Source: Calditrichota bacterium | Lineage (GTDB): Bacteria > Electryoneota > AABM5-125-24 > Hatepunaeales > Hatepunaeaceae | DNA: 64,000 bases | Assembly (NCBI GenBank): GCA_018644935.1 | Contig: JABGPL010000005.1 | Location: 5,211 to 69,210, forward strand | Reading direction: 5' to 3' | Shown here: piece after piece, positions 1 to 64,000 of the stretch | Numbering within the stretch: position 1 is the first letter of the stretch | How the letters are laid out: each line of letters begins with the position of its first letter | Program-made: the position numbers and the translations under genes | The notes under the pieces: model-generated | Told to the model about the DNA's origin: nothing | The model's input: the letters and a program-made list of their open reading frames with translations, nothing else | Databases searched by the model: none

Positions 1-1556
1 GCACCACAAATAATAAGTCCGGAAATCCAGAAATAAGTATTATCCGATCTGAAAAGGAACAGCCCTATTAAAATAGCATCAATAACAAAGTGCCAGACGA
101 GAACAGACCAGATTCCAAATCTTAAAAAAACGATCCCGGCGAGGATTCCAACAATTGTTACCTCAAAGCCACGTGCAAATGCAGGTTGTTGTGGGTAGTT
201 CGAGTGCAGGAATCCCCAGATTAGGGCTGTTAAAACTATTGCGGCTGTCTTGTTCTTGAGCAGTTTTCTGAATAACGAAATTCCATAGAATCGGAAATAG
301 AATTCCTCGAGCAGAGCAGCGGAGAGTGAAATTACCAGCGGGTAGAGCCAGGGGAGGAATGTGGAAACGGTGTTAGTATATTCAATCCTTGCCGGTGACC
401 AGAAGCCTATTTTTTGACCGACAACATAATAAAAAACAACAAATCCAATATCGATAGCGACGAGGATATATCCCATTAATGTTGCTTGAATAAACTCCCG
501 ACTTTGGAATCCACGCCAGCGCAATATGTTCTGTAATGCAAGTTTGCCCGGGAAATCTTTCCTGTATAGGTACTCACCGGATCCAATCAGAACCATCAGC
601 GACATGCCCTGCATTATGCCCAACATCAAACTTCGGAGCACTCGCATGCCCAAAAAGACACTATAAGTTTCTGTAGTGCGATAACCGCTCATTGCAACCG
701 GCAATGCATTGATTTCAAGTAAAAAGTTTGCACCTGCCAGAATGGAGGCTAATATTATGGTAATTCGCCATGGTACCTGACCGTCTCGAATATGAACAAA
801 AAAATGATAGAACATGCCTATTACCATCAGACCAGCAAGTAATCGCGCAATTGTGTGAAATAGCATGTTTCGTGATTGCTGACGGTCGAAATCCCTTTGC
901 CATGCTTGTGGAACCTTCAGGTATTGACTGAATCCTCCAATCTGAGCGCCCTGTACTGTTATCCGTAATCTAAGTGGAGCATCGGCCGCTCGAAAATCTC
1001 GTTTTTCGAATGTGAAGTGGTGGTCTCTGCGCTCGGGTTTATCTGAGCTGTTGACTTCCACGAATTCCCAATTTTCAAACTCAAGTTGGAAATGAGATTT
1101 AAGGAAGGCTTCAGCGAGCTTCTGTGCAATATTCGGATCGAGACTTGGACCTCGTTCTTTTTCTAATATAACTCGGTTGAAGCCAATGACTTTGCCATTA
1201 GTGCTAATCCTGGCTGAATACTCAAGCGGATCGAGTGGCTTAAAAAAACGTACCTGCCAATGCCATATGTCAACGCTGTCCTGAGCCAGAGTGGTGGCTC
1301 GCTGGACCCCAAGCTCCCTTTCAAGATACCTCAGTGATATACTATTGCTCGAGAAGATAACTGATTCATGATATCCAGTTAAATCAAAGTGCCTGCTTTC
1401 AAGAAAGCTCCGAGCATTTTGAAGAGCTTCTTCTTTGGATATCTGCATGTTGATCGAGAATTCAGGGAAGGCGCGATCAAAATTTGAGATACCATAGGTC
1501 AGGCAAATTAGAGCTATAATAGCTGAAACAAGGATATAGTTGCGGTTTGATTTCAT
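1..1556 (-). CDS. CPBP-family (CAAX/Abi-like) intramembrane glutamic endopeptidase; 3' end runs off the left edge of the window
   Basis: Absent from the ORF track because it stays open to nt 1. Hand translation of the minus strand from ATG 1556-1554 gives MKSNRNYILVSAIIALICLTYG... (N-terminal TM), a ~230-aa soluble part, then several TM helices. These carry the three CPBP motifs in order: LLEEFYFRF (EExxxR, nt 308-291), WGFLH (FxxxH-type, nt 218-204), HFVID (HxxxD, nt 92-78). It starts 16 nt after the queF stop on the same strand. Confidence 0.7.
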   Translation of the reverse strand, partial: MKSNRNYILVSAIIALICLTYGISNFDRAFPEFSINMQISKEEALQNARSFLESRHFDLTGYHESVIFSSNSISLRYLERELGVQRATTLAQDSVDIWHWQVRFFKPLDPLEYSARISTNGKVIGFNRVILEKERGPSLDPNIAQKLAEAFLKSHFQLEFENWEFVEVNSSDKPERRDHHFTFEKRDFRAADAPLRLRITVQGAQIGGFSQYLKVPQAWQRDFDRQQSRNMLFHTIARLLAGLMVIGMFYHFFVHIRDGQVPWRITIILASILAGANFLLEINALPVAMSGYRTTETYSVFLGMRVLRSLMLGIMQGMSLMVLIGSGEYLYRKDFPGKLALQNILRWRGFQSREFIQATLMGYILVAIDIGFVVFYYVVGQKIGFWSPARIEYTNTVSTFLPWLYPLVISLSAALLEEFYFRFYGISLFRKLLKNKTAAIVLTALIWGFLHSNYPQQPAFARGFEVTIVGILAGIVFLRFGIWSVLVWHFVIDAILIGLFLFRSDNTYFWISGLIICG

Positions 1557-1572
1557 AGTACTTGTCAAATGA

Positions 1573-2004
1573 TCAGACTTCTTCCTCAATGTCTTCTGCT
1601 ATTTCGTCTTCTCTATCCCAAGTTGCGGTTGCGCGGGATTTCAATCCTCCACGTTCGGTAAATTCTGCCTCAACGGTCATGCTTATCGGTTTGCAAACCT
1701 TCACGAGGTCTTCAAGAATTCGTGGCACAAGGTGTTCATAGAAAATACCTACGTTTCGATACGAGAGTAAATAATACTTCAGCGAGCGAAGCTCAATACA
1801 ATCTTTATCTGGCACGTAGTAAATAGCGATCATCCCGAAATCGGGTAGGCCTGAGAATGGGCAGACTGATGTGAATTCCTCTGTCCCAATCTCTAGCTCA
1901 ATTTCCCGCCCTGAGTACTCGTAGGGAAATATATCAAGGATACCAGTATCAATGGCGTCATAGCCATCGAACGGTAGCGTTTTGCCCTGTGGTTGTATGT
2001 CCAT
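1573..2004 (-). CDS. queF: NADPH-dependent 7-cyano-7-deazaguanine (preQ0) reductase, unimodular type
   Basis: 143-aa ORF with the catalytic-Cys context TSVCPFSGLPDFG and the QueF motif ELRSLKYYLLSYRN (E-[SL]-[KR]-[SA]-h-K-[LY]-[YFW]). Size fits type I QueF. Confidence 0.9.
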   Translation of the reverse strand: MDIQPQGKTLPFDGYDAIDTGILDIFPYEYSGREIELEIGTEEFTSVCPFSGLPDFGMIAIYYVPDKDCIELRSLKYYLLSYRNVGIFYEHLVPRILEDLVKVCKPISMTVEAEFTERGGLKSRATATWDREDEIAEDIEEEV

Positions 2005-2083
2005 TAGTTCTTTTTAGTTAAATCATGTTATCTCGTTGCCTTCATAACTTCAGCGACGATTTAAATGCAGCTTTAATATATGT

Positions 2084-2117
2084 AAAAAAAAAGCCCGGCA
2101 GAATGAATCTGCCGAGC
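2084..2117 (-). terminator. Rho-independent terminator downstream of the 2141-5635 cargo gene
   Basis: The minus-strand transcript reads GCUCGGCAG-AUUCAUU-CUGCCGGGC (9-bp stem with one G-U, 7-nt loop) followed by nine U (plus-strand A-run 2084-2092). It lies 24 nt after the TAA stop at 2141-2143. Confidence 0.8.
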
Positions 2118-2140
2118 TTGTATTAGGCATTTGCAAAAAC

Positions 2141-5100
2141 TTACTTTAAGAGCACAACTTTTTGTTTTGCAACTTTCCCGGTGTTTCTCAGTTCAACAAA
2201 ATAAACACCACTGGAATAATCCATACCATTGATCTGAATCGAATGAAGACCAGCAGTTTGATTACCCTTGAACAGGTCGTTAACTCGTCTGCCGGAGATA
2301 TCAATTACTGCAATGTCAATCACTCCCGCCTCTTCTAGTGAATAACTCAGGCTCATTTTATTGTTAAACGGGTTGGGATATGCAGACTGGATGCCAAACT
2401 CAAAGGGAATGGAAGAGGTTGATGACAACTCTATTACCCAGAATCCATCTGCCTCATATTTATCTGACCCAAGAACAGTTGTGTATTCGAAATCCAACTC
2501 TCTGCCATCTTCAAGGAGGACGAGAGTTAACCGGCCGGTATCCACGGCACCATCTATAGCTTCAGTAGTTGGATCATCTCCCCAGATTGCGATACCGGCG
2601 TTTCCGTAACTCAACACTCCGGAACCTACAAGATTATCACCGGAATATACTCCGATCTCGCCATTAACACCTGTTGGGTCCAACACTAACAAACTCATGT
2701 TGTGATCAGTTGAGGGATGAGCTGTTAAGAATTTGGTTTTACCCTTCAATAAAGTGACAAATTCTTCTTGTTCAAGTTGATAGACAAGTTCGATTTCATT
2801 TTCCAGTTTTAGCTGATATCCGTTGCCTTCGCTCAAGTTGCCCATGTTGCTGAAGTTGAATGGGGGACTGTAAAAACGCCCTGCACCATCTTTTGCAATA
2901 AGCAGTTCATCCACAATTCCAGAAAGAGCGACAATTGCATCAATTTCAACGCGGGGAAAATATGAGATCATGTTCCAACCGTCACCCAACGGAATCGGTT
3001 CATTTCCCATGACCGACATGCCTCTGACCGTCAGGTCGGCAGCTTCGACCAATTTAACCTGATATCCCTCAGCGACATTCCAGCCGGGGATGTTATTAAA
3101 GTTAAATTGCGGGTTATAGAATTGTCCGACACCGTTTTTCATGATCTCCAACAGATCCTGCTCAACAAGTTCAACCATTATTTCGCGGATGTCATCAGGA
3201 TCAGGTTGGACATTTGTCGAAATGAGATTCCAGCCCATGTCCATCTCAATTGTCCGTTCCGCCACAACGGGACCGTCGGAAACGACAAGCATTACCGGAA
3301 GGATGCTCTCACCGTTGGTACCATCATGATCAAAGACAAATTCACCTTCATATTCACCAGCAGGGAGCTGTGCTGCGTCAAGTACAACATCGAAATCCTG
3401 ACTTTGCCCGGGTTCAATTACTCCTTCTGTGGGGTCAATGGCAAACCAGTCTAGTCTGAAATCCATATGCCAGATATCAATCCGATCTTCTGCACCTGAA
3501 TTGGCTACTCCCATAAATACCCAGGAATAAATATCATACTGATTGGAGATGAAGCAGCCCTGAGCAACTCCACCATCAACGTTAAAGAGATTATCAACAT
3601 CCATCGCACGATCGTTATCAATATCGATTTTTGCAATCATTAGATCACCGACATCATTGATCTTGTGGAAAATGTATAGTTGATAACCATCTGGGTCATC
3701 CGGCCAATATGCCAATCCATAAACACGGTAGTTATGCCTGCCTATTTCAGCAACTTGATTTCCTTCCCTATCGAATCCGGAAATTTCTGTTGTGGTCCCA
3801 GATGCCCATAAAATGTCTCTGTCAGAATCCCAGGCAAGGTTATTACAGGGGGATATACCGCAATCAAATGAGTTAACTTCCTCACCGTCAAGAGTAAATC
3901 CGAATATTATTCTTTCACCGGAACCCCAGATTGTTTCACCATCAGTAGCCAGATCTTTGTAACCGTAACGACTTTCACCAAGCTGAGCATATTGATCTAC
4001 CAGCTCCTGGTCACGATTAAGCACATAAATGGCGGCCTCTCCATCATTTGCGCCGCTTGCAAAGAAATGATCATCAATAAATACGGTACCATGAACACGT
4101 GCATCTTCAGTAATTACTCCGGCAGGAACACTATCTCTCAATTCCCACGGATCGACATCGGGAGCTTCTGGAATTCGACGGTGGTTAGTATAGGTAAGCG
4201 GAGCGTTCCCGTCATTTGTTACAGTGAAACTCGTCTCAGTACTCTCACCGGGCGCAACCTCAAGTGCGATATCGTCTCTATTGATGTTGCATTCAGAGTG
4301 AAGAAGTTCCATTGAACCATCAGAGAATTCACCACCCATAACTTCAACCAGGTCAATTACAAAGGTGTGATAATCAGGATGGATACAGACTAATTCGTAG
4401 TCTCCTTCCGGCATATTAATGACTTCAAAGTTGCCTTCTTCATCACTGAATCTGGTTAGTCCCGAAGGATTAAATACAATGCTGGCACCCTCGACGGCAT
4501 CTCCGTTTGCCTCGTCAGTAATGGTGCCTTCAACGTCTCCAACTGGGTAATCCATGCTGGCGATAATCGGAACAACGAATTCCTGAATTCCATCATCGTC
4601 GACTGTAACAATCATTTCTGCTAAATAAACACCTTCTTCAAGATCTTCAAAATTAACAGTTGCTGTTACTTCTGCAGATTCTCCACCCTCAATTTCACCA
4701 TCCGCTGGATCAAATGCTAGCCATGGTACCCAGGCATCCGGAGGACCGAATGCAACAACGCCCTCAGCCTCGAGATATTCAAAATCGTCATTACACATTG
4801 TAAAGCCGGTGTCCCGGGCTTCATTCTGCATTCCAACCATAACGGAAGGTCGATTTGGATCATCATCACCAATCTGAGCGTATTGATACTTAATCAATCC
4901 GCTTCGATTCAGGATAATTTGGAAAGTCCAATGTTCACCATCTTCCTGACCTTCATCCTGCCAATGTGCCATATCATCCCATGTGATAATAGCAGTGCTT
5001 CTGCCGTCTGTCCAATAATAAATTTCCCCGGTGCGGGTACCCGGATCTAAATCCTGGTACATCACTGCCATAAGAGTTGGGGGTGGGGAGCTGGCAATAT

Positions 5101-5635
5101 CATCAGGTTGATCATTGGGAAGTGGTCCCCAGGCGGGGTAGTGAAAGATTATTTGAAATCTCTCAATGAAGCTGCACCAGCCGTTTGCATGCAGACCGAT
5201 TTCATTGTAAACTTCTCCATAATATGGGAATTCAAAACCCAGATCATACATACCATGAAATGAGTCATCAAGTACATCTTCAATGTGCTGCGTATCCTCA
5301 AGTTCAGTGATGTCTATCCAGTTGTAAGCAGGACAATCCCCTTCCCGGTGGTCCACCCAGACGTTTTCAAAGTCATCGGGTCCCCCACGCTCATCACGGA
5401 GTGGTCCTCGCTCTTCGTCATTGCCGCCCCATTCTGCGGCGCGAACATTCACCGAATAGTCTACGGCATTTTCACCATTGTTAGTCAAGGTAAGTATTGT
5501 CTCAATGACATCCTGTTCATCATTCACGTTAGTAAATCCCAGCGGCGAAACAGTTGTCTCTGCGTACGAAAAGTTCAGCCAACCGCATAAAAAGACGACG
5601 ACTGTTAGGATCAAGATACTTTTCAAAACGCGCAT
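2141..5635 (-). CDS. T9SS-sorted multidomain surface protein, stalk-family paralog (group A; GGPD/NIDO-like head)
   Basis: ORF track 2141..5680 (1179 aa). I moved the start to ATG 5635 (AGGAG 7 nt upstream; MRVLKSILILTVVVFLCGWLNFSYA signal peptide). The C-terminal ~80 aa, AYPNPFNNKMSLSY...GVYFVELRNTGKVAKQKVVLLK, carries the type-A T9SS sorting-domain signature. Upstream lie a CarboxypepD_reg-like domain (GTITDEANGDAVEGASIVF), a DGxxxW-blade propeller-like core (~80% aa identity by eye to the 54245 gene), the GW-FY twin repeat (GWNLISTNV.../GWNMISYFPR...) and an NMS domain (DHNMSLLVLD...AGIAIWGDDPTT). Confidence 0.85.
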   Translation of the reverse strand: MRVLKSILILTVVVFLCGWLNFSYAETTVSPLGFTNVNDEQDVIETILTLTNNGENAVDYSVNVRAAEWGGNDEERGPLRDERGGPDDFENVWVDHREGDCPAYNWIDITELEDTQHIEDVLDDSFHGMYDLGFEFPYYGEVYNEIGLHANGWCSFIERFQIIFHYPAWGPLPNDQPDDIASSPPPTLMAVMYQDLDPGTRTGEIYYWTDGRSTAIITWDDMAHWQDEGQEDGEHWTFQIILNRSGLIKYQYAQIGDDDPNRPSVMVGMQNEARDTGFTMCNDDFEYLEAEGVVAFGPPDAWVPWLAFDPADGEIEGGESAEVTATVNFEDLEEGVYLAEMIVTVDDDGIQEFVVPIIASMDYPVGDVEGTITDEANGDAVEGASIVFNPSGLTRFSDEEGNFEVINMPEGDYELVCIHPDYHTFVIDLVEVMGGEFSDGSMELLHSECNINRDDIALEVAPGESTETSFTVTNDGNAPLTYTNHRRIPEAPDVDPWELRDSVPAGVITEDARVHGTVFIDDHFFASGANDGEAAIYVLNRDQELVDQYAQLGESRYGYKDLATDGETIWGSGERIIFGFTLDGEEVNSFDCGISPCNNLAWDSDRDILWASGTTTEISGFDREGNQVAEIGRHNYRVYGLAYWPDDPDGYQLYIFHKINDVGDLMIAKIDIDNDRAMDVDNLFNVDGGVAQGCFISNQYDIYSWVFMGVANSGAEDRIDIWHMDFRLDWFAIDPTEGVIEPGQSQDFDVVLDAAQLPAGEYEGEFVFDHDGTNGESILPVMLVVSDGPVVAERTIEMDMGWNLISTNVQPDPDDIREIMVELVEQDLLEIMKNGVGQFYNPQFNFNNIPGWNVAEGYQVKLVEAADLTVRGMSVMGNEPIPLGDGWNMISYFPRVEIDAIVALSGIVDELLIAKDGAGRFYSPPFNFSNMGNLSEGNGYQLKLENEIELVYQLEQEEFVTLLKGKTKFLTAHPSTDHNMSLLVLDPTGVNGEIGVYSGDNLVGSGVLSYGNAGIAIWGDDPTTEAIDGAVDTGRLTLVLLEDGRELDFEYTTVLGSDKYEADGFWVIELSSTSSIPFEFGIQSAYPNPFNNKMSLSYSLEEAGVIDIAVIDISGRRVNDLFKGNQTAGLHSIQINGMDYSSGVYFVELRNTGKVAKQKVVLLK

Positions 5636-5716
5636 TTCACACTCCTGTAATTTTAATCTTTTCCAACGATTCACAATCAAATATCCAAAATCGAACTATT
5701 TGCAGTTTATCTAAAC

Positions 5717-8700
5717 TCACTTCATCAAAACAACTTTCCACTGCGAAACTTCTCCGCTGCCTGCCAACTTGATCAAATAAACTCCACTGGCAAAACCCGA
5801 TCCATCAAATGACGTTTGATGTATCCCTGCAATTTGATTGCCAGAAAATAACTCGAACATCCTGCGTCCGGTCAGATCGTAAACTGAAATACTTATTTTT
5901 CCTGCTTCTGGAAGACCATAGTTTATTAAAGTAGTACTATTGAAGGGGTTAGGGAATGCAGAGTAGATTCCGAACTCTTCCGGGGTAAGCTGAGAATTGG
6001 AAATACCGATCGCGAGGAAGCTATCAGTAGTATAAATTCTGTTCCCGGCTAATACATCATAGTCAAGCTTATGCTGTCCTGTTTCATTGATAAGCATAAT
6101 GTCCAAAGCCTGCCCGGATATTGCTCCGTCTATTTCCTCCGTGGAGATGTCATCGCCCCAGACTGCGATCCCGGCGGAACCCTTTTCAAGTCTTCCTGAG
6201 CCGACAAGTTCTCCTGCTGCATAAACACCGATTTCACCAGTTAGGTGATCATCAGCTTTTACTAATAAGCTCATATTCTGACTGGTGATTGAATGAGTAG
6301 GTAAAACACAGGGTTGAGCGTAGTCAGATTGAGAACTTTCAGGGATATTGGCGAGCTCCTCCTCGAAAGTGTAGACTAGCTGAGCGTCTCCGTCTAATTT
6401 AAGTTGATACCCGTTGCCTTCCACCATGTCACCCATATTGCTGAACCCAAACTCGACATTATAGAATCGACCCGCCCCGTCTTTTGCAAGGATGAGATTT
6501 TCGACGATTCCTGAAAGTGCCGTCACTGCATCAACCGGATTTCGTGGATAATAGCTGATCATTTGCCATCCATCAACGAGGTCGATCGGTTCGTCAGGCA
6601 TTACAGTAATGCCTCGTAGCCTCAGTTCACCTTCACCATCCATTTTTATCAAGTAACCCTCTGATACATCCCATCTTTCAATATTGTTAAAGTTGAATTC
6701 AGGACGATAGAAATTTCCAAGACCATTTTTAACCATTAACAGTAGACCTTCATCAACAAGACCTGCCGTTAACTCCACAACATCATCCGGCTCGGGTTGC
6801 AAGTTCACCGAGACCATATTCCAACCATTCTCGAGCTGTAAAGTTCGCTCACCCATTGCAGGACCACCGTTGATGTTGAAAGAAATGGGGATTACGGCTT
6901 CACCGTCACCAGCGTTGTGGTGAATGTCTAAGAAGGCATTATATTCTCCAACCGGGAGATTTGAAGCATTGAGCGTTAAAGCGAGATCCATCTGATCACC
7001 AGCTTCAACTGTACCTTCGGGTGGTTCAAGTTCAAACCAGTCACGACGGGCGGCAATCTGCCAAATATCAATCCTGTCATGGGCTCCATCATTGACGGAT
7101 GTTATAAACGATACAGCGAGTGGATCATATTCGTTACTGATTGAAGCACCACCCGGATCGCCACCGACCTCATTAACGAGCAGAGTAACAAATTCCATCT
7201 CGCCACTCTCAGGGTTGAATTTATTTACCGCCGGAAGTTGTTCATCAGCATCTTTGTGATGTACATAGAGCTTAAATCCGTCCGGATCATCTTCCCACCA
7301 GCCGAAGCCATAAATTCGGATTCGCTGACGATCAATTTCAGCCATCTCGTTGCCTTCAACATCCAGCGCAACAGGGTCAGTTGTTGTACTCGAAACCCAA
7401 AGCCAGTTATTCCCGGTATCCCATGCCATAGCACCAACAGGATTATATGGGCTTTCAAAACTTAGCAGTTCTTCACCGTCGGTCGATATTGCATAAATTA
7501 CATCCGCAATTGCCAGCCAGATTCTCTCACCATCCCAGGCTAAGCATCGGGTGCGAGTTGCATCGTCGCCGGGTTGCGCGAACTCATTAATAAGCTCACC
7601 CTCAGGCGTTAATACATATATTGTAGGATTTCCATCATTGGCACCTGCAACATAAAACGAACCGTCAATGTATAGAACAGCTTCGATCCTCGAATCGTCA
7701 AGCGGATCACCGACTTGTATTGCTTCACGTAAGGTCCACGGATCGACCTCAACTTCATCCGGTAGACGTTTATCGGAACTGAATATCAAAGGACCGTTGC
7801 CCGGGTTGTTGAATGTAAACTCCGAGCTAACCTCGCCACCGAGTCCTGACTCGGTTTCTATTTCATCAATGGATGGTTCAAACTCGGGGTGGGTGAGGCT
7901 GAAATTGACTTCAAGTTCTTCACCTTCTTCAAGCTCCAATCCATCTCTCGTTATTATGTTATAACCTTGTTTGAATGCACTTACAGAAAATTCACCACGT
8001 GGACCGAATACTATCTCATAATATCCTTCCTCGTTGGTCAAAGTCCGGTGATCTTGTGATGTGGAAATAACCACATCTTCCATCGGGCTGTCATCTTCAG
8101 CATTAAGTACTGTGCCAGATAGGAATCCTCCGTGATCAGGACCTGACAACTGAATTTGCATTGCAAAATCACCTGAAGGTGAAGGATCGTAGCTTTCTCC
8201 ATCGTTTTGAGTGCGCATCATTGAAGCGGGCATTGATGTGTTTGTGCCCGCAATTGGTGGGGTATTGTCGGATCTGAAGTTTCCGCCATTCACGTAATAG
8301 TAACCTATCATCAGACCTTCGCCTTCGTTAATCGACACATAGTCATCTTCTTCAAGTTCAACAGTGACATAGGTTTGATTAGCCTCAACAGCCTGAGAGC
8401 CCTCCCATTCGATCTGAAATTCATCATTATCGAGATTCACAGTCGAAATTGTGAATGGACATTGCAATCCCGCAGCACCAGTGATTCCTACACGAAAAGC
8501 AGTAATCCAAAGTGGCATTGGCCCCCCTGGATGATCAAATCTAACTCCCCAACCGGAATTTTCATTCCACGAGGTCGATCCCTCAAGTGTTGTATCGACA
8601 AATCCTATCCACATTTCCCGACTCTCTTCCTGATCGTAAACGATTTGATCTAATCCGAGCATGTCATTTTCATTATTCGCATCGTTATCTGCATCGATAG

Positions 8701-9715
8701 TTACCCAAACAGAATAATGGCCAACGTCAGCAGGAACAACCCAGGCATCATTTGTGGACACAATAATTGTTTCTTCTGCCTCAAGACCATCAACAACAAC
8801 TTCCTCCTCGAAAATCTCGTCGCCATCAGGTGCCATAACACTGAAAACCACAATAAACTCTTCTATATCATCAGCATTATTAGTAATCTCCGCGAAAAGA
8901 GATCTCTCAGTATTAGGAAGGACTATCCAGTTACGATCAATTTCTTCTTCTGCATTGAAGACGCTTTCGACACCAAGATCAACAAAATCACCTTGATATA
9001 CTCCATTAGCACGCATCAATAAATCACCACCTGCAATATTCGACCAATTAGCGTGCGCAGCGACCGGAGCATCCCCGGCGAACATGTAGCTACGGCGAAC
9101 TTCTGAAGCACCATCAAACAAATTCCACCACCCGTCACCTTCTCCACCTGGATATTCTCCTCCGGGTGCAGGACCATAAATAATTGTAAAGTTCTCGCCA
9201 CCCTCAAAAACAGGGCGGTCGTCTTCTTCGATTTCTATCCAGTGCCAGTTTGCAGCGAGATTCTCGCGATCCCAGGCCTCAAGACTTTCAATCTGACCTT
9301 CCCATACGAGATCAGTCAAATCGTGAGAATCCTGATCTTCACGATAAACGAGTATATTGCATGGAGCATCAGGGTTAGGTCCTTGATTAAGAGGCATAAA
9401 TCTGACCCCTTGCAGTTGGTACTCCGCATTTGGTGTGAATTGTACTCGAGACCAAAGGTTTACAGTAGGGTAAAGGGATTGAGGAGCACCATTATCGTAG
9501 GTTATCCAATCTGGACCGGGGTCATCCCTGTTTGGGGCAGGACCACCATCATCATACCCGAGTTCTACCATTCGAGTGGATGCGTTAAAATCTTCGGAGA
9601 TTATCCCGAGATTGGTTGCTCTTATTGGAACAGGATTATCTGCATATGCTGAGAAAGCGACAGTTAATCCAAATAAAAGTAGTAAAATGAAACAAAAAAA
9701 GCGATTCACAGACAT
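5717..9715 (-). CDS. T9SS-sorted multidomain surface protein, divergent stalk-family paralog (two jelly-roll-like head units)
   Basis: 1332-aa ORF with signal peptide MSVNRFFCFILLLLFGLTVAFSAYA. Stalk is colinear with the other paralogs: CarboxypepD_reg-like GFLSGTVLNAEDDSPMEDVVI, propeller-like core ...RIYGFGWWEDDPDGFKLYVHHK, GWNMVSVNLQPEPDD.../GWQMISYYPRNPVDA..., SQNMSLLVKAD...AGIAVWGDDISTEEIDGA. The CTD is AFPNPFNSTTLINYGL...GVYLIKLAGSGEVSQWKVVLMK. It ends 36-81 nt upstream of the 2141 gene start on the same strand. Confidence 0.85.
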   Translation of the reverse strand: MSVNRFFCFILLLLFGLTVAFSAYADNPVPIRATNLGIISEDFNASTRMVELGYDDGGPAPNRDDPGPDWITYDNGAPQSLYPTVNLWSRVQFTPNAEYQLQGVRFMPLNQGPNPDAPCNILVYREDQDSHDLTDLVWEGQIESLEAWDRENLAANWHWIEIEEDDRPVFEGGENFTIIYGPAPGGEYPGGEGDGWWNLFDGASEVRRSYMFAGDAPVAAHANWSNIAGGDLLMRANGVYQGDFVDLGVESVFNAEEEIDRNWIVLPNTERSLFAEITNNADDIEEFIVVFSVMAPDGDEIFEEEVVVDGLEAEETIIVSTNDAWVVPADVGHYSVWVTIDADNDANNENDMLGLDQIVYDQEESREMWIGFVDTTLEGSTSWNENSGWGVRFDHPGGPMPLWITAFRVGITGAAGLQCPFTISTVNLDNDEFQIEWEGSQAVEANQTYVTVELEEDDYVSINEGEGLMIGYYYVNGGNFRSDNTPPIAGTNTSMPASMMRTQNDGESYDPSPSGDFAMQIQLSGPDHGGFLSGTVLNAEDDSPMEDVVISTSQDHRTLTNEEGYYEIVFGPRGEFSVSAFKQGYNIITRDGLELEEGEELEVNFSLTHPEFEPSIDEIETESGLGGEVSSEFTFNNPGNGPLIFSSDKRLPDEVEVDPWTLREAIQVGDPLDDSRIEAVLYIDGSFYVAGANDGNPTIYVLTPEGELINEFAQPGDDATRTRCLAWDGERIWLAIADVIYAISTDGEELLSFESPYNPVGAMAWDTGNNWLWVSSTTTDPVALDVEGNEMAEIDRQRIRIYGFGWWEDDPDGFKLYVHHKDADEQLPAVNKFNPESGEMEFVTLLVNEVGGDPGGASISNEYDPLAVSFITSVNDGAHDRIDIWQIAARRDWFELEPPEGTVEAGDQMDLALTLNASNLPVGEYNAFLDIHHNAGDGEAVIPISFNINGGPAMGERTLQLENGWNMVSVNLQPEPDDVVELTAGLVDEGLLLMVKNGLGNFYRPEFNFNNIERWDVSEGYLIKMDGEGELRLRGITVMPDEPIDLVDGWQMISYYPRNPVDAVTALSGIVENLILAKDGAGRFYNVEFGFSNMGDMVEGNGYQLKLDGDAQLVYTFEEELANIPESSQSDYAQPCVLPTHSITSQNMSLLVKADDHLTGEIGVYAAGELVGSGRLEKGSAGIAVWGDDISTEEIDGAISGQALDIMLINETGQHKLDYDVLAGNRIYTTDSFLAIGISNSQLTPEEFGIYSAFPNPFNSTTLINYGLPEAGKISISVYDLTGRRMFELFSGNQIAGIHQTSFDGSGFASGVYLIKLAGSGEVSQWKVVLMK

Positions 9716-10148
9716 GGTACCTCCAAAACTTTGTGTTCGGTCCAGAAGCGGGGAGAGGAATATGGAATCAAATCAGATTCCTGGACAAAAAAATCCATAC
9801 AAGTTGGTTTGAGGAAATAAAACAGAGGATCACCATTAGAGATGATTTGTTTTCCGGGGAGATGTCCTGCAATCCAGAATAAAGAGTCACAACAAATTCC
9901 TGAGATTCGCACCATTTGGAACGGCAGGAATTGTTGGGACAATGTCCCAGAGAAGATAGGTTTCCAGCGTTAAGTTAACAAATTTAAGCCGTTAACAGTT
10001 GAAATACTTGGACATATTCAGCAGATTTTGAGAATCTGCAAACGCTTTCCCGGAATCCTTTCACGACCTGTACACGTATCGTTGCGGAATATCAATAAAA
10101 GATATGCAACTTTTCCAGTATTTTCAAGTAAAAAGTGACGTATTATAA

Positions 10149-11729
10149 CTAATTTCCACCTACGCTTTTTACACAGTCGATTATTGTACCATCAACCCAT
10201 TTAATAGCTGCTACAACTTTATCACCCGTTTTGGGTGGTTGAGGTTTTCCCCCACAGATATCCTCAACTTCAGCCTGTAGATCATGAATATCTACAATTG
10301 GTAGAGAACTCCCGTGCATTTTGTCCATTAAATCCTGCCTCAACGGATTGATTGCAATGCCTCTTTCAGTAATAACGACATCAATCAATTCTCCAGGACC
10401 ACATAGTGTGGTAACCTTGTCAACAATAACAGGGATTCTGTCTCTGAAGCAGGGAATAGGGAGGATGGTACATTTTGAAAATAGGCAGTTCTGCCAACCA
10501 CCGATACCATGGAGTAATCTTCCGTCGGAGTGGGTAACTACGTTTGCATTGAAATTAATGTCAACTTCGGTTGCTCCGAGAACGGTTGCATCCACCAAAC
10601 TTGCAAAGTTGCCTTTTCCGTGATAGTTGTAACTCGTGAAAGGAGAGGTTGAAACATGGCGAGGATTGTCTCTGAGGGATTCAACTCCGGCAAGGTCGAA
10701 AGTCTGTCCATCGAGAATGTAATCGGTAAGACCATCTTCGAGCATTTTTACAAGATGCTGGGTAGATCCTCCGCGGATGAACCGGGCCTTGATCTTCTTT
10801 TCAAGCATGATCTCGCGCAAGTATATGGCGAATGACAGAGCTGTTCCACCCGCACCAGCCTGGAAGGAGAATCCATCTTTGACTATACCAGCTTCTTCGA
10901 CAAAACGAGCTGCGTATTCAGCGATAAGGAGTCTGTCCGGGCTTTTGGTTATTTGTGTCGTTCCCGAGACAATTTTTGAAGGATCTCCGACTTTATCAAG
11001 TTCGACCACATAGTCAACCCGGTTGCCATTTATCTGCCAGGGCAGGCAGGGGAATTCAACAAGATTATCTGTTATAACAATTACTTTTTCAGCATATTCA
11101 GAATCGGCAAGAGCAAAACCGAGCGATCCACAAGCAGATGGTCCCTGATCTCCTGTTGCATTTCCGAAAGAATCCGCAGTCGGTGCGGCAATTATGGCAA
11201 TATCTATTTTAACTTCACCATCCTGAACGGCTTGATATCGTCCTCCATGAGAGCGAAGCACCGCCATACCTTTCATTTTTCCGGTTGAGCAGTATGCACC
11301 CAGAGGTCCGTTCATTGATCCTTCAATGTGATGAATCACTCCTGACTTCAAATGTTCTATAATGGGAGCCTGGCAAGGGAAAGAAGCACTTGGGAACCAG
11401 CGGAGATCTTTCACTTCTAACTCAGCAGCAGCATCGAAGACCTTATTCATAACCAGATCACCATTCCTGAAATGATGGTGATTGCTGATTGTCATCCCAT
11501 TCTTAAGACCGCATTTTTTGAGAGCGGTTTTCAGGTCACCAACAAGTTTATTCCCATCTGCGGGGTAATCGCCACAAGTTGAAATCCTTGGGGCGGCACG
11601 ATGTCCTGATGGTTTGAATTTCGCTACGCCTTGATAAGCGGGATGTTCAATGCCGTTAATGGTCTTTGGTACCATTCTGCCGGCTGCGTTCATTATCATT
11701 TCAGGTTTCATCTCGACTCCCCACGCCAA
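10149..11729 (-). CDS. citF: Citrate lyase alpha subunit (citrate CoA-transferase)
   Basis: 526-aa ORF of CitF-typical length, containing GMTISNHHHFRNGDLV and the C-terminal ...ITERGIAINP block. It lies immediately downstream of citD-citE with overlapping ends. The real start may be the Met of MKPEMIM (about nt 11711). Confidence 0.85.
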   Translation of the reverse strand: MAWGVEMKPEMIMNAAGRMVPKTINGIEHPAYQGVAKFKPSGHRAAPRISTCGDYPADGNKLVGDLKTALKKCGLKNGMTISNHHHFRNGDLVMNKVFDAAAELEVKDLRWFPSASFPCQAPIIEHLKSGVIHHIEGSMNGPLGAYCSTGKMKGMAVLRSHGGRYQAVQDGEVKIDIAIIAAPTADSFGNATGDQGPSACGSLGFALADSEYAEKVIVITDNLVEFPCLPWQINGNRVDYVVELDKVGDPSKIVSGTTQITKSPDRLLIAEYAARFVEEAGIVKDGFSFQAGAGGTALSFAIYLREIMLEKKIKARFIRGGSTQHLVKMLEDGLTDYILDGQTFDLAGVESLRDNPRHVSTSPFTSYNYHGKGNFASLVDATVLGATEVDINFNANVVTHSDGRLLHGIGGWQNCLFSKCTILPIPCFRDRIPVIVDKVTTLCGPGELIDVVITERGIAINPLRQDLMDKMHGSSLPIVDIHDLQAEVEDICGGKPQPPKTGDKVVAAIKWVDGTIIDCVKSVGGN

Positions 11730-12922
11730 TTTTGCGTTAATATTCCCAGTGATTCTGCCATATTGATGGTATTCAAAGCCCGTTTAACAACAGGCGGATC
11801 AATCATTTTGCTCCCGAGCGACACGACACCAAGACCTTTTCTCTCCGCATTTTCAAAGGCTATTACAATTTTCTTTGCTTTGCTGATCTCAAGGGCAGTT
11901 GGAGCAAATGCTTCATGTACAACCGGGATCTGGCGCGGGTGTATGCATCCTTTACCGTCGAATCCAAGTGATTTCGCCTCAATGACTGATTCTCGCAGAC
12001 CAACCATATCAGCAACATCTGTAAAAACTGTGTCAATCGGCTGTACTCTGGCAGCCCGGGCCGCATTAACTATGACGGATCGAAGCCAAAAGCTCTCGCG
12101 CCCCTCAAGTGTTCTCTGCACGCCGATATCTGCGGTGTAATCTTCGAGACCGAGAGCGAGTGCGCTTATGTTTGGAGAGGCTGAAGCAATTTCATAAGCC
12201 TTAATTCCACCAAGAGCCGATTCGATTATTGGCATCAGGAAAGTCTTCGCTTCTATTTTTTCTCTGGACTTAATCTCAGCGATTCGTTCATCAACAGCAG
12301 TCACTTGAGAAGGATCTTCAACTTTGGGAATTAAAACGACATGCACATTATGAGGTATTATCCACTCGAGGTCCTTTAATCCCAATTCCCCCTGATTGAT
12401 CCGCACCATTCTTTCAGAGCCATAGAAGTTAACATGACGAAGTGCATTTCTTACCAAAGCACAGGCAGCATCCTTTTCAGGTGGGGCGACTGAATCTTCG
12501 AGATCGAGGATAATTGCATCTGGTTTATGCAGACCTGCATTAATCATATATTTAGGATCATTTCCCGGGATGTATAATCTTGATCGCCTGAATCTATCTT
12601 TTTTTGTGGTGTAGTGGCTGAATGGTTTAAGTTCTGGAAGATAACTGTAGCCCGTCAACCCGGCTCGTCTTGCAGCTGTTTCAATCCTTGCAGCAATGGT
12701 GAATGGTAAAGCACCGTAATCAATTACATTTATGGAGGCGTTCTCAATTTTGAGAGAGGATAAAACTTCCTTACAAAGTTCACGAGTTGAATCTCCATAC
12801 ATAGATTCAACTTTGCTTTCCAGCTCAATTAATATCCCACCGGATTGCTTCAATATAAGCTCAACCCAACAATCCGAACGGATTTTATCCCCTAATCGAC
12901 CGGCTGTGAATGCTGTTGGCAT
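11708..12922 (-). CDS. citE: Fused citrate lyase gamma (acyl-carrier, CitD) and beta (citryl-CoA lyase, CitE) subunits
   Basis: 404-aa ORF. The first ~95 aa (MPTAFTAGRLGDKIRSDCWVELILKQSGG...NVIDYGALPFTIAARIETAARRAG) resemble CitD. The rest (RRSRLYIPGNDPKYMINAGLHKPDAIILDLEDSVAPPEKDAA...GFDGKGCIHPRQIP) is HpcH/CitE-like. Confidence 0.8.
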   Translation of the reverse strand: MPTAFTAGRLGDKIRSDCWVELILKQSGGILIELESKVESMYGDSTRELCKEVLSSLKIENASINVIDYGALPFTIAARIETAARRAGLTGYSYLPELKPFSHYTTKKDRFRRSRLYIPGNDPKYMINAGLHKPDAIILDLEDSVAPPEKDAACALVRNALRHVNFYGSERMVRINQGELGLKDLEWIIPHNVHVVLIPKVEDPSQVTAVDERIAEIKSREKIEAKTFLMPIIESALGGIKAYEIASASPNISALALGLEDYTADIGVQRTLEGRESFWLRSVIVNAARAARVQPIDTVFTDVADMVGLRESVIEAKSLGFDGKGCIHPRQIPVVHEAFAPTALEISKAKKIVIAFENAERKGLGVVSLGSKMIDPPVVKRALNTINMAESLGILTQNWRGESR

Positions 12923-12986
12923 TTTTCTCCTGTCTGGATTTGGTTTTTGTTACTCAATATGCTCTTCCCTTTGTGGAGAAGAGGAT

Positions 12987-14474
12987 TTATTTATCTTCAA
13001 CGAGTTTTAAGTAATGGTCGTAGCGCTCAAATATATCTGTAACATAATTTACCGGTTCATCTCCCCGGCAATAACCAAATTTGACCACTTTGTCATTAAA
13101 AAATTCGCTTTTACTTTTCTTAACCAGATAGAAAGCGACATTGTCTTCCCAAATACTCGGATCTTTTCCATATTTCTCAGTCAATCGTCTTGCATCTGCA
13201 ATATGATTAAATCCAACGTTGTAGGAACCGAGAACGAATTTTTTTCTTTCGACAGAATCCGGGATTTCCTTAGACCAGTATTCATCGAGCCATTTAAGGT
13301 AATTTACACCGGTAACTATACTTTCAAGTGGATCATCCAAGTTCGTTGCGCCGTATTGGTGTGCTGTTTTTGGCATTAACTGCATCAACCCTACGGCTCC
13401 AGCCCAGGAACTGGCTTTAGGATCAAATCTTGATTCTTGAAAAATCTGAGACGAAAGCAATTTCCAGTCCCACCCCAGCCTTTTAGCATTCTCCTGAATG
13501 GTACTATCCCACTCCGAAATTCCTCCGCCGGATCCAGAATAAAGATCGCTTTTTGCTCTTTCTCGAAATGCGCTTCTATTTTTAAAGTATTTATTGTAGA
13601 TAACATGATAGTCCACACTGTCCATAATCGTCTCAACCCAGGCATTAACCGAATCTAATAAAATGGGACTATCTTTCCTTATCGCCCACGCAATCTGCTG
13701 TGGGAAACTAACTTTTGTTTTAATATCGATATTGGCATTATATGCCTGATTTATGATGGCAATGTTTTCGTCTGCAATAGTGTAGTCTATGGTGCCATCG
13801 ACAACCTGGGCAATCAGGTCTTCAGTAGACATTTTGCCGTGTGCTGCTACTAATGTGATATCACCACCGATTTCTTCTGAGAGGTGCTCCATTCTCGACC
13901 AATAGGAGGCCCCTTGACGGATATGAACCTCTTTACCTATCAAATCAACTTGATTTCTGATCAGTTGTTTCTCGATTTCGTGGATTTTCATCTTCCGCCA
14001 CGAATCTGGTTTGCGCTGAACAAGAACCATACTGGTCATGAGGTGTGGTTTGGTGAAGGCCACCATTTTAGAGCGTTGTTTCGTAACCGCCAAACTATGT
14101 GCGATTATGTCACCCTTACCGCTGTTTAGCATTTGGAAAAACTCATCCATGTTACTCGCAATAGTGATTTCCAACTCCACGCCAAGATGGGCTGCCAATC
14201 TCTGGAGCAGTTCATACTCGAATCCCATTGGTTGACCACGGTACACAAAGTAATTCGTTGCCCCGTAGCCAACAATTGCGACCAATTTACCACGAGCCTT
14301 AATATCAGGTAAATCAACTGTATCGGAGACTGCAATTTGGGGTAAATCGACCTTCTCTCCACAACCTGTGAGGAACAGCATAATAATCAATATTATTATG
14401 CTGTTAAACCTGTAGTTCTTAACTTGATTGTTCAAATAATTCTTCCTTTTTAAATGGACAATTATTTTTGACAA
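12987..14474 (-). CDS. mltF: Membrane-bound lytic murein transglycosylase F-like lipoprotein (PBP2-like domain + SLT domain)
   Basis: 495-aa ORF. It has a lipobox LFLTGC, an N-terminal solute-binding-like domain (GKLVAIVGYGATNYFVYRGQPMGFEYEL) and a C-terminal SLT catalytic block QESRFDPKASSWAGAVGLMQLMPKTA. The track start is a TTG. Confidence 0.8.
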   Translation of the reverse strand: MSKIIVHLKRKNYLNNQVKNYRFNSIIILIIMLFLTGCGEKVDLPQIAVSDTVDLPDIKARGKLVAIVGYGATNYFVYRGQPMGFEYELLQRLAAHLGVELEITIASNMDEFFQMLNSGKGDIIAHSLAVTKQRSKMVAFTKPHLMTSMVLVQRKPDSWRKMKIHEIEKQLIRNQVDLIGKEVHIRQGASYWSRMEHLSEEIGGDITLVAAHGKMSTEDLIAQVVDGTIDYTIADENIAIINQAYNANIDIKTKVSFPQQIAWAIRKDSPILLDSVNAWVETIMDSVDYHVIYNKYFKNRSAFRERAKSDLYSGSGGGISEWDSTIQENAKRLGWDWKLLSSQIFQESRFDPKASSWAGAVGLMQLMPKTAHQYGATNLDDPLESIVTGVNYLKWLDEYWSKEIPDSVERKKFVLGSYNVGFNHIADARRLTEKYGKDPSIWEDNVAFYLVKKSKSEFFNDKVVKFGYCRGDEPVNYVTDIFERYDHYLKLVEDK

Positions 14475-14765
14475 ATGGTGTCGAACTGAACCGTTCCTGA
14501 AAGCCTAATTAGTGCATAAGCTCGGTTTGGATAAAATACGCCTGTCAATTGATAACCGAGAATGCATGTAAGTACTTCTGCTATCTGCTCCCAAATAGAA
14601 AATAGAAAAATTTTTCCAAAATTTCCAATGTAAAAGCTAATTGGATTTAATTTTACATCGAAAGAATACTAAGAGTACTGTTTCTGAGCGTAATATGTGT
14701 GTATCTTAATTATACTTGGTCAGTCAAAACGTTGACCAAAAACTGTAAAACCGGAGGTAATTTCT

Positions 14766-15887
14766 TTGGAACTGAACGATAAAGTTATCCGAGCTCTTGA
14801 TTTGGTTCGTCCTGCTCTAATCAAGGATGGCGGAGATATAGAACTCATAGAAGTGAAAGATAAGAAGGTATATGTAAAACTCACTGGTGCATGTCAGGGA
14901 TGTCCATCTTCAAAAAGTACTTTGCAACGAGCTGTTTTGACTGCAATGAAAAAAGAAGCACCAGAGATTGAAGAAGTTATTGATATCCTGCCAGATGGAA
15001 GTGAAAGGACAACAAAACCGTCTGATGATGATCCTTATGCAGGTCAGAAACGGATTGAAGGTGTAAAGTTGATTATCGCTGTTGCCTCCGGGAAAGGTGG
15101 TGTCGGCAAATCTACGGTCGCTGTGAATTTCGCACTTGCCCTCAAGAATAAAGGTCTGAAAATTGGTTTGCTTGATGCAGATATTTATGGTCCCAGCACG
15201 CCCACAATGCTCGGTGTTAAGGAAGCTCCCTGGGCTAAATACAAAAAGATCGAACCTGCTGTTGCCCACGGAATCAAACTGATGTCAATCGGATTTTACG
15301 TTCCCGAAGATGCTGCGATGATATGGCGTGGTCCGATGATTATGAAGGCACTCGATCAGTTTATTTTTGACGTCGAATGGGGCGATCTCGATGTCCTCGT
15401 AGTCGATCTGCCACCAGGGACAGGAGATGCTCAATTATCTCTTGCACAACGAGTTCCCGTTGATGGCGTAGTCATTGTTACAACTCCTTCAGATGTTGCA
15501 TTGATTGATGCAAGACGTGGCTTGGAGATGTTCAAGAAAATAAATGTTCGTGTACTTGGCATCGTTGAAAATATGAGTTTCTTCCTCTGCCCACATTGTG
15601 GTGAAAGGACAAATGTGTTCTCCGCAGGTGGTGGAAAAGAAACCGCTGAGAAAATCGGCACAAAATTCCTCGGAGAAATTCCGCTGGATCCATTTATCCG
15701 TCATTCAGGCGATACCGGTAATCCCGCAGTAGCCGCGGATGTATCCTCGCCACAGGCAGTAAGATTCAATAAAATGACAGATAATATCTGGGAAGAAATA
15801 AATGACAAAGTTCCTGCATGGGATAAAAATGGTTGCCACTTTTTTGGTCTACCAAAGGATTCTATCCCGGTGAAGGAAGCCGAGTAA
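14766..15887 (+). CDS. apbC: Fe-S cluster carrier ATPase ApbC/Mrp/NBP35 with an N-terminal Nfu (NifU C-terminal-like) domain
   Basis: TTG start with GGAGGT 8 nt upstream. The N-terminus VRPALIKDGGDIELIEVKDKKVYVKLTGACQGCPSSKSTL is Nfu-like with a CxxC. It is followed by the deviant Walker A IAVASGKGGVGKSTVAVN and the CPHCGE motif typical of Mrp/ApbC. Confidence 0.85.
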   Translation: MELNDKVIRALDLVRPALIKDGGDIELIEVKDKKVYVKLTGACQGCPSSKSTLQRAVLTAMKKEAPEIEEVIDILPDGSERTTKPSDDDPYAGQKRIEGVKLIIAVASGKGGVGKSTVAVNFALALKNKGLKIGLLDADIYGPSTPTMLGVKEAPWAKYKKIEPAVAHGIKLMSIGFYVPEDAAMIWRGPMIMKALDQFIFDVEWGDLDVLVVDLPPGTGDAQLSLAQRVPVDGVVIVTTPSDVALIDARRGLEMFKKINVRVLGIVENMSFFLCPHCGERTNVFSAGGGKETAEKIGTKFLGEIPLDPFIRHSGDTGNPAVAADVSSPQAVRFNKMTDNIWEEINDKVPAWDKNGCHFFGLPKDSIPVKEAE

Positions 15888-15957
15888 AGAGATTATTTCA
15901 GAACACGAATAGTCTGATAAAAAGGCTATGATTGTCGAAGATATTGACTTATAATAA

Positions 15958-15996
15958 CTACAGGCAGGCTTTAGAAGTCTGCCTGTAGTTAATTTT
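15958..15996 (+). terminator. Rho-independent terminator after apbC
   Basis: CTACAGGCAG (15958-15967), an 11-nt loop, CTGCCTGTAG (15979-15988) and then TTAATTTT. This is a perfect 10-bp stem. The tail overlaps the TTG at 15995, which argues for the downstream GTG start of the next gene. Confidence 0.75.
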
Positions 15997-16024
15997 GCAG
16001 CATTTCAACGAAGAGGAGAATTAC

Positions 16025-18067
16025 GTGCGAAACCCAAACTGTTTCCGTTTCTTTAAGCTAATCGTGATAATGTTGTTTTTCCTTTTGTCTTGTTACACTC
16101 ATGCAAATGCTGAAGGAAAACAGAATCAAAACCTGCCTCCGGGAGATACTCCCCCACTTACTGTATTTGACCGAATCGAATCCGCAGGAAATGCTGATGA
16201 TTATGAAGACATCGACCATTTAATCGTTTATGATCTCTCCATCAACCGTATGAAAGAGAGTGGAGTAACGGAGGTCGATGGATATGTTCTGTATAAAATT
16301 TTGGACGAAAAGGGTTGCCGAAATATGTCCGTGCAAATTTGGGGATATGATCCGCAGAGCAGTTTTGTACAGATAAAAGAAGTCAACATAATTAGAGATG
16401 ATAAAAAGATCCCTGTTGATGTAGCTCTGATTAAAGACTTACCCGCACCCCAAAGTGCGATTTATTGGAATAATAGACTTAAAATTCTTCAGCTTCCAAG
16501 ATTAAAAGTTAACGATGGTATTGAGATAGTGTCATTTAGGAAGGGCTTCACCTATGCACTTTTAAATGATGATCCACCACCAGATGAGAGCTACATTCCA
16601 CCCATGCCCGGTGAATACTTCGACATCACTTTGTTTGAATCCTCAGTTCCAATTATCGAGAAAAAGTATGTGCTTACTGTCCCTGAAAATAAGCGGTTGC
16701 ACTCGCAGGTTTTCAATGGGACTTTATTCAGCAGTACAGCCTACACTCCTGACAGTACTATTTATTCATGGTGGAAACTTGATGTCCCGGCTCGAAAATC
16801 AGAACGGTACCAGCCGAGTGGGACCGATTTGATGACGAAAGTCGTTATGAGCACTGCGGAAAGTTGGGAGGCGAAGAGTCGCTGGTTCTTTGAGATCAAT
16901 AAGAACCAATTTGAGGTTACTGACCCGATTAAGAAAAAGGTGGAACAAATTATCAAAGAAGCTGGGGTGCAAAGGGGCACAGAAGATGAAAAAGCAGAAG
17001 CCCTGCTTCATTGGGTAGCCCAGAACATACGCTATAGTGGGCAAACGATGGGAAAAGGTGAAGGATTTACGTTACATTCAGGAGTGATGATTTTCGAGCA
17101 GAGGAGTGGGGTTTGTAAAGATATTGCAGGTATGCTTGTAACTATGATGAGAGCTGCCGGGATGGACTCATACGCAGCCATGACACTTGCCGGCGGTCGC
17201 ATTGAAGACCTGCCAGCCGATCAGTTTAATCATTGTGTTACGGCTTTGAGAAAGAAAGATGGCAGTTTTGTGATGTATGATCCAACCTGGGTCCCCTTTT
17301 ACAAGGACATTTGGTCAAAGCTCGAATCAGAGCAGCATTATGTTGTTGGAACACCAACTGGAGAGGATCTTAGTCGAATATCATACAGCCCACCTGAGGA
17401 GTCCCCATTATTTGTTAAAAGTATAGCGAAAATTGACGATTATGGTAACCTCGAGTGCAAGATTGAGCTTCGGTGTGATGGGGCTGTCGACTCAAGACTG
17501 AGGCGAATGGCTTCGGGGCAAAAGATTTCAGAAATAGAGATTTACCTCGCCGGAGTTCTTCGCCCGATCAGCGAAAGAATTGAAGGAATTGAATGGAAGC
17601 ATGGAGACTTATATGATTTTGAAAACGCTATGTGGTGGGATATCAGCTTTAGAGTACCCAAATATGCTCTGTTAATTGAAAATGGATTTGAATTTCAAAG
17701 TCCAATGATGATGTTAACCATGCACAATCGACTATTACTTAGACCGGGTGACTACGAGTGGGAAGAAGAACGAAAAAACGATGTATTCCTCTATTATACA
17801 CAACATCTCAGTGGGATAGAAAAGATTAAAGTACCAAAGGGTTTGCAACTTGCTAAGCAGGTAGATTTTAAAGAAATTGATGAAACCTATGCAGCATTTA
17901 GCGGGAAATGTGAATTGGAAGGCAGAGAATTGACAATCAGGCAAAATCTTGAACTTCGGCGTCGGCAAATTCCTCCGGATGGGTATCCCGGCTTTAGGGA
18001 TTCAGTAAATGAGGCAAACAAATTTGCAGAGACTGTTTTCCGCGTTGAGAGGGGAGGTGCAAAATGA
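16025..18067 (+). CDS. DUF3857-like / transglutaminase-like cysteine protease family lipoprotein (catalytic triad present)
   Basis: ORF track 15995..18067. I prefer GTG 16025 (GAGGAG 6 nt upstream), giving VRNPNCFRFFKLIVIMLFFLLSC with an LLSC lipobox. The transglutaminase core is GVCKDIAGMLVTMMRAAGMDSY (Cys), FNHCVTAL (His) and MYDPTW (Asp). Confidence 0.7.
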   Translation: MRNPNCFRFFKLIVIMLFFLLSCYTHANAEGKQNQNLPPGDTPPLTVFDRIESAGNADDYEDIDHLIVYDLSINRMKESGVTEVDGYVLYKILDEKGCRNMSVQIWGYDPQSSFVQIKEVNIIRDDKKIPVDVALIKDLPAPQSAIYWNNRLKILQLPRLKVNDGIEIVSFRKGFTYALLNDDPPPDESYIPPMPGEYFDITLFESSVPIIEKKYVLTVPENKRLHSQVFNGTLFSSTAYTPDSTIYSWWKLDVPARKSERYQPSGTDLMTKVVMSTAESWEAKSRWFFEINKNQFEVTDPIKKKVEQIIKEAGVQRGTEDEKAEALLHWVAQNIRYSGQTMGKGEGFTLHSGVMIFEQRSGVCKDIAGMLVTMMRAAGMDSYAAMTLAGGRIEDLPADQFNHCVTALRKKDGSFVMYDPTWVPFYKDIWSKLESEQHYVVGTPTGEDLSRISYSPPEESPLFVKSIAKIDDYGNLECKIELRCDGAVDSRLRRMASGQKISEIEIYLAGVLRPISERIEGIEWKHGDLYDFENAMWWDISFRVPKYALLIENGFEFQSPMMMLTMHNRLLLRPGDYEWEEERKNDVFLYYTQHLSGIEKIKVPKGLQLAKQVDFKEIDETYAAFSGKCELEGRELTIRQNLELRRRQIPPDGYPGFRDSVNEANKFAETVFRVERGGAK

Positions 18068-20103
18068 AGTCTTTAACTCGATGGCAACAAAAATTATTTA
18101 GAATGCTTCTATTTGGGTGGGTATTAATCTGTTTCTGTGGAATCCTGTCTCCAATAGAAATATCTGCACAGACCTCCTACGATGGAGAAATCGATATCAC
18201 CGTTTTAATGCAACAGGCTTCTGAAAGCTTTGATCTGGAACAGGAAGATGCCATCATTCTTTACGACAATGAGGAACAACTCTGGCTAACAGATAAAAAA
18301 AAGTACAGAAAGGTGCATCGAATAGTCTGGATCGGCAAATCATGGGGAATTGGGCATTTTGCAGACCACCGGATTCCGATTGACTACGAAAATGAAATAA
18401 TAAATGTAAAAACTTTACGAACATACAGAGACGAAAAGTGGTGGGATAGCGATACAACAGCAATTGTCGAAACACTGCCCGGAGCGTTACGTACAGCATA
18501 TGATTATGCAACTATAAGGGAGATGATGTTGTTGCATGATGGAGTAGAATTGCCATGTATACTGGAATGGGCTTACTCAATCGAGGACAAAGATTCCTTC
18601 AGGAGGGGAGTCGATGGGATATGGATATTTGAAAAAGATGTTCCGGTAATCAAATCAAGTTTCAGCTTTGGGATACCGACAAAATCAAAGCCGTATGTTT
18701 TTGTTTCAAAGGAAGTCGGAGAAGAACAAATACGAGCTAAAGTCTCACCTCCTGCACTATCTGGATCAAAGAGCAAAATTCCAAATTCAAAATCCAAATT
18801 TCAGGCTGCAACCGAATTGGATATTTATACTTATGAAATGGAGATGATCCCAGCCCTTCCAACACCACACACGGCAGATCCAGCAGCTAATTCACCTCAC
18901 ATAGAATGGTCAACCTGGAAAAACTGGGACAAACTCGGCAAAAATTTCAGGAAGACATTTGAATCAGCAATGGTGCTCGATTCTGTTCTCAGAGATAGCC
19001 TGGAATTGCTGATTGAAGATGCATTCTCAATGAATGACAGAGTAAAACGAATTGCATCATTTGTGAGTAGGTCTACCCGTTATGTAAACTATCCATCTAT
19101 TTACTGGTACACAGATCCACGTCCTGCACACCGTAGTTATTCAACCGCATATGCCCACCAAATTGACCGTGCAGTTCTTGCAGCAGCTTTGTTCAAAGAG
19201 GCAGGATTTGAAATATTCCCCACATTTCGGGGTTTGGGATACCACGACATCAACAATAATGTGGCAACTTTTGACCGTTTCGGCGAAGTGGGAGTATGGG
19301 TAAGTGGGTCTGAGGAAGTCGAAGCTTTGTATAATCCGGCTGAAAGTATGTTACAAAACGGACTTGCACCGATTTATGGACGTTCAATCTGGATTCCAGG
19401 TAGTGGAGACGATCCAAAGGTAACCTGGCGCGGAGAAGCAAATCGCAGCAAGGTTGAACTGACCCTGAATATCAATTGTAGTGAAGATGGCAATACGGTA
19501 TCAGGGAACGGATTTTACAGCGCAACTCAGGGATTATGCCCATTTGCTGAAATGGAGGGACTCGGAGGAGAAACACTAGATTTCCTCGAATCAGTAATGA
19601 GTGGAGTGCTTGATAATGCAAAGATATCCACATATTCACCAACTTCTTTCAGCAGGTTCACAGTTACTATTGGATTCGAGTTTACTGCAAGTTTTCAGGA
19701 AGAATCTGCATCAGTTTGGAATGAACCAAATGGTGAAGCAAAAAGACTAATTCTAAACATCGGAGAACCTGGCGGAGGAATTTTTGACCACTTACCGGGT
19801 GATATTGCAATATTCAATGAGGTTAGAAATTCTGATATCAGGTTACCCGGATTGATGGAACAAGTTGTTAAGGTAAATTTGATCTTCGGTGATAAGGAAT
19901 TGTCTTATATTCCGGAGAATGTGGAAATTAAAAATGATATGGGCTCTTTCAGACTTGAAGTAGAACGTAAAGAAAAGCAGGTGAAGATAAAAAGAACATT
20001 AACGCTTGAGAAAGTTGATTGTCATGCTGATAGATGGATAGATTTGAGAACACTTTTGCTATCTGACCGAAATGAAAGGAACAGAGCGATTGTATTGAGA
20101 TAA
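18064..20103 (+). CDS. DUF3857/transglutaminase-like paralog with a degenerate active site
   Basis: 679-aa ORF whose ATG overlaps the upstream stop (ATGA at 18064-18067). It has a signal/TM segment LFRMLLFGWVLICFCGILSPIEISA. The region aligned to the transglutaminase core reads TAYAHQIDRAVLAAALFKEAGFEIF ... GEVGVWVSG ... LYNPA, so Cys, His and Asp all appear to be replaced. Confidence 0.6.
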   Translation: MKSLTRWQQKLFRMLLFGWVLICFCGILSPIEISAQTSYDGEIDITVLMQQASESFDLEQEDAIILYDNEEQLWLTDKKKYRKVHRIVWIGKSWGIGHFADHRIPIDYENEIINVKTLRTYRDEKWWDSDTTAIVETLPGALRTAYDYATIREMMLLHDGVELPCILEWAYSIEDKDSFRRGVDGIWIFEKDVPVIKSSFSFGIPTKSKPYVFVSKEVGEEQIRAKVSPPALSGSKSKIPNSKSKFQAATELDIYTYEMEMIPALPTPHTADPAANSPHIEWSTWKNWDKLGKNFRKTFESAMVLDSVLRDSLELLIEDAFSMNDRVKRIASFVSRSTRYVNYPSIYWYTDPRPAHRSYSTAYAHQIDRAVLAAALFKEAGFEIFPTFRGLGYHDINNNVATFDRFGEVGVWVSGSEEVEALYNPAESMLQNGLAPIYGRSIWIPGSGDDPKVTWRGEANRSKVELTLNINCSEDGNTVSGNGFYSATQGLCPFAEMEGLGGETLDFLESVMSGVLDNAKISTYSPTSFSRFTVTIGFEFTASFQEESASVWNEPNGEAKRLILNIGEPGGGIFDHLPGDIAIFNEVRNSDIRLPGLMEQVVKVNLIFGDKELSYIPENVEIKNDMGSFRLEVERKEKQVKIKRTLTLEKVDCHADRWIDLRTLLLSDRNERNRAIVLR

Positions 20104-20939
20104 GCATATTCCAATTTACTACCAACTGGGTTAATAGAAATAAGTTGGCACATAATAGCAGCTCTTTTGTTGTGTGAATTCAAATGCTAGCCGGATTGTG
20201 CTGTTGATAGTACATTGCATTTGACCTCATCAGGCGGGAGTTCCTGTGGAAACATGTCTCTGTCAACTTTCTAACATCTGCATCTCTCTTTTTATTTCTT
20301 AGAAACAGCAATATTATAAACCTAAACTACGTATCTTATGTTTGCCAGTAAGGGAAAATGATAGTAGTCAAAATTAGAAGAGTGTAATTTGTTGTGTTCT
20401 TGTGAAATATGGCCATGAAAATACAGAGTTGTGTTTTGATTGCTGAAGCGGAAATTCATTCACTTTTTTGATAAAAACACACTCATTTCGAGTAGTTGTA
20501 TTTCTTTGCAGCTCGTGATTTGTAAATGATGCGGTTTAACTAAATATGCTCAAAAATAGCATATTTTTTATTTGCAGTGTTGAAAACTCGTGTTTTATTT
20601 ACTAATTTAGATATTGCGAAAAATCCTGAGAGTACTGCTAAATAAGAATTTCTTCCTTGCCCCACCTGACAATTATGGCTACTTGGATTTTCATATGAAG
20701 AGATCAGATGTATTATTCTGACGATGACTTCTATTTGAAAGGCTTAACTGTTGTCGAATGATGCTGACTATTGTTCGATTCTGTGATTAGAATCACAGCA
20801 TTTTGCCTGTAATTTCGTACCTTTGCTTTATCTGGATTTTTTTTGCTTCTCGCACTCACTTCACACAGTAATCCTAGCAAAGTTTGATAGATTGATAAAC
20901 AAAAAATCACAATATATTGTCCTGCAGAAGGTAAGTTCC

Positions 20940-23900
20940 ATGAAACGATGTGTTCCAGTTCTTATTGCTGTAGTGCTTGTATTTATGAGCACTACGGCGT
21001 TCGGTCAGCATTTTGAATTTGTTCAGACCGACGTGAATGCCTCTAATCTGATCCTTTCAGCGACCATAAATGATGAGTCGTTAGTAGAAGGAGACGAAAT
21101 TGGCGTCTTTACACCAGGTGGTGTTTGTGCCGGTGCCGGCACAGTACCAGCTGGATTTCCTGATAATGCCCTTGGTGTTGCGGCTTGGGGTGCTGAACAG
21201 GGTCAACAAAACGGTTTTGCGGCCGGTAACGTTATTGAGTATCGACTATGGAGTGTTGACCTCAATGCAGAGATCACTGTCGCTGCCGACGATCGCCGGT
21301 TTGTAGCTGGTGATGGTGTTTGGGTTGGGAACGGCATGAATGTTGTAATGCTGTCAGCTCAACACGAAGTTATTCCAGTGCCAGTTATCGAGGTTAATCC
21401 CGCGAACATCAACTTTGGTGTAGTTTTAACTGGTGAGGAATCCATTGAGACCTTGACTATCACCAACACTGGCGAAGAGGTGTTGAACGTCGGTGATTTC
21501 GATGTCGCCAATATTGACGGTGAAGCATTTTCATTTAACATTGACATTCCTGATTTTCCCTGGGAATTCGTACAGACTGATAATAATATGTCAAACCTTA
21601 TTACCTCAGCACTCCTGAATGGAGAATCTTTGGTAGCTGGTGACTATGTTGGAGTCTTTACAACAAATGATCTTTGTGCTGGATTCGGTGTAGTTCCAGG
21701 AGCAAATGAAGGGATTGGTTTCCCTGCATGGGGAACGGAACAGGGTCAGAACAACGGATTCAACGTTGGAGAAGAAATGCAGTATCGGTTCTGGGATACT
21801 GAACAGGGACGGGAATACAATGCCGAAATCGGTCAGGTATTTGCCGGTGAAAATAATTATACCATCAATGGGATGTTTGTTGCAGTGCTTACAGCTGGTG
21901 ACGGGTTTATGCCTGCTATCGGTGGTTTTGAACTAGCCCCAGACGAATCATTTGAAATTGAAGTGCTATTCGCACCTGATGGAGTCGGTGAATTTACAGG
22001 TGAAATTGTTATTCCATCAGATGATCCTGACAATGAAGAAGTTGTAGTCGCACTACTCGGAAATGCGATTTTGCCGGATCCCGAAATCAGTCTTAATGTT
22101 GAAGGTCATGATTTTGGTGGTGTTCTTGTTGGCGAATCTGCCAATTGGACTTTTACAATTTCAAATGTTGGTGGTGGAGATTTAACAGTCGAATCCGCTG
22201 CAGTTACAGGTGATTTCTTTAGTGGCGATGGAGAAGATGGATTTGTTATCGCTGTTGGTGAAACACAGGATGTTACTGTGACATTTGCTCCTGAAGCAGG
22301 AGGCGATTTTGCTGGTGAAGTCACAATCACATCAGATGATCCGAACAATGGTTCTGTTGCTCTAAACCTTGCTGGTGTTGGTGAAGAAGAACCTGTACCT
22401 GAAATTAGTGTAGATGTTAATGCTCATGATTTCGGTTCTATTCTTATCGGAGAATCAGAAAATTGGACCTTCTCTATTGCAAATATAGGTAACGCTGAAT
22501 TAACTGTTGAATCCGCTGCAGTTACAGGTGATTTCTTTAGTGGCGACGGAGAAGATGGATTTGTAATCGCAGTTAATGAATCACAGGATGTAACAGTAGC
22601 ATTTGCTCCGGAAGAAGCAGGTGAATTCGGTGGTGAAGTTACAATAACTTCCGATGATCCAAACCAAAGAGTTGTTATTCTAGATCTGACTGGAGTTGGT
22701 GAGGTTGAGGCAATGCCTGACATCGCGGCAGATCCCGAAGCTATTGATTTCGGCGAGGTGTTCCTCGCTTTGGGTGATGATCAACCCAATATGGAAGAAG
22801 AAATCATTACAATCAGCAATGCTGGAGATGCTCCATTGACAGTCTTCGATGCTGTTCTTGAAGGTGATGGATTCTTCCTCGAAATAGACCTTGGTAATGG
22901 TGGCGGTGGTGAAGAATTCAATTGGGAATTCAGTCAAACTGATGCCAACATGTCTATTCTGGTTAGGGGAGCTACAATTAATGGAGAGGATCTGCAACCC
23001 GGTGATTATATAGGATCATTTACCGAAGCAGGCTTATGTGCAGGTTACTCTGAAGTTCAGGACGCTGGAGCCCAATTAGGTGTTCCCGCCTGGGGAGCTG
23101 AACAGGGTCAACAGAATGGTTTCCGTAACGGTGAAGCCATTGAAATGCGATTCTTTGATTCCGATCCCGGCAGAGAATATGTTGCCGAATATGCAGAAGT
23201 CCAACAAGGTGAGCCTAATTTCGTTGCAAACGGATTCCTTGCATGCGTGCTTTCAGTCGGTGATGGTTTTGTACCTGCCGAAGTAACACTGAATCCTGGT
23301 GAAGAAGTACAAGGCACAGTATTTTTTGGGCCGGTTGCTGAAGGTGAGCACAACGGTACAATAACCTTCTCCTCTGATGATCCAGATGGAGATTTGGTTG
23401 TAAATCTTACCGGAGTTGGTGTATTGCCAGCTGCGGAAATCATGGTTGATGCTGAAGGTCACGATTTCGGTGCCGTTATGGTAGGTGAATCAGCCGATTG
23501 GGCATTTAACATCTCTAATGTTGGTGGTGACGATTTAACTGTTCAAGCCATTGACGTAGTTGGAGATTTCTTCAGTGCCGATGCAGGTGATGGATTTGTC
23601 CTGGCTTCCGGTGAAATGCGTGAAGTGATGGTCACATTCGCACCCGAGGACGGTGGAGAATTTGATGGCTCAGTCACAATTATGTCAAATGATGAAGACG
23701 AAGCTGAAATTGTTCTCGGTCTTGCTGGTGTGGGTGAAGTAAACGAATTTCCTGTTATTGCCGTTGACGCAGAGGTAATTGACTTTGGTGACGTTATAGT
23801 TGGTGAGGGAGCAGATGATTTGCTCGTCATCAGTAATGAAGGAAACGCACCATTAACAATTATTGACGTTACCGTTGAAGGTGTAGGTTTCACAATTGAT

Positions 23901-26900
23901 GTTAATCTTGATGGTGGTGGTGGAGACGTTGAAGAATTCCCGTGGGAATTTGGTCAAACTGATATTAATATGTCAACACTGATTCAAGAAATCGATTTTA
24001 ATGGTGAGGTCTTAGGCGAAGGCAATTATGTAGGTGTCTTTACAGAGAATGGAACTTGCGCCGGATTTGGTGAAGTTTTCGATGCTGGTGAACAAATGGG
24101 TGTTCCAGCTTGGGGTGCAGAACAAGGCCAACAGAATGGATTTGTTGCCAACGAGGCAATTGAATTCAGAATCTGGGAAACAGATCCTGGGAGAGAATAT
24201 GTTGCGGATATCGAAGCCCTGAATGTTGCTCCTAATTGGGTTGGCAACGGCTTCCTCGTTTGTAACCTTTCAGTTGGTGGCGAAAATATGCCAGCCGAAT
24301 TAGTTCTTGAACCGGGAGCAACTCTTGAAGTTCCAGTATTTTTCAATCCTGAAGAAGAAATGGATTATGAAGGTGCAATAACAATTACATCAGATGATCC
24401 TGATAACGATATGGTTGTCGTTGGACTCATGGGTGTTGGTGTATTACTGACCCCGGAAATCGTCGTCAATGAAGAAGGATACGATTTCGGTGTTGTCGAA
24501 GTAGGTCAGATGGCTGACTGGAGTTTCAACATTGCAAACGTTGGTGAAGCCGACTTGAATGTTGAATCTGTAGTTATTGATGGAATGTATTTCTCAGTTG
24601 ATGTTGAGGAAGGTTTCGTTTTAGCCAGTGGTGAAGATCGTAATGTAGGCGTCATGTTTGAACCGGAGGATGCAGGTGAATTCGACGCTGTAGTTACCAT
24701 TACCTCAAATGACCCGGAAAATGGAGAAATTGTTCTCAATCTTACCGGTGTTGGTGAAGTTGTTGAAGTACCGAGCATTGCTGTTGACGCAGAGGTAATC
24801 GACTTTGGCGATGTATTGGTCGGAGAAGCAGCAGAAGATCTTCTTGTAATCAGTAACGAAGGTGGTGCGCCACTGACAATTATTGATGTTATGGTTGAAG
24901 GTGATGGATTCACAATTGATGTTGACCTTGGTGGTGATGTTGAGGAATTTAATTGGGAATATGCCCAAACCGACATCAATATGTCAACACTGATTCAAGA
25001 AATTGACTTTAATGGTGAGATCTTAGGCGAAGGAAATTATGTAGGTGTCTTTACGGAGAATGGAACTTGCGCCGGATTTGGTGAAGTTTCCGAAGCTGGT
25101 GAACAAATGGGTGTTCCAGCATGGGGTGCAGAACAAGGTCGGCAGAATGGATTTGTCGCTAATGAGCCAATTGAATTCAGAATCTGGGAAACAGATTCAG
25201 GAAGAGAATTTGTGGCGGAAATCGAAGCCCTTAACGTTGCACCAAATTGGGTTGGAAACGGCTTCCTCGTATGTAACCTTTCAGTTGGTGGAGATAACAT
25301 GCCAGCTGAATTAGTACTTGATCCAGGAGCTACGCTTGAAGTTCCAGTATTCTTCAATCCTGAAGCAGAAATGGATTATGAAGGTGCGATCACAATCGTT
25401 TCCGATGATCCTGACGATGACGTAGTCATGGTTCAGTTACTCGGTGTCGGTATGGTTGACGATGTCGAACAGTGGATCGGTTTCGATCCTGAAATGGTCG
25501 AATTTGCTCCAGTCATTATAGGAGAGCAAGGTGAAGAAATTCTGACAGTATTTAATATGTCCGAAGAAGAAGATCTTATGATTTCTGACCTTGTTATCGA
25601 TAATGATGTGTTCTCTATTGAAGATGGATTGCTTCAAGGTGAATTCGATTGGGCATTTGTACAAACGGACAATAACATGTCCATTATTGTACAAGATGCA
25701 GGCGTAAATGGAGATCAATTAGAAGCCGGTGATTACATCGGTGTGTTTACTGAAGATGGATTATGCGCAGGTTATACCGAAGTTCCCGAAGGATTATTCG
25801 GTGATGGCGGTGTTGGCGTTAGCGCATGGGGTTCAGAGCAAGACGCAAATAATGGTTTCGATCCTCAGGAAGATATTGAATTCCGAATTTGGGATACAGA
25901 TGCAGGAAGGCAATTTGTTGCCGATCCAGAAATCGCAATGGGAGAAGCTATTTTTGTATCAAACGGTTTCCTCGTACTTTCCGGATTAAATGGTGGTGGT
26001 GGTATGAATCCTGCTGATCTGGCAATTGAACCAGGTGGTTCGCTAGAAATCACAGTTTTCTTCGACCCTGAAGAAGACATTGAGTATAACGGATCTTTGA
26101 CCGTTATGTCCAATGATCCAGTTGTGCCCGAAGCAGTCGTTGACTTGATGGGTAACGGTTCATTGCCTGCTGCTAATATTGATGTCTCAGCTGAGGCATA
26201 TGACTTTGAAGGTGTGCATGTTGGTGATCCCGCTGACTGGACTTTCACCGTTTCTAACATCGGTGGTGGTAGTTTAACAGTTGAATCAGTAGTCACTGAT
26301 GGTGACGGATTTATGGACAACATGGATGAAGGATTTGTCTTGGAATCTGGAGCAAGTCAGGAAATTATGGTAACATTCTCGCCTGATGCACCTGAAGAAT
26401 ATGTAGGATCAGTTACAATCACTTCCAATGATGAAGATGAAGGCGAAGTGGTTATTGAATTAGATGGATTTGGTTTCCTTAATGCTCCAGTAATTACACT
26501 TTCTGCTGAAGCTTATGATTTCGGTGAATTGTTTGTTAATGATACCGATGAATGGTCATTTGAAATTGGCAACGATGGTGAGACCGATCTTAATGTAGAG
26601 GACATAACAGTTGAAGGAATGTACTTCTCCATTGATGAGGAGGGTGGATTCTCACTGGAACCAGGTGAAGTTGCGGAAGTAGTTGTAACATTTGCACCTG
26701 AAGATGCTGGTGAATTTGAAGGTATGATCACCATCGCAAGTGATGATCCTAATGGTGATGCAATGGTCGCTGTTGTTGGTTCCGCGGTATGGTACCCAAT
26801 GATCGCACTTGATCCGGATGATGTAATAGATTTCGGTGAATTATATATGAATGACCTCGGTGAAGCGATGGTCAATATTTCTAATCCAGGTGGTTCACCA

Positions 26901-29900
26901 TTAACCGTAAGCGACATCGTCGTTGAAGGTGATTACTTCTTTATGGAAGAGGGTGATGAACCGGGTGATTTCGATTGGGAATATGTTCAGACAGACGTTA
27001 ATATGTCCATTATTGTTCAGGACGCATCGATTGGTGGCGAACAAATCGTTGCCGGAGATGTTATTGGTGTCTTCACAGAAGAAGGTATGTGCGCAGGCTA
27101 CGCTGAAGTTCCAGAAGGTCTCTTCGGTGGTGGTGGTGTTGGTCTAAGTGCCTGGGGTACAGAACAGGGTGCAAATAACGGATTTGCAGTTGGCGAAGAT
27201 ATTGAATTCCAAATCTGGGATATGGAAGCCGGAATGGAGTTTGTCGCTGTACCGGAAATTGCAATGGGTGAAGCGGTTTATACAGGAAATGGTTTCTTGG
27301 TTCTTGCAGGTCTGAATGCAGAACGACAAATGATACCCGCATTTGAAGAAACAGTCATTGCGCCGGGAGAATCAATAGATGTTCCCGTGTTCTTCATGCC
27401 GGAAAATGCTGGTGAGTTTGACGGAATGTTAACGGTACTTTCAGATGCAAGAGATATGGAAGAAGTTTCAGTTGACCTCTTCGGTATTGGTCTATCCATG
27501 GTAATGATGAGTATTCCCGAATCACATGATTTTGGTGAATTGCTTGTTGGAGAATCGGCGGAATGGGTTTTTAGTATTGAGAACATTGGTGATGCCGACC
27601 TCAACATAGAGGCAGTTGCTCTTGAAGGAGCAGAATTCTCTATGGAAGGTGACGACGATGGTGGTGTACTTGAAGCCGGTGAGTTTTTCCTGCTTAGAGT
27701 TACATTTGAACCAGATCAAGCCGGTGATTTCGAGGCATTGGTAATAATAGAATCAAATGCACCTGAAAATGATGGTATTGCTACCATCTCACTTACAGGT
27801 TCAGCGGTTTGGTTCCCGATTATTCGTCTCGAACCAGCAGATGAAATCGACTTTGGTGCTGTTCCAATTGAAGAAGAAGTAGTTGAAATGCTTCGGATCT
27901 ACAACGATGGTCTTGCACCATTAGTTGTTGACGAGCTTCAGATTGACGGTGAGGGATTTTCTCTTGGCGCTTTCCAGGGAGAAGAACCTGGTGAATTTGA
28001 ATGGGAATTTGGTCAAACAGATGTCAACGCATCCATTCTTGTAACAGAAGCCACTATTGGTAATCAATCCCTTGTTGAGGGTGATGTCATTGGTGTATTC
28101 ACGGAAGAGGGGCTGTGCGCTGGTTATGCCATGGTTCCTGCTGATTTCCCGAATGAATCTGTTGGTATCCCTGCCTGGGGTGCAGAACAGGGTCAGAATA
28201 ACGGATTCCAAGTTGGCGAGGCCGTTGGTTATCGTTTCTGGGATGATGATGCTGGCAGAGAATTTGGCGCGAACGCCAATTATATGCAAGGCAATGGCAA
28301 CTGGGTTGGAAATGCGTTCTTTGTTGTCAGATTAAGTGCTGACGACGGTTTCGTTCCCATGGAAGCCGCAGAGATTATTGAACCTGAATCCTTCCTGGAT
28401 GTTGAGGTTTTCTTCCGTCCAGAAGCTTCTGGTGAATATGAAGGTAACATCACAGTAAATTCAAATGATCTTGAAAATGGTGAGCTGAATGTTCACTTAA
28501 TGGGTAATGGATTCGTATCGGCAATCATCACCGTTTCTGAAGAGGGACACGATTTTGGTGAACTTCTCGTAGGTGAAAATGCAGATTGGCAATTCACAGT
28601 TGGCAATGCAGGTGAAGCCGACTTAGAAGTTGAATCAATCAGAATTCTTGGGGATTACTACTCTCTGGTACCTGATGAAGCTTTTGTACTTGCTTCTGGA
28701 GAAGAACTTGAGTTTACAGTAACATTTGCACCTGAAGATGCTGGTGATGAGTTAAATGGTAATGTCGTAATTGTTTCCAACGATCCGGTTAACGGTGAAT
28801 TAGTCATGAACCTTACCGGTTCAGCACTTTGGTTCCCGATCATTGCACTTGATCCGGATGATGTTGTTGACTTTGGTGAGATGTTCGATGGTGGTGAAGT
28901 GGAAGAAGTTATTGTAATCACCAACGAAGGTCGGGCTCCTTTGACGATTGAAAATATCAGAGTTGCAGGAAACGGTTTCGCTTTAGGTGAAATGGATATG
29001 GGAGATCCAATTGTTCTCGAACCTGATGAATCATTTGAGGCTTCGGTTTTCTTCCAGCCTGATAATGAAGGTGAATTTAACGGAACCTTTACAGTCATTT
29101 CAGATGATCCTTCATTAGTCCACAGCAGAGGTAGGGTTATAGTTCGTCTGTCTGGTATTGGTTACTTTACGCCGGCAGATATTGATGTATCTGTGGAAGG
29201 ATTAGACTTTGAGGGTGTTGTTGTTGGTGAGAGTTCTACACTTGCTTTCACAATCGCTAACCTCGGTCAGTTACCTCTTGCAGTTGAAGGCGTCGTTCTT
29301 GAAGGTGAGTACTACTCTTCAGATGCAGAACGTGGCTTTGAAATTGGCAGAGATGGTGAAATGGCTGTTGAAATTACATTCGCACCAGAAATGCGTGGTG
29401 ATTTCGATGGCATGATCACAATCCTCTCAAACGATGAGGATTCACCTGAAGTAATGGTTAGTCTTGCCGGTATGGGTCTCGCGCCAGTTATCGACGTTGA
29501 TCCGTTGGCTATTGACTTTGGTCGAGTATTCATTGATGAAGAAGATAACCGTGAAATTGTAATCACCAACGAGGGTGATGCAGATCTGATTATCGCCGAA
29601 CTCATTCTTGACAATGAAGCATATTCCTTCGATCCGCCAGAACAAGGTGAATTTGATTGGGTATTCCAACAATCAGATGCCAGTATGAATGTTCTGGTTC
29701 TCGACGGTCATTTAGACGGTCGCGAGCTTGCTGCAGGTGATGTAATTGGTGTATTCACCGATGAAGGCATTTGTGGTGGTTTCGGTCTGGTTCCGGATGA
29801 TGTATTCGAGGCAGGTGTAGGAATTGCCGTCTGGGCAGATGAAGTTGGTGGTGAAGTCACCGGATTCGTAGCAAATCAAACGTTGAACTACCGAATCTGG

Positions 29901-32900
29901 GATGAGAGTGCCGCTCGTGAATATGCAGCAGATGCAGACTATATTCAGGGTAACGACTTCTTTGTTGCCAATGGATTTAGTGTGATCAACGTGACTGCCG
30001 GTAACGGATTTTTTGAACCTGCAGATCTTGCAATTGCACCGGGAGAATCTGAATCAATAATGCTGTACTTCCGTCCGCTTGATGGTATCGATTATGAAGC
30101 AACCCTTACAGTTGTAAATAACGATCCTGAAGCACCGGAAGTTGTGGTTGATATTATGGGTGAAGGTCGTTTCCATAATCAACCTCCAGTCTGGGTTGAT
30201 GTACCTGCCGAAATTCAAACTGATGAGGACACAGATTTCAACATGCTGTTCTCAGCTGAAGATCCTGATGATGATCCAATGACAATCACATTTGTGGATG
30301 TTGGAGGCAACCTGCCGGATGAAGCTATGTTTGAAGATAACGAAGATGGTACAGGTCTGTTCTCTTGGAGAACAAACTTTGAAGATGAAGGTGAATATGA
30401 ATTCAGCCTTACGGTTGCTGATAACTTCAATAATGAAGCAGTTGTTGAGGTTTCATTGACTGTTAATAACGTCAATCGTGCCCCGATCTGGCTTGATCCA
30501 ATTGAAACCGTCGAAGCATTTGAGGATGAGGAATTCGAAATTTTCATGGAATCAGTGGATCTGGATGGTGAAGATCTGACCGTTACAGTTGATTTCGAAT
30601 TTGAAGCCGATTTCGTTGATCACGAAGACGGTGCATTTACGTTTACTTGGAGACCGGACTATGATAAGGCCGGTGAGCATCTTGTAACATTTACGTCATC
30701 CGACGGTGATTTGTCCACTGATGCTGAAGTTGTAATCACAATCATCGATGTCAATCGCGCTCCAGAATTGGATTCTCCAATTGGTATGTTTGAGATGGAT
30801 GAAGACGGTGGCAGATCTGACATTGTCAATCTGGATGATGTTTTCTTCGATGCAGATGGTGATGAACTGATGTTTGATATCCTGAATATCGACAATCTCG
30901 GTTATCTTGGTCTTGAAATCGACGACAATAATGTTCTTAGTGTTGATCCTGAAGGAAACTACTTTGGTGAAACGGATATCACGATTATTGCAGATGATGG
31001 CGTAGATCAATTCGCGCTTGCACCAATGGGACTTAATAATGGTGCCGCTGCATTCTCTGCTTCACGAGTATTGAGCCGGTCTGTAAGAAGCATTAACAAT
31101 ACCCCGGCAGTCGGTCCTGACCGTGATGAAACGGTTAGTGATCGGTTTACGCTGGTTGTAAATTCAGTTAATGACATGCCCATAGTTGAAGCTGACCTTG
31201 AAGACGTTACCGTTGATGAGGATTCAGGATTAATCACAATCGATATTTCTGGTGTATTCAGTGATGTTGAAGATGATGATCTTGATTATTCAGTAATGGG
31301 TGCACCTGGCGAAATGAACGCAAACATCGCTGATGGTGAGTTAACTTTTGATCTTGATGAAAACTTCAACCACGCAGGTGGTGCTGAAATTACCGTCACC
31401 GCAGAGGATGATGATGGCGCTATGGCAGAAGTATCATTCATGGTCACAGTAAATCCTGTCAATGATGCTCCGGTAGTAAGCAGCCCAATTGATGATCAGG
31501 TGTTTAATGAAGATCCTGGTCGTCTAATCTTAGCAGACCTGGACGATGTCTTCTTTGATGTTGACGGTGATGATCTCGAATACACCTTCGAAACAGAAGG
31601 TGGGGATCGTCTTAACATGGGAATGGACGGCAACTACAACTTGTTCCTCAATCCCGATGAAGACTTTGTAACTCCTGACGCTCCAGTTCTGGTCACCTTG
31701 ACCGCAACTGATCCTGATGGTGAAACAGTAGTGTTTGAGTTCACAATTGCTATTCAACCGGTCAATGATGCACCGATTGTTGCAAATGCGATTAACAACG
31801 TTACAATTGATGAAGATTCACAGGCAATCATCATGACAGATCTCGATAATAATTTCGAAGATCCCGACGGTCAGATCCTGACATACGAAATTTCAGGTGC
31901 CCCTGACGAAGTTAACATGATTGTAAATGATGACAATGTACTGATTTTCCATCCAGATGCAGATTTCAACTTGCCGGATGGTGTTGATGTAACAATCACC
32001 GCCTCCGACCCGTTTGGTGAATCTGTTGATGATGTCTTCAGACTTGCGATTCGTGCGGTTAATGATGCACCGACATGGGTCGAATTCCCCGAGGATATTA
32101 TTGAGGGATTGGAAGGAGATGTTGTTGAATTTAGCTTGATTGCTAGTGACATTGACAGCGAAGATCTAATGATTGATTGGGTTGACGCTGATGGTATTGC
32201 TGTTGAATCGCTAACCGACAATAATGATGGAACGGCAAGTATTTCCTGGACACCTACATTTGAAGATGAGGGTGAATTCAACCCGATATTCAGTGTTTCT
32301 GACGGTCAGTTTGATGCTGAAGTTACGGTTAGCATTACAATTACAGATGTTCCGCAATTGCAGCACTTTGTTGATTTCATTCAAACGGGCACAAACCATT
32401 CAATTCTGATTGATCAAGTTGCGCTTGATGGAAATGACGTACCATCATTGTGGGAAGTTGGTGTGTTCAACGCAGAGGGCGTACTTGCAGGTGCATTCCT
32501 TTGGGATGCAGATGAAGGTCAAGTTGGTGGTCCGGTTTGGGGTGATGATCCTGACACTGATGATCCAGATGGTATGCGAGATAATGAAGAGATGTTATTC
32601 AAAATCTGGGATTTTGAAACTGATACCGAATTTGACGCAGTCGCTGAAATTATAGACGGTAGTGTTAATTGGACTGCCGACGGTTTCACGATATTGAATC
32701 TGAATTCATTTGAAATTCGTGATCTGAATATCAGCTTCACCTCTAACTGGAATATCATGTCCATGAATATTGTTCCTGAGGAACAATATTGGTCAGACCA
32801 TAGGATACATGGTCATACTATCGATGTCGTCCTAATGCTTGAACAACTTGCTGGTGATGGCGAAAACCATAATGTTCTTCTTATTAAGAATGACAGTGGC

Positions 32901-33941
32901 CGCTTCTATCACCCACGTTCAGGCTTCAAGAATCTGGATTATTGGGATACTGGTGAAGGTTATGCAATTCGCATGGAAGCCGCTATTGAAGGAACATGGA
33001 GTGGTTCACCAATACCGGTAAACACCCCCGTTACGGTTAGAAACGGATGGAACTATGTCCCGTACTATCCAAATTATGAGTTAACTGCAGTTAGGCCTGA
33101 CTTCTATGTGTTGTCAGATATTATTGGGAATGTACGTCTTGCGAAGAATGGCGCCGGTAGATTTATGGCACCGCAGGTTGGATTCTCAAACATGCCTCCA
33201 TGGGAAGAAGGTCAGGGTTATCAAGTCAAGATGCAGAATCTTGATGGAGCAACTGACTTCACCTATCCGGCAGAACCCGAAGAAGAAGTTGCAATGGTAG
33301 GATTTGGAACTGAAATGGGCAGACATTATATTGATCCTGTAAGTACAGGTGACAATATGAGTGTCTTGATTTCTTCAATTTCCGATTTCGTATTCAGCGC
33401 AGATGACCAAATCGCAGCCTACAGTGCCGATGGTAAAGTAGTTGGTACTTCAATGGTTGATGAAGAAGGCCGTTGTGGTATTGCTGTCTGGGGTACGGAT
33501 CAGACTTCTGAAGAGGTTAATGGTCTGCAACAGGGTGAAGCTTTCGAGCTGAAACTCTGGGATGCTGATCGTGGTGTTGAAGTATCATTAATGCCAACCG
33601 CAATTCTGGAAGGTAAACTTGAGTATGAGACCGACGGATTTGTAATGCTTGACCTCGGTGTCAAACCCGATGTTCCTGGAACATACTTCTTGTCCAGGGC
33701 ATATCCAAACCCGTTTAACTCAACAACCCGCCTGACATACGGAATGACAGAAGCTGGTCATGCTTCGGTGAGTGTGTTTGACATGAGTGGTCGTCTCGTC
33801 GCCAATCTGGTTGATGGTACAGTCGCTGCCGGTTACCACAATGTAGTTTGGGGTGGTGCCGATCTGGCAACAGGTGTCTACATGATTCAGTTTGAAGCTG
33901 CCGGATTCAAATCCGTTAGCAAGGTTGTGTTGATGAAGTAA
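20940..33941 (+). CDS. Giant (4,333-aa) T9SS-sorted repeat protein / putative adhesin
   Basis: ORF track 20823..33941. The start is set at ATG 20940 (MKRCVPVLIAVVLVFMSTTAFGQ signal peptide, GAAGG upstream). Contents: 11 NMS domains, about two dozen Ig-fold repeats of the ASH/choice-of-anchor-D kind (DFG.V.VGES..W.F.I.N.G...L.V.S...F......F.L..GE...V.V.F.P...G.F.G.V.I.S.D) and ~7 cadherin-like repeats bounded by VN(D/R)AP. These are followed by the GW-FY twin repeat (NWNIMSMNIV.../GWNYVPYYPN...), a last NMS domain and the CTD AYPNPFNSTTRLTYGM...GVYMIQFEAAGFKSVSKVVLMK. Confidence 0.9.
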   Translation: MKRCVPVLIAVVLVFMSTTAFGQHFEFVQTDVNASNLILSATINDESLVEGDEIGVFTPGGVCAGAGTVPAGFPDNALGVAAWGAEQGQQNGFAAGNVIEYRLWSVDLNAEITVAADDRRFVAGDGVWVGNGMNVVMLSAQHEVIPVPVIEVNPANINFGVVLTGEESIETLTITNTGEEVLNVGDFDVANIDGEAFSFNIDIPDFPWEFVQTDNNMSNLITSALLNGESLVAGDYVGVFTTNDLCAGFGVVPGANEGIGFPAWGTEQGQNNGFNVGEEMQYRFWDTEQGREYNAEIGQVFAGENNYTINGMFVAVLTAGDGFMPAIGGFELAPDESFEIEVLFAPDGVGEFTGEIVIPSDDPDNEEVVVALLGNAILPDPEISLNVEGHDFGGVLVGESANWTFTISNVGGGDLTVESAAVTGDFFSGDGEDGFVIAVGETQDVTVTFAPEAGGDFAGEVTITSDDPNNGSVALNLAGVGEEEPVPEISVDVNAHDFGSILIGESENWTFSIANIGNAELTVESAAVTGDFFSGDGEDGFVIAVNESQDVTVAFAPEEAGEFGGEVTITSDDPNQRVVILDLTGVGEVEAMPDIAADPEAIDFGEVFLALGDDQPNMEEEIITISNAGDAPLTVFDAVLEGDGFFLEIDLGNGGGGEEFNWEFSQTDANMSILVRGATINGEDLQPGDYIGSFTEAGLCAGYSEVQDAGAQLGVPAWGAEQGQQNGFRNGEAIEMRFFDSDPGREYVAEYAEVQQGEPNFVANGFLACVLSVGDGFVPAEVTLNPGEEVQGTVFFGPVAEGEHNGTITFSSDDPDGDLVVNLTGVGVLPAAEIMVDAEGHDFGAVMVGESADWAFNISNVGGDDLTVQAIDVVGDFFSADAGDGFVLASGEMREVMVTFAPEDGGEFDGSVTIMSNDEDEAEIVLGLAGVGEVNEFPVIAVDAEVIDFGDVIVGEGADDLLVISNEGNAPLTIIDVTVEGVGFTIDVNLDGGGGDVEEFPWEFGQTDINMSTLIQEIDFNGEVLGEGNYVGVFTENGTCAGFGEVFDAGEQMGVPAWGAEQGQQNGFVANEAIEFRIWETDPGREYVADIEALNVAPNWVGNGFLVCNLSVGGENMPAELVLEPGATLEVPVFFNPEEEMDYEGAITITSDDPDNDMVVVGLMGVGVLLTPEIVVNEEGYDFGVVEVGQMADWSFNIANVGEADLNVESVVIDGMYFSVDVEEGFVLASGEDRNVGVMFEPEDAGEFDAVVTITSNDPENGEIVLNLTGVGEVVEVPSIAVDAEVIDFGDVLVGEAAEDLLVISNEGGAPLTIIDVMVEGDGFTIDVDLGGDVEEFNWEYAQTDINMSTLIQEIDFNGEILGEGNYVGVFTENGTCAGFGEVSEAGEQMGVPAWGAEQGRQNGFVANEPIEFRIWETDSGREFVAEIEALNVAPNWVGNGFLVCNLSVGGDNMPAELVLDPGATLEVPVFFNPEAEMDYEGAITIVSDDPDDDVVMVQLLGVGMVDDVEQWIGFDPEMVEFAPVIIGEQGEEILTVFNMSEEEDLMISDLVIDNDVFSIEDGLLQGEFDWAFVQTDNNMSIIVQDAGVNGDQLEAGDYIGVFTEDGLCAGYTEVPEGLFGDGGVGVSAWGSEQDANNGFDPQEDIEFRIWDTDAGRQFVADPEIAMGEAIFVSNGFLVLSGLNGGGGMNPADLAIEPGGSLEITVFFDPEEDIEYNGSLTVMSNDPVVPEAVVDLMGNGSLPAANIDVSAEAYDFEGVHVGDPADWTFTVSNIGGGSLTVESVVTDGDGFMDNMDEGFVLESGASQEIMVTFSPDAPEEYVGSVTITSNDEDEGEVVIELDGFGFLNAPVITLSAEAYDFGELFVNDTDEWSFEIGNDGETDLNVEDITVEGMYFSIDEEGGFSLEPGEVAEVVVTFAPEDAGEFEGMITIASDDPNGDAMVAVVGSAVWYPMIALDPDDVIDFGELYMNDLGEAMVNISNPGGSPLTVSDIVVEGDYFFMEEGDEPGDFDWEYVQTDVNMSIIVQDASIGGEQIVAGDVIGVFTEEGMCAGYAEVPEGLFGGGGVGLSAWGTEQGANNGFAVGEDIEFQIWDMEAGMEFVAVPEIAMGEAVYTGNGFLVLAGLNAERQMIPAFEETVIAPGESIDVPVFFMPENAGEFDGMLTVLSDARDMEEVSVDLFGIGLSMVMMSIPESHDFGELLVGESAEWVFSIENIGDADLNIEAVALEGAEFSMEGDDDGGVLEAGEFFLLRVTFEPDQAGDFEALVIIESNAPENDGIATISLTGSAVWFPIIRLEPADEIDFGAVPIEEEVVEMLRIYNDGLAPLVVDELQIDGEGFSLGAFQGEEPGEFEWEFGQTDVNASILVTEATIGNQSLVEGDVIGVFTEEGLCAGYAMVPADFPNESVGIPAWGAEQGQNNGFQVGEAVGYRFWDDDAGREFGANANYMQGNGNWVGNAFFVVRLSADDGFVPMEAAEIIEPESFLDVEVFFRPEASGEYEGNITVNSNDLENGELNVHLMGNGFVSAIITVSEEGHDFGELLVGENADWQFTVGNAGEADLEVESIRILGDYYSLVPDEAFVLASGEELEFTVTFAPEDAGDELNGNVVIVSNDPVNGELVMNLTGSALWFPIIALDPDDVVDFGEMFDGGEVEEVIVITNEGRAPLTIENIRVAGNGFALGEMDMGDPIVLEPDESFEASVFFQPDNEGEFNGTFTVISDDPSLVHSRGRVIVRLSGIGYFTPADIDVSVEGLDFEGVVVGESSTLAFTIANLGQLPLAVEGVVLEGEYYSSDAERGFEIGRDGEMAVEITFAPEMRGDFDGMITILSNDEDSPEVMVSLAGMGLAPVIDVDPLAIDFGRVFIDEEDNREIVITNEGDADLIIAELILDNEAYSFDPPEQGEFDWVFQQSDASMNVLVLDGHLDGRELAAGDVIGVFTDEGICGGFGLVPDDVFEAGVGIAVWADEVGGEVTGFVANQTLNYRIWDESAAREYAADADYIQGNDFFVANGFSVINVTAGNGFFEPADLAIAPGESESIMLYFRPLDGIDYEATLTVVNNDPEAPEVVVDIMGEGRFHNQPPVWVDVPAEIQTDEDTDFNMLFSAEDPDDDPMTITFVDVGGNLPDEAMFEDNEDGTGLFSWRTNFEDEGEYEFSLTVADNFNNEAVVEVSLTVNNVNRAPIWLDPIETVEAFEDEEFEIFMESVDLDGEDLTVTVDFEFEADFVDHEDGAFTFTWRPDYDKAGEHLVTFTSSDGDLSTDAEVVITIIDVNRAPELDSPIGMFEMDEDGGRSDIVNLDDVFFDADGDELMFDILNIDNLGYLGLEIDDNNVLSVDPEGNYFGETDITIIADDGVDQFALAPMGLNNGAAAFSASRVLSRSVRSINNTPAVGPDRDETVSDRFTLVVNSVNDMPIVEADLEDVTVDEDSGLITIDISGVFSDVEDDDLDYSVMGAPGEMNANIADGELTFDLDENFNHAGGAEITVTAEDDDGAMAEVSFMVTVNPVNDAPVVSSPIDDQVFNEDPGRLILADLDDVFFDVDGDDLEYTFETEGGDRLNMGMDGNYNLFLNPDEDFVTPDAPVLVTLTATDPDGETVVFEFTIAIQPVNDAPIVANAINNVTIDEDSQAIIMTDLDNNFEDPDGQILTYEISGAPDEVNMIVNDDNVLIFHPDADFNLPDGVDVTITASDPFGESVDDVFRLAIRAVNDAPTWVEFPEDIIEGLEGDVVEFSLIASDIDSEDLMIDWVDADGIAVESLTDNNDGTASISWTPTFEDEGEFNPIFSVSDGQFDAEVTVSITITDVPQLQHFVDFIQTGTNHSILIDQVALDGNDVPSLWEVGVFNAEGVLAGAFLWDADEGQVGGPVWGDDPDTDDPDGMRDNEEMLFKIWDFETDTEFDAVAEIIDGSVNWTADGFTILNLNSFEIRDLNISFTSNWNIMSMNIVPEEQYWSDHRIHGHTIDVVLMLEQLAGDGENHNVLLIKNDSGRFYHPRSGFKNLDYWDTGEGYAIRMEAAIEGTWSGSPIPVNTPVTVRNGWNYVPYYPNYELTAVRPDFYVLSDIIGNVRLAKNGAGRFMAPQVGFSNMPPWEEGQGYQVKMQNLDGATDFTYPAEPEEEVAMVGFGTEMGRHYIDPVSTGDNMSVLISSISDFVFSADDQIAAYSADGKVVGTSMVDEEGRCGIAVWGTDQTSEEVNGLQQGEAFELKLWDADRGVEVSLMPTAILEGKLEYETDGFVMLDLGVKPDVPGTYFLSRAYPNPFNSTTRLTYGMTEAGHASVSVFDMSGRLVANLVDGTVAAGYHNVVWGGADLATGVYMIQFEAAGFKSVSKVVLMK
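21007..30000 (+). repeat. In-frame array of nine ~115-aa NMS-domain modules separated by 1-6 Ig-like domains
   Basis: Module starts (F/W-E-F-x-Q-T-D-x-N-M/A-S) are at about nt 21010, 21558, 22916, 23936, 24947, 25645, 26971, 27997 and 29650. Two further copies lie at about 32360 and 33340. Confidence 0.85.
23757..25436 (+). repeat. Recent tandem duplication inside the giant gene (two ~670-bp copies, ~90% nt identity by eye)
   Basis: Lines 23761 and 24781 align base for base (offset 1020). After a 9-nt indel near 23915 the offset becomes 1011 (24001 vs 25012). The mirrored spurious antisense ORFs 24026-24346 and 25037-25357 have identical length and near-identical sequence. Confidence 0.85.
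30171..32350 (+). repeat. About seven cadherin-like / He_PIG-like Ig repeats delimited by VN(D/R)AP
   Basis: Boundaries: HNQPPVW, VNRAPIW, VNRAPEL, VNDMPIV, VNDAPVV, VNDAPIV, VNDAPTW. Internal acidic DxDGDxL / DxDxDD motifs are typical of Ca-binding cadherin-like bacterial repeats. Confidence 0.65.
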
Positions 33942-33974
33942 TTTGAAAATCCATTAGTTTGGATTTGAAAGTCA

Positions 33975-34011
33975 AGAGGCACTGCATTCAATTGCAGTGC
34001 CTCTTTTTTTT
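33975..34011 (+). terminator. Rho-independent terminator of the giant gene
   Basis: AGAGGCACTGCA (33975-33986), loop TTCAAT, TGCAGTGCCTCT (33993-34004), then a T-run to 34011. Perfect 12-bp stem, 34 nt after the TAA stop. Confidence 0.85.
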
Positions 34012-34156
34012 ACCAGGAGTAGCGAAGCTATGCTTTGCGCATCACCAATCAACCCAGTTCCACTTGACATATAGATGATTCAAGAATCACAGTAAACTGT
34101 ATGTAAATCCAATTTAATATTCATAACATTTATTACGAGAATCTGAGGAATACGTT

Positions 34157-34757
34157 ATGAAAAGACAATTGAGGATTGTCAGATTTGTCCTGATCGTTCT
34201 GGTAATCACATTCGGGAATCTTTTAGCCAACCCTCAAGAAGGTGGAGACGAGTTGATTCCACAGAGGGCTTGACGACATATGTCCCATCTTAATCGTCCG
34301 ATCAATACCAAATGTGGTGCTTAATATGTAGGATAACTCTGAGTTCGACCTAAACGGAGCCTGCAAAGAGAAACCGACTGTCCTGATTTTCTATCGAGGA
34401 GGGTGGTGTCCATATTGTGACACCCATCTATGCGAGTTGCAGTCGATAGAGTCAGAGCTCGTCCAACTCGGATTTCAGATAATTGCGGTCAGTCCCGACA
34501 GATCAGATTTGTTACAGAAACCTGTTGATAAGCATGGACTCAAATACCAGATACTATCGGATAGTGAGATGTCAGCCGCTAAGTCCTTTAGTATTGTATT
34601 CAGAGTGGGCGATGCGACAGTAGATAAATACAAGAAATCATATGGAATAGATCTCGAGGCGGACTCTGGTTATAAACATCACCTTTTACCTGTACCCTCT
34701 GTTTTTGTAGTTGGAACGGATGGCATTATTCTATTTTCTTATATAAACCCAAAATAA
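34157..34757 (+). pseudogene. Peroxiredoxin-like (AhpC/TSA-redoxin family) gene disrupted by a frameshift and an in-frame TAG
   Basis: ATG 34157 (GAGGAA upstream) opens a signal-peptide ORF, MKRQLRIVRFVLIVLVITFGNLLA..., that stops at TGA 34271-34273. The conserved body is in another frame: ...IPNVVLNM-TAG(34329-34331)-DNSEFDLNGACKEKPTVLIFYRGGWCPYCDTHLCELQSIE... It continues into track ORF 34437..34757 (AVSPDR...LPVPSVFVVGTDGIILFSY). There is no plausible start between the TAG and the YRGGWCPYC motif. Confidence 0.55.
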
Positions 34758-34840
34758 AAGGTGAGGATTGATTCGGGGTTGCTTTTGGAGCTGCCAGGTT
34801 ATTAGGGGAAAGTCTAAGCCATGTCATTGCAGGATCTGCC

Positions 34841-34865
34841 ACAAAACGGCGATTAAAAAATCGCC
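34841..34865 (-). terminator. Possible weak terminator after the 34915-37800 gene
   Basis: The minus strand reads GGCGATT-TTTT-AATCGCC followed by GTTTTGT. The stem is 7 bp and the U-tract is poor. It lies ~50 nt after the TAA stop. Confidence 0.35.
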
Positions 34866-34914
34866 CCAGCCAAACAGCTGTTTAAATTGACTGGGAGATC
34901 CTTGAAACTGTGTA

Positions 34915-37800
34915 TTATTTCAGCAGAAAAGTCCTCCTGACTGCTGATTTCTCACCACTTTCAAGTCGGACAAAATAAATGCCTGTTGAAAGCGAAGGAG
35001 CGTTCCAGACAATTTCATGTTGCCCGGAGTTGAGACTGCCGGGGGGAGAAAGATCCTGCACCAGCCGCCCATTCAAATCGTAAATCCGCAGAGAGACCGA
35101 TGCTCGGTCTGGGAGTGAGAAGGGAATAGTGGTTGTGGCGTTGAAGGGGTTGGGATAGGCGGGGCTGAGGGAAAAATCATAGACCCGGGTTGGATCGACA
35201 TTGGGAACACCGACCACGTTGTCACCAACAAGTTGGACCCAGAGTTCTCTGGAAACGACATCTCCATTTGAACTCACCGACTGCTCAGCAGTCACCCAGA
35301 CATTTCCCGAATTTGGATCATAGACAGCGTCTTCAAGACTCATCAATCCACTGTCGAAAATGTCCAGACCGTCATCGGGATAATTATCACCAACCTTATC
35401 GCCGTTGGTGTCGAAATGAATTACCTTTACCATTCTCACAGGACCCGCTTCCCAAATCAGGTAGGCTCCGCCTTCTGTATCAGGCAGTAAACGGTTGCGA
35501 TAGATTCTATCCGGGATAACCAACCCATTTGCCCCATATACCTTGGTTCCGTCGCTCCTGATTTTCTGAAGCCGACTGTAGCTATCAGCCAGCAACCACC
35601 ATCCGCCGTCGGATGCCATTTGTAACTTACCGGATGTGGTTCCATTGAGAATTTCTCTGTCAAAGAAGAAGAGGCTGTCGCTTCGAATTATCGTGGACGA
35701 AGCACCGATTTCCGTTCGAAGCATACGTGTCCACCCGTTAATCCAGAACATTACAGCGGTGGTGTCATGGAAGGCTATCTGAGCCGGATTAAAATCAAGT
35801 TCCCTCCGCCAACGGATATTCAGGTCATCATCAATCAAGTTTGCTCTCCACATATCTGAGCCCGAAGCGCGGTCGATATAGAGCCAGCCTTGCCCTTGCC
35901 AGTAATCAAGCAGTTTCGGAATTTCCAAATCCCTATCTACATTTCTGGTCACCTCTCCCATCGAGTTGAATTCAATCAACCGCATCCCGCCGTCCTGGTC
36001 ATTTCTCAGTACTGACAGCAGGCGGTCGTGACCATTGCCAACAGGACTGGTGTAATTTGTTCCCCAGATCCCATCAGCAGATAGGTCGTGACTTATAGAA
36101 GCATGACCATTGCCGTTGTTATCACTGACAACCAGATTAACAATTTCTGTAGGATACGCGACGGAGGACCAGTGTGAATTGGCGAACATTCCGGAGGAAT
36201 ACCTGTTGTAAGAACTATACTTCCAAAGAGGTTCAAGCACTTCTGCTGCCAGGCTGGAACTAAGGTGACCCTCCGTATTAACATACTGACAGGTGAGACC
36301 GCGATATTTGTCCACCATCAAAACATCACATCCGCCGTTAGTAGTTGGGAAAACAAAAGTTCGACCCCTTTCACGCAGATGGGGAACCAATCCTGTTACT
36401 TCATTTTCGTTTTCGCGGACTCCTCTATTGTTTATTTGATAGGCAAAATATGGTGATCCACCGAATACCCAAGCGATATCACCAATCGGATATAGTGAGC
36501 CAAACCTGGGAGGGTAGTTGCCCTCCCAGAGCTGTTGGCCAATGTGGTCGAAGGGATAATTGCCGACAAGATAATTCTCTCCCACCTGGTATATCAGAAT
36601 TTCTTCCGCCCAAGTGTCAAGAGTGCCAATTGAGATTCGTCCGCGCCATCTGAATGGGAACCGGTTCTCTTCAAAAGGGGCGTAGCAGATTACCCGCGGT
36701 GCATACATGGGATCTTCAAACCAGTCACCATTCCCGTAGACGGGGTATTCATCAATATGATTGTAAACAGCGACAAGACGGTTATCCGATGTGACTAAAT
36801 GTCGCATAGAAAGGAAATCGGCGGCTTCATTGTTATAGGGATCAAGCAAGGTGTCGAACCTCTCCAACTGTCCAGCAAAATCATACACTCCGACAATAGT
36901 TGGCGCGTTTATACCATTCACCCAGACAGCGAAAATGTGTCCGGTTCCAATCTGTATTCCATCGTGAACAGGTAAACCCCCGTGCCACATTATCCGATAG
37001 CCATTGCCTGGAGCTGCCAGTATTAAAGGTCTGTCACCTACAATTCTACCGTTTCTGCTTACATTATAAAGACTATTGCCTCCTTGTCGGAACCAGAATC
37101 CTCCATCATCATCAGGAGTCGTGAACCTAATTTCATAGCCTTGCAATGGCCAGCCTTCCATCCCATCGCCGGATTGATCAAATGCAAAAACAATATCATG
37201 ACTGTCGCGACTATTATCAGAAATCCCGATGAAACAGTTTTCGTCGGATGAGAGGTAGACCCGAAACTCCGGTGTATGGTCATTGGTAACTTCAGTCACC
37301 TCTATACCGCCCTGTTGCCATGCCGGCGATCCATTGCTATTTACCCGCTGCAACATTATCCGCCATTGGTCGTCATCAAGCCTTTCTGCCCATGCGACAT
37401 ACGCTCCGCCATTCGGACCCCGGCATATCACGGCGTTCTTGCTGTGGTTATCAAGGCTTAAGGCGGGGGAATAAGGTCGTCGGTCGTTCGACGCGATTTG
37501 CAGGTGAACGCGGCGGATACCATCAAAGTCTGTTTGTGACCAGACGCAGGCGAAGTCTTCTTCCGAGAGTGGGGTGCAGGAAGTTTCATAGGGGAATGCC
37601 CCACGAGAGAATTCAATATCCATTTCCTGATATATCTTCTTGCCGTGCTGCCCCATCCCAAGCTGACCCAAGGCAGGATTTGCGATCAGCAAGACGACAA
37701 GGCACATCATGATTCCGACAAAAACTGAGACACCATATAGACTTCCCGAATGCCGGGAATGCCCTTTTGGTGTCCTATTGCTTCGTATTGTACCGAACAT
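34915..37800 (-). CDS. T9SS-sorted protein of unknown function (W/R/N-rich body, not a stalk-family member)
   Basis: 961-aa ORF. The N-terminal basic segment plus TM is GVSVFVGIMMCLVVLLIANPALGQ. The CTD is AYPNPFNATTTIPFSLPDRASVSLRIYDLNGRLVQDL...GIYFVRLESGEKSAVRRTFLLK. I recognised no other signature in the body. Confidence 0.75.
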   Translation of the reverse strand: MFGTIRSNRTPKGHSRHSGSLYGVSVFVGIMMCLVVLLIANPALGQLGMGQHGKKIYQEMDIEFSRGAFPYETSCTPLSEEDFACVWSQTDFDGIRRVHLQIASNDRRPYSPALSLDNHSKNAVICRGPNGGAYVAWAERLDDDQWRIMLQRVNSNGSPAWQQGGIEVTEVTNDHTPEFRVYLSSDENCFIGISDNSRDSHDIVFAFDQSGDGMEGWPLQGYEIRFTTPDDDGGFWFRQGGNSLYNVSRNGRIVGDRPLILAAPGNGYRIMWHGGLPVHDGIQIGTGHIFAVWVNGINAPTIVGVYDFAGQLERFDTLLDPYNNEAADFLSMRHLVTSDNRLVAVYNHIDEYPVYGNGDWFEDPMYAPRVICYAPFEENRFPFRWRGRISIGTLDTWAEEILIYQVGENYLVGNYPFDHIGQQLWEGNYPPRFGSLYPIGDIAWVFGGSPYFAYQINNRGVRENENEVTGLVPHLRERGRTFVFPTTNGGCDVLMVDKYRGLTCQYVNTEGHLSSSLAAEVLEPLWKYSSYNRYSSGMFANSHWSSVAYPTEIVNLVVSDNNGNGHASISHDLSADGIWGTNYTSPVGNGHDRLLSVLRNDQDGGMRLIEFNSMGEVTRNVDRDLEIPKLLDYWQGQGWLYIDRASGSDMWRANLIDDDLNIRWRRELDFNPAQIAFHDTTAVMFWINGWTRMLRTEIGASSTIIRSDSLFFFDREILNGTTSGKLQMASDGGWWLLADSYSRLQKIRSDGTKVYGANGLVIPDRIYRNRLLPDTEGGAYLIWEAGPVRMVKVIHFDTNGDKVGDNYPDDGLDIFDSGLMSLEDAVYDPNSGNVWVTAEQSVSSNGDVVSRELWVQLVGDNVVGVPNVDPTRVYDFSLSPAYPNPFNATTTIPFSLPDRASVSLRIYDLNGRLVQDLSPPGSLNSGQHEIVWNAPSLSTGIYFVRLESGEKSAVRRTFLLK

Positions 37801-37991
37801 GCAGATATCCTCATGAAGTAAATTTAATCGTTCAGTGGTCCAAGCAGGTATTTAAACGATAGAAGTGTATGTGCGATTCATGAATCACCCCACCCAGAGA
37901 AAAAATTCACTGCAGATTAGGTGGATTAAGCAGATTAGACACTTCTATCTGCTCAATCTGAGTAATCTACAGCGAATGATCTTCACCTGTT

Positions 37992-38186
37992 TCACCAAAA
38001 CAACTTCACTGTCCTGACACATCCATCCTGCTTCAGGTCGTGAAAGGTGGATACCAGAATGAAGATTTGGGGGCATTGAACTCTGTTGGTAAGTGGTTGC
38101 GACATATTGTCAGCCAATAGTACCACTTCACGGTCGGATTTATCCGGTATCCGAAGACACGAGGTATCAGATCTGGGGTGGGTCAC
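37992..38186 (-). pseudogene. Remnant of a T9SS C-terminal sorting domain (orphan 3' gene fragment)
   Basis: Track ORF ...SCLRIPDKSDREVVLLADNMSQPLTNRVQCPQIFILVSTFHDLKQDGCVRTVKLFW resembles the CTD consensus ..SLRIYD.SGREV..L......G.YF.......G.RTVKVVLVK. The plus-strand 3' end CACCAAAACAAC-TTCACTGTCCTGA matches the C25 gene 3' end CACCAATACAACCTTCACCGTCCTGA (39315-39340) apart from a 1-nt indel that shifts VKVVLVK to VKLFW. No PNPFN block or gene body lies upstream, because the methyltransferase gene abuts it. Confidence 0.45.
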
Positions 38187-38899
38187 TTTGGACCTCCGTA
38201 AACGACCTCACGATATTCTTTCCAAAACACCTCGGTACTCGTCAAGCCTGCCCTCCGTAAGATGTCAATATCTTCGAGCAATGGGAGTGGTTGGTCACCA
38301 TCTTTTGCCTCAATGGTAGAAAGAGTTTTTTTTGTGGTTTCTCTATCGGAGAAGGATTGAATTCGTCCTTGGTTCCTGTCAAGGATACCTTCTACACGCA
38401 GTTCCTGAATTCTTTCCTCAACAATGGGACTATTCGCAACAACCAGATCTGCGTTAATGAACCACCCTCCAGAAACTAAGCAACTTACAACTTCACCGAA
38501 CAGGTCTGATTTCTCTATATTTGTGAGATGATGTAGAGTGAACGAGGAAAAAATAATATCGTAAGCTTCTCCTTTGCTGTTCCATCTCTGAAAAGTCAAG
38601 ATGTCGTCAACTATGGGAGTTACTCGTTCGGCTCGCGGACCGAGCCGACCGAGGGCAGTCGACATCATTTTTTCTGCTGAGTCAATTGCCAAAACATGAG
38701 CTGCGGGAAATGCCTGTAGAAACTTATCGGTGAAGTACCCAGTCCCGACTCCCAGATCGAGAGCGTTGAGTTGGGAATCCCGATCAAATGGTAGCACCTG
38801 CAGACCGATTTCAACCATTCGGGTTCGAAGCGGATGCATGATCTCCATGTCGCGGTCATAAGATGCGACACGATCCAATTCGTTGTACGCTTTATTCAT
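38183..38899 (-). CDS. Class I SAM-dependent methyltransferase
   Basis: 238-aa ORF with motif I ALDLGVGTGYFT, the post-I acidic residue (VLAIDSAEKM) and the later DIIFSSFTLHHL and LVSGGWFINADL blocks typical of the Methyltransf_11/25-type fold. Confidence 0.75.
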   Translation of the reverse strand: MNKAYNELDRVASYDRDMEIMHPLRTRMVEIGLQVLPFDRDSQLNALDLGVGTGYFTDKFLQAFPAAHVLAIDSAEKMMSTALGRLGPRAERVTPIVDDILTFQRWNSKGEAYDIIFSSFTLHHLTNIEKSDLFGEVVSCLVSGGWFINADLVVANSPIVEERIQELRVEGILDRNQGRIQSFSDRETTKKTLSTIEAKDGDQPLPLLEDIDILRRAGLTSTEVFWKEYREVVYGGPK

Positions 38900-38923
38900 A
38901 ATTGTATTATCCTGTCAGGTTCA

Positions 38924-39277
38924 CTAACTGCACCTAATCAGTTTAGCCCCCAGAGTCTTGATGTCATCACTGTTTGTCTCTCTGAAATGCTCGTAATCTG
39001 GAAGATCCGCAATAGCACTCAGTTTAAGGATTTCACAGCATCGCATGTCTTGGGAAGCAGTCTTCACTGCCGCACGTAGGGACCTTGGATTCTTCCATTC
39101 TGATAATGTAAAATAAAACAGAACAGCCGCATGGATTTTCCTTAAGTCAGGTTTGAAACCGAGTGCATTTGCGACTGTCTGGATCAAATGGTCTCTTTCC
39201 CGGTGATTCTCAGCCACCTGACTGGCAAACTATTTTGCAAAGAAAGTTTTTCCGGAACCTGGTGATGCACAAAGCAA
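38924..39277 (-). pseudogene. Fragment of a P-loop NTPase with an in-frame TAG just after the Walker A motif
   Basis: The track ORF 38924..39217 starts at a GTG, but the frame stays open upstream to a TAA at 39304-39302. Hand translation gives ...ESVLLCASPGSGKTFFAK-TAG(39232-39230)-FASQVAENHRERDHLIQ... The Walker A GSGKT is at 39259-45. The only candidate start is TTG 39277. There is no Walker B or recognisable remainder. Confidence 0.35.
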
Positions 39278-39310
39278 AACCGATTCTGATTGGCGATTCG
39301 TTTATCAACA

Positions 39311-42300
39311 TCACTTCACCAATACAACCTTCACCGTCCTGATCCCATTATCCCCTGCAACACGACAGAAATACACTCCGGCAGAAACTTCGGATGCGTC
39401 CCAGATGGTGGAATGAACACCTGCATCAGTTATTCCATTGTGCAACTCTGTAATTTCTCTGCCAGATATGTCTATTATTGAGACGCGAAGTGTCGACCGG
39501 ATGGGTTGGTAGTACTTTATTGTAGTTGCTGGGTTGAATGGGTTGGGATACACCTCTATAAAATCTTCGGGAATCGCAGCATCCGACTCAGGCTGCACAC
39601 TGCCGGGACCGATTTCCAGAGTGATATCTATTTCAGTTTGCGGGTTGTTGCTGTTGCCATCTAATGTCAGCGTTGCTGATAGTGTCAATTCCCGATCTGC
39701 AATACCTTCTAAGTCGAATGTCAACACGATTTCTTCAGAGTCATCGGGAATGATAAATCCCTCAGTTGGTTCAATTGCCACCCAGTTCGTTGCACTCCGC
39801 AGATTCCAGACTCTTAAATGCCTATTTGCTCCATGATTGATGATGCCGGCGATTGATATCTGTCCTGGATTGATACCATTAGTGATTGTCAATGAATTCG
39901 CAGCGACTTCATTCGGATTTACTGTTAAATCAGCTTCAAATCGGAATTGGTTAATCGTTGGGTTAAATGCGTATAACCTGATTGTCTCTTGTGCATCGCC
40001 ATGAGCGAGAGCATAGAGATTAAATCCATCATTCTCAAATGACGACCATGCCAAACCCCGAATATTAAGGTTGTGTACAATGGTATGTAGAACATTTCCA
40101 TCTTGATCAAGTTTTACAATTGGTTCTTGAGCATTGCCAACAAATAAATTCTCTTCATCGTCAACGGCTATTGCGCAGTTCGGATTATAAGGGCCATCGA
40201 TTGTCCAGATTATATCAACTTCGTGCTCATCAATTACCATTTTATGGATTCGGTCATCAGAGCTGCCATAAACAAATCCACCAAAAACAGCTAAATCCCT
40301 AAGTCCAATTTCCGCAAATTCCTCCGGTTGTCTTACAAGGCCGAGGGAATCAAAATCCGTACTGAATTTATATAGATAGTTCGGCTCACCGTTGTTATTT
40401 CCATTTCCCCCTGCGATGTAAATTATGTCATTTACGCATGCAACACCGTTTAATCTGGTGTCATCATAAACTTCTAGTGGGTTGAAGTCATTTGTGAGTT
40501 CAAACCTCTCCTGACCTGCATCAAAGTCAATCACGGAATGCCAGATTAGAGCACCGTTTCCTGAGTTTGAAAGTGTGATGGAATGTTCGTCAGGTTCTTC
40601 CCCGAACTCAATAATCTCAACGATCTCCTCACGATCCGTGTCCAAATGGCTGAATAACATTTCAAAATCGACCTGCAATTCCTCTTCACCAACAACGACG
40701 TCCATAGCTTGAGAAATGAATCCTTCAGAGGTTAGAATTAAATGATCCTCTCCAACAGGAACTCCCTCAATCCTAAAATTTCCTTGCCCGTTAGTAACTG
40801 CATCAAGTCCAAATCTGGCAAGTTCGATTTCTGCGCCGGCAATTGCCTCGTCATTGGCAAAATCTCTGACTGAACCGAACACAACTCCCTGTCCTTCAAT
40901 TACAAGAACTTCGCCTTCTATTGGGATGCCGTTTCGGTGATAAGCCATCCAGTTAAGTTGCATAATCTCAGCGGGAGGTTCTTCAAAAAATATCGTTGCT
41001 CTCCCCTCGTCATTGGTCGTAGCAACTATGTAAATTTCATCATTCTCGGACCTGATACAGAATTGGGCATCAGGCAGAGATTCACCGTTCATCCCAATTT
41101 GAACGTCAATTTCGTCAACTCCAACCGGTACAAACTCAGGAACTACAGCCTGTATCTCAGAGGGAGCTACAATCTTAACTTCCAGCATCGGATCGCCGAG
41201 CCAGATGTATGTTCTGAAGTTCATCCTCCCAAGAACAGGCCATTGAGACGCATCCCAGCGAATCACCATTTCAGTAGAAGCGAGATTTGCCGAGTAACCG
41301 AGATCGTATATGCCCTCATTGAACCATGCGGAGAAAACTGTTTCGTCAAATTGAGAATTCGCCCAACGCCAGGTGGATATTATGCAGCCATGTGCGGAAA
41401 CACTTCCACCTTGATGCTTCTGAAAAGTTTCAAGCAAGCAATCTGTATTAACATTAAGCGCGCGTCTGGCTATATCTCCAGTGTTGCAGGCTGAGGAGAT
41501 AAGGATAAATGGGTTCCCAAAGTTTTCTAAGCTTTCTGCATCCTGATTGCCAAAGTTTTGTCTTGCTTGATTCCAATTGGCCCAATTTGTATCTGCCCCA
41601 TGACCACGGTAATTGACAATCCCGACACCCTCGTTCATCACTTCAGTAATAAACTGATTGGTTATACCATTCTGATCACCGAATGCCTGAATGAAATTTG
41701 GTGATGGTAAGTCGTAATCCTCCTCGGAAATGCGTCGTTTTGTCCCGATGAAAAATTCCAGTTCATCATCATGCTGTTCACCATTGGTTGGATTGTCTGC
41801 AATAACCAGAGCGCGTCCAATGGCATTGTCGAAACGGTTTTCTCCATTCCAGTATATATAGTTAATTAGTTTGTTAACCTGAACCTCCAGCTGATCCAAA
41901 TTGTTTGTTTCATATACTAAACGACCAATTGCAAGCTCTGGCAAATGATCGTCAAATCCATCTCTGTCAGGACCATCAAGACACACATACCATGAGTCGC
42001 TATGTGAAGCGACAGGTAGATTATCAGGCTGTTCCCCGGGGTCTTCAGGGTCCCACCAATGAAGGGGGACATGAGGATTTATTATATGACCGTCGCCAAT
42101 AATGAACACGTACTCAAGACCTTCCTCAAACATCTCCGTGATACGGGTACGAATTTGAACGTCATCCTCGATTTCGTCAGCCAGCCAGATATCAGATCGA
42201 TTGCCACTGGCATGATGGAAGTTGATTAAAGGCTGCGCTGTTTCAAGAGCCTCCTCGAGCATTATAAACAGCAGCCTGACAGGTTCGTTTTCGTCAGCAT

Positions 42301-43033
42301 CTATAGGGCGGGGTAAAACTGGTGGCGGATTGAGGATGGATGCCTGATGCAATCTGTTCATCCGGTAGTTCGGTACCTGGGGAACAACAATGCTCTGATT
42401 GGGATCAGGTATGAAATCCACGGTCACTGTTATAGATTCAGTGATCTCGAGCTGCTGAGATGCCGGAGTGTATCGAACTGGTTGTACCATTAGACCTGTA
42501 ACCGGTATGCCACCCCAGCCCTGCATGATGCCAACAGAAGCAATATTATTTGGAAGAATTTCATTGCTTTCATAGGTGGTAATGTCAAATATAAAACCAT
42601 CATCCGAATCGCCATCCCGAAGAGGTTTTTGCTGAGGATAAATCCTGATCGAACCAACCTCTGTCCAATCTGCATCAATTGATCTTATTACTGCCTTATG
42701 TCCAATAGGTGCTCTGATGATCTCAGTCAGTTGCGGTAGAGAGGGAGTTCCGGGGGCACTCGATGTTAGGTTTGTTTCATGGTCAAAGTAGATTTTCTGA
42801 AACTCTCCCTGCCCTGTTAATACTTCCTTAGCATATATGCCGGAGATATCAAAACGAACTGTTAAATAATTTGAGGTTTCGTCGATTAAAACGACGGATG
42901 GGACATTTTGGGCTGCTCGTGAGTGAATCGGGATCCACGTTTGGGCAATTGCGGAATTACTTAAACTGATTACGAATGCATATAGAAGAATTTGCAGGGT
43001 AGAAATTGTCGGATTTCCGATGGAGTTTTTCAT
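39311..43033 (-). CDS. Peptidase C25 (gingipain-like cysteine protease) with T9SS sorting domain
   Basis: 1240-aa ORF with signal peptide ...FVISLSNSAIAQ and an N-terminal C25-propeptide-like region. The catalytic His context is VNYRGHGADTNW (His codon 41602-41600) and the catalytic Cys context is ILISSACNTGDIA (Cys codon 41488-41486). These are followed by a CarboxypepD_reg-like domain (VVFGSVRDFANDEAIAGAEIEL), an Ig domain (LSNSGNGALIW) and a propeller-like core colinear with the stalk family (RLNGVACVNDIIYIAGG...IRGLAWSSFENDGFNLYAL). The CTD is VYPNPFNPATTIKYY...GVYFCRVAGDNGIRTVKVVLVK. Confidence 0.85.
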   Translation of the reverse strand: MKNSIGNPTISTLQILLYAFVISLSNSAIAQTWIPIHSRAAQNVPSVVLIDETSNYLTVRFDISGIYAKEVLTGQGEFQKIYFDHETNLTSSAPGTPSLPQLTEIIRAPIGHKAVIRSIDADWTEVGSIRIYPQQKPLRDGDSDDGFIFDITTYESNEILPNNIASVGIMQGWGGIPVTGLMVQPVRYTPASQQLEITESITVTVDFIPDPNQSIVVPQVPNYRMNRLHQASILNPPPVLPRPIDADENEPVRLLFIMLEEALETAQPLINFHHASGNRSDIWLADEIEDDVQIRTRITEMFEEGLEYVFIIGDGHIINPHVPLHWWDPEDPGEQPDNLPVASHSDSWYVCLDGPDRDGFDDHLPELAIGRLVYETNNLDQLEVQVNKLINYIYWNGENRFDNAIGRALVIADNPTNGEQHDDELEFFIGTKRRISEEDYDLPSPNFIQAFGDQNGITNQFITEVMNEGVGIVNYRGHGADTNWANWNQARQNFGNQDAESLENFGNPFILISSACNTGDIARRALNVNTDCLLETFQKHQGGSVSAHGCIISTWRWANSQFDETVFSAWFNEGIYDLGYSANLASTEMVIRWDASQWPVLGRMNFRTYIWLGDPMLEVKIVAPSEIQAVVPEFVPVGVDEIDVQIGMNGESLPDAQFCIRSENDEIYIVATTNDEGRATIFFEEPPAEIMQLNWMAYHRNGIPIEGEVLVIEGQGVVFGSVRDFANDEAIAGAEIELARFGLDAVTNGQGNFRIEGVPVGEDHLILTSEGFISQAMDVVVGEEELQVDFEMLFSHLDTDREEIVEIIEFGEEPDEHSITLSNSGNGALIWHSVIDFDAGQERFELTNDFNPLEVYDDTRLNGVACVNDIIYIAGGNGNNNGEPNYLYKFSTDFDSLGLVRQPEEFAEIGLRDLAVFGGFVYGSSDDRIHKMVIDEHEVDIIWTIDGPYNPNCAIAVDDEENLFVGNAQEPIVKLDQDGNVLHTIVHNLNIRGLAWSSFENDGFNLYALAHGDAQETIRLYAFNPTINQFRFEADLTVNPNEVAANSLTITNGINPGQISIAGIINHGANRHLRVWNLRSATNWVAIEPTEGFIIPDDSEEIVLTFDLEGIADRELTLSATLTLDGNSNNPQTEIDITLEIGPGSVQPESDAAIPEDFIEVYPNPFNPATTIKYYQPIRSTLRVSIIDISGREITELHNGITDAGVHSTIWDASEVSAGVYFCRVAGDNGIRTVKVVLVK

Positions 43034-43195
43034 TTAACTTTCCTCAGTTTACTATTTATCACCAATTTAAGTTGCCCGTTACCAAAAATACACACCAAAA
43101 ACCGTTAAATCAAGCACTAAATCAGTAAAAATCCTATAATAATGCGGGGCAGATTTCTATGCCTGTCAAGACATTTAAACTACCAACGAAACTCC

Positions 43196-43224
43196 TTGAC
43201 ATTTTTTGAGATTATGCCTATATT
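43196..43224 (+). promoter_or_regulatory. Sigma-70-type promoter candidate for the six-gene cargo array
   Basis: TTGACA (43196-43201), a 17-nt spacer, then TATATT (43219-43224). This is ~110 nt upstream of ATG 43335 (GGAGAA RBS at 43326-43331). It is the only near-consensus promoter I could find ahead of the array. Confidence 0.5.
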
Positions 43225-43334
43225 CCGATGATGAGGAGTCTCTGATTTTTGATCGTTTCCTGCGTCTAAACATCCTCATGTTAAAGCATCATTTGAAGAA
43301 AAAGTCACAAGTTTATTAATACTTTGGAGAAGTC

Positions 43335-46300
43335 ATGAAACAAGCTCTACTGCTTCTTTCCGTATCCTTTTTTATTGTCGTTTTAATTGCAGTACCAGGT
43401 CACGCTCAATTCGAGCTTTTATGGGGAAGAGGAAATCCGATGGGGATGGGCAATATCCATGGAGTTACCGTTGATCCCGAAACTGGACACCTATATATAA
43501 CTCATTTCGCCGACCAGAGTATACACCATTTTGATGAAGATCTTGAACATGTCGAAACATTCAATATCGGCCTGGGAGGGATACGCGGTTTGGGATTCGA
43601 CACTCAAGAGAACCAATTGATTGTCGCAAACGGTGGAAACATCAGAATATTGAACCTTAATGGTGAATTATTAAGGACCTTTGCGAACAATGGTGGTTCC
43701 AATACAGTTGACCACGATCCTGAACGCGACTTATATGTCGTGGGACGATTTGGTGGAGCAGTTGCCTATTTTAACCGGGATGGTGAACAAGTTGGTGGTT
43801 TTGATTCAGGTGTAAACATCACGGGCATTTGCTATTATCCGATAAACGGCACAATATTCGCCATGGACACAGACGATCCGGTTTCCGAATTCACGATAGA
43901 AGGCGAGCGTATTGGAGAGCCTTTACAAGGCGACCAGATCGTTGAAAATGGTCAAGATCTTGCATATGATTCCAGACAACGTATTCTGTATGCAACAGGC
44001 CAGGTCGCATGGCTTGGTGCTTTTGAAGATAATTATGGTGCGGTGGGAGAACCTGAGGTTAATCCTGAAGGATTCGATCTACAGGTGCCGTTTGGCATGG
44101 CAGGAGAGGAAGTGCTGGTTATTACCAATGTTGGTGAGGAGGGTAGTTCGCTTTCATTTGAAATTGAAGATGTTGGAGAAGGAGTCGATTGGCTGGAATG
44201 CGATCCCACTGAGGGTGAACTGGAGTTAGATGAATCCGCTGAAATTACACTAACAATTGCTACTGAGGATCTTCAACCTGGTAATGTTCAGCGCACGATT
44301 ATTGTTCACACAAACTCTCCAGATTTCAGAGAGGTAGAAATTCCGGTTGCTCTGATGGTGATAGCAGGATTTGGTGAGCTGAGCGGCACAGTTACCGACG
44401 CTGCAAATGACAACCCAATTGAGGGAGCAACAATAACAGTTGAGAACTTCAATCTTGAGGCAGTATCGGATGAAAACGGTAGGTATGTTATCCCCGAAAT
44501 CCCTGAATGGATATTTACAGTGAGTATTACTGCCGAAGATTATCTTCCACAAACAATGTTAGAAATCGAAATTATTGAAGACGAGGTTACCAATTTGGAT
44601 TTCGATATGCTCCATTCGATAGGTGACCTTTCTCTTGAACAAATATCAGAAGAAATCCCAGTCGATGAGGAAGTTGAAATTCCGGTAAACCTGGCAAACC
44701 CTGGAAATGGTCCGTTAACATGGTCTGTTGAGAGAGTATTTCCTGAGGGAATGGAAGCAGATCCTTGGGATTCGCGTGAAGTGTATGCTGCTGGGGATAT
44801 ATTGGAAAATAACCGTCTTGGTGGTGTTGAATTCGTAGATGGTAATTTTTATGTTGCTGGTGGATTATCTGACGGTGAAAACCAAATATACGTTCTTAAT
44901 CGTGATGGGGAACTTGTTCGACAATTCAACCAATTTCAGGATTCAAGGTATGGTTTTCGGGATTTAACTTATGATGGAAATCTGCTCTGGGGAATAGATG
45001 ACAACATAGTGCATGGCTTCACTACCCGAGGGGAGTTGGATGTCACTTTTGATGCTCCTGTCCGCAGTGCTCGTGGGATAACCTGGGATCGAGAGAATGA
45101 GCTACTCTGGATATGTGGAATCACAAGTGACATTTTTGGAGTGAATCGTAATGGTGAAATTGTCAGAGAAATCGAGCGGCCCGGTGATGTGAGAATGTAT
45201 GGACTCGCATGGTACCCTGATGATGCAGATGGTTACAATCTGTATATGTTCTGTAGTAACGGTGAATTTAACCGTCAGATATTCAAGTTCGATCTTGAGA
45301 ACGAGCAAGTCGTTTTTGTCGCGGAACCGGATCTTGAAGGTTCGGCCGGGGCAGCAACCATAACTCGTGCTTGGGACCCCTTTAGCTGGGTGTTTCTGAC
45401 CATTACAAATTCCCCTGATTATATTGAGATCCTGCATATAGAAGCACCGACTGGCTGGGTTGGTATTGAACCCATTGATGGTGTTCTTGATGCAGGCGAA
45501 GATATGGACATGGCGGTCAACCTCAATACATTCGGTTTCCCGGTAAATATTGAATTCACTGTTGATCTTGTTTTTACACACGATGGTGTAGGTGGTGAGA
45601 CCATTCTTCCTGTTTTATTGACTGCTTCAGGGGATGAAGGTCCTGAAGTAAGAACTCTCCGCATGGATTTTGGATGGAATATGGTTTCTGTAAATGTTGT
45701 GCCGGAGAGTGATGATGTGGTTGCAATTACTCAAACGCTTGTTGATGGAGAGCTGATGGAAATGATGAAAAACGGTTCAGGTCAATTCTACAGCCCAGCA
45801 TTCGGTTTTAATAATATCCCTGGATGGGAAGTTACCGACGGTTACTTGATTAAGACAACTGAGGATTGTGAGTTGGAAATTGAGGGTATGCCGGTTGCAG
45901 CAGATGAAGCAATTCCACTGACAGCCGGTTGGCAGATGAAGGGTTATTTCCCTCGTGTTTCGGTTGAAGCTACAGTCGCACTTTCGGGTATCGTTGAAAA
46001 CCTCGAAATGGCAAAAGACGGATCAGGTCGTTTCTACAGTCCTGCCTTTGGATTCAGCAACATGGGAGATTTGATGGAAGGTTTCGGATATATGCTGAAG
46101 ATGTCTGAAGCAATGGATCTTGTTTATGTTGTCGAAGAGAACCGATTAGCACAGAGCAGGATAGTCCCTGGATTTCTACCGATTTTAAAGCCTACAGCAG
46201 AAAACATGAGCCTTCTCGTCTTGCAGGATGTCTCTGCGGAATTTATCGAAATTGGCGTCTACGCAAACAATATTCTTGTCGGATCAGGTCATGCATCTGG

Positions 46301-46769
46301 TGAATCCTGCGGGATTGCTGTTTGGGGTGATGACCCGACGACTACTTCTCGAGATGGTTCGTTGAAGGGAGACAATCTCGAGCTGCGTTTCACGAACGAA
46401 ACCGGGAGGAATGTCTCATTCGATTTCGTAACGATTTCGGGAAATGAATTTTACCAACACGATGAACTCTGGGTCGTGGAGCTCAATAATCTTATTTCAA
46501 TTCCTGATGAATTTGGCATAGTCTCAGCATATCCAAATCCATTTAACAGCACAACTCAAATATCATTTAGATTAACCGAATCGGGTAAGATAGATTTGGC
46601 ATTATTCGATCTGAGTGGACGTCAGGTCCTTGATTTGATTACCGGTCAGTACAAAGCTGGACTTCATACCGTTACGCTTGATGGTTCAAGCCTTTCAAGT
46701 GGCTTTTACCTTGCAAAATTAAATTCTACAGAGGGCAGCTCGAAATTGAAACTCTCATTCATTAAGTAG
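43335..46769 (+). CDS. T9SS-sorted surface protein, stalk-family paralog (group B; NHL/YncE-like propeller head)
   Basis: 1144 aa with signal peptide MKQALLLLSVSFFIVVLIAVPGHAQ. Head blades: VDPETGHLYITH, FDTQENQLIVAN, HDPERDLYVVG, YDSRQRILYATG. Stalk: GELSGTVTDAANDNPIEGATITV, LANPGNGPLTW, NRLGGVEFVDGNFYVAGG...RMYGLAWYPDDADGYNLYMF, GW-FY twin repeat (45649-46139), NMS domain (AENMSLLVLQD...CGIAVWGDDPTT). The CTD is AYPNPFNSTTQISFRL...GFYLAKLNSTEGSSKLKLSFIK (about 46528-46766). Confidence 0.85.
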   Translation: MKQALLLLSVSFFIVVLIAVPGHAQFELLWGRGNPMGMGNIHGVTVDPETGHLYITHFADQSIHHFDEDLEHVETFNIGLGGIRGLGFDTQENQLIVANGGNIRILNLNGELLRTFANNGGSNTVDHDPERDLYVVGRFGGAVAYFNRDGEQVGGFDSGVNITGICYYPINGTIFAMDTDDPVSEFTIEGERIGEPLQGDQIVENGQDLAYDSRQRILYATGQVAWLGAFEDNYGAVGEPEVNPEGFDLQVPFGMAGEEVLVITNVGEEGSSLSFEIEDVGEGVDWLECDPTEGELELDESAEITLTIATEDLQPGNVQRTIIVHTNSPDFREVEIPVALMVIAGFGELSGTVTDAANDNPIEGATITVENFNLEAVSDENGRYVIPEIPEWIFTVSITAEDYLPQTMLEIEIIEDEVTNLDFDMLHSIGDLSLEQISEEIPVDEEVEIPVNLANPGNGPLTWSVERVFPEGMEADPWDSREVYAAGDILENNRLGGVEFVDGNFYVAGGLSDGENQIYVLNRDGELVRQFNQFQDSRYGFRDLTYDGNLLWGIDDNIVHGFTTRGELDVTFDAPVRSARGITWDRENELLWICGITSDIFGVNRNGEIVREIERPGDVRMYGLAWYPDDADGYNLYMFCSNGEFNRQIFKFDLENEQVVFVAEPDLEGSAGAATITRAWDPFSWVFLTITNSPDYIEILHIEAPTGWVGIEPIDGVLDAGEDMDMAVNLNTFGFPVNIEFTVDLVFTHDGVGGETILPVLLTASGDEGPEVRTLRMDFGWNMVSVNVVPESDDVVAITQTLVDGELMEMMKNGSGQFYSPAFGFNNIPGWEVTDGYLIKTTEDCELEIEGMPVAADEAIPLTAGWQMKGYFPRVSVEATVALSGIVENLEMAKDGSGRFYSPAFGFSNMGDLMEGFGYMLKMSEAMDLVYVVEENRLAQSRIVPGFLPILKPTAENMSLLVLQDVSAEFIEIGVYANNILVGSGHASGESCGIAVWGDDPTTTSRDGSLKGDNLELRFTNETGRNVSFDFVTISGNEFYQHDELWVVELNNLISIPDEFGIVSAYPNPFNSTTQISFRLTESGKIDLALFDLSGRQVLDLITGQYKAGLHTVTLDGSSLSSGFYLAKLNSTEGSSKLKLSFIK

Positions 46770-46781
46770 AGAGTTATTTAA

Positions 46782-49700
46782 TTGGAGTTTGTAAAACAAA
46801 ACAACACAAATATCATGTTTTCAATATACCTCAGGATCACTTTAGTAATTGCTATTTCTGTCTTTGTCTCCTTGCCGCTTTACGGGCAAGGAGTCTGGGT
46901 TGAAGATTTTTCAGAAATAAACGAAGATGATTATCATATTGGTGACGACGCGTATTGGTCACAAGATGATGAATTTCTTGTTTTAACCGAAGCACAAGCA
47001 AGTCTGGCGGGTCGAATATATACTATTCAAGAGTACCCGATGGCAATTTTTACTGCCCAATTCGATATTAGAATCGGAGGTGGAGGCGGTGCCGATGGGA
47101 TGACCTTTGCCTGGATAGCCGATTATAATTATCAGCGAGTAAATGGTGGAGCGCTGAATTTTAGAGGTGTTGACGGATTTGCGGTCGAGTTTGACTGCTA
47201 TCCGGGGCAAAATGATCCGAATGGTCAACATATCGGACTCGTCCAGGATGATGTCATTAATCACCTCGATACCTGGGTGACCAATGAAGGTGAACTTGAG
47301 GACAATGAATGGCATACCGTGCGAGTTGTTAACTTTCTCGGACTGGTTCAGGTATTCTGGGAGGATGAATTAGTATTAGAACACCAGATAGAAGACTACG
47401 AACCATTTCCCGGTCATTTCGGCTTTACGGCTGCAACTGGTGGAGTTAACAACTGGCACATCGTTGATAATGTGGTGGTTGCAATTGGTGGTCCTGTCAT
47501 AGATGTTGCTGATGATCCAGTTGCGTTTGGTCCTGTACCAGTTGGAAATGTAACCGAGCAAGTTTTGCAAATTTCAAATGTCGCAGAAGAAGAAGATGAG
47601 TGGCATTCGCTTGAATTCTTGATTACAACAGAGGAAGGTGAAGGTCCTGATTGGTTGAGTGTTGAACCTGCAGAAGGTGTTGTTGCTGCGGGTGAAGCCG
47701 CTGAAATAACTTTATTCGCAAACACTGAAGGATTAGACCCTGGTGAGTATGAACGTGATATTACAATTGCTTCCAACGATGGAGAGAATCCTGAGGTAGT
47801 TGTTGGAGTGCATATATTCGTTGTTGAGGGTTTCGGAAGATTATATGGAGTTGTCACGAATGCTGAGAATGGTGATCCCCTTGAAGGCGCAACGGTTGCT
47901 GTTCCTGAATTTGGTTTCAGTACAGAAACGGACGGAAATGGCAACTACGATTATGCCGAAATCCCTTCCTGGACATATGATGTTATTGTCACAAAAGAGG
48001 ATTTTCTGCCTTTGGAAGTTGTTGAAGTTGAAATAAACCCCAATCAAGAAATAGAAAGGGATTTTGCCCTGCTTCATGCCGACTTTGAACCAAGTCGGGA
48101 TCAAATTGATGTTGAGCTTGCGTTGAATGAATCTCTTGATGTGTCGATTGTTTTCAGCAATTCTGGAAACGGGGCTCTCAACTGGGAAGTATCTCGAGAA
48201 TTTCCTGAAGGTATGGAAGCTGAACCCTGGGAGCACCGGGCAGGAATTCCAGCGGCGGAAATATTAGAAAACAGTCGTCTCGGTGGGGTTGAATTCGTAG
48301 ATGATAATTTTTATGTTGCCGGTGGTTTTGCAGATGATGATAACGTTATATATGTGTTGAGCAGAGAAGGCGAACTCATTCGCCAATTTAATCAACATAC
48401 CGATTCCCGTTATGGATATCGCGATATTGTGTACGATGGTGATTTATTGTGGGGAGTTGATGGAAGAGTGGTGTATGGCTTTACACTTGATGGAGAGCTC
48501 GTTAGAGAGTTGGATACACCAATTAACGGCATCCGTGGAATAACCTGGGACCCGACGAATGAATTACTCTATATGTGCGGAATCACATCCAACATATTTG
48601 TGCTTAACCTTGATGGAGATGTGGTTCATGAGATTGACCGATTAGGTGATCTTAGGCCATACGGTTTAACCTGGTACCCCGATGATCCAGATGGTTTTTT
48701 CCTGCAACTGTTCTGTAGCAACGGTGAATTCAATCATCAGATTTACAGAGCAAACCCGGATAACGGCGAGTTTGAGTTTGTCTCAGAACCTGACATAGAG
48801 GGCTCCGCTGGAGCTGCTGCTGTAAACCGCAGATGGGATCCCTTCAGTTGGGTTTTTATGGGGATGACAAATTCACCAGACCGGATCGAAGTATGGCATC
48901 TGGATTCACCCACCGGGTGGGTAAACGTTGAACCGACCGAAGGGCAAATTGAGGCTGATGAAGAAACTGAAATAATCATTACCCTCGATACTCAAGACTT
49001 TCCTGTCAATATTGAATTTACTGCAGACCTGGTCTTTACCCATGATGGAGTTGGTGGAGAAACAATTATTCCGGTGTCTCTGATGGCCTCGGAAATTGGA
49101 GGTTTATCCGAGAGAACTTTAGATATGGCTTTCGGATGGAATATGGTCTCTGTAAACGTTGATCCGGAAGAACCAGATGTCGTGCAGCTTACTCGTGATC
49201 TTGTTGAAAATGACCTGTTGGAAATTATGAAAAATGGCGCAGGGCAATTCTACAGCCCTTTATTTAACTTTAATAATATTCCCGGTTGGATGGTCGATCA
49301 GGGATACATGTTGAAAACCGCTGAGGATTGTCAGCTTACGATATCTGGTGAAGCAGTTGCACCTGACCAACCTATTGAATTGCATCAGGGTTGGCAGATG
49401 ATCGCATATTTCCCACGTGTTCCTGTCGATGCAATAGAGGCTCTGTCTGGAATCGTCGAATCGTTGGAAATGGCTAAAGACGGGGAGGGAAGATTTTACA
49501 GCCCTGCATTCGGATTTAGTAACATGGGTGACTTGAGTGAAGGAAACGGATATATGATCAAGTTGACCGAGGCTGCTGAGCTAATCTACACAATCGAAGA
49601 TGAACTTGCGCAAAACCTGTCTTACGATTTTCAGCAACCTGAAATTTTGCCAGTAGTTAAGCCAACAGGGGATAACATGAGCCTGTTGGTGATTTCAGAG

Positions 49701-50240
49701 AACCCTTCTGATGATGATCTTGAGGTCGGTGTGTTTGCCTCCAGAAATATGGTTGGATCGGGGCGGATAACGAATGGATACTGCGGTGTTGCAATCTGGG
49801 GCGATGACACTACGACAGAGACTTGTGATGGAGCTCTCATGGGTGAATCACTCAATATCAAACTTCACAATTTGTCAGGAGAAGTCGAAGATGTCAGGTA
49901 CATCTCATTAAGGGGTAAAAATCAATATGACAGCGATGCACTGTGGGCAATTCAGCTTGAGACTAGTGCGTTACCAATAGAATTCGGAATTTCGACCATT
50001 TGGCCAAATCCGTTCAATAACGTGACAAACATTGATTACTCAGTCACAGAACCAGACCGGGTTTCAATTGAACTGTTCAATTTAGTAGGTCAATCAGTAG
50101 CCACAGTTTTTGAAGATGTTAAGACTGCTGGAAGACAAAGGTTTGTTTGGGACGCGTCCGGATATCCTTCGGGGGTATATATGCTCAAGCTCTCTGGAAG
50201 TAGTAATTCTCAAACGCATAAAGTTCTTTTAATCAGGTAG
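46782..50240 (+). CDS. T9SS-sorted surface protein, stalk-family paralog (group B; L-type-lectin/LamG-like head)
   Basis: 1152 aa from a TTG start. ATG 46815 (MFSIYLRITLVIAISVFVSLPLYGQ) is an equally plausible start. The head contains GGGGADGMTFAWIAD and HFGFTAATGGVNNWHIVDN, a legume/bacterial L-type lectin signature. The stalk is colinear with the 43335 gene. The CTD is IWPNPFNNVTNIDYSV...GVYMLKLSGSSNSQTHKVLLIR. Confidence 0.85.
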   Translation: MEFVKQNNTNIMFSIYLRITLVIAISVFVSLPLYGQGVWVEDFSEINEDDYHIGDDAYWSQDDEFLVLTEAQASLAGRIYTIQEYPMAIFTAQFDIRIGGGGGADGMTFAWIADYNYQRVNGGALNFRGVDGFAVEFDCYPGQNDPNGQHIGLVQDDVINHLDTWVTNEGELEDNEWHTVRVVNFLGLVQVFWEDELVLEHQIEDYEPFPGHFGFTAATGGVNNWHIVDNVVVAIGGPVIDVADDPVAFGPVPVGNVTEQVLQISNVAEEEDEWHSLEFLITTEEGEGPDWLSVEPAEGVVAAGEAAEITLFANTEGLDPGEYERDITIASNDGENPEVVVGVHIFVVEGFGRLYGVVTNAENGDPLEGATVAVPEFGFSTETDGNGNYDYAEIPSWTYDVIVTKEDFLPLEVVEVEINPNQEIERDFALLHADFEPSRDQIDVELALNESLDVSIVFSNSGNGALNWEVSREFPEGMEAEPWEHRAGIPAAEILENSRLGGVEFVDDNFYVAGGFADDDNVIYVLSREGELIRQFNQHTDSRYGYRDIVYDGDLLWGVDGRVVYGFTLDGELVRELDTPINGIRGITWDPTNELLYMCGITSNIFVLNLDGDVVHEIDRLGDLRPYGLTWYPDDPDGFFLQLFCSNGEFNHQIYRANPDNGEFEFVSEPDIEGSAGAAAVNRRWDPFSWVFMGMTNSPDRIEVWHLDSPTGWVNVEPTEGQIEADEETEIIITLDTQDFPVNIEFTADLVFTHDGVGGETIIPVSLMASEIGGLSERTLDMAFGWNMVSVNVDPEEPDVVQLTRDLVENDLLEIMKNGAGQFYSPLFNFNNIPGWMVDQGYMLKTAEDCQLTISGEAVAPDQPIELHQGWQMIAYFPRVPVDAIEALSGIVESLEMAKDGEGRFYSPAFGFSNMGDLSEGNGYMIKLTEAAELIYTIEDELAQNLSYDFQQPEILPVVKPTGDNMSLLVISENPSDDDLEVGVFASRNMVGSGRITNGYCGVAIWGDDTTTETCDGALMGESLNIKLHNLSGEVEDVRYISLRGKNQYDSDALWAIQLETSALPIEFGISTIWPNPFNNVTNIDYSVTEPDRVSIELFNLVGQSVATVFEDVKTAGRQRFVWDASGYPSGVYMLKLSGSSNSQTHKVLLIR

Positions 50241-50288
50241 TTGTTAATCTGATTCGTGACATGTCGTCGATAAAATGATATTTTCTTA

Positions 50289-53200
50289 GTGAGGTCAATG
50301 ATGTTTACTGGTCCAAGTATATATAAGTTTTGTACAATCTCTTGTTTTTGCGTAGTGATCCTATCAGGATTGGTTTTCGCCCAGGTTGATTTTAGACAAC
50401 ACGACCTGCCTTTAGATGCGGACAGAGCATGGGATATCTGCACTGCGGATATTGATGGGGATGGAGATGAAGATTTTCTAACAACAGGTGAAAGTCCGGG
50501 TTTTTTCGTATGGTATGAGGTTGATGAGGAAGGCGATTACATCGAGCATATATTCCATGAAGAGGCAGACGGTGCATGTTCTATCCGCGCTGCCGACATT
50601 GATGGTGATGGGGATATGGATATCACCGGAAGTGCTCGCGGAGTTGGTGATGCGTGGTGGTGGGAAAATGATGGTGAACAAAACTTTGAAGCACACATTC
50701 TATCGGAAGATTTTGATAATAATAGCTGGATGCGTCCGATTGATCTCGATGGTGATGGGGATGTGGATATTGTTGGCAGTACGCGAATCAGCTCCCTGCT
50801 CTGGTGGGAGAATGATGGTGAACAAAATTTTGATGAGCAAATTATCGATGGTCAATTCGGTGGGTCAATAGAAATTATTGACTTCGATGGAGATGAAGAT
50901 TTAGATATCACATGTGGAGATTGGAGTCAGGCAACCGTAAGATGGTACGAGAATGATGGAGAGCAGAACTTCGAGCCTCATCAGATAGGGGATCATGGCG
51001 GTGTCTGGGATGTCTATCCCGCAGATTTTGATGCGGATGGTGATATGGATATTACCAGTGTAGGTGAGCGGGATCAATTGGTTATCTGGTGGGAAAATGG
51101 TGGAGATGATAACTTCGAACGGCATGATATTGAAGCAAATATGCTCGGGACTGGTGTGCATGTTGGAGACCTGGATGTCGATGGTGATTCTGATATAATA
51201 GTTGCAGCATACAACCCTGGAATTGTCAAGTGGTATGAAAATGATGGTGAGGGAAATTTTGAGATTCATATAGTTGGTGATAATTTCAATAGTGCGATGC
51301 AGGCATATGCCTCAGATGTCGATTTCGATGGTGATCTTGATGTCATGGCTGCTGCATGGAGTGGTGAAGGAGCACGCTGGTGGGAAAATACACTTGATCC
51401 TGTTCCACCAGAGCCGGAAATTGATCCCAATCCTTTTGAGGTTGATGTGCCTTTCCCGCTCGATGATGAGAACATCATGACAATCACGAATGTTGGGGAT
51501 GAGGGAAGTCAGCTCCTGTTCAATTTGTGGGACGAGGGAGATGGAATAGATTGGCTGTCCATTTGTCCAGTAGAGGGGATAGTGGAATTTGATGAATTTG
51601 CTGAGATTGTGTGCACTTTTTCGACTGAAGATCTCGAGCCTGGTGAATTCGAGCGAACGATAATCATTCGTACAAACGCAAGGGAATTCAGGCAGATAGA
51701 AGTGCCTGTTACAATGAATGTTATTGTAGACAACGGTGAGCTCAGGGGCACTGTTACAGATTTAGCAACAGAAGATCCTATTGAGGGAGCTCGCATCAGT
51801 GTAGAACGTTTTGATTTTCAGGCGGTTTCTGATGAGGATGGGGTATACGTTTTCGATGAAATTCCCGAATGGATCTACACAATCAACATTGAGGCAGAGG
51901 ATTATCTTTCCCAATCAGTTGAAGATGTTGAAGTAATTGAAGACGAGGTAACTATTCTTAATTTTGACCTTTCACACTCTGTTTGTGAATTGTCAATAGA
52001 TAATATCTCCGAGCAAATGGCGGTAAATGAGGCATTGGAAATTGAGTTCACATTGTCAAATCCAGGCAATGGTCCATTAGAATGGAGTGTAAATCGAGTT
52101 TTCCCTGAGGGTATGGAAGCTGATCCATGGGATCACCGACTGGGACTTGCTGCGGGAGATAATCTTGAAAATAACCGACTCGGAGGTATTGAGGTTATAA
52201 ATGGAAACTTCTATGTCGCAGGTGGGATATCGGACGGGGAAAACCTGATTTACGTTATTAATGAGGATGGAGAGGTTCTTCGGCAGATTGCCCAGTTTGG
52301 TGAATCAAGATATGGATATCGTGATATTGCATATGATGGAAACTTGATTTGGGGGATTGATGGAGATGAAGTACACGGATTTACTATTGGTGGAGAGCTG
52401 GAGGTTACATTTAGAGTACCCATCCGAAGCGCGAGAGGGATTGCCTGGGATCGTGAAAATGACCTTCTTTGGATTAGCAGCATTACCTCTGATATTTTTG
52501 GAACTGACCGCAACGGAGAAGTCAACCAGATAATAGAACGACCTGGAGATTTGCGAACCTATGGTTTATCCTGTTATCCTGACGATCCCGATGATTTCAA
52601 ATTATATATGTTTTGTAGTAACGGTGATTTCAACCGGCAGATTCATAAATTGAACATCGAGACCGGAGAATTTGAATTCGTAGTAGAACCAGAGGTCGAG
52701 GGTACCGCCGGTGCATGTACAGTTACCAGAGCCTGGGACCCTTTTAGCTGGGTGTTTACGACAATTACAAACTCACCTGACAGGTTAGAAATTTGGCACT
52801 TAGATGCTCCGACAGGTTGGGTGGATATTGAACCATCAGAAGGAGTAATTGAAGCTGAAAATCAGGTTGATATGACGGTCCAATTGAACACGTTTGCTTT
52901 TCCAGAAGATATCGAATTCACAGTTGATTTAGTATTTGCTCACAATGGAGTAGGAGGTGAATCCGTCATTCCTGTTTCGCTGCTTGCGGGTGATGATGGA
53001 CCCGAAGAGAGAGTACTTGTTCTAGTTGAAGGATGGAATATGGTATCGACTAATGTCGTACCTCAGGAAAATAATGTGACGGTAATAATGGAGCCATTGG
53101 TTGAGAACGGCCTTCTTGAATTATTAAAAAACGGCATTGGACGATTCTATAATCCCGAATTCAATTTCAACAATATCTGGGGGTGGGTTGTTAATGATGG

Positions 53201-54125
53201 GTATATGATGAAGGTAACGGAGGATTGTCAATTATCAATTATTGGGATACCCGTAGAACCTGATCTACCTATTGAACTTGATGTTGGATGGCAACTAATT
53301 TCATATTATCCCCGAGTCGAAGTAGATGCCGTTGTCGCATTTTCAGGAATTGCCGAGGTGTTGGAAATTGCTAAGGATGGATCTGGTCGTTTTTACAGTC
53401 CCGAATTTGGTTTCAGCAATATGGGTGATTTACGCGAAGGTAGCGGATATATGGTTAAAACGGTTGAAGCAATAGAATTGGTTTATGTTGTCGAGGAGGA
53501 ACTTGCCCGTCAATCATTTCCCTACCTGCAACCAAGTCTACTCCCAAATCATCCGAACACTGGTGAAAACATGAGCCTGTTGGTCCACTCAAGGGATTCG
53601 GAAGGTGAAGTCGGTGTTTATTCAAATGGTCATCTCGTTGGTTCCGGGATTATTCAGAATGGCAAATGTGGAATTGCCGTTTGGGGTGATGACCCAACAA
53701 CGCCAGAGTTATATGGAGCAATCAGTGGTGCTGAACTGGAAGTGTTGCTTCATGATGGAACAGAAATGCTGCCTGTTAAAATCGAGACAATGTTTGGCGA
53801 ACTCAAATATACCACTGATGGTTTTTCCGTTCTTCGAATTCAAGATGTCAATGCGCCACCTGAAATGTTCGGGATTGTCGATGCATTCCCGAATCCATTT
53901 AACAGTACCATGAGCATCACATACAATCTCCTTGAAGAGTCAAGGGTCAGCATTGCGCTATTTGATCTTGCTGGCAGACAGATAAAGGATTTAACAGCAA
54001 GCATTGCGCAAGCCGGTCAGCACACAATTTCACTGGAAGGTGCGGGATTATCCAGTGGTGTCTATGTAATTCAACTTCAAGCAAATGGACAAGTATCCAA
54101 AAGCAAGGTGACGCTGGTAAAGTAA
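50289..54125 (+). CDS. T9SS-sorted surface protein, stalk-family paralog (group B core; seven FG-GAP/VCBS-like repeats as head)
   Basis: 1278 aa from a GTG start. ATG 50298 or 50301 is more likely (GAGG upstream). The head has seven DxDGDGDxD loops, each followed by W(W/Y)ENDGEQNF. The stalk core resembles groups 43335 and 46782. The C-terminal NMS domain and CTD instead resemble the group A genes 57759 and 54245. The CTD is AFPNPFNSTMSITYNL...GVYVIQLQANGQVSKSKVTLVK. Confidence 0.85.
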   Translation: MRSMMFTGPSIYKFCTISCFCVVILSGLVFAQVDFRQHDLPLDADRAWDICTADIDGDGDEDFLTTGESPGFFVWYEVDEEGDYIEHIFHEEADGACSIRAADIDGDGDMDITGSARGVGDAWWWENDGEQNFEAHILSEDFDNNSWMRPIDLDGDGDVDIVGSTRISSLLWWENDGEQNFDEQIIDGQFGGSIEIIDFDGDEDLDITCGDWSQATVRWYENDGEQNFEPHQIGDHGGVWDVYPADFDADGDMDITSVGERDQLVIWWENGGDDNFERHDIEANMLGTGVHVGDLDVDGDSDIIVAAYNPGIVKWYENDGEGNFEIHIVGDNFNSAMQAYASDVDFDGDLDVMAAAWSGEGARWWENTLDPVPPEPEIDPNPFEVDVPFPLDDENIMTITNVGDEGSQLLFNLWDEGDGIDWLSICPVEGIVEFDEFAEIVCTFSTEDLEPGEFERTIIIRTNAREFRQIEVPVTMNVIVDNGELRGTVTDLATEDPIEGARISVERFDFQAVSDEDGVYVFDEIPEWIYTINIEAEDYLSQSVEDVEVIEDEVTILNFDLSHSVCELSIDNISEQMAVNEALEIEFTLSNPGNGPLEWSVNRVFPEGMEADPWDHRLGLAAGDNLENNRLGGIEVINGNFYVAGGISDGENLIYVINEDGEVLRQIAQFGESRYGYRDIAYDGNLIWGIDGDEVHGFTIGGELEVTFRVPIRSARGIAWDRENDLLWISSITSDIFGTDRNGEVNQIIERPGDLRTYGLSCYPDDPDDFKLYMFCSNGDFNRQIHKLNIETGEFEFVVEPEVEGTAGACTVTRAWDPFSWVFTTITNSPDRLEIWHLDAPTGWVDIEPSEGVIEAENQVDMTVQLNTFAFPEDIEFTVDLVFAHNGVGGESVIPVSLLAGDDGPEERVLVLVEGWNMVSTNVVPQENNVTVIMEPLVENGLLELLKNGIGRFYNPEFNFNNIWGWVVNDGYMMKVTEDCQLSIIGIPVEPDLPIELDVGWQLISYYPRVEVDAVVAFSGIAEVLEIAKDGSGRFYSPEFGFSNMGDLREGSGYMVKTVEAIELVYVVEEELARQSFPYLQPSLLPNHPNTGENMSLLVHSRDSEGEVGVYSNGHLVGSGIIQNGKCGIAVWGDDPTTPELYGAISGAELEVLLHDGTEMLPVKIETMFGELKYTTDGFSVLRIQDVNAPPEMFGIVDAFPNPFNSTMSITYNLLEESRVSIALFDLAGRQIKDLTASIAQAGQHTISLEGAGLSSGVYVIQLQANGQVSKSKVTLVK

Positions 54126-54244
54126 AAACGATAAAAGAGAGATTATACTCTTAATTATAGATAAAAAGCGGAATATGATAACACTTCCGGTTCTATCGAC
54201 ATCGCAGGACAAGATGCTGTCTCCAACGAAAAACGGAGGATGAA

Positions 54245-57200
54245 ATGCCCTTAAGAAATTGCTTTAATCATCATTTTTTATGTTCTTTGCTATTATTGAT
54301 CATGACCTTTCCGGTTCTTGGTCAGATAGAAATCGATCCTTACGGGTTTGGTGTTTCAATGGAAGAAGGTGAGAATAGTCAGGTTCAGGTCATCATCTCA
54401 AACATATCCGAAGATAACTTAAACTATGAGATTGATGCCCGTTTAGTCGAGGAGGAGGATGAACGACGTGGTGGTCCGCGTCGTGACGACCTCGGGGATG
54501 TAATTCGCAGTATTGAAGTTCACGCTGGACGGTGGATTGGCCTCGCTTGGGATGGTGAATTGCTCTGGGGATCTGACCAACGTGATAACTGGCGGATGAC
54601 TCCGGTTAATATGGATGGGGAGGTGTTGGATCAAGTTAATGTCGAAATCAATAATTATTATGGTTCCTGCTGGGATGGTGAGAATTTCTGGCTTGCACAT
54701 TACAATGATAGTAGATTGGCGAGAGTGGATAGGGAGGGCCGATTGCTTAACGCCATCCAGATAAATGCTCAACCATTCGGGATGACTTGCGACGGAGAAA
54801 CACTCTGGTATGCACGCTATCAAGCCCAGGATATTCAACAGATCACGCTCGAAGGTGAAGTCCTGCGCACATGGGATTGCAATGGGATTGAAGCGAGACG
54901 AACCATGGATCTCGCCTGGGTTCCTGATCACCCGGATGGAATGCTCTGGATTACAGCTTGTGATCCAGGTACGATTTATCAGGTCAATGTTGAGGAAGAT
55001 CCTCCTGAGATTGTACAGACTGTAAATGTTGAAGACAGTGATGTTTACGGTCTCGAACATGATGGTGAGAATCTCTGGTACACCACGGATCAGGGAGATT
55101 GGATTTGCATTGACGATGGAGTTGCGGAAATTCGTATGCTGGCATTTGATCCAAATGAAGGAGAGATTCAAGGTCAGGGTGTAGTTGAATTGGATGCAAT
55201 TATACTCGGTGAAGGAATTGAAGCCGGAATTTATAATTATCTGGTGGAAATTAGCTTTTTTGACCCTGATAACGAGGAAGATGAACCGATCCTGATCACT
55301 ATGTCAGTAGTTGTTTCAATTGATTCTCCGACTGCTGATTTGGTGGGTATTGTTAGCAGCTCCCGAGATGATCAGGTTATTCCAGATGCGAAAGTTGAGC
55401 TATACGATAGTTATGAGATAATTCGAATTACTGACGAGGAAGGCAGGTATGAAATTGATGCATTGCCTGCGGGTGCATACACATTCACGATCTCAGCAGA
55501 AGATTTTCTAACAGAGACCGTTGAGTTTAACATCGATGGTGAAGGTGAAATTGAATTGAATTTTGAGTTGGCTCAAGCTGAATTTGTTTTAGAACCTGAG
55601 GAAATTGCAGCAGAACTCGAGCCGGGTGAAGAGTTCCAAACAATGATCGGAGCATCGAATACCGGAAATGGACCTTTAACTTTTATGTCAGAAAGAAGGC
55701 TAATTGGTGATGCAAACGCAGATCCGTGGAATCTAAGGATCGATGTCCCTGCCGGCATGATAACTGATGATGCACGCGTTCATGGAGCGGTGTTTATCGA
55801 GGACAATTTTTATGCCAGCGGTGCAAATGCAGGTGAACCTGCTATTTATGTGATAAATCGTGAACAGGAACTCGTCTCCCAATATCCTCAACTTGGTGAG
55901 GCGCGTTATGGCTATAAAGATCTGGCTACTGACGGAGAAGTTATCTGGGGTTCAGGAGAACGAAATATCTATGGTTTTACACCTGATGGTGAAGAAGTGA
56001 CATCATTTGACTGTGGAATATCCCCCTGCAATAACCTCGCATGGGATTCAGATAGGGAGATCTTATGGGCATCCGGGACAACAACCGATATTGCAGGATT
56101 TGATCAGGATGGAAATCAAGTTGCTGAAATAGACAGATTGGAGTATCGTATTTATGGTTTAGCTTACTGGCCGGATGATCCTGATGGCTATCAACTCTAT
56201 ATATTTCATAAAATCAACGAAGTCGGTAATCTAATGATCGCCAAAATTGATTTAGAAAACAATCAGGCAATAGATGTTGAGATTCTCGAACCCGAAGGTG
56301 GTGGTTCAGCTCAGGGATGTTTCATCACAAACCAGTATGATATATATAGCTGGGTGTTCATGGGAATGGCCAACAGTGGAGCCGAAGACCGCATAGACAT
56401 CTGGCAATTGGATGCCCGAAAGGACTGGATGGCGATTCAGCCGGTCGAGGGCGTAATTGCAGGTGGCGAGGAACAGGAATTAACAGTAACTCTTGATGCT
56501 ACAGGTTTACCGCAAGCTTTATTTGAGGGCGAAATACTCTTCACACACGATGGCGTTGGCGGTGAGACAACTCTGCCTATCTCTTTGCAGGTTGGGGCAG
56601 GTGGTGGACCAGAAATTTTTGTGATCGAGCTTGCAAACGGTTGGAATATGGTCTCTGCTTATGTCCAACCCGATCCGGAGGACGTAATTGGGATAATGGA
56701 GGATCTGGTCGAAGCTGAAACACTTATTATGGTCAAGAATGGTAGTGGACAATTTTACAATCCCCAGTTCGGCTTTAACAATATTCCCGGATGGCAGGCT
56801 GACGAGGGATATATGATCAAAATGGATGGCGCAGACGAACTCACACTGACTGGAGAATCTTTGCCCTGGGATACTATCATCCCACTTGAGGCAGGCTGGC
56901 AGATGATTAGCTTTTACCCTCGTGAAGGCATAGATGCAATAGCAGCATTGTCCGGTATTGTGGACGCTCTTCTAATGGCAAAAGACGGTTCGGGGAGATT
57001 TTACAGCCCGGCTTTCGGTTTCAGCAATATGGGTGATATGGTTCCCGGGCAGGGATACTTGCTGAAAATGGATGAGGATGCAGAGTTAGTGTACACGGTT
57101 GAAGAAGAGCTTGCTTCTCAATCATCTCACTACCTGCAAACGAGCTTACTCCCAGACCATCCGAATACCGGTGAGAATATGAGTATGCTCATCCTCACGG

Positions 57201-57733
57201 ACATATCAGAAGGTGAGATCGGGATATTCTCAGGTGGTAATCTTATCGGCTCCGGTGTTATTAGGAATGGTAAATGTGGTATTGCAGTTTGGGGTGATGA
57301 TTCAACAACTCCAGATATTGATGGTGCATTAAATGGTGCTCCATTAGAAATATTACTTCAGGATGGAAATGGTTTGCATCCTGTTAAATCAGATGTATTA
57401 TCTGGAGATAACAGATATTTAGCCAATGGATTCCAGGTTGTTCGGATTACCGACATTACTGCTTCACCCGAGCAATTCGGGATAGTTGATGTTTATCCAA
57501 ATCCATTTAACAGCAGTACAAGTTTAACCTATAATCTGCCCGAGGCGGCTCGGATTGAGGTCTCTCTTTACGATCTTGCAGGCAGGCAAGTAGCGGATAT
57601 CGTATCAAGGAATGCCAAGGCTGGTCAGCACACCATCACGGTGGACGGTGCTGGACTATCCAGTGGTGTTTATGTAGTAAAACTTTGCTCTTATTCAGGG
57701 ATTTCGAAGAGAAAACTAACATTAGTCAAGTAA
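54245..57733 (+). CDS. T9SS-sorted surface protein, stalk-family paralog (group A; WDGExLW-blade propeller head)
   Basis: 1162 aa with GGAGGA 5 nt upstream of the ATG and signal peptide ...LLLLIMTFPVLGQ. The head is an Ig-like domain, the motif EEEDERRGGPRRDDLGDVI, then blades AWDGELLWGS, CWDGENFWLA, TCDGETLWYA, EHDGENLWYT. The stalk and the CTD VYPNPFNSSTSLTYNL...GVYVVKLCSYSGISKRKLTLVK follow. Confidence 0.85.
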   Translation: MPLRNCFNHHFLCSLLLLIMTFPVLGQIEIDPYGFGVSMEEGENSQVQVIISNISEDNLNYEIDARLVEEEDERRGGPRRDDLGDVIRSIEVHAGRWIGLAWDGELLWGSDQRDNWRMTPVNMDGEVLDQVNVEINNYYGSCWDGENFWLAHYNDSRLARVDREGRLLNAIQINAQPFGMTCDGETLWYARYQAQDIQQITLEGEVLRTWDCNGIEARRTMDLAWVPDHPDGMLWITACDPGTIYQVNVEEDPPEIVQTVNVEDSDVYGLEHDGENLWYTTDQGDWICIDDGVAEIRMLAFDPNEGEIQGQGVVELDAIILGEGIEAGIYNYLVEISFFDPDNEEDEPILITMSVVVSIDSPTADLVGIVSSSRDDQVIPDAKVELYDSYEIIRITDEEGRYEIDALPAGAYTFTISAEDFLTETVEFNIDGEGEIELNFELAQAEFVLEPEEIAAELEPGEEFQTMIGASNTGNGPLTFMSERRLIGDANADPWNLRIDVPAGMITDDARVHGAVFIEDNFYASGANAGEPAIYVINREQELVSQYPQLGEARYGYKDLATDGEVIWGSGERNIYGFTPDGEEVTSFDCGISPCNNLAWDSDREILWASGTTTDIAGFDQDGNQVAEIDRLEYRIYGLAYWPDDPDGYQLYIFHKINEVGNLMIAKIDLENNQAIDVEILEPEGGGSAQGCFITNQYDIYSWVFMGMANSGAEDRIDIWQLDARKDWMAIQPVEGVIAGGEEQELTVTLDATGLPQALFEGEILFTHDGVGGETTLPISLQVGAGGGPEIFVIELANGWNMVSAYVQPDPEDVIGIMEDLVEAETLIMVKNGSGQFYNPQFGFNNIPGWQADEGYMIKMDGADELTLTGESLPWDTIIPLEAGWQMISFYPREGIDAIAALSGIVDALLMAKDGSGRFYSPAFGFSNMGDMVPGQGYLLKMDEDAELVYTVEEELASQSSHYLQTSLLPDHPNTGENMSMLILTDISEGEIGIFSGGNLIGSGVIRNGKCGIAVWGDDSTTPDIDGALNGAPLEILLQDGNGLHPVKSDVLSGDNRYLANGFQVVRITDITASPEQFGIVDVYPNPFNSSTSLTYNLPEAARIEVSLYDLAGRQVADIVSRNAKAGQHTITVDGAGLSSGVYVVKLCSYSGISKRKLTLVK

Positions 57734-57758
57734 TGTAAACGCTAAAACAGAGGGTATC

Positions 57759-60700
57759 ATGTTACAGCATAAGATTACCAGGATACTAATTACAGCTCTG
57801 CTGCTGACATTCTGCGGCACTTCCATGTCTCAGATAACGGTTATGCCACATGGAATCTGTGTTTCTATGGATGATAATGACGCAGTGGATTCTGAGTTAA
57901 TTCTAATTAATGATTATGAAGAACCTATTACTTTTAGCATAGATTACCATCTCATTTCAAACGAGGAAGAACGTCGGCAAGGACCTCAAAGAGATGAACC
58001 GGGGGAAATAATCCAGCAATTCTATTCACCACTCTACAATATGGGTGGGATGGCATTTGATGGAGAACTCCTATGGGGAAGTTCCCAAACTACGAATCAA
58101 CTCTGTGCAATGACACTTGAAGGCGAAGAGGTCATGGTGGTAGACATCAACGATCAACCAAAAACTTTGGCTTTTGATGGTGAATTGTTATGGTGCAGCG
58201 AATGGGGTGGAAGTAATATGTTTATCTACGATCTTGAGGGTGAACAAATAGACCAATTCAATATGGGAATGGAATTTAGGAGTATTATGGGAATGACCTC
58301 AGATCAGGAAGAATTTATCTTCATGAATACAATGAACCCTTACCAAATTCGTGTAATTTCAATTGAAGATCGTGAAGAAGTAGCTGCTTTTGAATACAGA
58401 GACGCAGTTGGAGGTGCTGATATCTGGTCGATAGAATGGGTCGAATCTCATCGTGATGGTCAACTCTGGTGCAATTTTACTGGCCACCTCTATCAGCTTT
58501 CGGTGGATGAAGAATGGAATGTCGAAGCAGTCAGCGACTTTGATTGGAATACCGACTCGCCATATAATGATCTTGCTCATGATGGTGAATATATGTGGCA
58601 TGGTATGTGGGATTCCAACACCTGGTTTCAATGTGATGAGGGAGTTTCAGAATATTTTATGCTCACCTTCAATCCTGAGGAGGGAGAAATACCGGGTGAA
58701 GAAAACATTCCGGTTGAGCTCTTTATCACTTCAGAAGGAATTGAACCAGGGAATTACAATATCTTAATCAAGGTAGAAACTGATCGAGAAATTGTAGAAC
58801 TAACTGCAATTGTTTCTGTTGATTCTCCAGCGGCATTCCTGACCTGCAGAGTCACAGATGCAGAGACAGAAGAAACTATGAGGGATGTCAGGATTGACGT
58901 GGACAGGTATGAAATCACCAGATTCACCAATAATAACGGAATTTCCGATTTTGAAAGTCTGCCAACGGGTGAATATAATATCACTTTTTCCAGTGTGGAT
59001 TATCTGACACACGTTGAACCCTTCAGGATTGATGGTGAAGGTGAGGTGATGATTCAGGTGGAAATGCTTCACGCTGAATGCACCACAAATCGCGACAACA
59101 TAGAATCAGCCCTTGAACCCGGCAACATCATGCAGACCGAGATAACTGTCTCAAACGCTGGTAATGGACCTCTTACGTATACTACCGAGAAGAGGTTGCT
59201 CGGCCAGGCTATTGAAGAACCATGGGAGCGGCGACGCTCCTTGAATGTGGGTGAGATAACGGGGGATTCTCGAATACAGGGGATTGCCTTTTTCGATGAC
59301 CTTTTTTATTTCGCAGGAGGCAATGATAGAAATCCGGTGATGTATGTCCTTAATCGTGAGGGTGAGGTGATCAATGAATATGCTCAATTAGGTGGAGGTC
59401 GTAACGGATATAAAGACATTGCTTATGACGGTGAGCTAATCTGGGGATCTGGAGAAAGAAATGCATACGGATTTACACCTGATGGTGAACAGGTTACCTC
59501 TTTTGACACAGGGATCAGTTCTTGCAGTAATATTGCCTGGGATAATGAACGGGAAATTCTTTGGATGTCTGGGATTACCACAGATATAACTGGTCTTGAC
59601 CGTGAGGGAAATTTAGTTGCAGAACTGAACCGACAGGGCATCAGGATCTATGGACTATCCTTCTGGCCGGATGACCCCGATGGATATCAGCTTTACATTT
59701 TCCACAAAAACAATGATATCGGTGACAAAATTGTCACAAAAATGAATGTCGATAACGGAGATCTTCTCGATGTAGTCATACTCGAACCTGATGCAATAGG
59801 AACCGCACAAGGCTGCTTTATTACCAACCATTATGACATTTACAGTTGGGTTTTCATGGCAAATGTCAATAATGCTGCAAATGACAGACTTGAAATCTGG
59901 CAGGTCGATGCTCGCAAAGACTGGATGGCAATCGAACCTGCTGAGGGAGAAATAGAGGCCGGTGATGATCAGGATTTTATAATCACACTCGACGCTACAG
60001 GTCCGCCACCAGCGTTATTCGAGGGTGAGATTATTTTCAATCATGATGGAATCGGTGGCCAGACACCGATCACTGTTTCACTTCAAGTCGGTGAAGGTGG
60101 AGGTGGTGAACAGGTTGATGAGATGATGCTCAACTTTATCGACGGATGGAACATGGTCTCCGCATACGTTCAACCTGATCCAGATGAAATCGTTGAGATA
60201 ATGCAAGAATTAGTCGAAGCAGATCAGCTTATATTAATGAAAAACGGAGTTGGTCGATTCTACAATCCAGCGTTTAACTTCAATAACATCCCCGGCTGGC
60301 TGGTCAGCGAGGGCTACATGGTGAAAGTAGATGGTGTTGCTGAAATGGTAATTGCAGGTGAATCAGTGAATCCCGATACACCTCTGCCATTAATAGAAGG
60401 CTGGCAGATGATTAGCTATTACCCTCGTGAAGGCATAGATGCAATAGCTGCATTGTCCGATATTGTGAATGCTCTCATAATGGCGAAAGACGGTTCCGGG
60501 AGATTTTACAGCCCGGCTTTCGGCTTCTGCAATATGGGTGATATGGTTCCCGGGCAGGGATATCTCCTGAAGATGGATCAGGCTACTGAACTTATTTATA
60601 CAGTTGAAGAAGAGCTTGCCAGACAGTCATCTCCAAGCATGACTCCGAGTATACTTCCAGTCCACCCAAATACAGGTGAAAATATGAGCCTGTTAATACA

Positions 60701-61238
60701 AACAGGCGAATTAGATGGTGAAATTGGTGTATATTCAAAAGGTCATCTCGTTGGTTCCGGGATTATCCAGGATGGCAAATGTGGTATTGCCGTTTGGGGT
60801 GATGACCACACAACCTCCGAAATAGATGGAGCAATCAAGGGTGAGGAACTCGAAGTTTCGCTTCACAATGTTAGTGAAATGGTGCCAGTTAAGATTGAGA
60901 CAATTTTTGGCGAAGACAAATATAGCACTGATGGTTTTTCTGTTCTGCGAATTCAGGATGTCAAGGCTTCACCTGGACAGTTCGGGATAGTCGATGCATA
61001 CCCGAATCCGTTTAACAATCGTTCCAGTATTAAATACAACCTGAAAGAATCCTCTGAAATAGATCTTGCATTATTCGATCTAACTGGCCGAAGGGTTCTC
61101 GACCTTGTTTCAGGTAGAAAAAAGATCGGTCAATATTCAATTACGATAGAAGGCTCCTCCTTGTCAAGTGGTATGTACATTGTACGACTGCAGGCTGGCG
61201 AGCAAATATCGAAAAGGAAGGTCACATTAGTTAAGTGA
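57759..61238 (+). CDS. T9SS-sorted surface protein, stalk-family paralog (group A; WDGExLW-blade propeller head)
   Basis: 1159 aa with GAGGG upstream and signal peptide ...LLLTFCGTSMSQ. Head: NEEERRQGPQRDEPGEII, then AFDGELLWGS, AFDGELLWCS, AHDGEYMWHG. The stalk is colinear with the 54245 gene. The CTD is AYPNPFNNRSSIKYNL...GMYIVRLQAGEQISKRKVTLVK. Confidence 0.85.
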   Translation: MLQHKITRILITALLLTFCGTSMSQITVMPHGICVSMDDNDAVDSELILINDYEEPITFSIDYHLISNEEERRQGPQRDEPGEIIQQFYSPLYNMGGMAFDGELLWGSSQTTNQLCAMTLEGEEVMVVDINDQPKTLAFDGELLWCSEWGGSNMFIYDLEGEQIDQFNMGMEFRSIMGMTSDQEEFIFMNTMNPYQIRVISIEDREEVAAFEYRDAVGGADIWSIEWVESHRDGQLWCNFTGHLYQLSVDEEWNVEAVSDFDWNTDSPYNDLAHDGEYMWHGMWDSNTWFQCDEGVSEYFMLTFNPEEGEIPGEENIPVELFITSEGIEPGNYNILIKVETDREIVELTAIVSVDSPAAFLTCRVTDAETEETMRDVRIDVDRYEITRFTNNNGISDFESLPTGEYNITFSSVDYLTHVEPFRIDGEGEVMIQVEMLHAECTTNRDNIESALEPGNIMQTEITVSNAGNGPLTYTTEKRLLGQAIEEPWERRRSLNVGEITGDSRIQGIAFFDDLFYFAGGNDRNPVMYVLNREGEVINEYAQLGGGRNGYKDIAYDGELIWGSGERNAYGFTPDGEQVTSFDTGISSCSNIAWDNEREILWMSGITTDITGLDREGNLVAELNRQGIRIYGLSFWPDDPDGYQLYIFHKNNDIGDKIVTKMNVDNGDLLDVVILEPDAIGTAQGCFITNHYDIYSWVFMANVNNAANDRLEIWQVDARKDWMAIEPAEGEIEAGDDQDFIITLDATGPPPALFEGEIIFNHDGIGGQTPITVSLQVGEGGGGEQVDEMMLNFIDGWNMVSAYVQPDPDEIVEIMQELVEADQLILMKNGVGRFYNPAFNFNNIPGWLVSEGYMVKVDGVAEMVIAGESVNPDTPLPLIEGWQMISYYPREGIDAIAALSDIVNALIMAKDGSGRFYSPAFGFCNMGDMVPGQGYLLKMDQATELIYTVEEELARQSSPSMTPSILPVHPNTGENMSLLIQTGELDGEIGVYSKGHLVGSGIIQDGKCGIAVWGDDHTTSEIDGAIKGEELEVSLHNVSEMVPVKIETIFGEDKYSTDGFSVLRIQDVKASPGQFGIVDAYPNPFNNRSSIKYNLKESSEIDLALFDLTGRRVLDLVSGRKKIGQYSITIEGSSLSSGMYIVRLQAGEQISKRKVTLVK

Positions 61239-61252
61239 ATTATGGGGATGAA

Positions 61253-64000
61253 ATGTCTGACTTAAGAAAAGTTTTTTTAGTTTTAATAACAATTTTGTTT
61301 GTATCAGTCAATTGGGTTTCGGCACAGGTTTCCGTTATTCCACATGGATTTGCAACTTCCTTAGATGAGGGTGAAGATGCCGACTATGAACTCATAATAG
61401 TAAATGATTTTGAAGCTGACGTTGAATTCAACATCGACTACAGTTTGATTAATGATGAAAATGACCGTCGAGGGGGGCCAGCCCGAGATGATCCTGGTGA
61501 CATACTTGGTCGATTCGCATGGCAGCATGCAGGCGAGGGTAGTTACAAGGGAGGTCTCGCCTGGGACTCAGAAAACGAATGGATGTGGCTTACCACTTAT
61601 AGACCCGGGTGGATTGGAGCAGTTGACCCGAACGACGATTTCCGTGAGGCTGTCGAAAGCTGGCAATCTGACGGGCAAACTCCGATGGGAGCTGCGTGGC
61701 TGGATGGCATTCTGTATGTTGTCGCGTGGCAGAATCGGTTCCTCGGCATGTGGGATGTGGATGGGAACAATCTGGGGAATTTTGATCTACAATTTACTCC
61801 TACAGGAGTGTCGAACACAGACGAATTGCTGTTAATCATGAACGATGCTGGTGAGCACGACATCCATGTGATGTCTGCTGATGGTGATGAAATCGCTGTT
61901 ATAAATGACTACCGACAGTTTGTTCAAGGCCAGCCAGGCAATTCACGTTGCTTGCAGTGGGTTGAAAATCATCGGGAAGGTCAACTGTGGATAAACTCCC
62001 TGAGAACCATTTATCAGATTCGAATTAATGATGACTGGGAAGCTGTTGAACTCACCCAGCGGTTTGTCTTCGCCGGAGCACAACTTTGGGACGGTATAGG
62101 ACATGATGGTGAAAATATGTGGCTCGGAACGGTTGCTCAAGCGGAATACCTCATCTTTGATGACGGTGTAAGAGAGTTCCAGATGCTCACATTCGATCCC
62201 GAAGGGGGGGAAATACCGGGTGGGGATTCCATTCCGATAAATGTCTTTATGACTACTGAGGGTATTGAGCCCGGTGTTTATAATATCTTGATTACTATAG
62301 AGTATGGGCAAGAGACCTTGGAGATGTCGGCAGTTGTAACCGTCAACTCCGAGTCGGCAACCGTTATCTGTAGTGTAATCGATGCAGACACAGAAGAGGT
62401 AATCGAAGATGTGATCATTGATTTGGATCAATATCTAATCACCAGGTCTACCGATGAGGACGGAGCATGCGAATTTGAAAATCTCCCTACGGGTGAATAT
62501 GAATTCACTTTCTTTGCCACTGATTACCTGCTTCTTGCGGAACAATTTCAAATAGACGGCGAAGGGGATCATGACCTCAACGTTGAACTTTTTCATTCCG
62601 AATGCAACTTGGATCGTGATGAGATCAGCGCCGAACTCGCTCCCGATGAAGAAATGCAAACTGAAATCACGATCAGTAATGATGGCAACGGACCTCTGAC
62701 TTATGTCACAGACAGGAGATTGCTAGGTGATGCAAACGCAGACCCATGGGAACTGAGGCTAGATGTCCCCGCCGGTGTTATAACCGACGATGCACGTGTT
62801 CACGGTGCAGTATTTGTTAATGATAATTTCTATGCCAGTGGTGCGAATACAGGAGAACCTGCCATTTATGTCATGAATCGAGAACAGGAACTCGTTTCTC
62901 ACTATCCTCAGCTTGGTGAAGGTCGGTATGGTTATAAAGATCTGGCTTCTGATGGAGAAGCTATCTGGGGGTCGGGAGAACGTATGGTTTATTGTTTTAC
63001 ACCTGATGGTGAGGAAGTGACATCCTTTGACAGTGGCATTTCGCCGTGCAATAATCTAGCATGGGATCCCGACCGGGAGATCTTATGGGTATCCGGAACA
63101 ACGACAGATATTGCAGGATTTGATCGGGATGGAAATCAAGTTGCTGAAATAGACAGATTGGAGTATCGTATTTATGGTTTAGCTTACTGGCCGGATGATC
63201 CTGATGGCTATCAACTCTATATATTTCATAAAATCAACGAAGTGGGCAATTTAATGGTTGCCAAAATTGATTTAGAGAACAATCAGGCAATTGACGTAGT
63301 AATTCTCGAACCCGAAGGTAGCGGATCAGCTCAGGGATGCTTCATCACAAACCAGTATGACATATATAGTTGGGTGTTCATGGGGATGGCCAACAGTGGA
63401 GCTGAAGACCGCATAGATATCTGGCAATTGGATGCCAGAAAGGACTGGATGTCAATTGAGCCTGTTGAAGGGGTAATTGCAGATGGCGAGGAACAAGAAT
63501 TCACGATAACTCTAGATGCTTCAGATCTACCGCAAGCTTTATTTGAGGGCGAAATCCTCTTCACACACGATGGAGTTGGAGGCGAGACAACTCTGCCGGT
63601 CTCTTTGCAAGTTGGGGCAGGTGGTGGACCAGAAAATTTTGTGATCGAGCTTGCAAACGGTTGGAATATGGTCTCTGCTTATGTTCAACCTGAACCAGAT
63701 GATATCATCGAAATAATGGTAGATCTTATTGAAGCGGGATCACTCCTGATGGTCAAAAACGGGGCAGGGCAATTTTACAATCCTCAATTCAATTTCAACA
63801 ACATTCCTGGTTGGATAGTTAGTGAAGGTTACATGATCAAAATGGATGCTGCGGATGAGCTGACACTTACCGGTGATGCGGTGCTCTGGGATACTGCAAT
63901 CCCACTAGAGGTTGGCTGGCAGATGATCAGCTATTACCCTCGGAATGGGATTGATGCAGTCGCAGCATTGTCGGGTATTGTGGATAATCTTCTAATGGCA
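61253..64000 (+). CDS. Stalk-family paralog (group A), 3' end beyond the window; T9SS CTD expected but not visible
   Basis: Not in the ORF track because it is open to the right edge. ATG 61253 with GGGGA upstream gives MSDLRKVFLVLITILFVSVNWVSAQ. Hand translation stays open for 916 codons: NDENDRRGGPARDDPGDIL, propeller head, CarboxypepD_reg-like VICSVIDADTEEVIEDVII, a core ~90% nt identical to the 54245 gene (offset 7020), and the GW-FY repeat starting at GWNMVSAYVQPEPDD (about 63658). Confidence 0.8.
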   Translation, partial: MSDLRKVFLVLITILFVSVNWVSAQVSVIPHGFATSLDEGEDADYELIIVNDFEADVEFNIDYSLINDENDRRGGPARDDPGDILGRFAWQHAGEGSYKGGLAWDSENEWMWLTTYRPGWIGAVDPNDDFREAVESWQSDGQTPMGAAWLDGILYVVAWQNRFLGMWDVDGNNLGNFDLQFTPTGVSNTDELLLIMNDAGEHDIHVMSADGDEIAVINDYRQFVQGQPGNSRCLQWVENHREGQLWINSLRTIYQIRINDDWEAVELTQRFVFAGAQLWDGIGHDGENMWLGTVAQAEYLIFDDGVREFQMLTFDPEGGEIPGGDSIPINVFMTTEGIEPGVYNILITIEYGQETLEMSAVVTVNSESATVICSVIDADTEEVIEDVIIDLDQYLITRSTDEDGACEFENLPTGEYEFTFFATDYLLLAEQFQIDGEGDHDLNVELFHSECNLDRDEISAELAPDEEMQTEITISNDGNGPLTYVTDRRLLGDANADPWELRLDVPAGVITDDARVHGAVFVNDNFYASGANTGEPAIYVMNREQELVSHYPQLGEGRYGYKDLASDGEAIWGSGERMVYCFTPDGEEVTSFDSGISPCNNLAWDPDREILWVSGTTTDIAGFDRDGNQVAEIDRLEYRIYGLAYWPDDPDGYQLYIFHKINEVGNLMVAKIDLENNQAIDVVILEPEGSGSAQGCFITNQYDIYSWVFMGMANSGAEDRIDIWQLDARKDWMSIEPVEGVIADGEEQEFTITLDASDLPQALFEGEILFTHDGVGGETTLPVSLQVGAGGGPENFVIELANGWNMVSAYVQPEPDDIIEIMVDLIEAGSLLMVKNGAGQFYNPQFNFNNIPGWIVSEGYMIKMDAADELTLTGDAVLWDTAIPLEVGWQMISYYPRNGIDAVAALSGIVDNLLMA

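Follow-up and report, generated by a model that had tools for sequence, protein, structure and literature searches.

What is the module of nominally ~115 residues, here termed NMS, that recurs through a giant T9SS protein and its neighbours in the 64-kb window (the whole stretch of DNA that was analysed), and what might it do? A six-frame hmmsearch with a profile built from 18 copies found exactly these 18 in the window, and a family-wide profile recovered the identical set; no further copy was detected, everything else in the window scoring no better than E ~1 with both profiles. Eleven copies are located in the giant protein of 4333 aa and one precedes the C-terminal sorting domain (CTD) in each of seven complete paralogs, a count that had already been reached in the initial annotation together with a consensus, drawn up by eye, that proved correct in the copies checked. 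The range given there, 21007-30000, takes in nine of the eleven giant copies and misses the remaining two, because copies 10 and 11 are found at 32361-32714 and 33321-33665. The copies form two distinct, position-specific subfamilies, type A and type B. An HMM built from the seven paralog copies alone recovered nine of the eleven giant copies (19-66 bits), and one built from giant copies 1-9 alone recovered all paralog copies (17-50 bits), so that homology between the giant-type and paralog-type versions, as judged from sequence, is not circular. Giant copies 9-11 were the top scorers with the paralog-only HMM and therefore bridge both versions.

Translation of the giant gene begins at ATG 20940, whereas the mechanical ORF list had placed the start at TTG 20823; the product is 99.98% identical to a database protein of equal length. 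It comprises a signal peptide, the 11 NMS copies, ~18 choice-of-anchor-D Ig domains (eight of them split), a Big_9/cadherin-like region, a GW double repeat, for which no Pfam match was found, and the CTD:

20940-33941, forward strand: gene of the giant T9SS-secreted surface protein (4333 aa)
21003-21365, forward: NMS copy 1, type A, immediately after the signal peptide (AFGQ/HFEF), not nested
21378-22031, forward: nested unit 1; Ig N-half 21378-21533, NMS copy 2 21552-21902, Ig C-half 21924-22031
22716-23387, forward: nested unit 2; Ig N-half 22716-22874, NMS copy 3 22914-23264, Ig C-half 23289-23387
23751-24404, forward: nested unit 3; Ig N-half 23751-23894, NMS copy 4 23934-24281, Ig C-half 24303-24404
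24771-25415, forward: nested unit 4; Ig N-half 24771-24914, NMS copy 5 24945-25292, Ig C-half 25314-25415
25641-26120, forward: nested unit 5; NMS copy 6 25641-25997, Ig C-half 26025-26120
26796-27449, forward: nested unit 6; Ig N-half 26796-26939, NMS copy 7 26967-27323, Ig C-half 27354-27449
27828-28469, forward: nested unit 7; Ig N-half 27828-27965, NMS copy 8 27993-28346, Ig C-half 28377-28469
29481-30131, forward: nested unit 8; Ig N-half 29481-29612, NMS copy 9 29649-30005 (SDASMNV), Ig C-half 30033-30131
32361-32714, forward: NMS copy 10 (QTGTNHS), in line, with the Big_9/cadherin-like region on one side and the GW double repeat on the other
32712-33269, forward: GW double repeat, two ~85-aa repeats
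33321-33665, forward: NMS copy 11, type B, paralog-like, flanked by GW repeat and CTD
33675-33938, forward: T9SS type A C-terminal sorting domain

The initial suspicion that the domain is undescribed was borne out. Pfam, NCBIfam and PDB sequences gave no match for the 18 window copies, for 48 diverse relatives or for the profiles, and the names that NMS-family proteins carry at NCBI derive from other domains. AlphaFold2 predicts a confident seven-strand beta-sandwich (pLDDT 96, pTM 0.89), for which Foldseek searches of PDB and BFVD returned no neighbour at E<=1e-3 (best E 0.044; TM 0.33-0.43). We regard NMS as an autonomous seven-stranded beta-sandwich family with no entry in the collections of families and structures that were searched. 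An exhaustive HMM search detected it in 5,959 cluster representatives at E<=1e-3 (2,760 at E<=1e-10), mostly T9SS-CTD proteins, with up to 15 copies per protein. Among the 167 top NMS proteins, 125 have a CTD motif, 102 carry their first copy after the signal peptide, and in 82 a stretch of ~90 aa separates the end of the last copy from the C-terminus; partner domains are nearly all Ig-like or CTD, and enzymes are rare. By the profile matches, T9SS-secreted proteins of the cell surface in FCB-group candidate phyla commonly contain the module.

Within the giant protein, copies 2-9 are each inserted in a split choice-of-anchor-D Ig domain, with positions 1 to ~63 of the Ig profile upstream and ~64 to 100 downstream of the NMS copy. 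When NMS was excised in silico, a single contiguous Ig match resulted in all eight units (E 1e-17 to 5e-27), and it was only in this unit-level test that the diverged Ig N-half of nested unit 5, immediately upstream of copy 6, was seen. Gly-rich linkers join the nested copies to one and the same loop of each split Ig domain. Copy 5 is ~90% identical to copy 4, which points to a recent internal duplication. Mean identity is 50% for nested NMS vs 38% for the host Ig, and NMS identity is the higher in 28 of 28 pairs, these not being independent of one another; the module is under stronger constraint than its scaffold, for which folding constraints or gene conversion could be the cause.

Coevolution (DCA on 557 family instances) indicates that strand 1 is parallel to strand 7 (couplings 13-110, 15-112, 22-116) and pairs with strand 4 (12-60, 14-58), and that the N-terminal segment 2-6 couples with positions 32, 42 and 45. 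The conserved motifs of the family, which are T-[DG]-x-N-[HM]-[ST], F-T-P-x-G-x-C, G-x-x-x-[YFW]-x-x-N-G and W-G-D-[DE]-x-x-T-x-x-x-[DN]-G-F-x-x-G-E, couple mutually (9-70, 11-104, 61-104, 61-107, 38-73, 37-72, 43-72). These data place both termini of the domain at one pole and the conserved motifs, T-D-x-N-M-S among them, at the opposite one, and strand order and coevolution suggest that the conserved pole is exposed at the surface.

The initial annotation had proposed a surface-display or binding unit, an idea that is supported, and sharpened, by a feature not noted there, the eight giant copies inserted in split Ig domains. We favour, with about an even chance of its being right, a reading where NMS is a laterally displayed ligand-binding module and the giant protein a multivalent adhesin, a view that draws on architecture and analogy. 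A rod of choice-of-anchor-D Ig-like domains would bear eight NMS side branches, and a ninth copy, at the mature N-terminus, would be at the tip, at the greatest distance from the anchored C-terminus. The outward-facing pole with its polar and aromatic motifs would be the candidate ligand-binding site, perhaps for a glycan or another particle- or cell-surface component, and Ca2+ at a conserved acidic loop may help binding. Elsewhere in the family the split-Ig context surrounds 62 NMS instances, with 91 in line between complete Ig domains, ~94 in self-tandem and others terminal; in-line, tandem or terminal placement is commoner than nesting, and lateral display is therefore not universal.

The many in-line and tandem instances would suit a role as a structural element only, where NMS, as a brace or spacer, makes the Ig rod stiffer or thicker (and, in the GW-NMS-CTD cassette described below, keeps the head at a distance from the membrane), its conserved residues serving folding or Ca2+-dependent rigidity and not ligand binding. 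That the family occurs mostly in non-enzymatic, repeat-rich proteins, and that its fold is a generic beta-sandwich with a weak resemblance to CnaB, FlgD and transthyretin-like stalk domains, is consistent with such a role. However, a domain with same-pole termini, inserted into a loop through flexible Gly-rich linkers, would be a poor in-line spacer, and the greater conservation of NMS relative to its scaffold, focused on the loops of the pole distal to the junction, also argues against it, so that we think a purely structural function rather unlikely.

Two further explanations concern individual conserved residues. His or Met at position 13 and the single conserved Cys of type A, Cys42, might constitute a metal-binding or reactive centre, as family instances carry H or M in 76% of cases and C in 75%, and CueP and CopC, both copper proteins, are among the weak Foldseek matches (ranks 38 and 47). 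These matches are non-significant (E > 0.5), however, type B has L or V in place of Cys42, with Cys elsewhere or none, and position 13 covaries with a packing partner in strand 7, as a core residue would; a metal- or thiol-dependent site is, in our judgement, very unlikely.

The other explanation, raised as a side idea in the initial annotation, is that D-x-N-x-S at the domain start is a PglB-type sequon and that NMS displays an N-glycan. As claimed there, N-x-S is present in 17 of the 18 window copies, the exception being copy 9 (SDASMNV); D/E-x-N-x-S occurs in one paralog copy and, in its D-x-N-x-S form, in eight of the eleven giant copies, and the +2 position swaps between S and T in the wider family (S 55%, T 17%). 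Across 574 family instances, though, N-x-S/T is kept in only 59% and D/E-x-N-x-S/T in 27%, the sequon N being replaced by S or D in many, and the acidic -2 residue is missing in six of the seven paralog copies. The middle position, 13, which is free in glycosylation, is conserved (H 47%, M 29%) and is coupled to strand 7 by the second strongest coupling (13-110), of which a sequon has no need, and the motif opens a confidently modelled strand paired with strand 4 instead of lying in a flexible loop. No oligosaccharyltransferase gene is present in the 64-kb window, and PglB-type systems have been described in Campylobacterota and in some Desulfobacterota but are not known from the FCB group. 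The sequon idea was not upheld, and it is very improbable that NMS is a glycosylation acceptor.

The paralog-type copies are part of a constant cassette of GW double repeat, NMS and CTD, found at 67 of 76 loci in ten related MAGs and in 62 of the 167 NMS-family proteins. In the window it is represented as follows:

2144-3265, reverse strand: cassette of paralog 2141-5680; GW 2777-3265, NMS type B 2414-2734, CTD 2144-2410
5720-6856, reverse: cassette of paralog 5717-9715; GW 6368-6856, NMS type B 5990-6310, CTD 5720-5986
45639-46766, forward: cassette of paralog 43335-46769; GW 45639-46133, NMS 46170-46496, CTD 46500-46766
49104-50237, forward: cassette of paralog 46782-50240; GW 49104-49595, NMS 49641-49970, CTD 49974-50237
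52998-54122, forward: cassette of paralog 50289-54125; GW 52998-53492, NMS 53535-53852, CTD 53859-54122
56609-57730, forward: cassette of paralog 54245-57733; GW 56609-57100, NMS 57143-57460, CTD 57467-57730
60111-61235, forward: cassette of paralog 57759-61238; GW 60111-60605, NMS 60648-60965, CTD 60972-61235
61253-64000, forward: eighth paralog, truncated by the window end within its GW repeat (63629-64000)

The NMS copy and CTD of the eighth paralog would lie beyond the window end. The position next to the CTD, initially described as obligatory, is indeed conserved in the paralog family, but two other T9SS-CTD proteins in the window, at 34915-37800 (reverse) and the C25 peptidase at 39311-43033 (reverse), have no NMS module, and NMS is therefore not obligatory for CTD cargo. 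The diverged type B copy is the last globular domain of the cassette, which the paralogs have in common under their variable heads, and as such would adjoin the outer-membrane anchor after CTD processing.

The same arrangement might reflect an assembly module, cohesin-like, where NMS domains bind each other or the GW repeat and the type A copies of the giant protein scaffold the co-located type B paralogs into a larger structure on the cell surface. Eight paralog genes that share the cassette flank the giant gene, the two types are position-specific, and NMS is found on both sides of the GW repeat in many proteins; a different organism has small secreted proteins, NMS-only or Ig+NMS and lacking a CTD, next to a CTD-only protein with which they have a common N-terminal motif, suggesting non-covalent assembly. 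Against this, AlphaFold2 modelled the cassette as separate beads with low-confidence linkers and no confident inter-domain packing (pTM 0.55), and many family members have NMS without a GW repeat or type B partner. We consider such an assembly function quite unlikely.

Among known systems, the cohesin-bearing scaffoldins of cellulosomes are comparable by analogy only, in that a very large protein with many modules is encoded beside proteins with one related module and a variable head. Cohesin and dockerin have unrelated folds and demonstrated binding, whereas both partners here would be homologous beta-sandwiches, and NMS gave no sequence or structure match to cohesin in the databases searched. 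Prealbumin/transthyretin-like seven-strand sandwiches (CnaB, FlgD Ig-like, CarboxypepD_reg and the intradiol dioxygenase domain) are the top, non-significant Foldseek neighbours (2x5p, 3osv, 3is1, 4ilv; probability 0.7-0.87); they are similar in size and strand number and are used in bacterial surface stalks. They differ in that TM is only 0.33-0.43 with E >= 0.04 and no HMM match (hhalign probability <1% against the window's CarboxypepD_reg domains), and in that strands 1 and 7 of NMS appear to be parallel, with both termini at one pole. The IgSF domain of the gingipain RgpB and other T9SS cargo resembles NMS as a beta-sandwich directly N-terminal of a type A CTD that would be membrane-proximal after CTD removal, and the RgpB CTD entry 5ag8 is among the top tandem-sandwich matches of the cassette model. 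However, there is no sequence relationship to NMS (hhalign of NMS against the window's CTDs, 2% probability), type B in this lineage is always accompanied by a GW double repeat, and NMS is also found far from the CTD, at N-termini and in CTD-less proteins.

The closest parallel to the binding role that we favour is with RTX adhesins, where ligand-binding domains are recognised by their budding from split Ig-like domains, with adjacent termini and the site of binding most distant from the junction (PMC12077191); T1SS adhesins named in these sources as having such domains are AhLap, FrhA and MpIBP (PMC12077191, PMC10865825; Graham et al. 2024, as cited there). They differ from the giant protein in several respects. 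Its T9SS CTD implies a C-terminal anchor and an N-terminal tip, unlike the T1SS route and N-terminal retention module of RTX adhesins; it has eight copies of the same type along the shaft and one at the tip, and not one to three different domains near the tip; and its host domain is a choice-of-anchor-D (ASH/HYDIN-type) Ig domain. In PDB searches no known inserted domain (PA14, CBM, vWFA, RTX roll) matched the NMS fold, and binding by NMS is proposed from architecture and analogy. Both would be bacterial mega-adhesins consisting mostly of Ig-like repeats, the adhesin role of the giant protein being assigned by analogy. As in RTX adhesins, the surface protein is giant and fibrillar, and NMS is inserted in a loop of one of its beta-sandwich extender domains, with adjacent N and C termini and its conserved features at the pole off the junction, and its nesting corresponds, by this analogy, to the hallmark of RTX-adhesin ligand-binding domains (PMC12077191).

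The NMS module, a recurring unit of about 115 residues named after its N-M-S motif, is in our judgement essentially certain to be a real and distinct domain that is absent from the libraries searched. When 6 window copies, all 18 copies, 10 relatives and 48 diverse family instances were compared by hmmscan with Pfam-A (2025 copy) and NCBIfam (release 20), the best E-value was 0.03 and no family recurred, and profile searches of all PDB sequences gave nothing better than E 1.1. No description of the module was found in the literature on the host phylum, on 'choice-of-anchor D' or on domains preceding the CTD, the type A C-terminal sorting domain of the T9SS. These results support the proposal of the initial annotation that the domain is undescribed. 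The only NCBI names met for proteins of the family were 'choice-of-anchor D domain-containing protein' and 'PKD domain-containing protein', names that derive from other domains.

Regular expressions, alignment by MAFFT and a six-frame hmmsearch all agree on 18 copies, exactly as first counted: the giant protein holds 11, and each complete stalk paralog has one immediately ahead of its CTD. Nothing further in the window is better than E ~1. The consensus drawn up by eye proved accurate, as did the observation that N-x-S is kept in 17 of the 18 copies, the exception being at 29649-30005. The range first assigned to the array, 21007-30000, holds nine of the 11 giant-protein copies, those at 32361-32714 and 33321-33665 falling outside it. 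Also in need of qualification is the "obligatory" position next to the CTD: it applies to every complete paralog, but two other CTD proteins in the window (34915-37800 and 39311-43033) lack the module, which is therefore not obligatory for T9SS cargo. The version prevailing in the giant protein (type A) and that of the paralogs (type B, to which copy 11 of the giant protein also belongs) are homologous, as had been assumed. A profile of only the seven paralog copies recovers nine giant-protein copies and a profile of giant-protein copies 1-9 recovers all paralog copies; since these profiles were built separately, the kinship is no artefact of a joint alignment. Copies 9-11 bridge the two types, as they score highest with the paralog-only profile.

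The genes and sites referred to here are as follows.

20940..33941, forward strand: giant gene, a single gene starting at ATG 20940 and encoding 4333 aa
~21585-21587: position 13 of the domain, within the NMS motif, in copy 2; Met
34915-37800, reverse strand: CTD protein without NMS
39311-43033, reverse strand: gingipain-like C25 peptidase without NMS (propeptide, Peptidase_C25, CarboxypepD_reg and CTD)
61253-64000, forward strand: eighth stalk paralog, with a signal peptide (…VNWVSAQ), leaving the right window end inside its GW repeat

A database protein of equal length shares 99.98% identity with the giant product. Mechanically, the reading frame of the giant gene opens at TTG 20823, but both the database homologue and the signal peptide point to ATG 20940 as the start, so that 20823-20939 (~39 codons of the listed frame) is probably an untranslated leader. 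The protein begins with a Sec signal peptide (MKRCVPVLIAVVLVFMSTTAFGQ), continues through many choice-of-anchor-D / HYDIN-ASH Ig-like domains and a Big_9/cadherin-like region, and ends with a T9SS type A CTD; searched as a whole against Pfam-A and NCBIfam, it matched Ig, cadherin-like and CTD families only. It is flanked by seven complete paralogs, the "stalk paralogs" of the initial annotation, and by an eighth that is cut by the window end, and the paralog array therefore extends beyond the window. The C25 peptidase has in common with the stalk paralogs the CarboxypepD_reg domain and a similar-looking region after it; as it is without their GW repeat and NMS, the paralog body plan has been joined to different tails. 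Directly 5' of the giant gene, and in the same orientation, lies a DUF3857 / transglutaminase-like (DUF3858) gene pair (15995-18067 and 18064-20103, forward strand). Farther upstream (10149-12922, reverse strand) are citrate lyase genes, where citF (alpha subunit) overlaps by ~20 nt a single fusion frame joining the acyl-carrier (gamma, PF06857) to the beta (HpcH/HpaI) subunit.

The arrangement of the copies within the giant protein is unusual. Mapping of its Ig domains with an iterated profile revealed that each of copies 2-9 is bracketed by two half matches, positions 1 to ~63 of the Ig profile upstream and ~64 to 100 downstream, the host domain being broken at position ~63/64. Both flanks are canonical choice-of-anchor-D halves (…IDFG.V..G……L.I.N.G.APL.I.D..VEG.GF… and …P.EL.L.PG….V.V.F.P…..Y.G.I.I.SDDPD…) that are connected to the NMS by Gly-rich linkers, and in silico excision of the NMS restores one contiguous, full-length Ig match in all eight units (E 1e-17 to 5e-27). 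Outside such nests, copy 1 is terminal, copy 10 stands in line, and copy 11 is flanked by the GW repeat and the CTD. The split-Ig context was found for 62 further instances in relatives, while others occur between complete Ig domains (91), in tandem (~94) or terminally. The nested copies have a mean identity of 50% vs 38% for their host Ig domains, with which they presumably were duplicated, and the NMS value is the higher in 28 of 28 pairs; as these pairs are not independent, this is an indication and no formal test. Copies 4 (23934-24281) and 5 (24945-25292) are ~90% identical, the average of the eight nested copies being ~50%, and this sequence likeness suggests that a ~1 kb supermodule (split Ig, NMS and Ig) was duplicated internally not long ago. 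The initial reading of the module as a display or binding unit is supported, and is sharpened by its nesting within split Ig domains.

An AlphaFold2 model of NMS, computed from an alignment of the 18 window copies only, is a confident seven-stranded structure (pLDDT 96, pTM 0.89). As a relation to a known structure we accepted a sequence-profile match, or a structural match at E<=1e-3 or TM>0.5. Foldseek returned no match at E<=1e-3 from either the PDB (best E 0.044, TMq 0.33-0.43) or BFVD (best E 0.019). The best non-significant neighbours, CnaB2, FlgD, UafA and an intradiol-dioxygenase domain (TM 0.33-0.43), indicate for the predicted fold a generic prealbumin-like sandwich class and no family.

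Several more specific assignments could be rejected. NMS is not a diverged duplicate of the CTD or of a FlgD-type Ig domain, as hhalign against a profile of the window's 10 CTDs gave a probability of 2.2%; the CTD itself (PF18962 / TIGR04183) is separate and bona fide, NMS lies N-terminal to it, and the likeness of their motifs (…VYD..GR.V… vs …GVY..G.LVG…) is superficial. Comparison by hhalign with the 8 CarboxypepD_reg domains of the window paralogs yielded a probability of at most 0.2%, and the Foldseek search gave TM <=0.43, so that NMS shares at most a broad fold class with the CarboxypepD_reg/transthyretin-like clan and is not a member of it. The choice-of-anchor D / HYDIN-ASH Ig profiles (NF012200, PF22544) match the flanks of NMS and leave NMS itself unmatched. 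A thioester, isopeptide or ester cross-link domain, a CnaB2 domain being the top Foldseek match, was rejected on the evidence of the sequence profile, in which Lys is not conserved, a Cys-Gln pairing motif is missing and the last strand keeps no Gln. Nor do we find the catalytic His/Cys of a sortase or L,D-transpeptidase-like enzyme, as the window copies have Met in place of His, type B lacks the Cys in question, and there is no structural match.

The extent of the family became visible when 1.84 billion cluster representatives were searched exhaustively by HMM: NMS was detected at E<=1e-3 in 5,959 proteins, at E<=1e-10 in 2,760 and at E<=1e-30 in 418; smaller homologue searches with profiles A1 (built from the 18 window copies) and A4 had given 17 and 2 matches, mostly short fragments. 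Many members are giant, with up to 7,635 aa and up to 15 copies each. The best 167 proteins, in which 653 instances were counted, are terminated by the CTD motif in 125 cases; the first copy directly follows the signal peptide in 102, and in 82 the last copy ends ~90 residues short of the C-terminus, which places it right before the CTD. Among the partner domains of 51 mid-size members, CTD (34) and HYDIN-type Ig (28) dominate and enzymes are rare. In a one-genome-per-species GTDB set, the type B signature GIA[VI]WGDD, the subtype that this survey samples by design, occurs at 127 places. From these, 76 loci were kept, belonging to ten MAGs with at most 25 loci each. Among the MAGs are Ca. Hatepunaea meridiana of the phylum Ca. 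Electryoneota, 'Calditrichaeota bacterium AABM5.125.24', labelled like the former name of that phylum (AABM5-125-24), further 'Calditrichaeota' bins and some unclassified ones; this lineage is the most likely origin of the window. The taxa recorded for type A, taken from a few named proteins only, are Calditrichota and Ca. Delongbacteria.

Mean-field DCA on 557 family instances places strand 1 antiparallel to strand 4 (12-60, 14-58, 16-56) and parallel to strand 7 (13-110, 15-112, 22-116). The aromatic N-terminal segment at positions 2-6, itself conserved, returns along strand 3 toward position 32, near 32/45, and the C-terminal position 116 is near position 22. Because of these strand pairings we infer that both termini lie at the same pole, which fits what a nested domain requires. 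The most conserved loop residues are T9, N12, H/M13, S/T14, F36, T37, P38, G40 and C42; W60, G61, D62, D/E63, T66, D70, G71, F72, G75 and E76; and G100, Y/F/W104, N107 and G108. Contacts among these motifs (9-70, 11-104, 61-104, 61-107, 38-73, 37-72, 43-72) together with the strand order would put the conserved loop motifs at the pole opposite the termini, and since residues of the NMS motif are among them, the eponymous motif belongs to this distal cluster. Position 13, occupied family-wide mostly by His in internal copies and by Met in pre-CTD and N-terminal copies, couples to position 110 on the last strand, the second strongest coupling in the domain. That the domain harbours a metal or thiol site we consider very unlikely.

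It is very unlikely that the motif serves as a PglB-type N-glycosylation acceptor, an idea raised initially from the D-x-N-x-S of the giant array. Half of the window copies (9 of 18) have the extended sequon D/E-x-N-x-S/T, but across 574 family instances its share is only 27% (59% for N-x-S/T), and the acidic -2 residue is missing from six of the seven paralog copies. The commonest triplets at this position are NMS, NHS, NHT and SHS. The middle residue, which is free in a true sequon, is H or M in 76% and is moreover the strongly coupled position 13. In the model, the motif Asn is the first residue of strand 1, within a region of pLDDT>90, and by its couplings would pair with strand 4. No oligosaccharyltransferase (STT3/PglB) gene is present among the window ORFs.

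Type B is a positional subfamily with Met at position 13, no Cys42 and a strongly kept W-G-D-D. Among the globular domains of a cassette in the order GW double repeat, NMS type B, CTD, it always comes last. The GW double repeat comprises ~165 residues (GWNMVS…KNG.G.FY.P.F.FNN..W..GY, twice), has no match in Pfam and is apparently a second unmodelled domain. In the window, GW repeats are located at:

2777-3265, reverse strand
6368-6856, reverse strand
32712-33269, forward strand
45639-46133, forward strand
49104-49595, forward strand
52998-53492, forward strand
56609-57100, forward strand
60111-60605, forward strand
63629-64000 (window end), forward strand

The giant protein carries the same terminal cassette, with copy 10 ahead of it. 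Among the best 167 family proteins, 68 have the GW repeat, almost always as part of the full cassette (62 proteins), and the cassette is found in 67 of the 76 loci from the ten MAGs. An AlphaFold2 model of the cassette has a pTM of 0.55, with linkers of pLDDT 33-60 on both sides of NMS, and a reasonably confident mixed alpha/beta GW unit (pLDDT ~80-90); its Foldseek matches were generic tandem-Ig structures and the RgpB CTD only. A rigid NMS-CTD unit is therefore unsupported, and the low pTM and disordered linkers suggest that the domains are strung like beads. The constant cassette, shared by dozens of paralogs per genome, may represent a lineage-specific elaboration of T9SS surface anchoring.

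A cohesin-like role, in which the giant protein would scaffold the neighbouring paralogs via NMS, seems to us quite unlikely. In its favour, on another organism's 126 kb contig (ENA ERZ24794666 NODE_328), small secreted proteins that lack a CTD and are made up of Ig+NMS or of NMS only adjoin a CTD-only protein with which they have an N-terminal motif in common, which hints at non-covalent assembly. This group (5601-8513) consists of the CTD-only protein (183 aa), two Ig+NMS proteins (278 and 276 aa) and an NMS-only protein (170 aa), all four with a ~22-aa motif, IHxGxEExxFxLADVDSIxF; a further NMS-only ORF of 107 aa at 12461-12784 is without it. That type A copies budding from the Ig rod dock the type B domain or the GW-NMS cassette, which each neighbouring paralog has below a variable head, in a scaffoldin-like T9SS surface machine is a long shot. 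If it were true, a single fibre would order dozens of different heads (FG-GAP, propeller, peptidase-like), and the candidate phylum Electryoneota and its relatives would be using a new fold for a cellulosome-like principle. A purely structural function as brace or spacer is a minority option and rather unlikely.

By analogy, we give about even chances to NMS being a ligand-binding module. About 6,000 protein clusters carry this domain, which has no Pfam or NCBIfam model and no relative of known structure, and its carriers, many of which rank with the largest bacterial surface proteins, are therefore named after other domains or as T9SS sorting-domain proteins only. With NMS and the GW double repeat defined, FCB-group "dark matter" genomes would be better annotated. 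Small and confidently modelled, NMS is well suited in practice to studying the attachment targets of these marine and anoxic-zone bacteria, and merits a Pfam entry and a binding study.

The closest parallel is with RTX adhesins, in which ligand-binding domains are recognised by their budding from companion split Ig-like domains, with adjacent termini and a binding site most remote from the junction (PMC12077191). Likewise, NMS is inserted within a beta-sandwich extender domain (8 of 11 giant-protein copies and 62 instances in relatives), and couplings and strand order would make its termini adjacent and its conserved site distal. This rule and the nesting of NMS underlie our proposal that the giant protein may be a multivalent adhesin: an Ig rod anchored C-terminally through the T9SS, from which eight NMS domains would project sideways, with one more at the N-terminal, distal tip. 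As a guess, Ca2+-assisted binding of a glycan or surface component might be permitted by the acidic W-G-D-D…D-G-F..G-E loop. RTX adhesins are characterised by C-terminal RTX nonapeptide repeats, a T1SS signal and an N-terminal retention module; the giant protein differs in that it starts with a Sec signal peptide, ends with a T9SS CTD and matches no RTX family. In general kind NMS is familiar, a beta-sandwich module that giant adhesins carry on split Ig domains; as a domain family it is new, with a new T9SS secretion context and an unusual reiterated arrangement, but overall it is no first-order surprise. Its definition would extend to T9SS adhesins the rule that a split domain marks a ligand-binding domain, so far described for the RTX adhesins of the T1SS.

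Follow-up and report, generated by a model that had tools for sequence, protein, structure and literature searches.

What are the eight large proteins encoded within the 64,000-nucleotide stretch of DNA analysed here (the window), and how did one shared C-terminal part come to be combined with different N-terminal heads? The earlier note had seen in them a set of surface lectins or adhesins displayed on a common scaffold and diversified by head swapping. The analysis points, with somewhat better than even confidence, to paralogous type A T9SS cargo of an uncultured Calditrichota/Electryoneota-type bacterium, each copy forming a modular cell-surface binding protein.

The eight copies and their neighbours

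All eight ORFs were found where they had been placed (Table 1), seven being complete (1144-1332 aa) and copy H being cut by the window end. The gaps of the array, given before as 12-119 nt, were found to be 12, 48, 119, 25 and 14 nt from C to H. Copy H was 100% identical to record P0002 across all 916 aa visible in the window, copy F was 99.8% identical to P0001, copy G 99.5% to P0026 and copy A 99.8% to P0044; the last alignment begins only at residue 16 of A, so the true start of A is probably Met16. A probable continuation of the array past H is based on P0002, P0016 and P0031 as putative contig-mates. In independent assemblies of relatives, arrays were found in which 7 to 10 or more of these genes lie together, and about 50 copies were present in one MAG; the family arose by tandem duplication. 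The host bacteria are uncultured and come from sediment and anoxic water.

One good promoter had been claimed upstream of copy C. The hexamer pair was found to match the consensus at 11 of 12 positions, but two further 11/12 matches were present inside genes and the total of 52 matches was near the shuffled expectation (41 +/- 7). When the surroundings of the promoter gap and of the 119-nt gap were screened for inverted repeats of the kind used in phase variation, one 12-nt pair was returned, probably due to chance, and no Rfam match was found anywhere in the window. A diversity-generating retroelement and a polymorphic toxin were both rejected as readings, no reverse transcriptase or toxin domain being found by Pfam in the window ORFs of at least 200 aa.

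Two neighbouring genes were found to contain parts of the same architecture. The C-terminus of Z was 31-35% identical to the array copies over about 400 aa, and more NMS-like domains were present inside Z. The protein X contained Propeptide_C25 plus Peptidase_C25 (140 bits) and shared with the stalk its CarboxypepD_reg-Ig-propeller-Ig portion; a CTD was also present, without the GWFY/NMS cassette. X was also considered as the PorU sortase; its match to NF033707 reached 51.1 bits against a cut-off of 420, and it was assigned to gingipain-like cargo instead.

Table 1. Positions of the features in the window (nucleotides) and of the domains in the reference copy F (residues)
Feature	Position	Strand	Description
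Copy A	2141..5680	-	1179-aa ORF; probable start Met16 at nt 5635, giving 1164 aa; head of unknown fold, weak NIDO match, inserted in Ig1
Copy B	5717..9715	-	1332 aa; ~530-aa head
Z	20823..33941	+	4372 aa; Ig/cadherin-like giant; ends in GWFY-GWFY-NMS-CTD
X	39311..43033	-	1240 aa; gingipain-like C25 peptidase with propeptide
Sigma-70-like hexamer pair	43196..43224	+	TTGACA-17 nt-TATATT; consensus match only, 11/12; in the 301-nt gap upstream of copy C
Copy C	43335..46769	+	1144 aa; signal peptide, predicted beta-propeller head, intact Ig1, full stalk, type A CTD
Copy D	46782..50240	+	1152 aa; L-type-lectin-like head (residues 48-226), stalk, CTD
Copy E	50289..54125	+	1278 aa; FG-GAP propeller head, stalk, CTD
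E tract, NMS region	53120..53904	+	putative gene-conversion tract, closest to G (60233-61017); remaining E stalk closest to C
Copy F	54245..57733	+	1162 aa; reference copy
F tract	55664..56980	+	putative gene-conversion tract, 84% nt identical to H (62684-64000); flanking stalk 53-55%
GWFY1-GWFY2-NMS cassette in copy F	56612..57478	+	confident AF2 model
Copy G	57759..61238	+	1159 aa; F-type head
Copy H	61253..64000	+	truncated at window end; F-type head; full form P0002, 1166 aa
Copy F signal	residues 1-24
Copy F Ig1, first half	residues 25-70		followed by linker 71-84
Copy F head propeller	residues 85-290
Copy F Ig1, second half	residues 291-358
Copy F CarboxypepD_reg	residues 359-444
Copy F Ig2	residues 445-497
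Copy F stalk propeller	residues 498-730
Copy F Ig3	residues 731-789
Copy F GWFY1	residues 790-876
Copy F GWFY2	residues 877-959
Copy F NMS	residues 975-1078
Copy F CTD	residues 1079-1162

The stalk, the cassette and the sorting domain

In all-against-all BLASTP, the copies were found to share a colinear C-terminal block of 800-870 aa with 39-58% identity, whereas the heads were mutually unalignable, those of F, G and H excepted. The constant stalk described behind variable heads is present. The plan of a copy was found to begin with a Sec-type signal peptide and a variable head of 200-450 aa, to continue in a shaft of Ig, CarboxypepD_reg, Ig, beta-propeller and Ig domains, and to end in a GWFY-GWFY-NMS cassette with a type A CTD behind it; the order proposed for the stalk domains agreed with the Pfam, TIGR04183 and PDB profile matches and with the AF2 model. 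The Pfam matches in the stalk were CarboxypepD_reg, HYDIN-type Ig and Por_Secre_tail, and the profile of the stalk propeller core matched beta-propeller chains in the PDB (2ymu, E = 2e-23). In NCBIfam, the stalk matched nothing except the CTD and CarboxypepD_reg models, the match to NF052345 (Kustd1514-type S-layer glycoprotein; 22.8-44.5 bits against a cut-off of 1400) being confined to CarboxypepD_reg. No Pfam, NCBIfam or PDB family was found to span the stalk, in line with the earlier note, which knew of no described family with it.

The identity to F per 30-aa window across 117 homologues was 29-75% in the stalk, with 45-75% from the Ig2/propeller region onward, and roughly 20% (13-40%) in the head. 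The stalk propeller and the cassette were the most conserved parts (55-75% identity to F in 117 members), and the strong conservation of the propeller suggests that the stalk does more than hold the head. The AF2 model of full-length F (pLDDT 86.9, pTM 0.47) was found to contain dips of confidence at residues 71-79, 957-960 and 1072-1076, which fit domains on linkers and an exposed linker ahead of the CTD, and Foldseek of this model returned generic tandem propellers only. To judge from where its parts recur, the stalk is a composite of two modules with separate histories; CarboxypepD_reg-Ig-propeller-Ig is also contained in the C25 peptidase X, and GWFY-GWFY-NMS-CTD in Z and in thousands of Calditrichota proteins.

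The cassette occupies the last ~290 aa ahead of the CTD and was found to contain two GW/FY repeats followed by the NMS beta-sandwich. Its AF2 model contained two alpha/beta repeats and a beta-sandwich with a pLDDT of 91.8 and a pTM of 0.87, which fits the cassette as one rigid unit. No match was found for the cassettes of F and Z in Pfam at E <= 10 or for the cassette in NCBIfam, no meaningful match for the cassette profile among PDB sequences, and no match at E <= 1e-3 in Foldseek of the model against the PDB (TM <= 0.19). The same cassette was found directly ahead of the CTD in about 2,300-12,000 other protein clusters, of which the named ones were all Calditrichota, and its hosts were found to include peptidases, Ig giants, beta-helix and BNR proteins. 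Among the matches listed with whole-profile coverage (hosts of 345-7635 aa), the cassette always ended ~85 residues before the C-terminus, and Por_Secre_tail was present in all sampled host proteins. A tentative reading, which we hold to be possible but clearly not the probable outcome, is that the cassette, specific to this lineage, universally serves the Calditrichota T9SS as a module for anchoring or assembly ahead of the CTD. It would be a new rigid fold, retained at the mature C-terminus and fixing cargos as diverse as adhesin-like proteins, C25 peptidases, Ig giants, beta-helix and BNR proteins to the surface or to each other, and the head in the Ig loop would in turn be exchanged as a cassette by recombination between conserved flanks. 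We know of no such mode of cargo attachment from Bacteroidota.

The T9SS CTD that had been claimed was recovered as a type A sorting domain above curated cut-offs in the seven complete copies: TIGR04183 scored 39.7-47.4 bits against a cut-off of 23 in copies A-F, and PF18962 scored 33-45.9 bits against 27 in 7/7 complete copies, the match ending at most 7 residues from the C-terminus. Hydrophobic N-terminal leaders with A/G/S at position -1 were read in 8/8 copies, and residues 2-19 formed a helix in the AF2 model of F, which supports the assignment of the leaders as Sec-type signal peptides. No T9SS machinery gene (GldK/L/M/N, SprA/Sov, PorV, PorU) was found within the 64-kb window, and ten large ORFs near the copies of relatives yielded only a weak PorW/SprE-like TPR match (76 bits against a 250-bit cut-off). 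In a clustering of neighbour ORFs at 70 loci, with Pfam run on the recurring families, no recurring partner gene of the PorP/SprF type was found beside the copies; the recurring families were histidine kinases, ABC ATPases, LptF/G and one small family without a Pfam match. The literature search returned nothing on the family or on T9SS in Calditrichota, and the paper on Ca. Hatepunaea contained no mention of these proteins (PMC9324843).

The heads and their replacement

The head of E was found to contain FG-GAP_3 (PF13517) in 6 stretches with 115.5 bits against a cut-off of 26.9, along with PF01839 (31 bits against 22.1), and was thus of the FG-GAP type that had been proposed. The head of D matched the L-type lectin family PF18483 over profile positions 7-209 of 215 (E = 7e-14) with 52.6 bits against a cut-off of 78.3. 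The heads of F, G, H and C are predicted beta-propellers on the basis of weak SGL, Vgb_lyase and DUF6923 matches and of matches to the stalk-propeller HMM in the heads of C, F and G; the head of H had no match to that HMM and aligned with the head of F at 29%. The propeller assignment made earlier for F, G and H stood on these grounds, that of H by way of the F alignment, whereas only the propeller part of the NHL-like head claimed in C was retained, no NHL match being found and SGL (E = 0.0016-0.0019) falling below its cut-off. In the head of F, the best Pfam matches were Vgb_lyase (E = 9e-9) and SGL, both below curated cut-offs. The NIDO-like region claimed in the head of A was not upheld, the match to PF06119 (E = 0.014) reaching 15.8 bits against 25 over 37 of 186 profile positions. 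The head of B, read earlier as two putative jelly-roll-like units, contained ~530 aa without a detectable family, its similarity to the other copies beginning at CarboxypepD_reg, and neither the A nor the B head had a meaningful match in a sequence search against the PDB. Several head assignments (lectin, NIDO, SGL, Vgb_lyase) were below curated thresholds.

The matches support different binding-type domains (FG-GAP, L-type-lectin-like and propellers) carried on a conserved scaffold, most heads apparently being beta-propellers paralogous to the stalk's own. The first Ig domain appears to be interrupted by the inserted head both in the propeller (F-type) class and in the A-type class. The repertoire is evidently not hypervariable; 76 of 119 heads were contained in one propeller class derived from the stalk propeller, and head types were kept between genomes at 45-81% identity.

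Heads were evidently replaced repeatedly on conserved stalks, as judged from alignment. Within the array, the C/D/E stalk clade (50-58% identity) was found to contain three different heads, and in relatives the pairs P0081/P0083, P0053/P0057 and P0096/P0105 contained stalks of 73-79% identity with unalignable central heads. The mosaics of synonymous sites support segmental gene conversion between the stalks of the array, the tracts themselves being putative. At 4-fold sites, F and H were 63% identical (71/113) in the propeller and Ig3 against 35% (18/52) in the flanks (Fisher p = 8e-4), E and G 69% (31/45) in the NMS region against 36% (45/124) elsewhere (p = 2e-4), and F and G 73% in GWFY2 against 26% upstream (p = 3e-6); the closeness of the NMS region of E to that of G points to gene conversion. 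Of the head swapping proposed at the outset, the unalignable heads on similar stalks and the mosaics were borne out; the stalk was found to be composite and the repertoire not hypervariable, and the lectin or adhesin function is one that we infer from domain type.

Function of the proteins and competing explanations

For the binding proteins favoured here, the copies would be exported by Sec and then directed by the CTD through the T9SS translocon, the CTD would be removed at the flexible linker past the NMS domain, and the new C-terminus, hence the cassette, would be retained at the outer-membrane surface. The shaft would hold the head outward from the cell, the heads (propeller, lectin-like, FG-GAP, NIDO-like and unknown folds) would bind distinct ligands on particles, polymers or other cells, and the conserved DNA flanking the head (the Ig1 half upstream and the stalk downstream) would provide the homology for cassette-type head exchange. 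Surface retention following the removal of the CTD is extrapolated from Porphyromonas; many type A cargos of Flavobacterium are released rather than retained.

An unlikely alternative is an S-layer-like coat ("electron-dense surface layer"), in which the stalk propeller and the cassette would make the lateral or anchoring contacts by which all cassette-bearing cargos are joined. The heads would then serve less to bind nutrients than to vary the exposed surface, as a defence against phages or grazers for instance. The conservation of these two parts, the predicted rigidity of the cassette, its presence in such different hosts and the number of copies per genome agree with a coat, but the NCBIfam S-layer models matched the generic CarboxypepD_reg domain only, the head types were too similar between genomes for a hypervariable surface, and no phase-variation element was found around the two gaps searched.

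It is improbable that the copies are secreted enzymes, with heads acting as lactonase- or lyase-type catalytic propellers that degrade detrital substrates, released or displayed, and with the stalk as carrier. The enzyme families matched by the head of F, the His229 and His272 residues invariant across 67 F-type heads and the sharing of part of the stalk with the adjoining C25 peptidase would suit such a role, as would the description of relatives as degraders of proteinaceous matter (PMC9324843). None of the enzyme-family matches, however, reached its curated cut-off (34.9 against 50; 23.5 against 26.3), the repeated blade motif (x)DGExLW contains the conserved residues, which may thus be structural, and the lectin-like and FG-GAP heads belong to non-catalytic families. 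A catalytic role is nevertheless conceivable for the commonest head, since its nearest Pfam families are enzyme propellers.

It is very improbable that the copies are adhesins for gliding motility like SprB and RemA, which the T9SS motor would drive across the cell surface. SprB and RemA of Flavobacterium johnsoniae resemble the copies as very large T9SS-secreted surface proteins of Ig-like repeats, and RemA carries a lectin domain, as the head of D may do. SprB, however, contains a type B CTD along with a cognate PorP/SprF-like partner, whereas the CTDs found here were of type A (TIGR04183) and no such partner recurred among the neighbour families checked at the 70 loci. Relatives were also reported to contain flagellar genes (PMC9324843). 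Misassembly and decaying pseudogenes can practically be dismissed as explanations of the array, nothing being found in favour of either: every copy contained an intact frame, the protein differences of 42-61% between copies do not fit collapsed or duplicated reads, F, G, A and H recur in other records at 99.5-100% identity, and similar arrays were found in two independent assemblies.

The modular binding proteins favoured here most resemble the type A T9SS cargo of Porphyromonas gingivalis (RgpB/Kgp and the surface-layer CTD proteins), which likewise contain a Sec signal, one or more Ig-like domains and a ~80-aa beta-sandwich CTD with a PNPFN-type motif; the adjoining gingipain-like peptidase X follows the same C-terminal logic. 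Unlike that cargo, the copies contain the 800-870-aa stalk and a 290-aa cassette without Pfam, NCBIfam or PDB counterpart, and their genes stand in tandem, up to ten or more together, in a host outside Bacteroidota, to which CTD cleavage and LPS attachment would be extrapolated. The RTX/T1SS adhesins (Marinomonas MpIBP, Vibrio FrhA) contain a membrane-proximal anchor, an Ig-like shaft and exchangeable distal ligand-binding modules, some of them domain insertions. The design principle is alike, but theirs is another secretion system without sequence kinship and a single giant gene instead of arrays of mid-sized paralogues. The likeness to tandem WD40/PQQ-type propellers (2ymu etc.) was found at the level of fold only (TM 0.15-0.26, 10-12% identity), and none of these is T9SS cargo.

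To our knowledge, almost all that is known of the T9SS comes from Bacteroidota. If the present reading is true, a lineage outside that phylum devotes up to ~175 kb of one genome (~50 genes of ~3.5 kb) to one uncharacterised cargo family, and a confidently folding 290-residue cassette precedes the CTD in thousands of cargo clusters; if this cassette is a surface-retention or assembly element, it would represent a new mode of attachment and a portable display scaffold. Modular evolution could then be followed in the array as in a clean natural case, with genes duplicated in tandem, segments converted between copies and heads replaced at an insertion site in an Ig loop, and the heads may reveal what such cells of sediment and anoxic water hold on to.

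Arrangement of the eight genes

All eight reading frames claimed in the earlier note were found in the window, C-H forming a tandem array and A and B an inverted pair (table). In all-against-all BLASTP, A-H were found to share a colinear C-terminal block (the stalk) of 800-870 residues with 39-58% identity, and the N-terminal 230-530 residues (the head) were alignable among F, G and H only, as expected from the shared stalk and differing heads described at first reading. The gaps inside the array, put at 12-119 nt, were measured as 12, 48, 119, 25 and 14 nt. A was 99.8% identical to the homologous protein P0044 starting at A residue 16, so its true start is probably Met16. F and G matched P0001 and P0026 with 99.8% and 99.5% identity, respectively, and H was identical to P0002 (1166 aa) across its 916 visible residues. 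The records of P0002, P0016 and P0031 (partial) each name just one contig, 76,828 nt long, so the array probably continues past the window end with at least two further genes.

Features of the window and their coordinates
Feature	Coordinates	Strand	Description
Rce1-like ORF	3-1598	-	open at left window end; CAAX-protease (Rce1-like) domain
Small ORF	1573-2004	-	143 aa, QueF-like by eye, beside the Rce1-like ORF
A	2141-5680	-	reading frame
B	5717-9715	-	reading frame
Citrate lyase block	10149-12922	-	CitF; fusion of acyl carrier protein (CitD-like) with CitE
NifU-Mrp and DUF3857 genes	14766-20103	+	NifU-Mrp/NUBPL fusion (373 aa), then two DUF3857 paralogues of ~680 aa, both with DUF3858 matches, the first also with transglutaminase core
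Z	20823-33941	+	giant protein, 4372 aa
Y	34915-37800	-	961 aa; type A CTD the sole detectable domain
X	39311-43033	-	gingipain-like C25 peptidase, divergent from the array
Promoter candidate	43196-43224		11/12 consensus match
C	43335-46769	+	reading frame
C N-terminus	43335-43410		predicted signal peptide followed by Gln
D	46782-50240	+	reading frame
E	50289-54125	+	reading frame
F	54245-57733	+	reading frame
F N-terminus	54245-54320		predicted signal peptide followed by Gln
Antisense ORF	54443-55171	-	242 aa, within F
F His229	about 54929		head propeller
F His272	about 55058		head propeller
G	57759-61238	+	reading frame
H	from 61253, past window end	+	reading frame

The promoter described as good was confirmed as a consensus match, but the region showed no enrichment of such matches, and two of the same quality lay inside genes. 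No intergenic terminator was found, nor any inverted repeat indicating an invertible promoter around the promoter gap and the 119-nt gap, nor any Rfam element in the window. The sense strand of the long genes (array, A, B) was distinctly richer in G than C, the GC skew tracking the coding strand (+0.13 to +0.28 along the + strand array, -0.10 to -0.14 along A and B). The antisense ORF within F is probably a chance open frame amid this strong strand compositional skew.

Export signals, proposed display and relatives

Both families suggested for the C-terminal T9SS sorting domain (CTD) were recovered above cut-off, Por_Secre_tail (PF18962, Pfam) in 7/7 complete copies (33-46 bits against 27) and TIGR04183 (NCBIfam) in 6/6 scanned copies, A-F (40-47 bits against 23). 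CarboxypepD_reg was found in all copies and HYDIN/ASH-type Ig matches coincided with the Ig-like positions of the first reading (Pfam). The stalk core, there called propeller-like, gave a profile matching PDB beta-propeller chains (2ymu, E = 2e-23; PQQ-type propellers, 1e-7). By sequence, A-H are type A T9SS cargo of a known kind, with a stalk that has no coverage in Pfam, NCBIfam or PDB sequences; as the earlier note knew no described family with this stalk, so none was found in these sources or in the literature, where nothing was found on the protein family. The predicted signal peptides of C-H ended in A, G or S followed by Gln (AQ, GQ, SQ), those of A and B having Glu and Asp instead. The C-H ends resemble the Bacteroidetes 'Q-rule', N-terminal pyroglutamate after signal peptidase I.

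The biology of the T9SS is established in Bacteroidota and is the basis for the export steps proposed here. A-H were seen to contain Sec-type leaders, binding-type heads, a bead-like multidomain shaft and a predicted rigid cassette (GWFY1-GWFY2-NMS, ~290 residues), followed by the type A CTD. It is fairly probable that they are surface proteins that would be exported via Sec and then the T9SS, with the CTD cut off at a flexible linker (residues 1072-1076 of the AF2 model of F, confidence <50), the cassette end held at the outer membrane and the head displayed outward, binding particles, polymers or cells. No T9SS machinery gene was found in the 64-kb window, and a sample of ten large ORFs close to family copies in relatives gave nothing beyond a PorW/SprE-like TPR match below cut-off.

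Among 8,000 scored candidates, the F stalk matched 227 proteins at E <= 1e-5. Most of the best 120 measured 1,100-1,280 aa, some others being shorter, partial entries; they were named 'T9SS type A sorting domain-containing protein', 'carboxypeptidase regulatory-like domain-containing protein' or 'hypothetical protein'. Their sources were Calditrichaeota/Calditrichota MAGs, unclassified 'bacterium' records and Candidatus Hatepunaea meridiana, which NCBI taxonomy places in Ca. Electryoneota, FCB group, and whose paper (PMC9324843) does not mention these proteins. In 117 full-length members, identity to F per 30-residue window was 29-75% in the stalk (45-75% from the Ig2/propeller region onward) and roughly 20% (13-40%) in the head. 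It is unlikely that the conserved part forms a coat whose surface is varied by the heads, and quite unlikely that the propeller heads are catalytic. That the proteins are SprB-like gliding adhesins is highly improbable, as the CTD is type A and no partner gene was found among the ORFs beside copies in 70 loci.

Searching species-representative genomes with the C-terminal module yielded 206 confirmed matches; 11 MAGs accounted for the best 80. By HMM-based architectures of the ORFs at these loci, about 50 full-stalk genes were found in MAG CAYLYZ01, at least ten of them as a same-orientation run on a 45.9-kb contig, and 7-11 family copies in each of four more MAGs; the stalk search proposed earlier thus recovered arrays in relatives. 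The most distant MAGs contained one or two single copies amid housekeeping genes. The family is a lineage-specific expansion through tandem duplication. An assembly artefact, of practically no probability, is ruled out by the presence of the CAYLYZ01 array in two independent assemblies and by arrays in further MAGs. The A/B pair beside the citrate lyase genes was syntenic with CAYLYZ01 locus L014, which contained that block, the adjoining SLT/solute-binding gene and two family copies at the A and B positions. Homologues of the Rce1-like ORF (~1,150 aa) adjoined family copies in L014 and L048.

Head classes, placement and replacement

The head of E was identified as a propeller by FG-GAP matches in six stretches (115 bits), and that of D was L-type-lectin-like (E = 7e-14, yet 52.6 bits against a 78.3-bit cut-off). 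Weak matches were found to Vgb_lyase, SGL and DUF6923 in F and to SGL in C, a marginal one to NIDO in A (E = 0.014), and no family match in B by Pfam or PDB sequence searches. The domain list of the first reading was thus largely right, its 'NHL', 'NIDO' and 'jelly-roll' labels being unproven. As the C, F and G heads (though not that of H) were matched by the stalk-propeller HMM, they are paralogues of the stalk's own propeller. His229 and His272 of F were invariant in 67 F-type head propellers otherwise just 25-45% identical in the head; both fall within the repeated blade motif (x)DGExLW and may be structural or part of a metal or active site.

An Ig1 HMM was built from the contiguous first Ig domain of C/D/E-type proteins; in C, D and E the head sits before an intact Ig1. 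In F-type and A-type proteins its positions 3-46 matched at residues ~22-63 (weak, positionally consistent in >10 proteins) and positions 46-113 at residues ~289-357 (significant), and the Pfam HYDIN matches there took in just the second half of the HYDIN profile. Along the full-length F model (AF2, pLDDT 86.9, pTM 0.47), four strands at 28-67 and a disordered linker at 71-79 come before the head propeller, which is followed by more strands at 299-359. From the split matches and this strand order we infer that the head of the commonest classes is inserted in a loop of Ig1.

With the shared N-terminal piece taken off, 119 proteins were grouped by their central head region into seven clusters: propellers (76 members, including C, F, G and H), an unknown-fold class with no member in the window (22), A-type (15), FG-GAP (2), lectin-like (2) and the singletons B and P0085. 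The unknown-fold class (P0017, P0107 and 20 others; e.g. L004 10001-13489) had no Pfam match; it may be ancestral, since P0107 is a single copy amid housekeeping genes in its MAG.

C, D and E have stalks 50-58% identical, yet three unrelated heads. In relatives, stalk identity is 73-79% within each of the pairs P0081/P0083, P0053/P0057 and P0096/P0105, whose central heads are unalignable, the latter two pairs being alignable again in the N-terminal ~70-95 residues. Heads have repeatedly been replaced on conserved stalks, and conserved DNA on both sides would permit cassette-type exchange. Head types were kept between genomes (C/P0060 81%, D/P0106 52%, E/P0041 46% identity), so the repertoire is stable rather than hypervariable; the proposed diversification by head swapping holds in this restricted form.

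The stalks were found to be mosaic. F-H DNA identity was 84% from propeller to GWFY1 (1,317 nt), compared with 53-55% immediately upstream; E was closest to G in the NMS domain but to C in the rest of its stalk; and F-G identity reached 86% in GWFY2. At four-fold degenerate sites, saturated at about 25-35% outside the tracts, identity was 63% against 35% in the flanks for F-H in propeller and Ig3 (Fisher p = 8e-4), 69% against 36% in the rest of the stalk for E-G in NMS (p = 2e-4) and 73% against 26% upstream for F-G in GWFY2 (p = 3e-6). Differential protein constraint is ruled out by this raised identity, and the mosaics point to array members having exchanged segments by gene conversion or recombination.

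Composite stalk and C-terminal cassette

The one common stalk of the earlier note was found to be composite, Z and X each carrying a different part. Z shared only its last ~400 residues with the family (31-35% identity), and X only CarboxypepD_reg-Ig-propeller-Ig (25-29%) and the CTD. Z contained at least ten HYDIN/DUF1573-type Ig domains, cadherin-like domains and eight internal NMS-like beta-sandwiches, and terminates in the same GWFY-GWFY-NMS-CTD as the array genes. In X, Propeptide_C25 and Peptidase_C25 (140 bits) were fused to its stalk part and a type A CTD; its identity as PorU is ruled out by 51 against 420 bits. The other ~880 residues of Y had no match in Pfam or NCBIfam.

In the cassette, a pair of homologous alpha/beta repeats (~85 residues each, with GW...FY motifs) is followed by a ~105-residue 'NMS' beta-sandwich. 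It had no Pfam match even at E <= 10, no NCBIfam match and no sequence relative in the PDB. In the AlphaFold and Foldseek check proposed earlier, it was predicted to fold confidently (AF2, 26-sequence alignment; mean pLDDT 91.8, pTM 0.87), with no PDB structure at E <= 1e-3 (TM <= 0.19). In an exhaustive profile search of 1.84 billion cluster representatives, the number of proteins with the cassette was 12,397 at E <= 1e-3, 7,258 at 1e-10 and 2,290 at 1e-30, the weaker matches probably including NMS-only ones.

The cassette hosts were of 345 to 7,635 aa, and in every listed host with a whole-profile match the cassette ended ~85 residues before the C-terminus. Por_Secre_tail was present in 8/8 sampled hosts, whose N-terminal parts comprised C25 peptidase, DUF7948 with SBBP propeller, beta-helix, sortilin/BNR propeller and Ig arrays. 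Every host whose source name gives a phylum belonged to Calditrichaeota/Calditrichota. Given these diverse hosts, the pre-CTD position and the single named phylum, the cassette is a pre-CTD module in general use in this lineage, the A-H family being one large user of it. Tentatively, it may be a module by which the Calditrichota T9SS achieves surface anchoring or assembly throughout the lineage.
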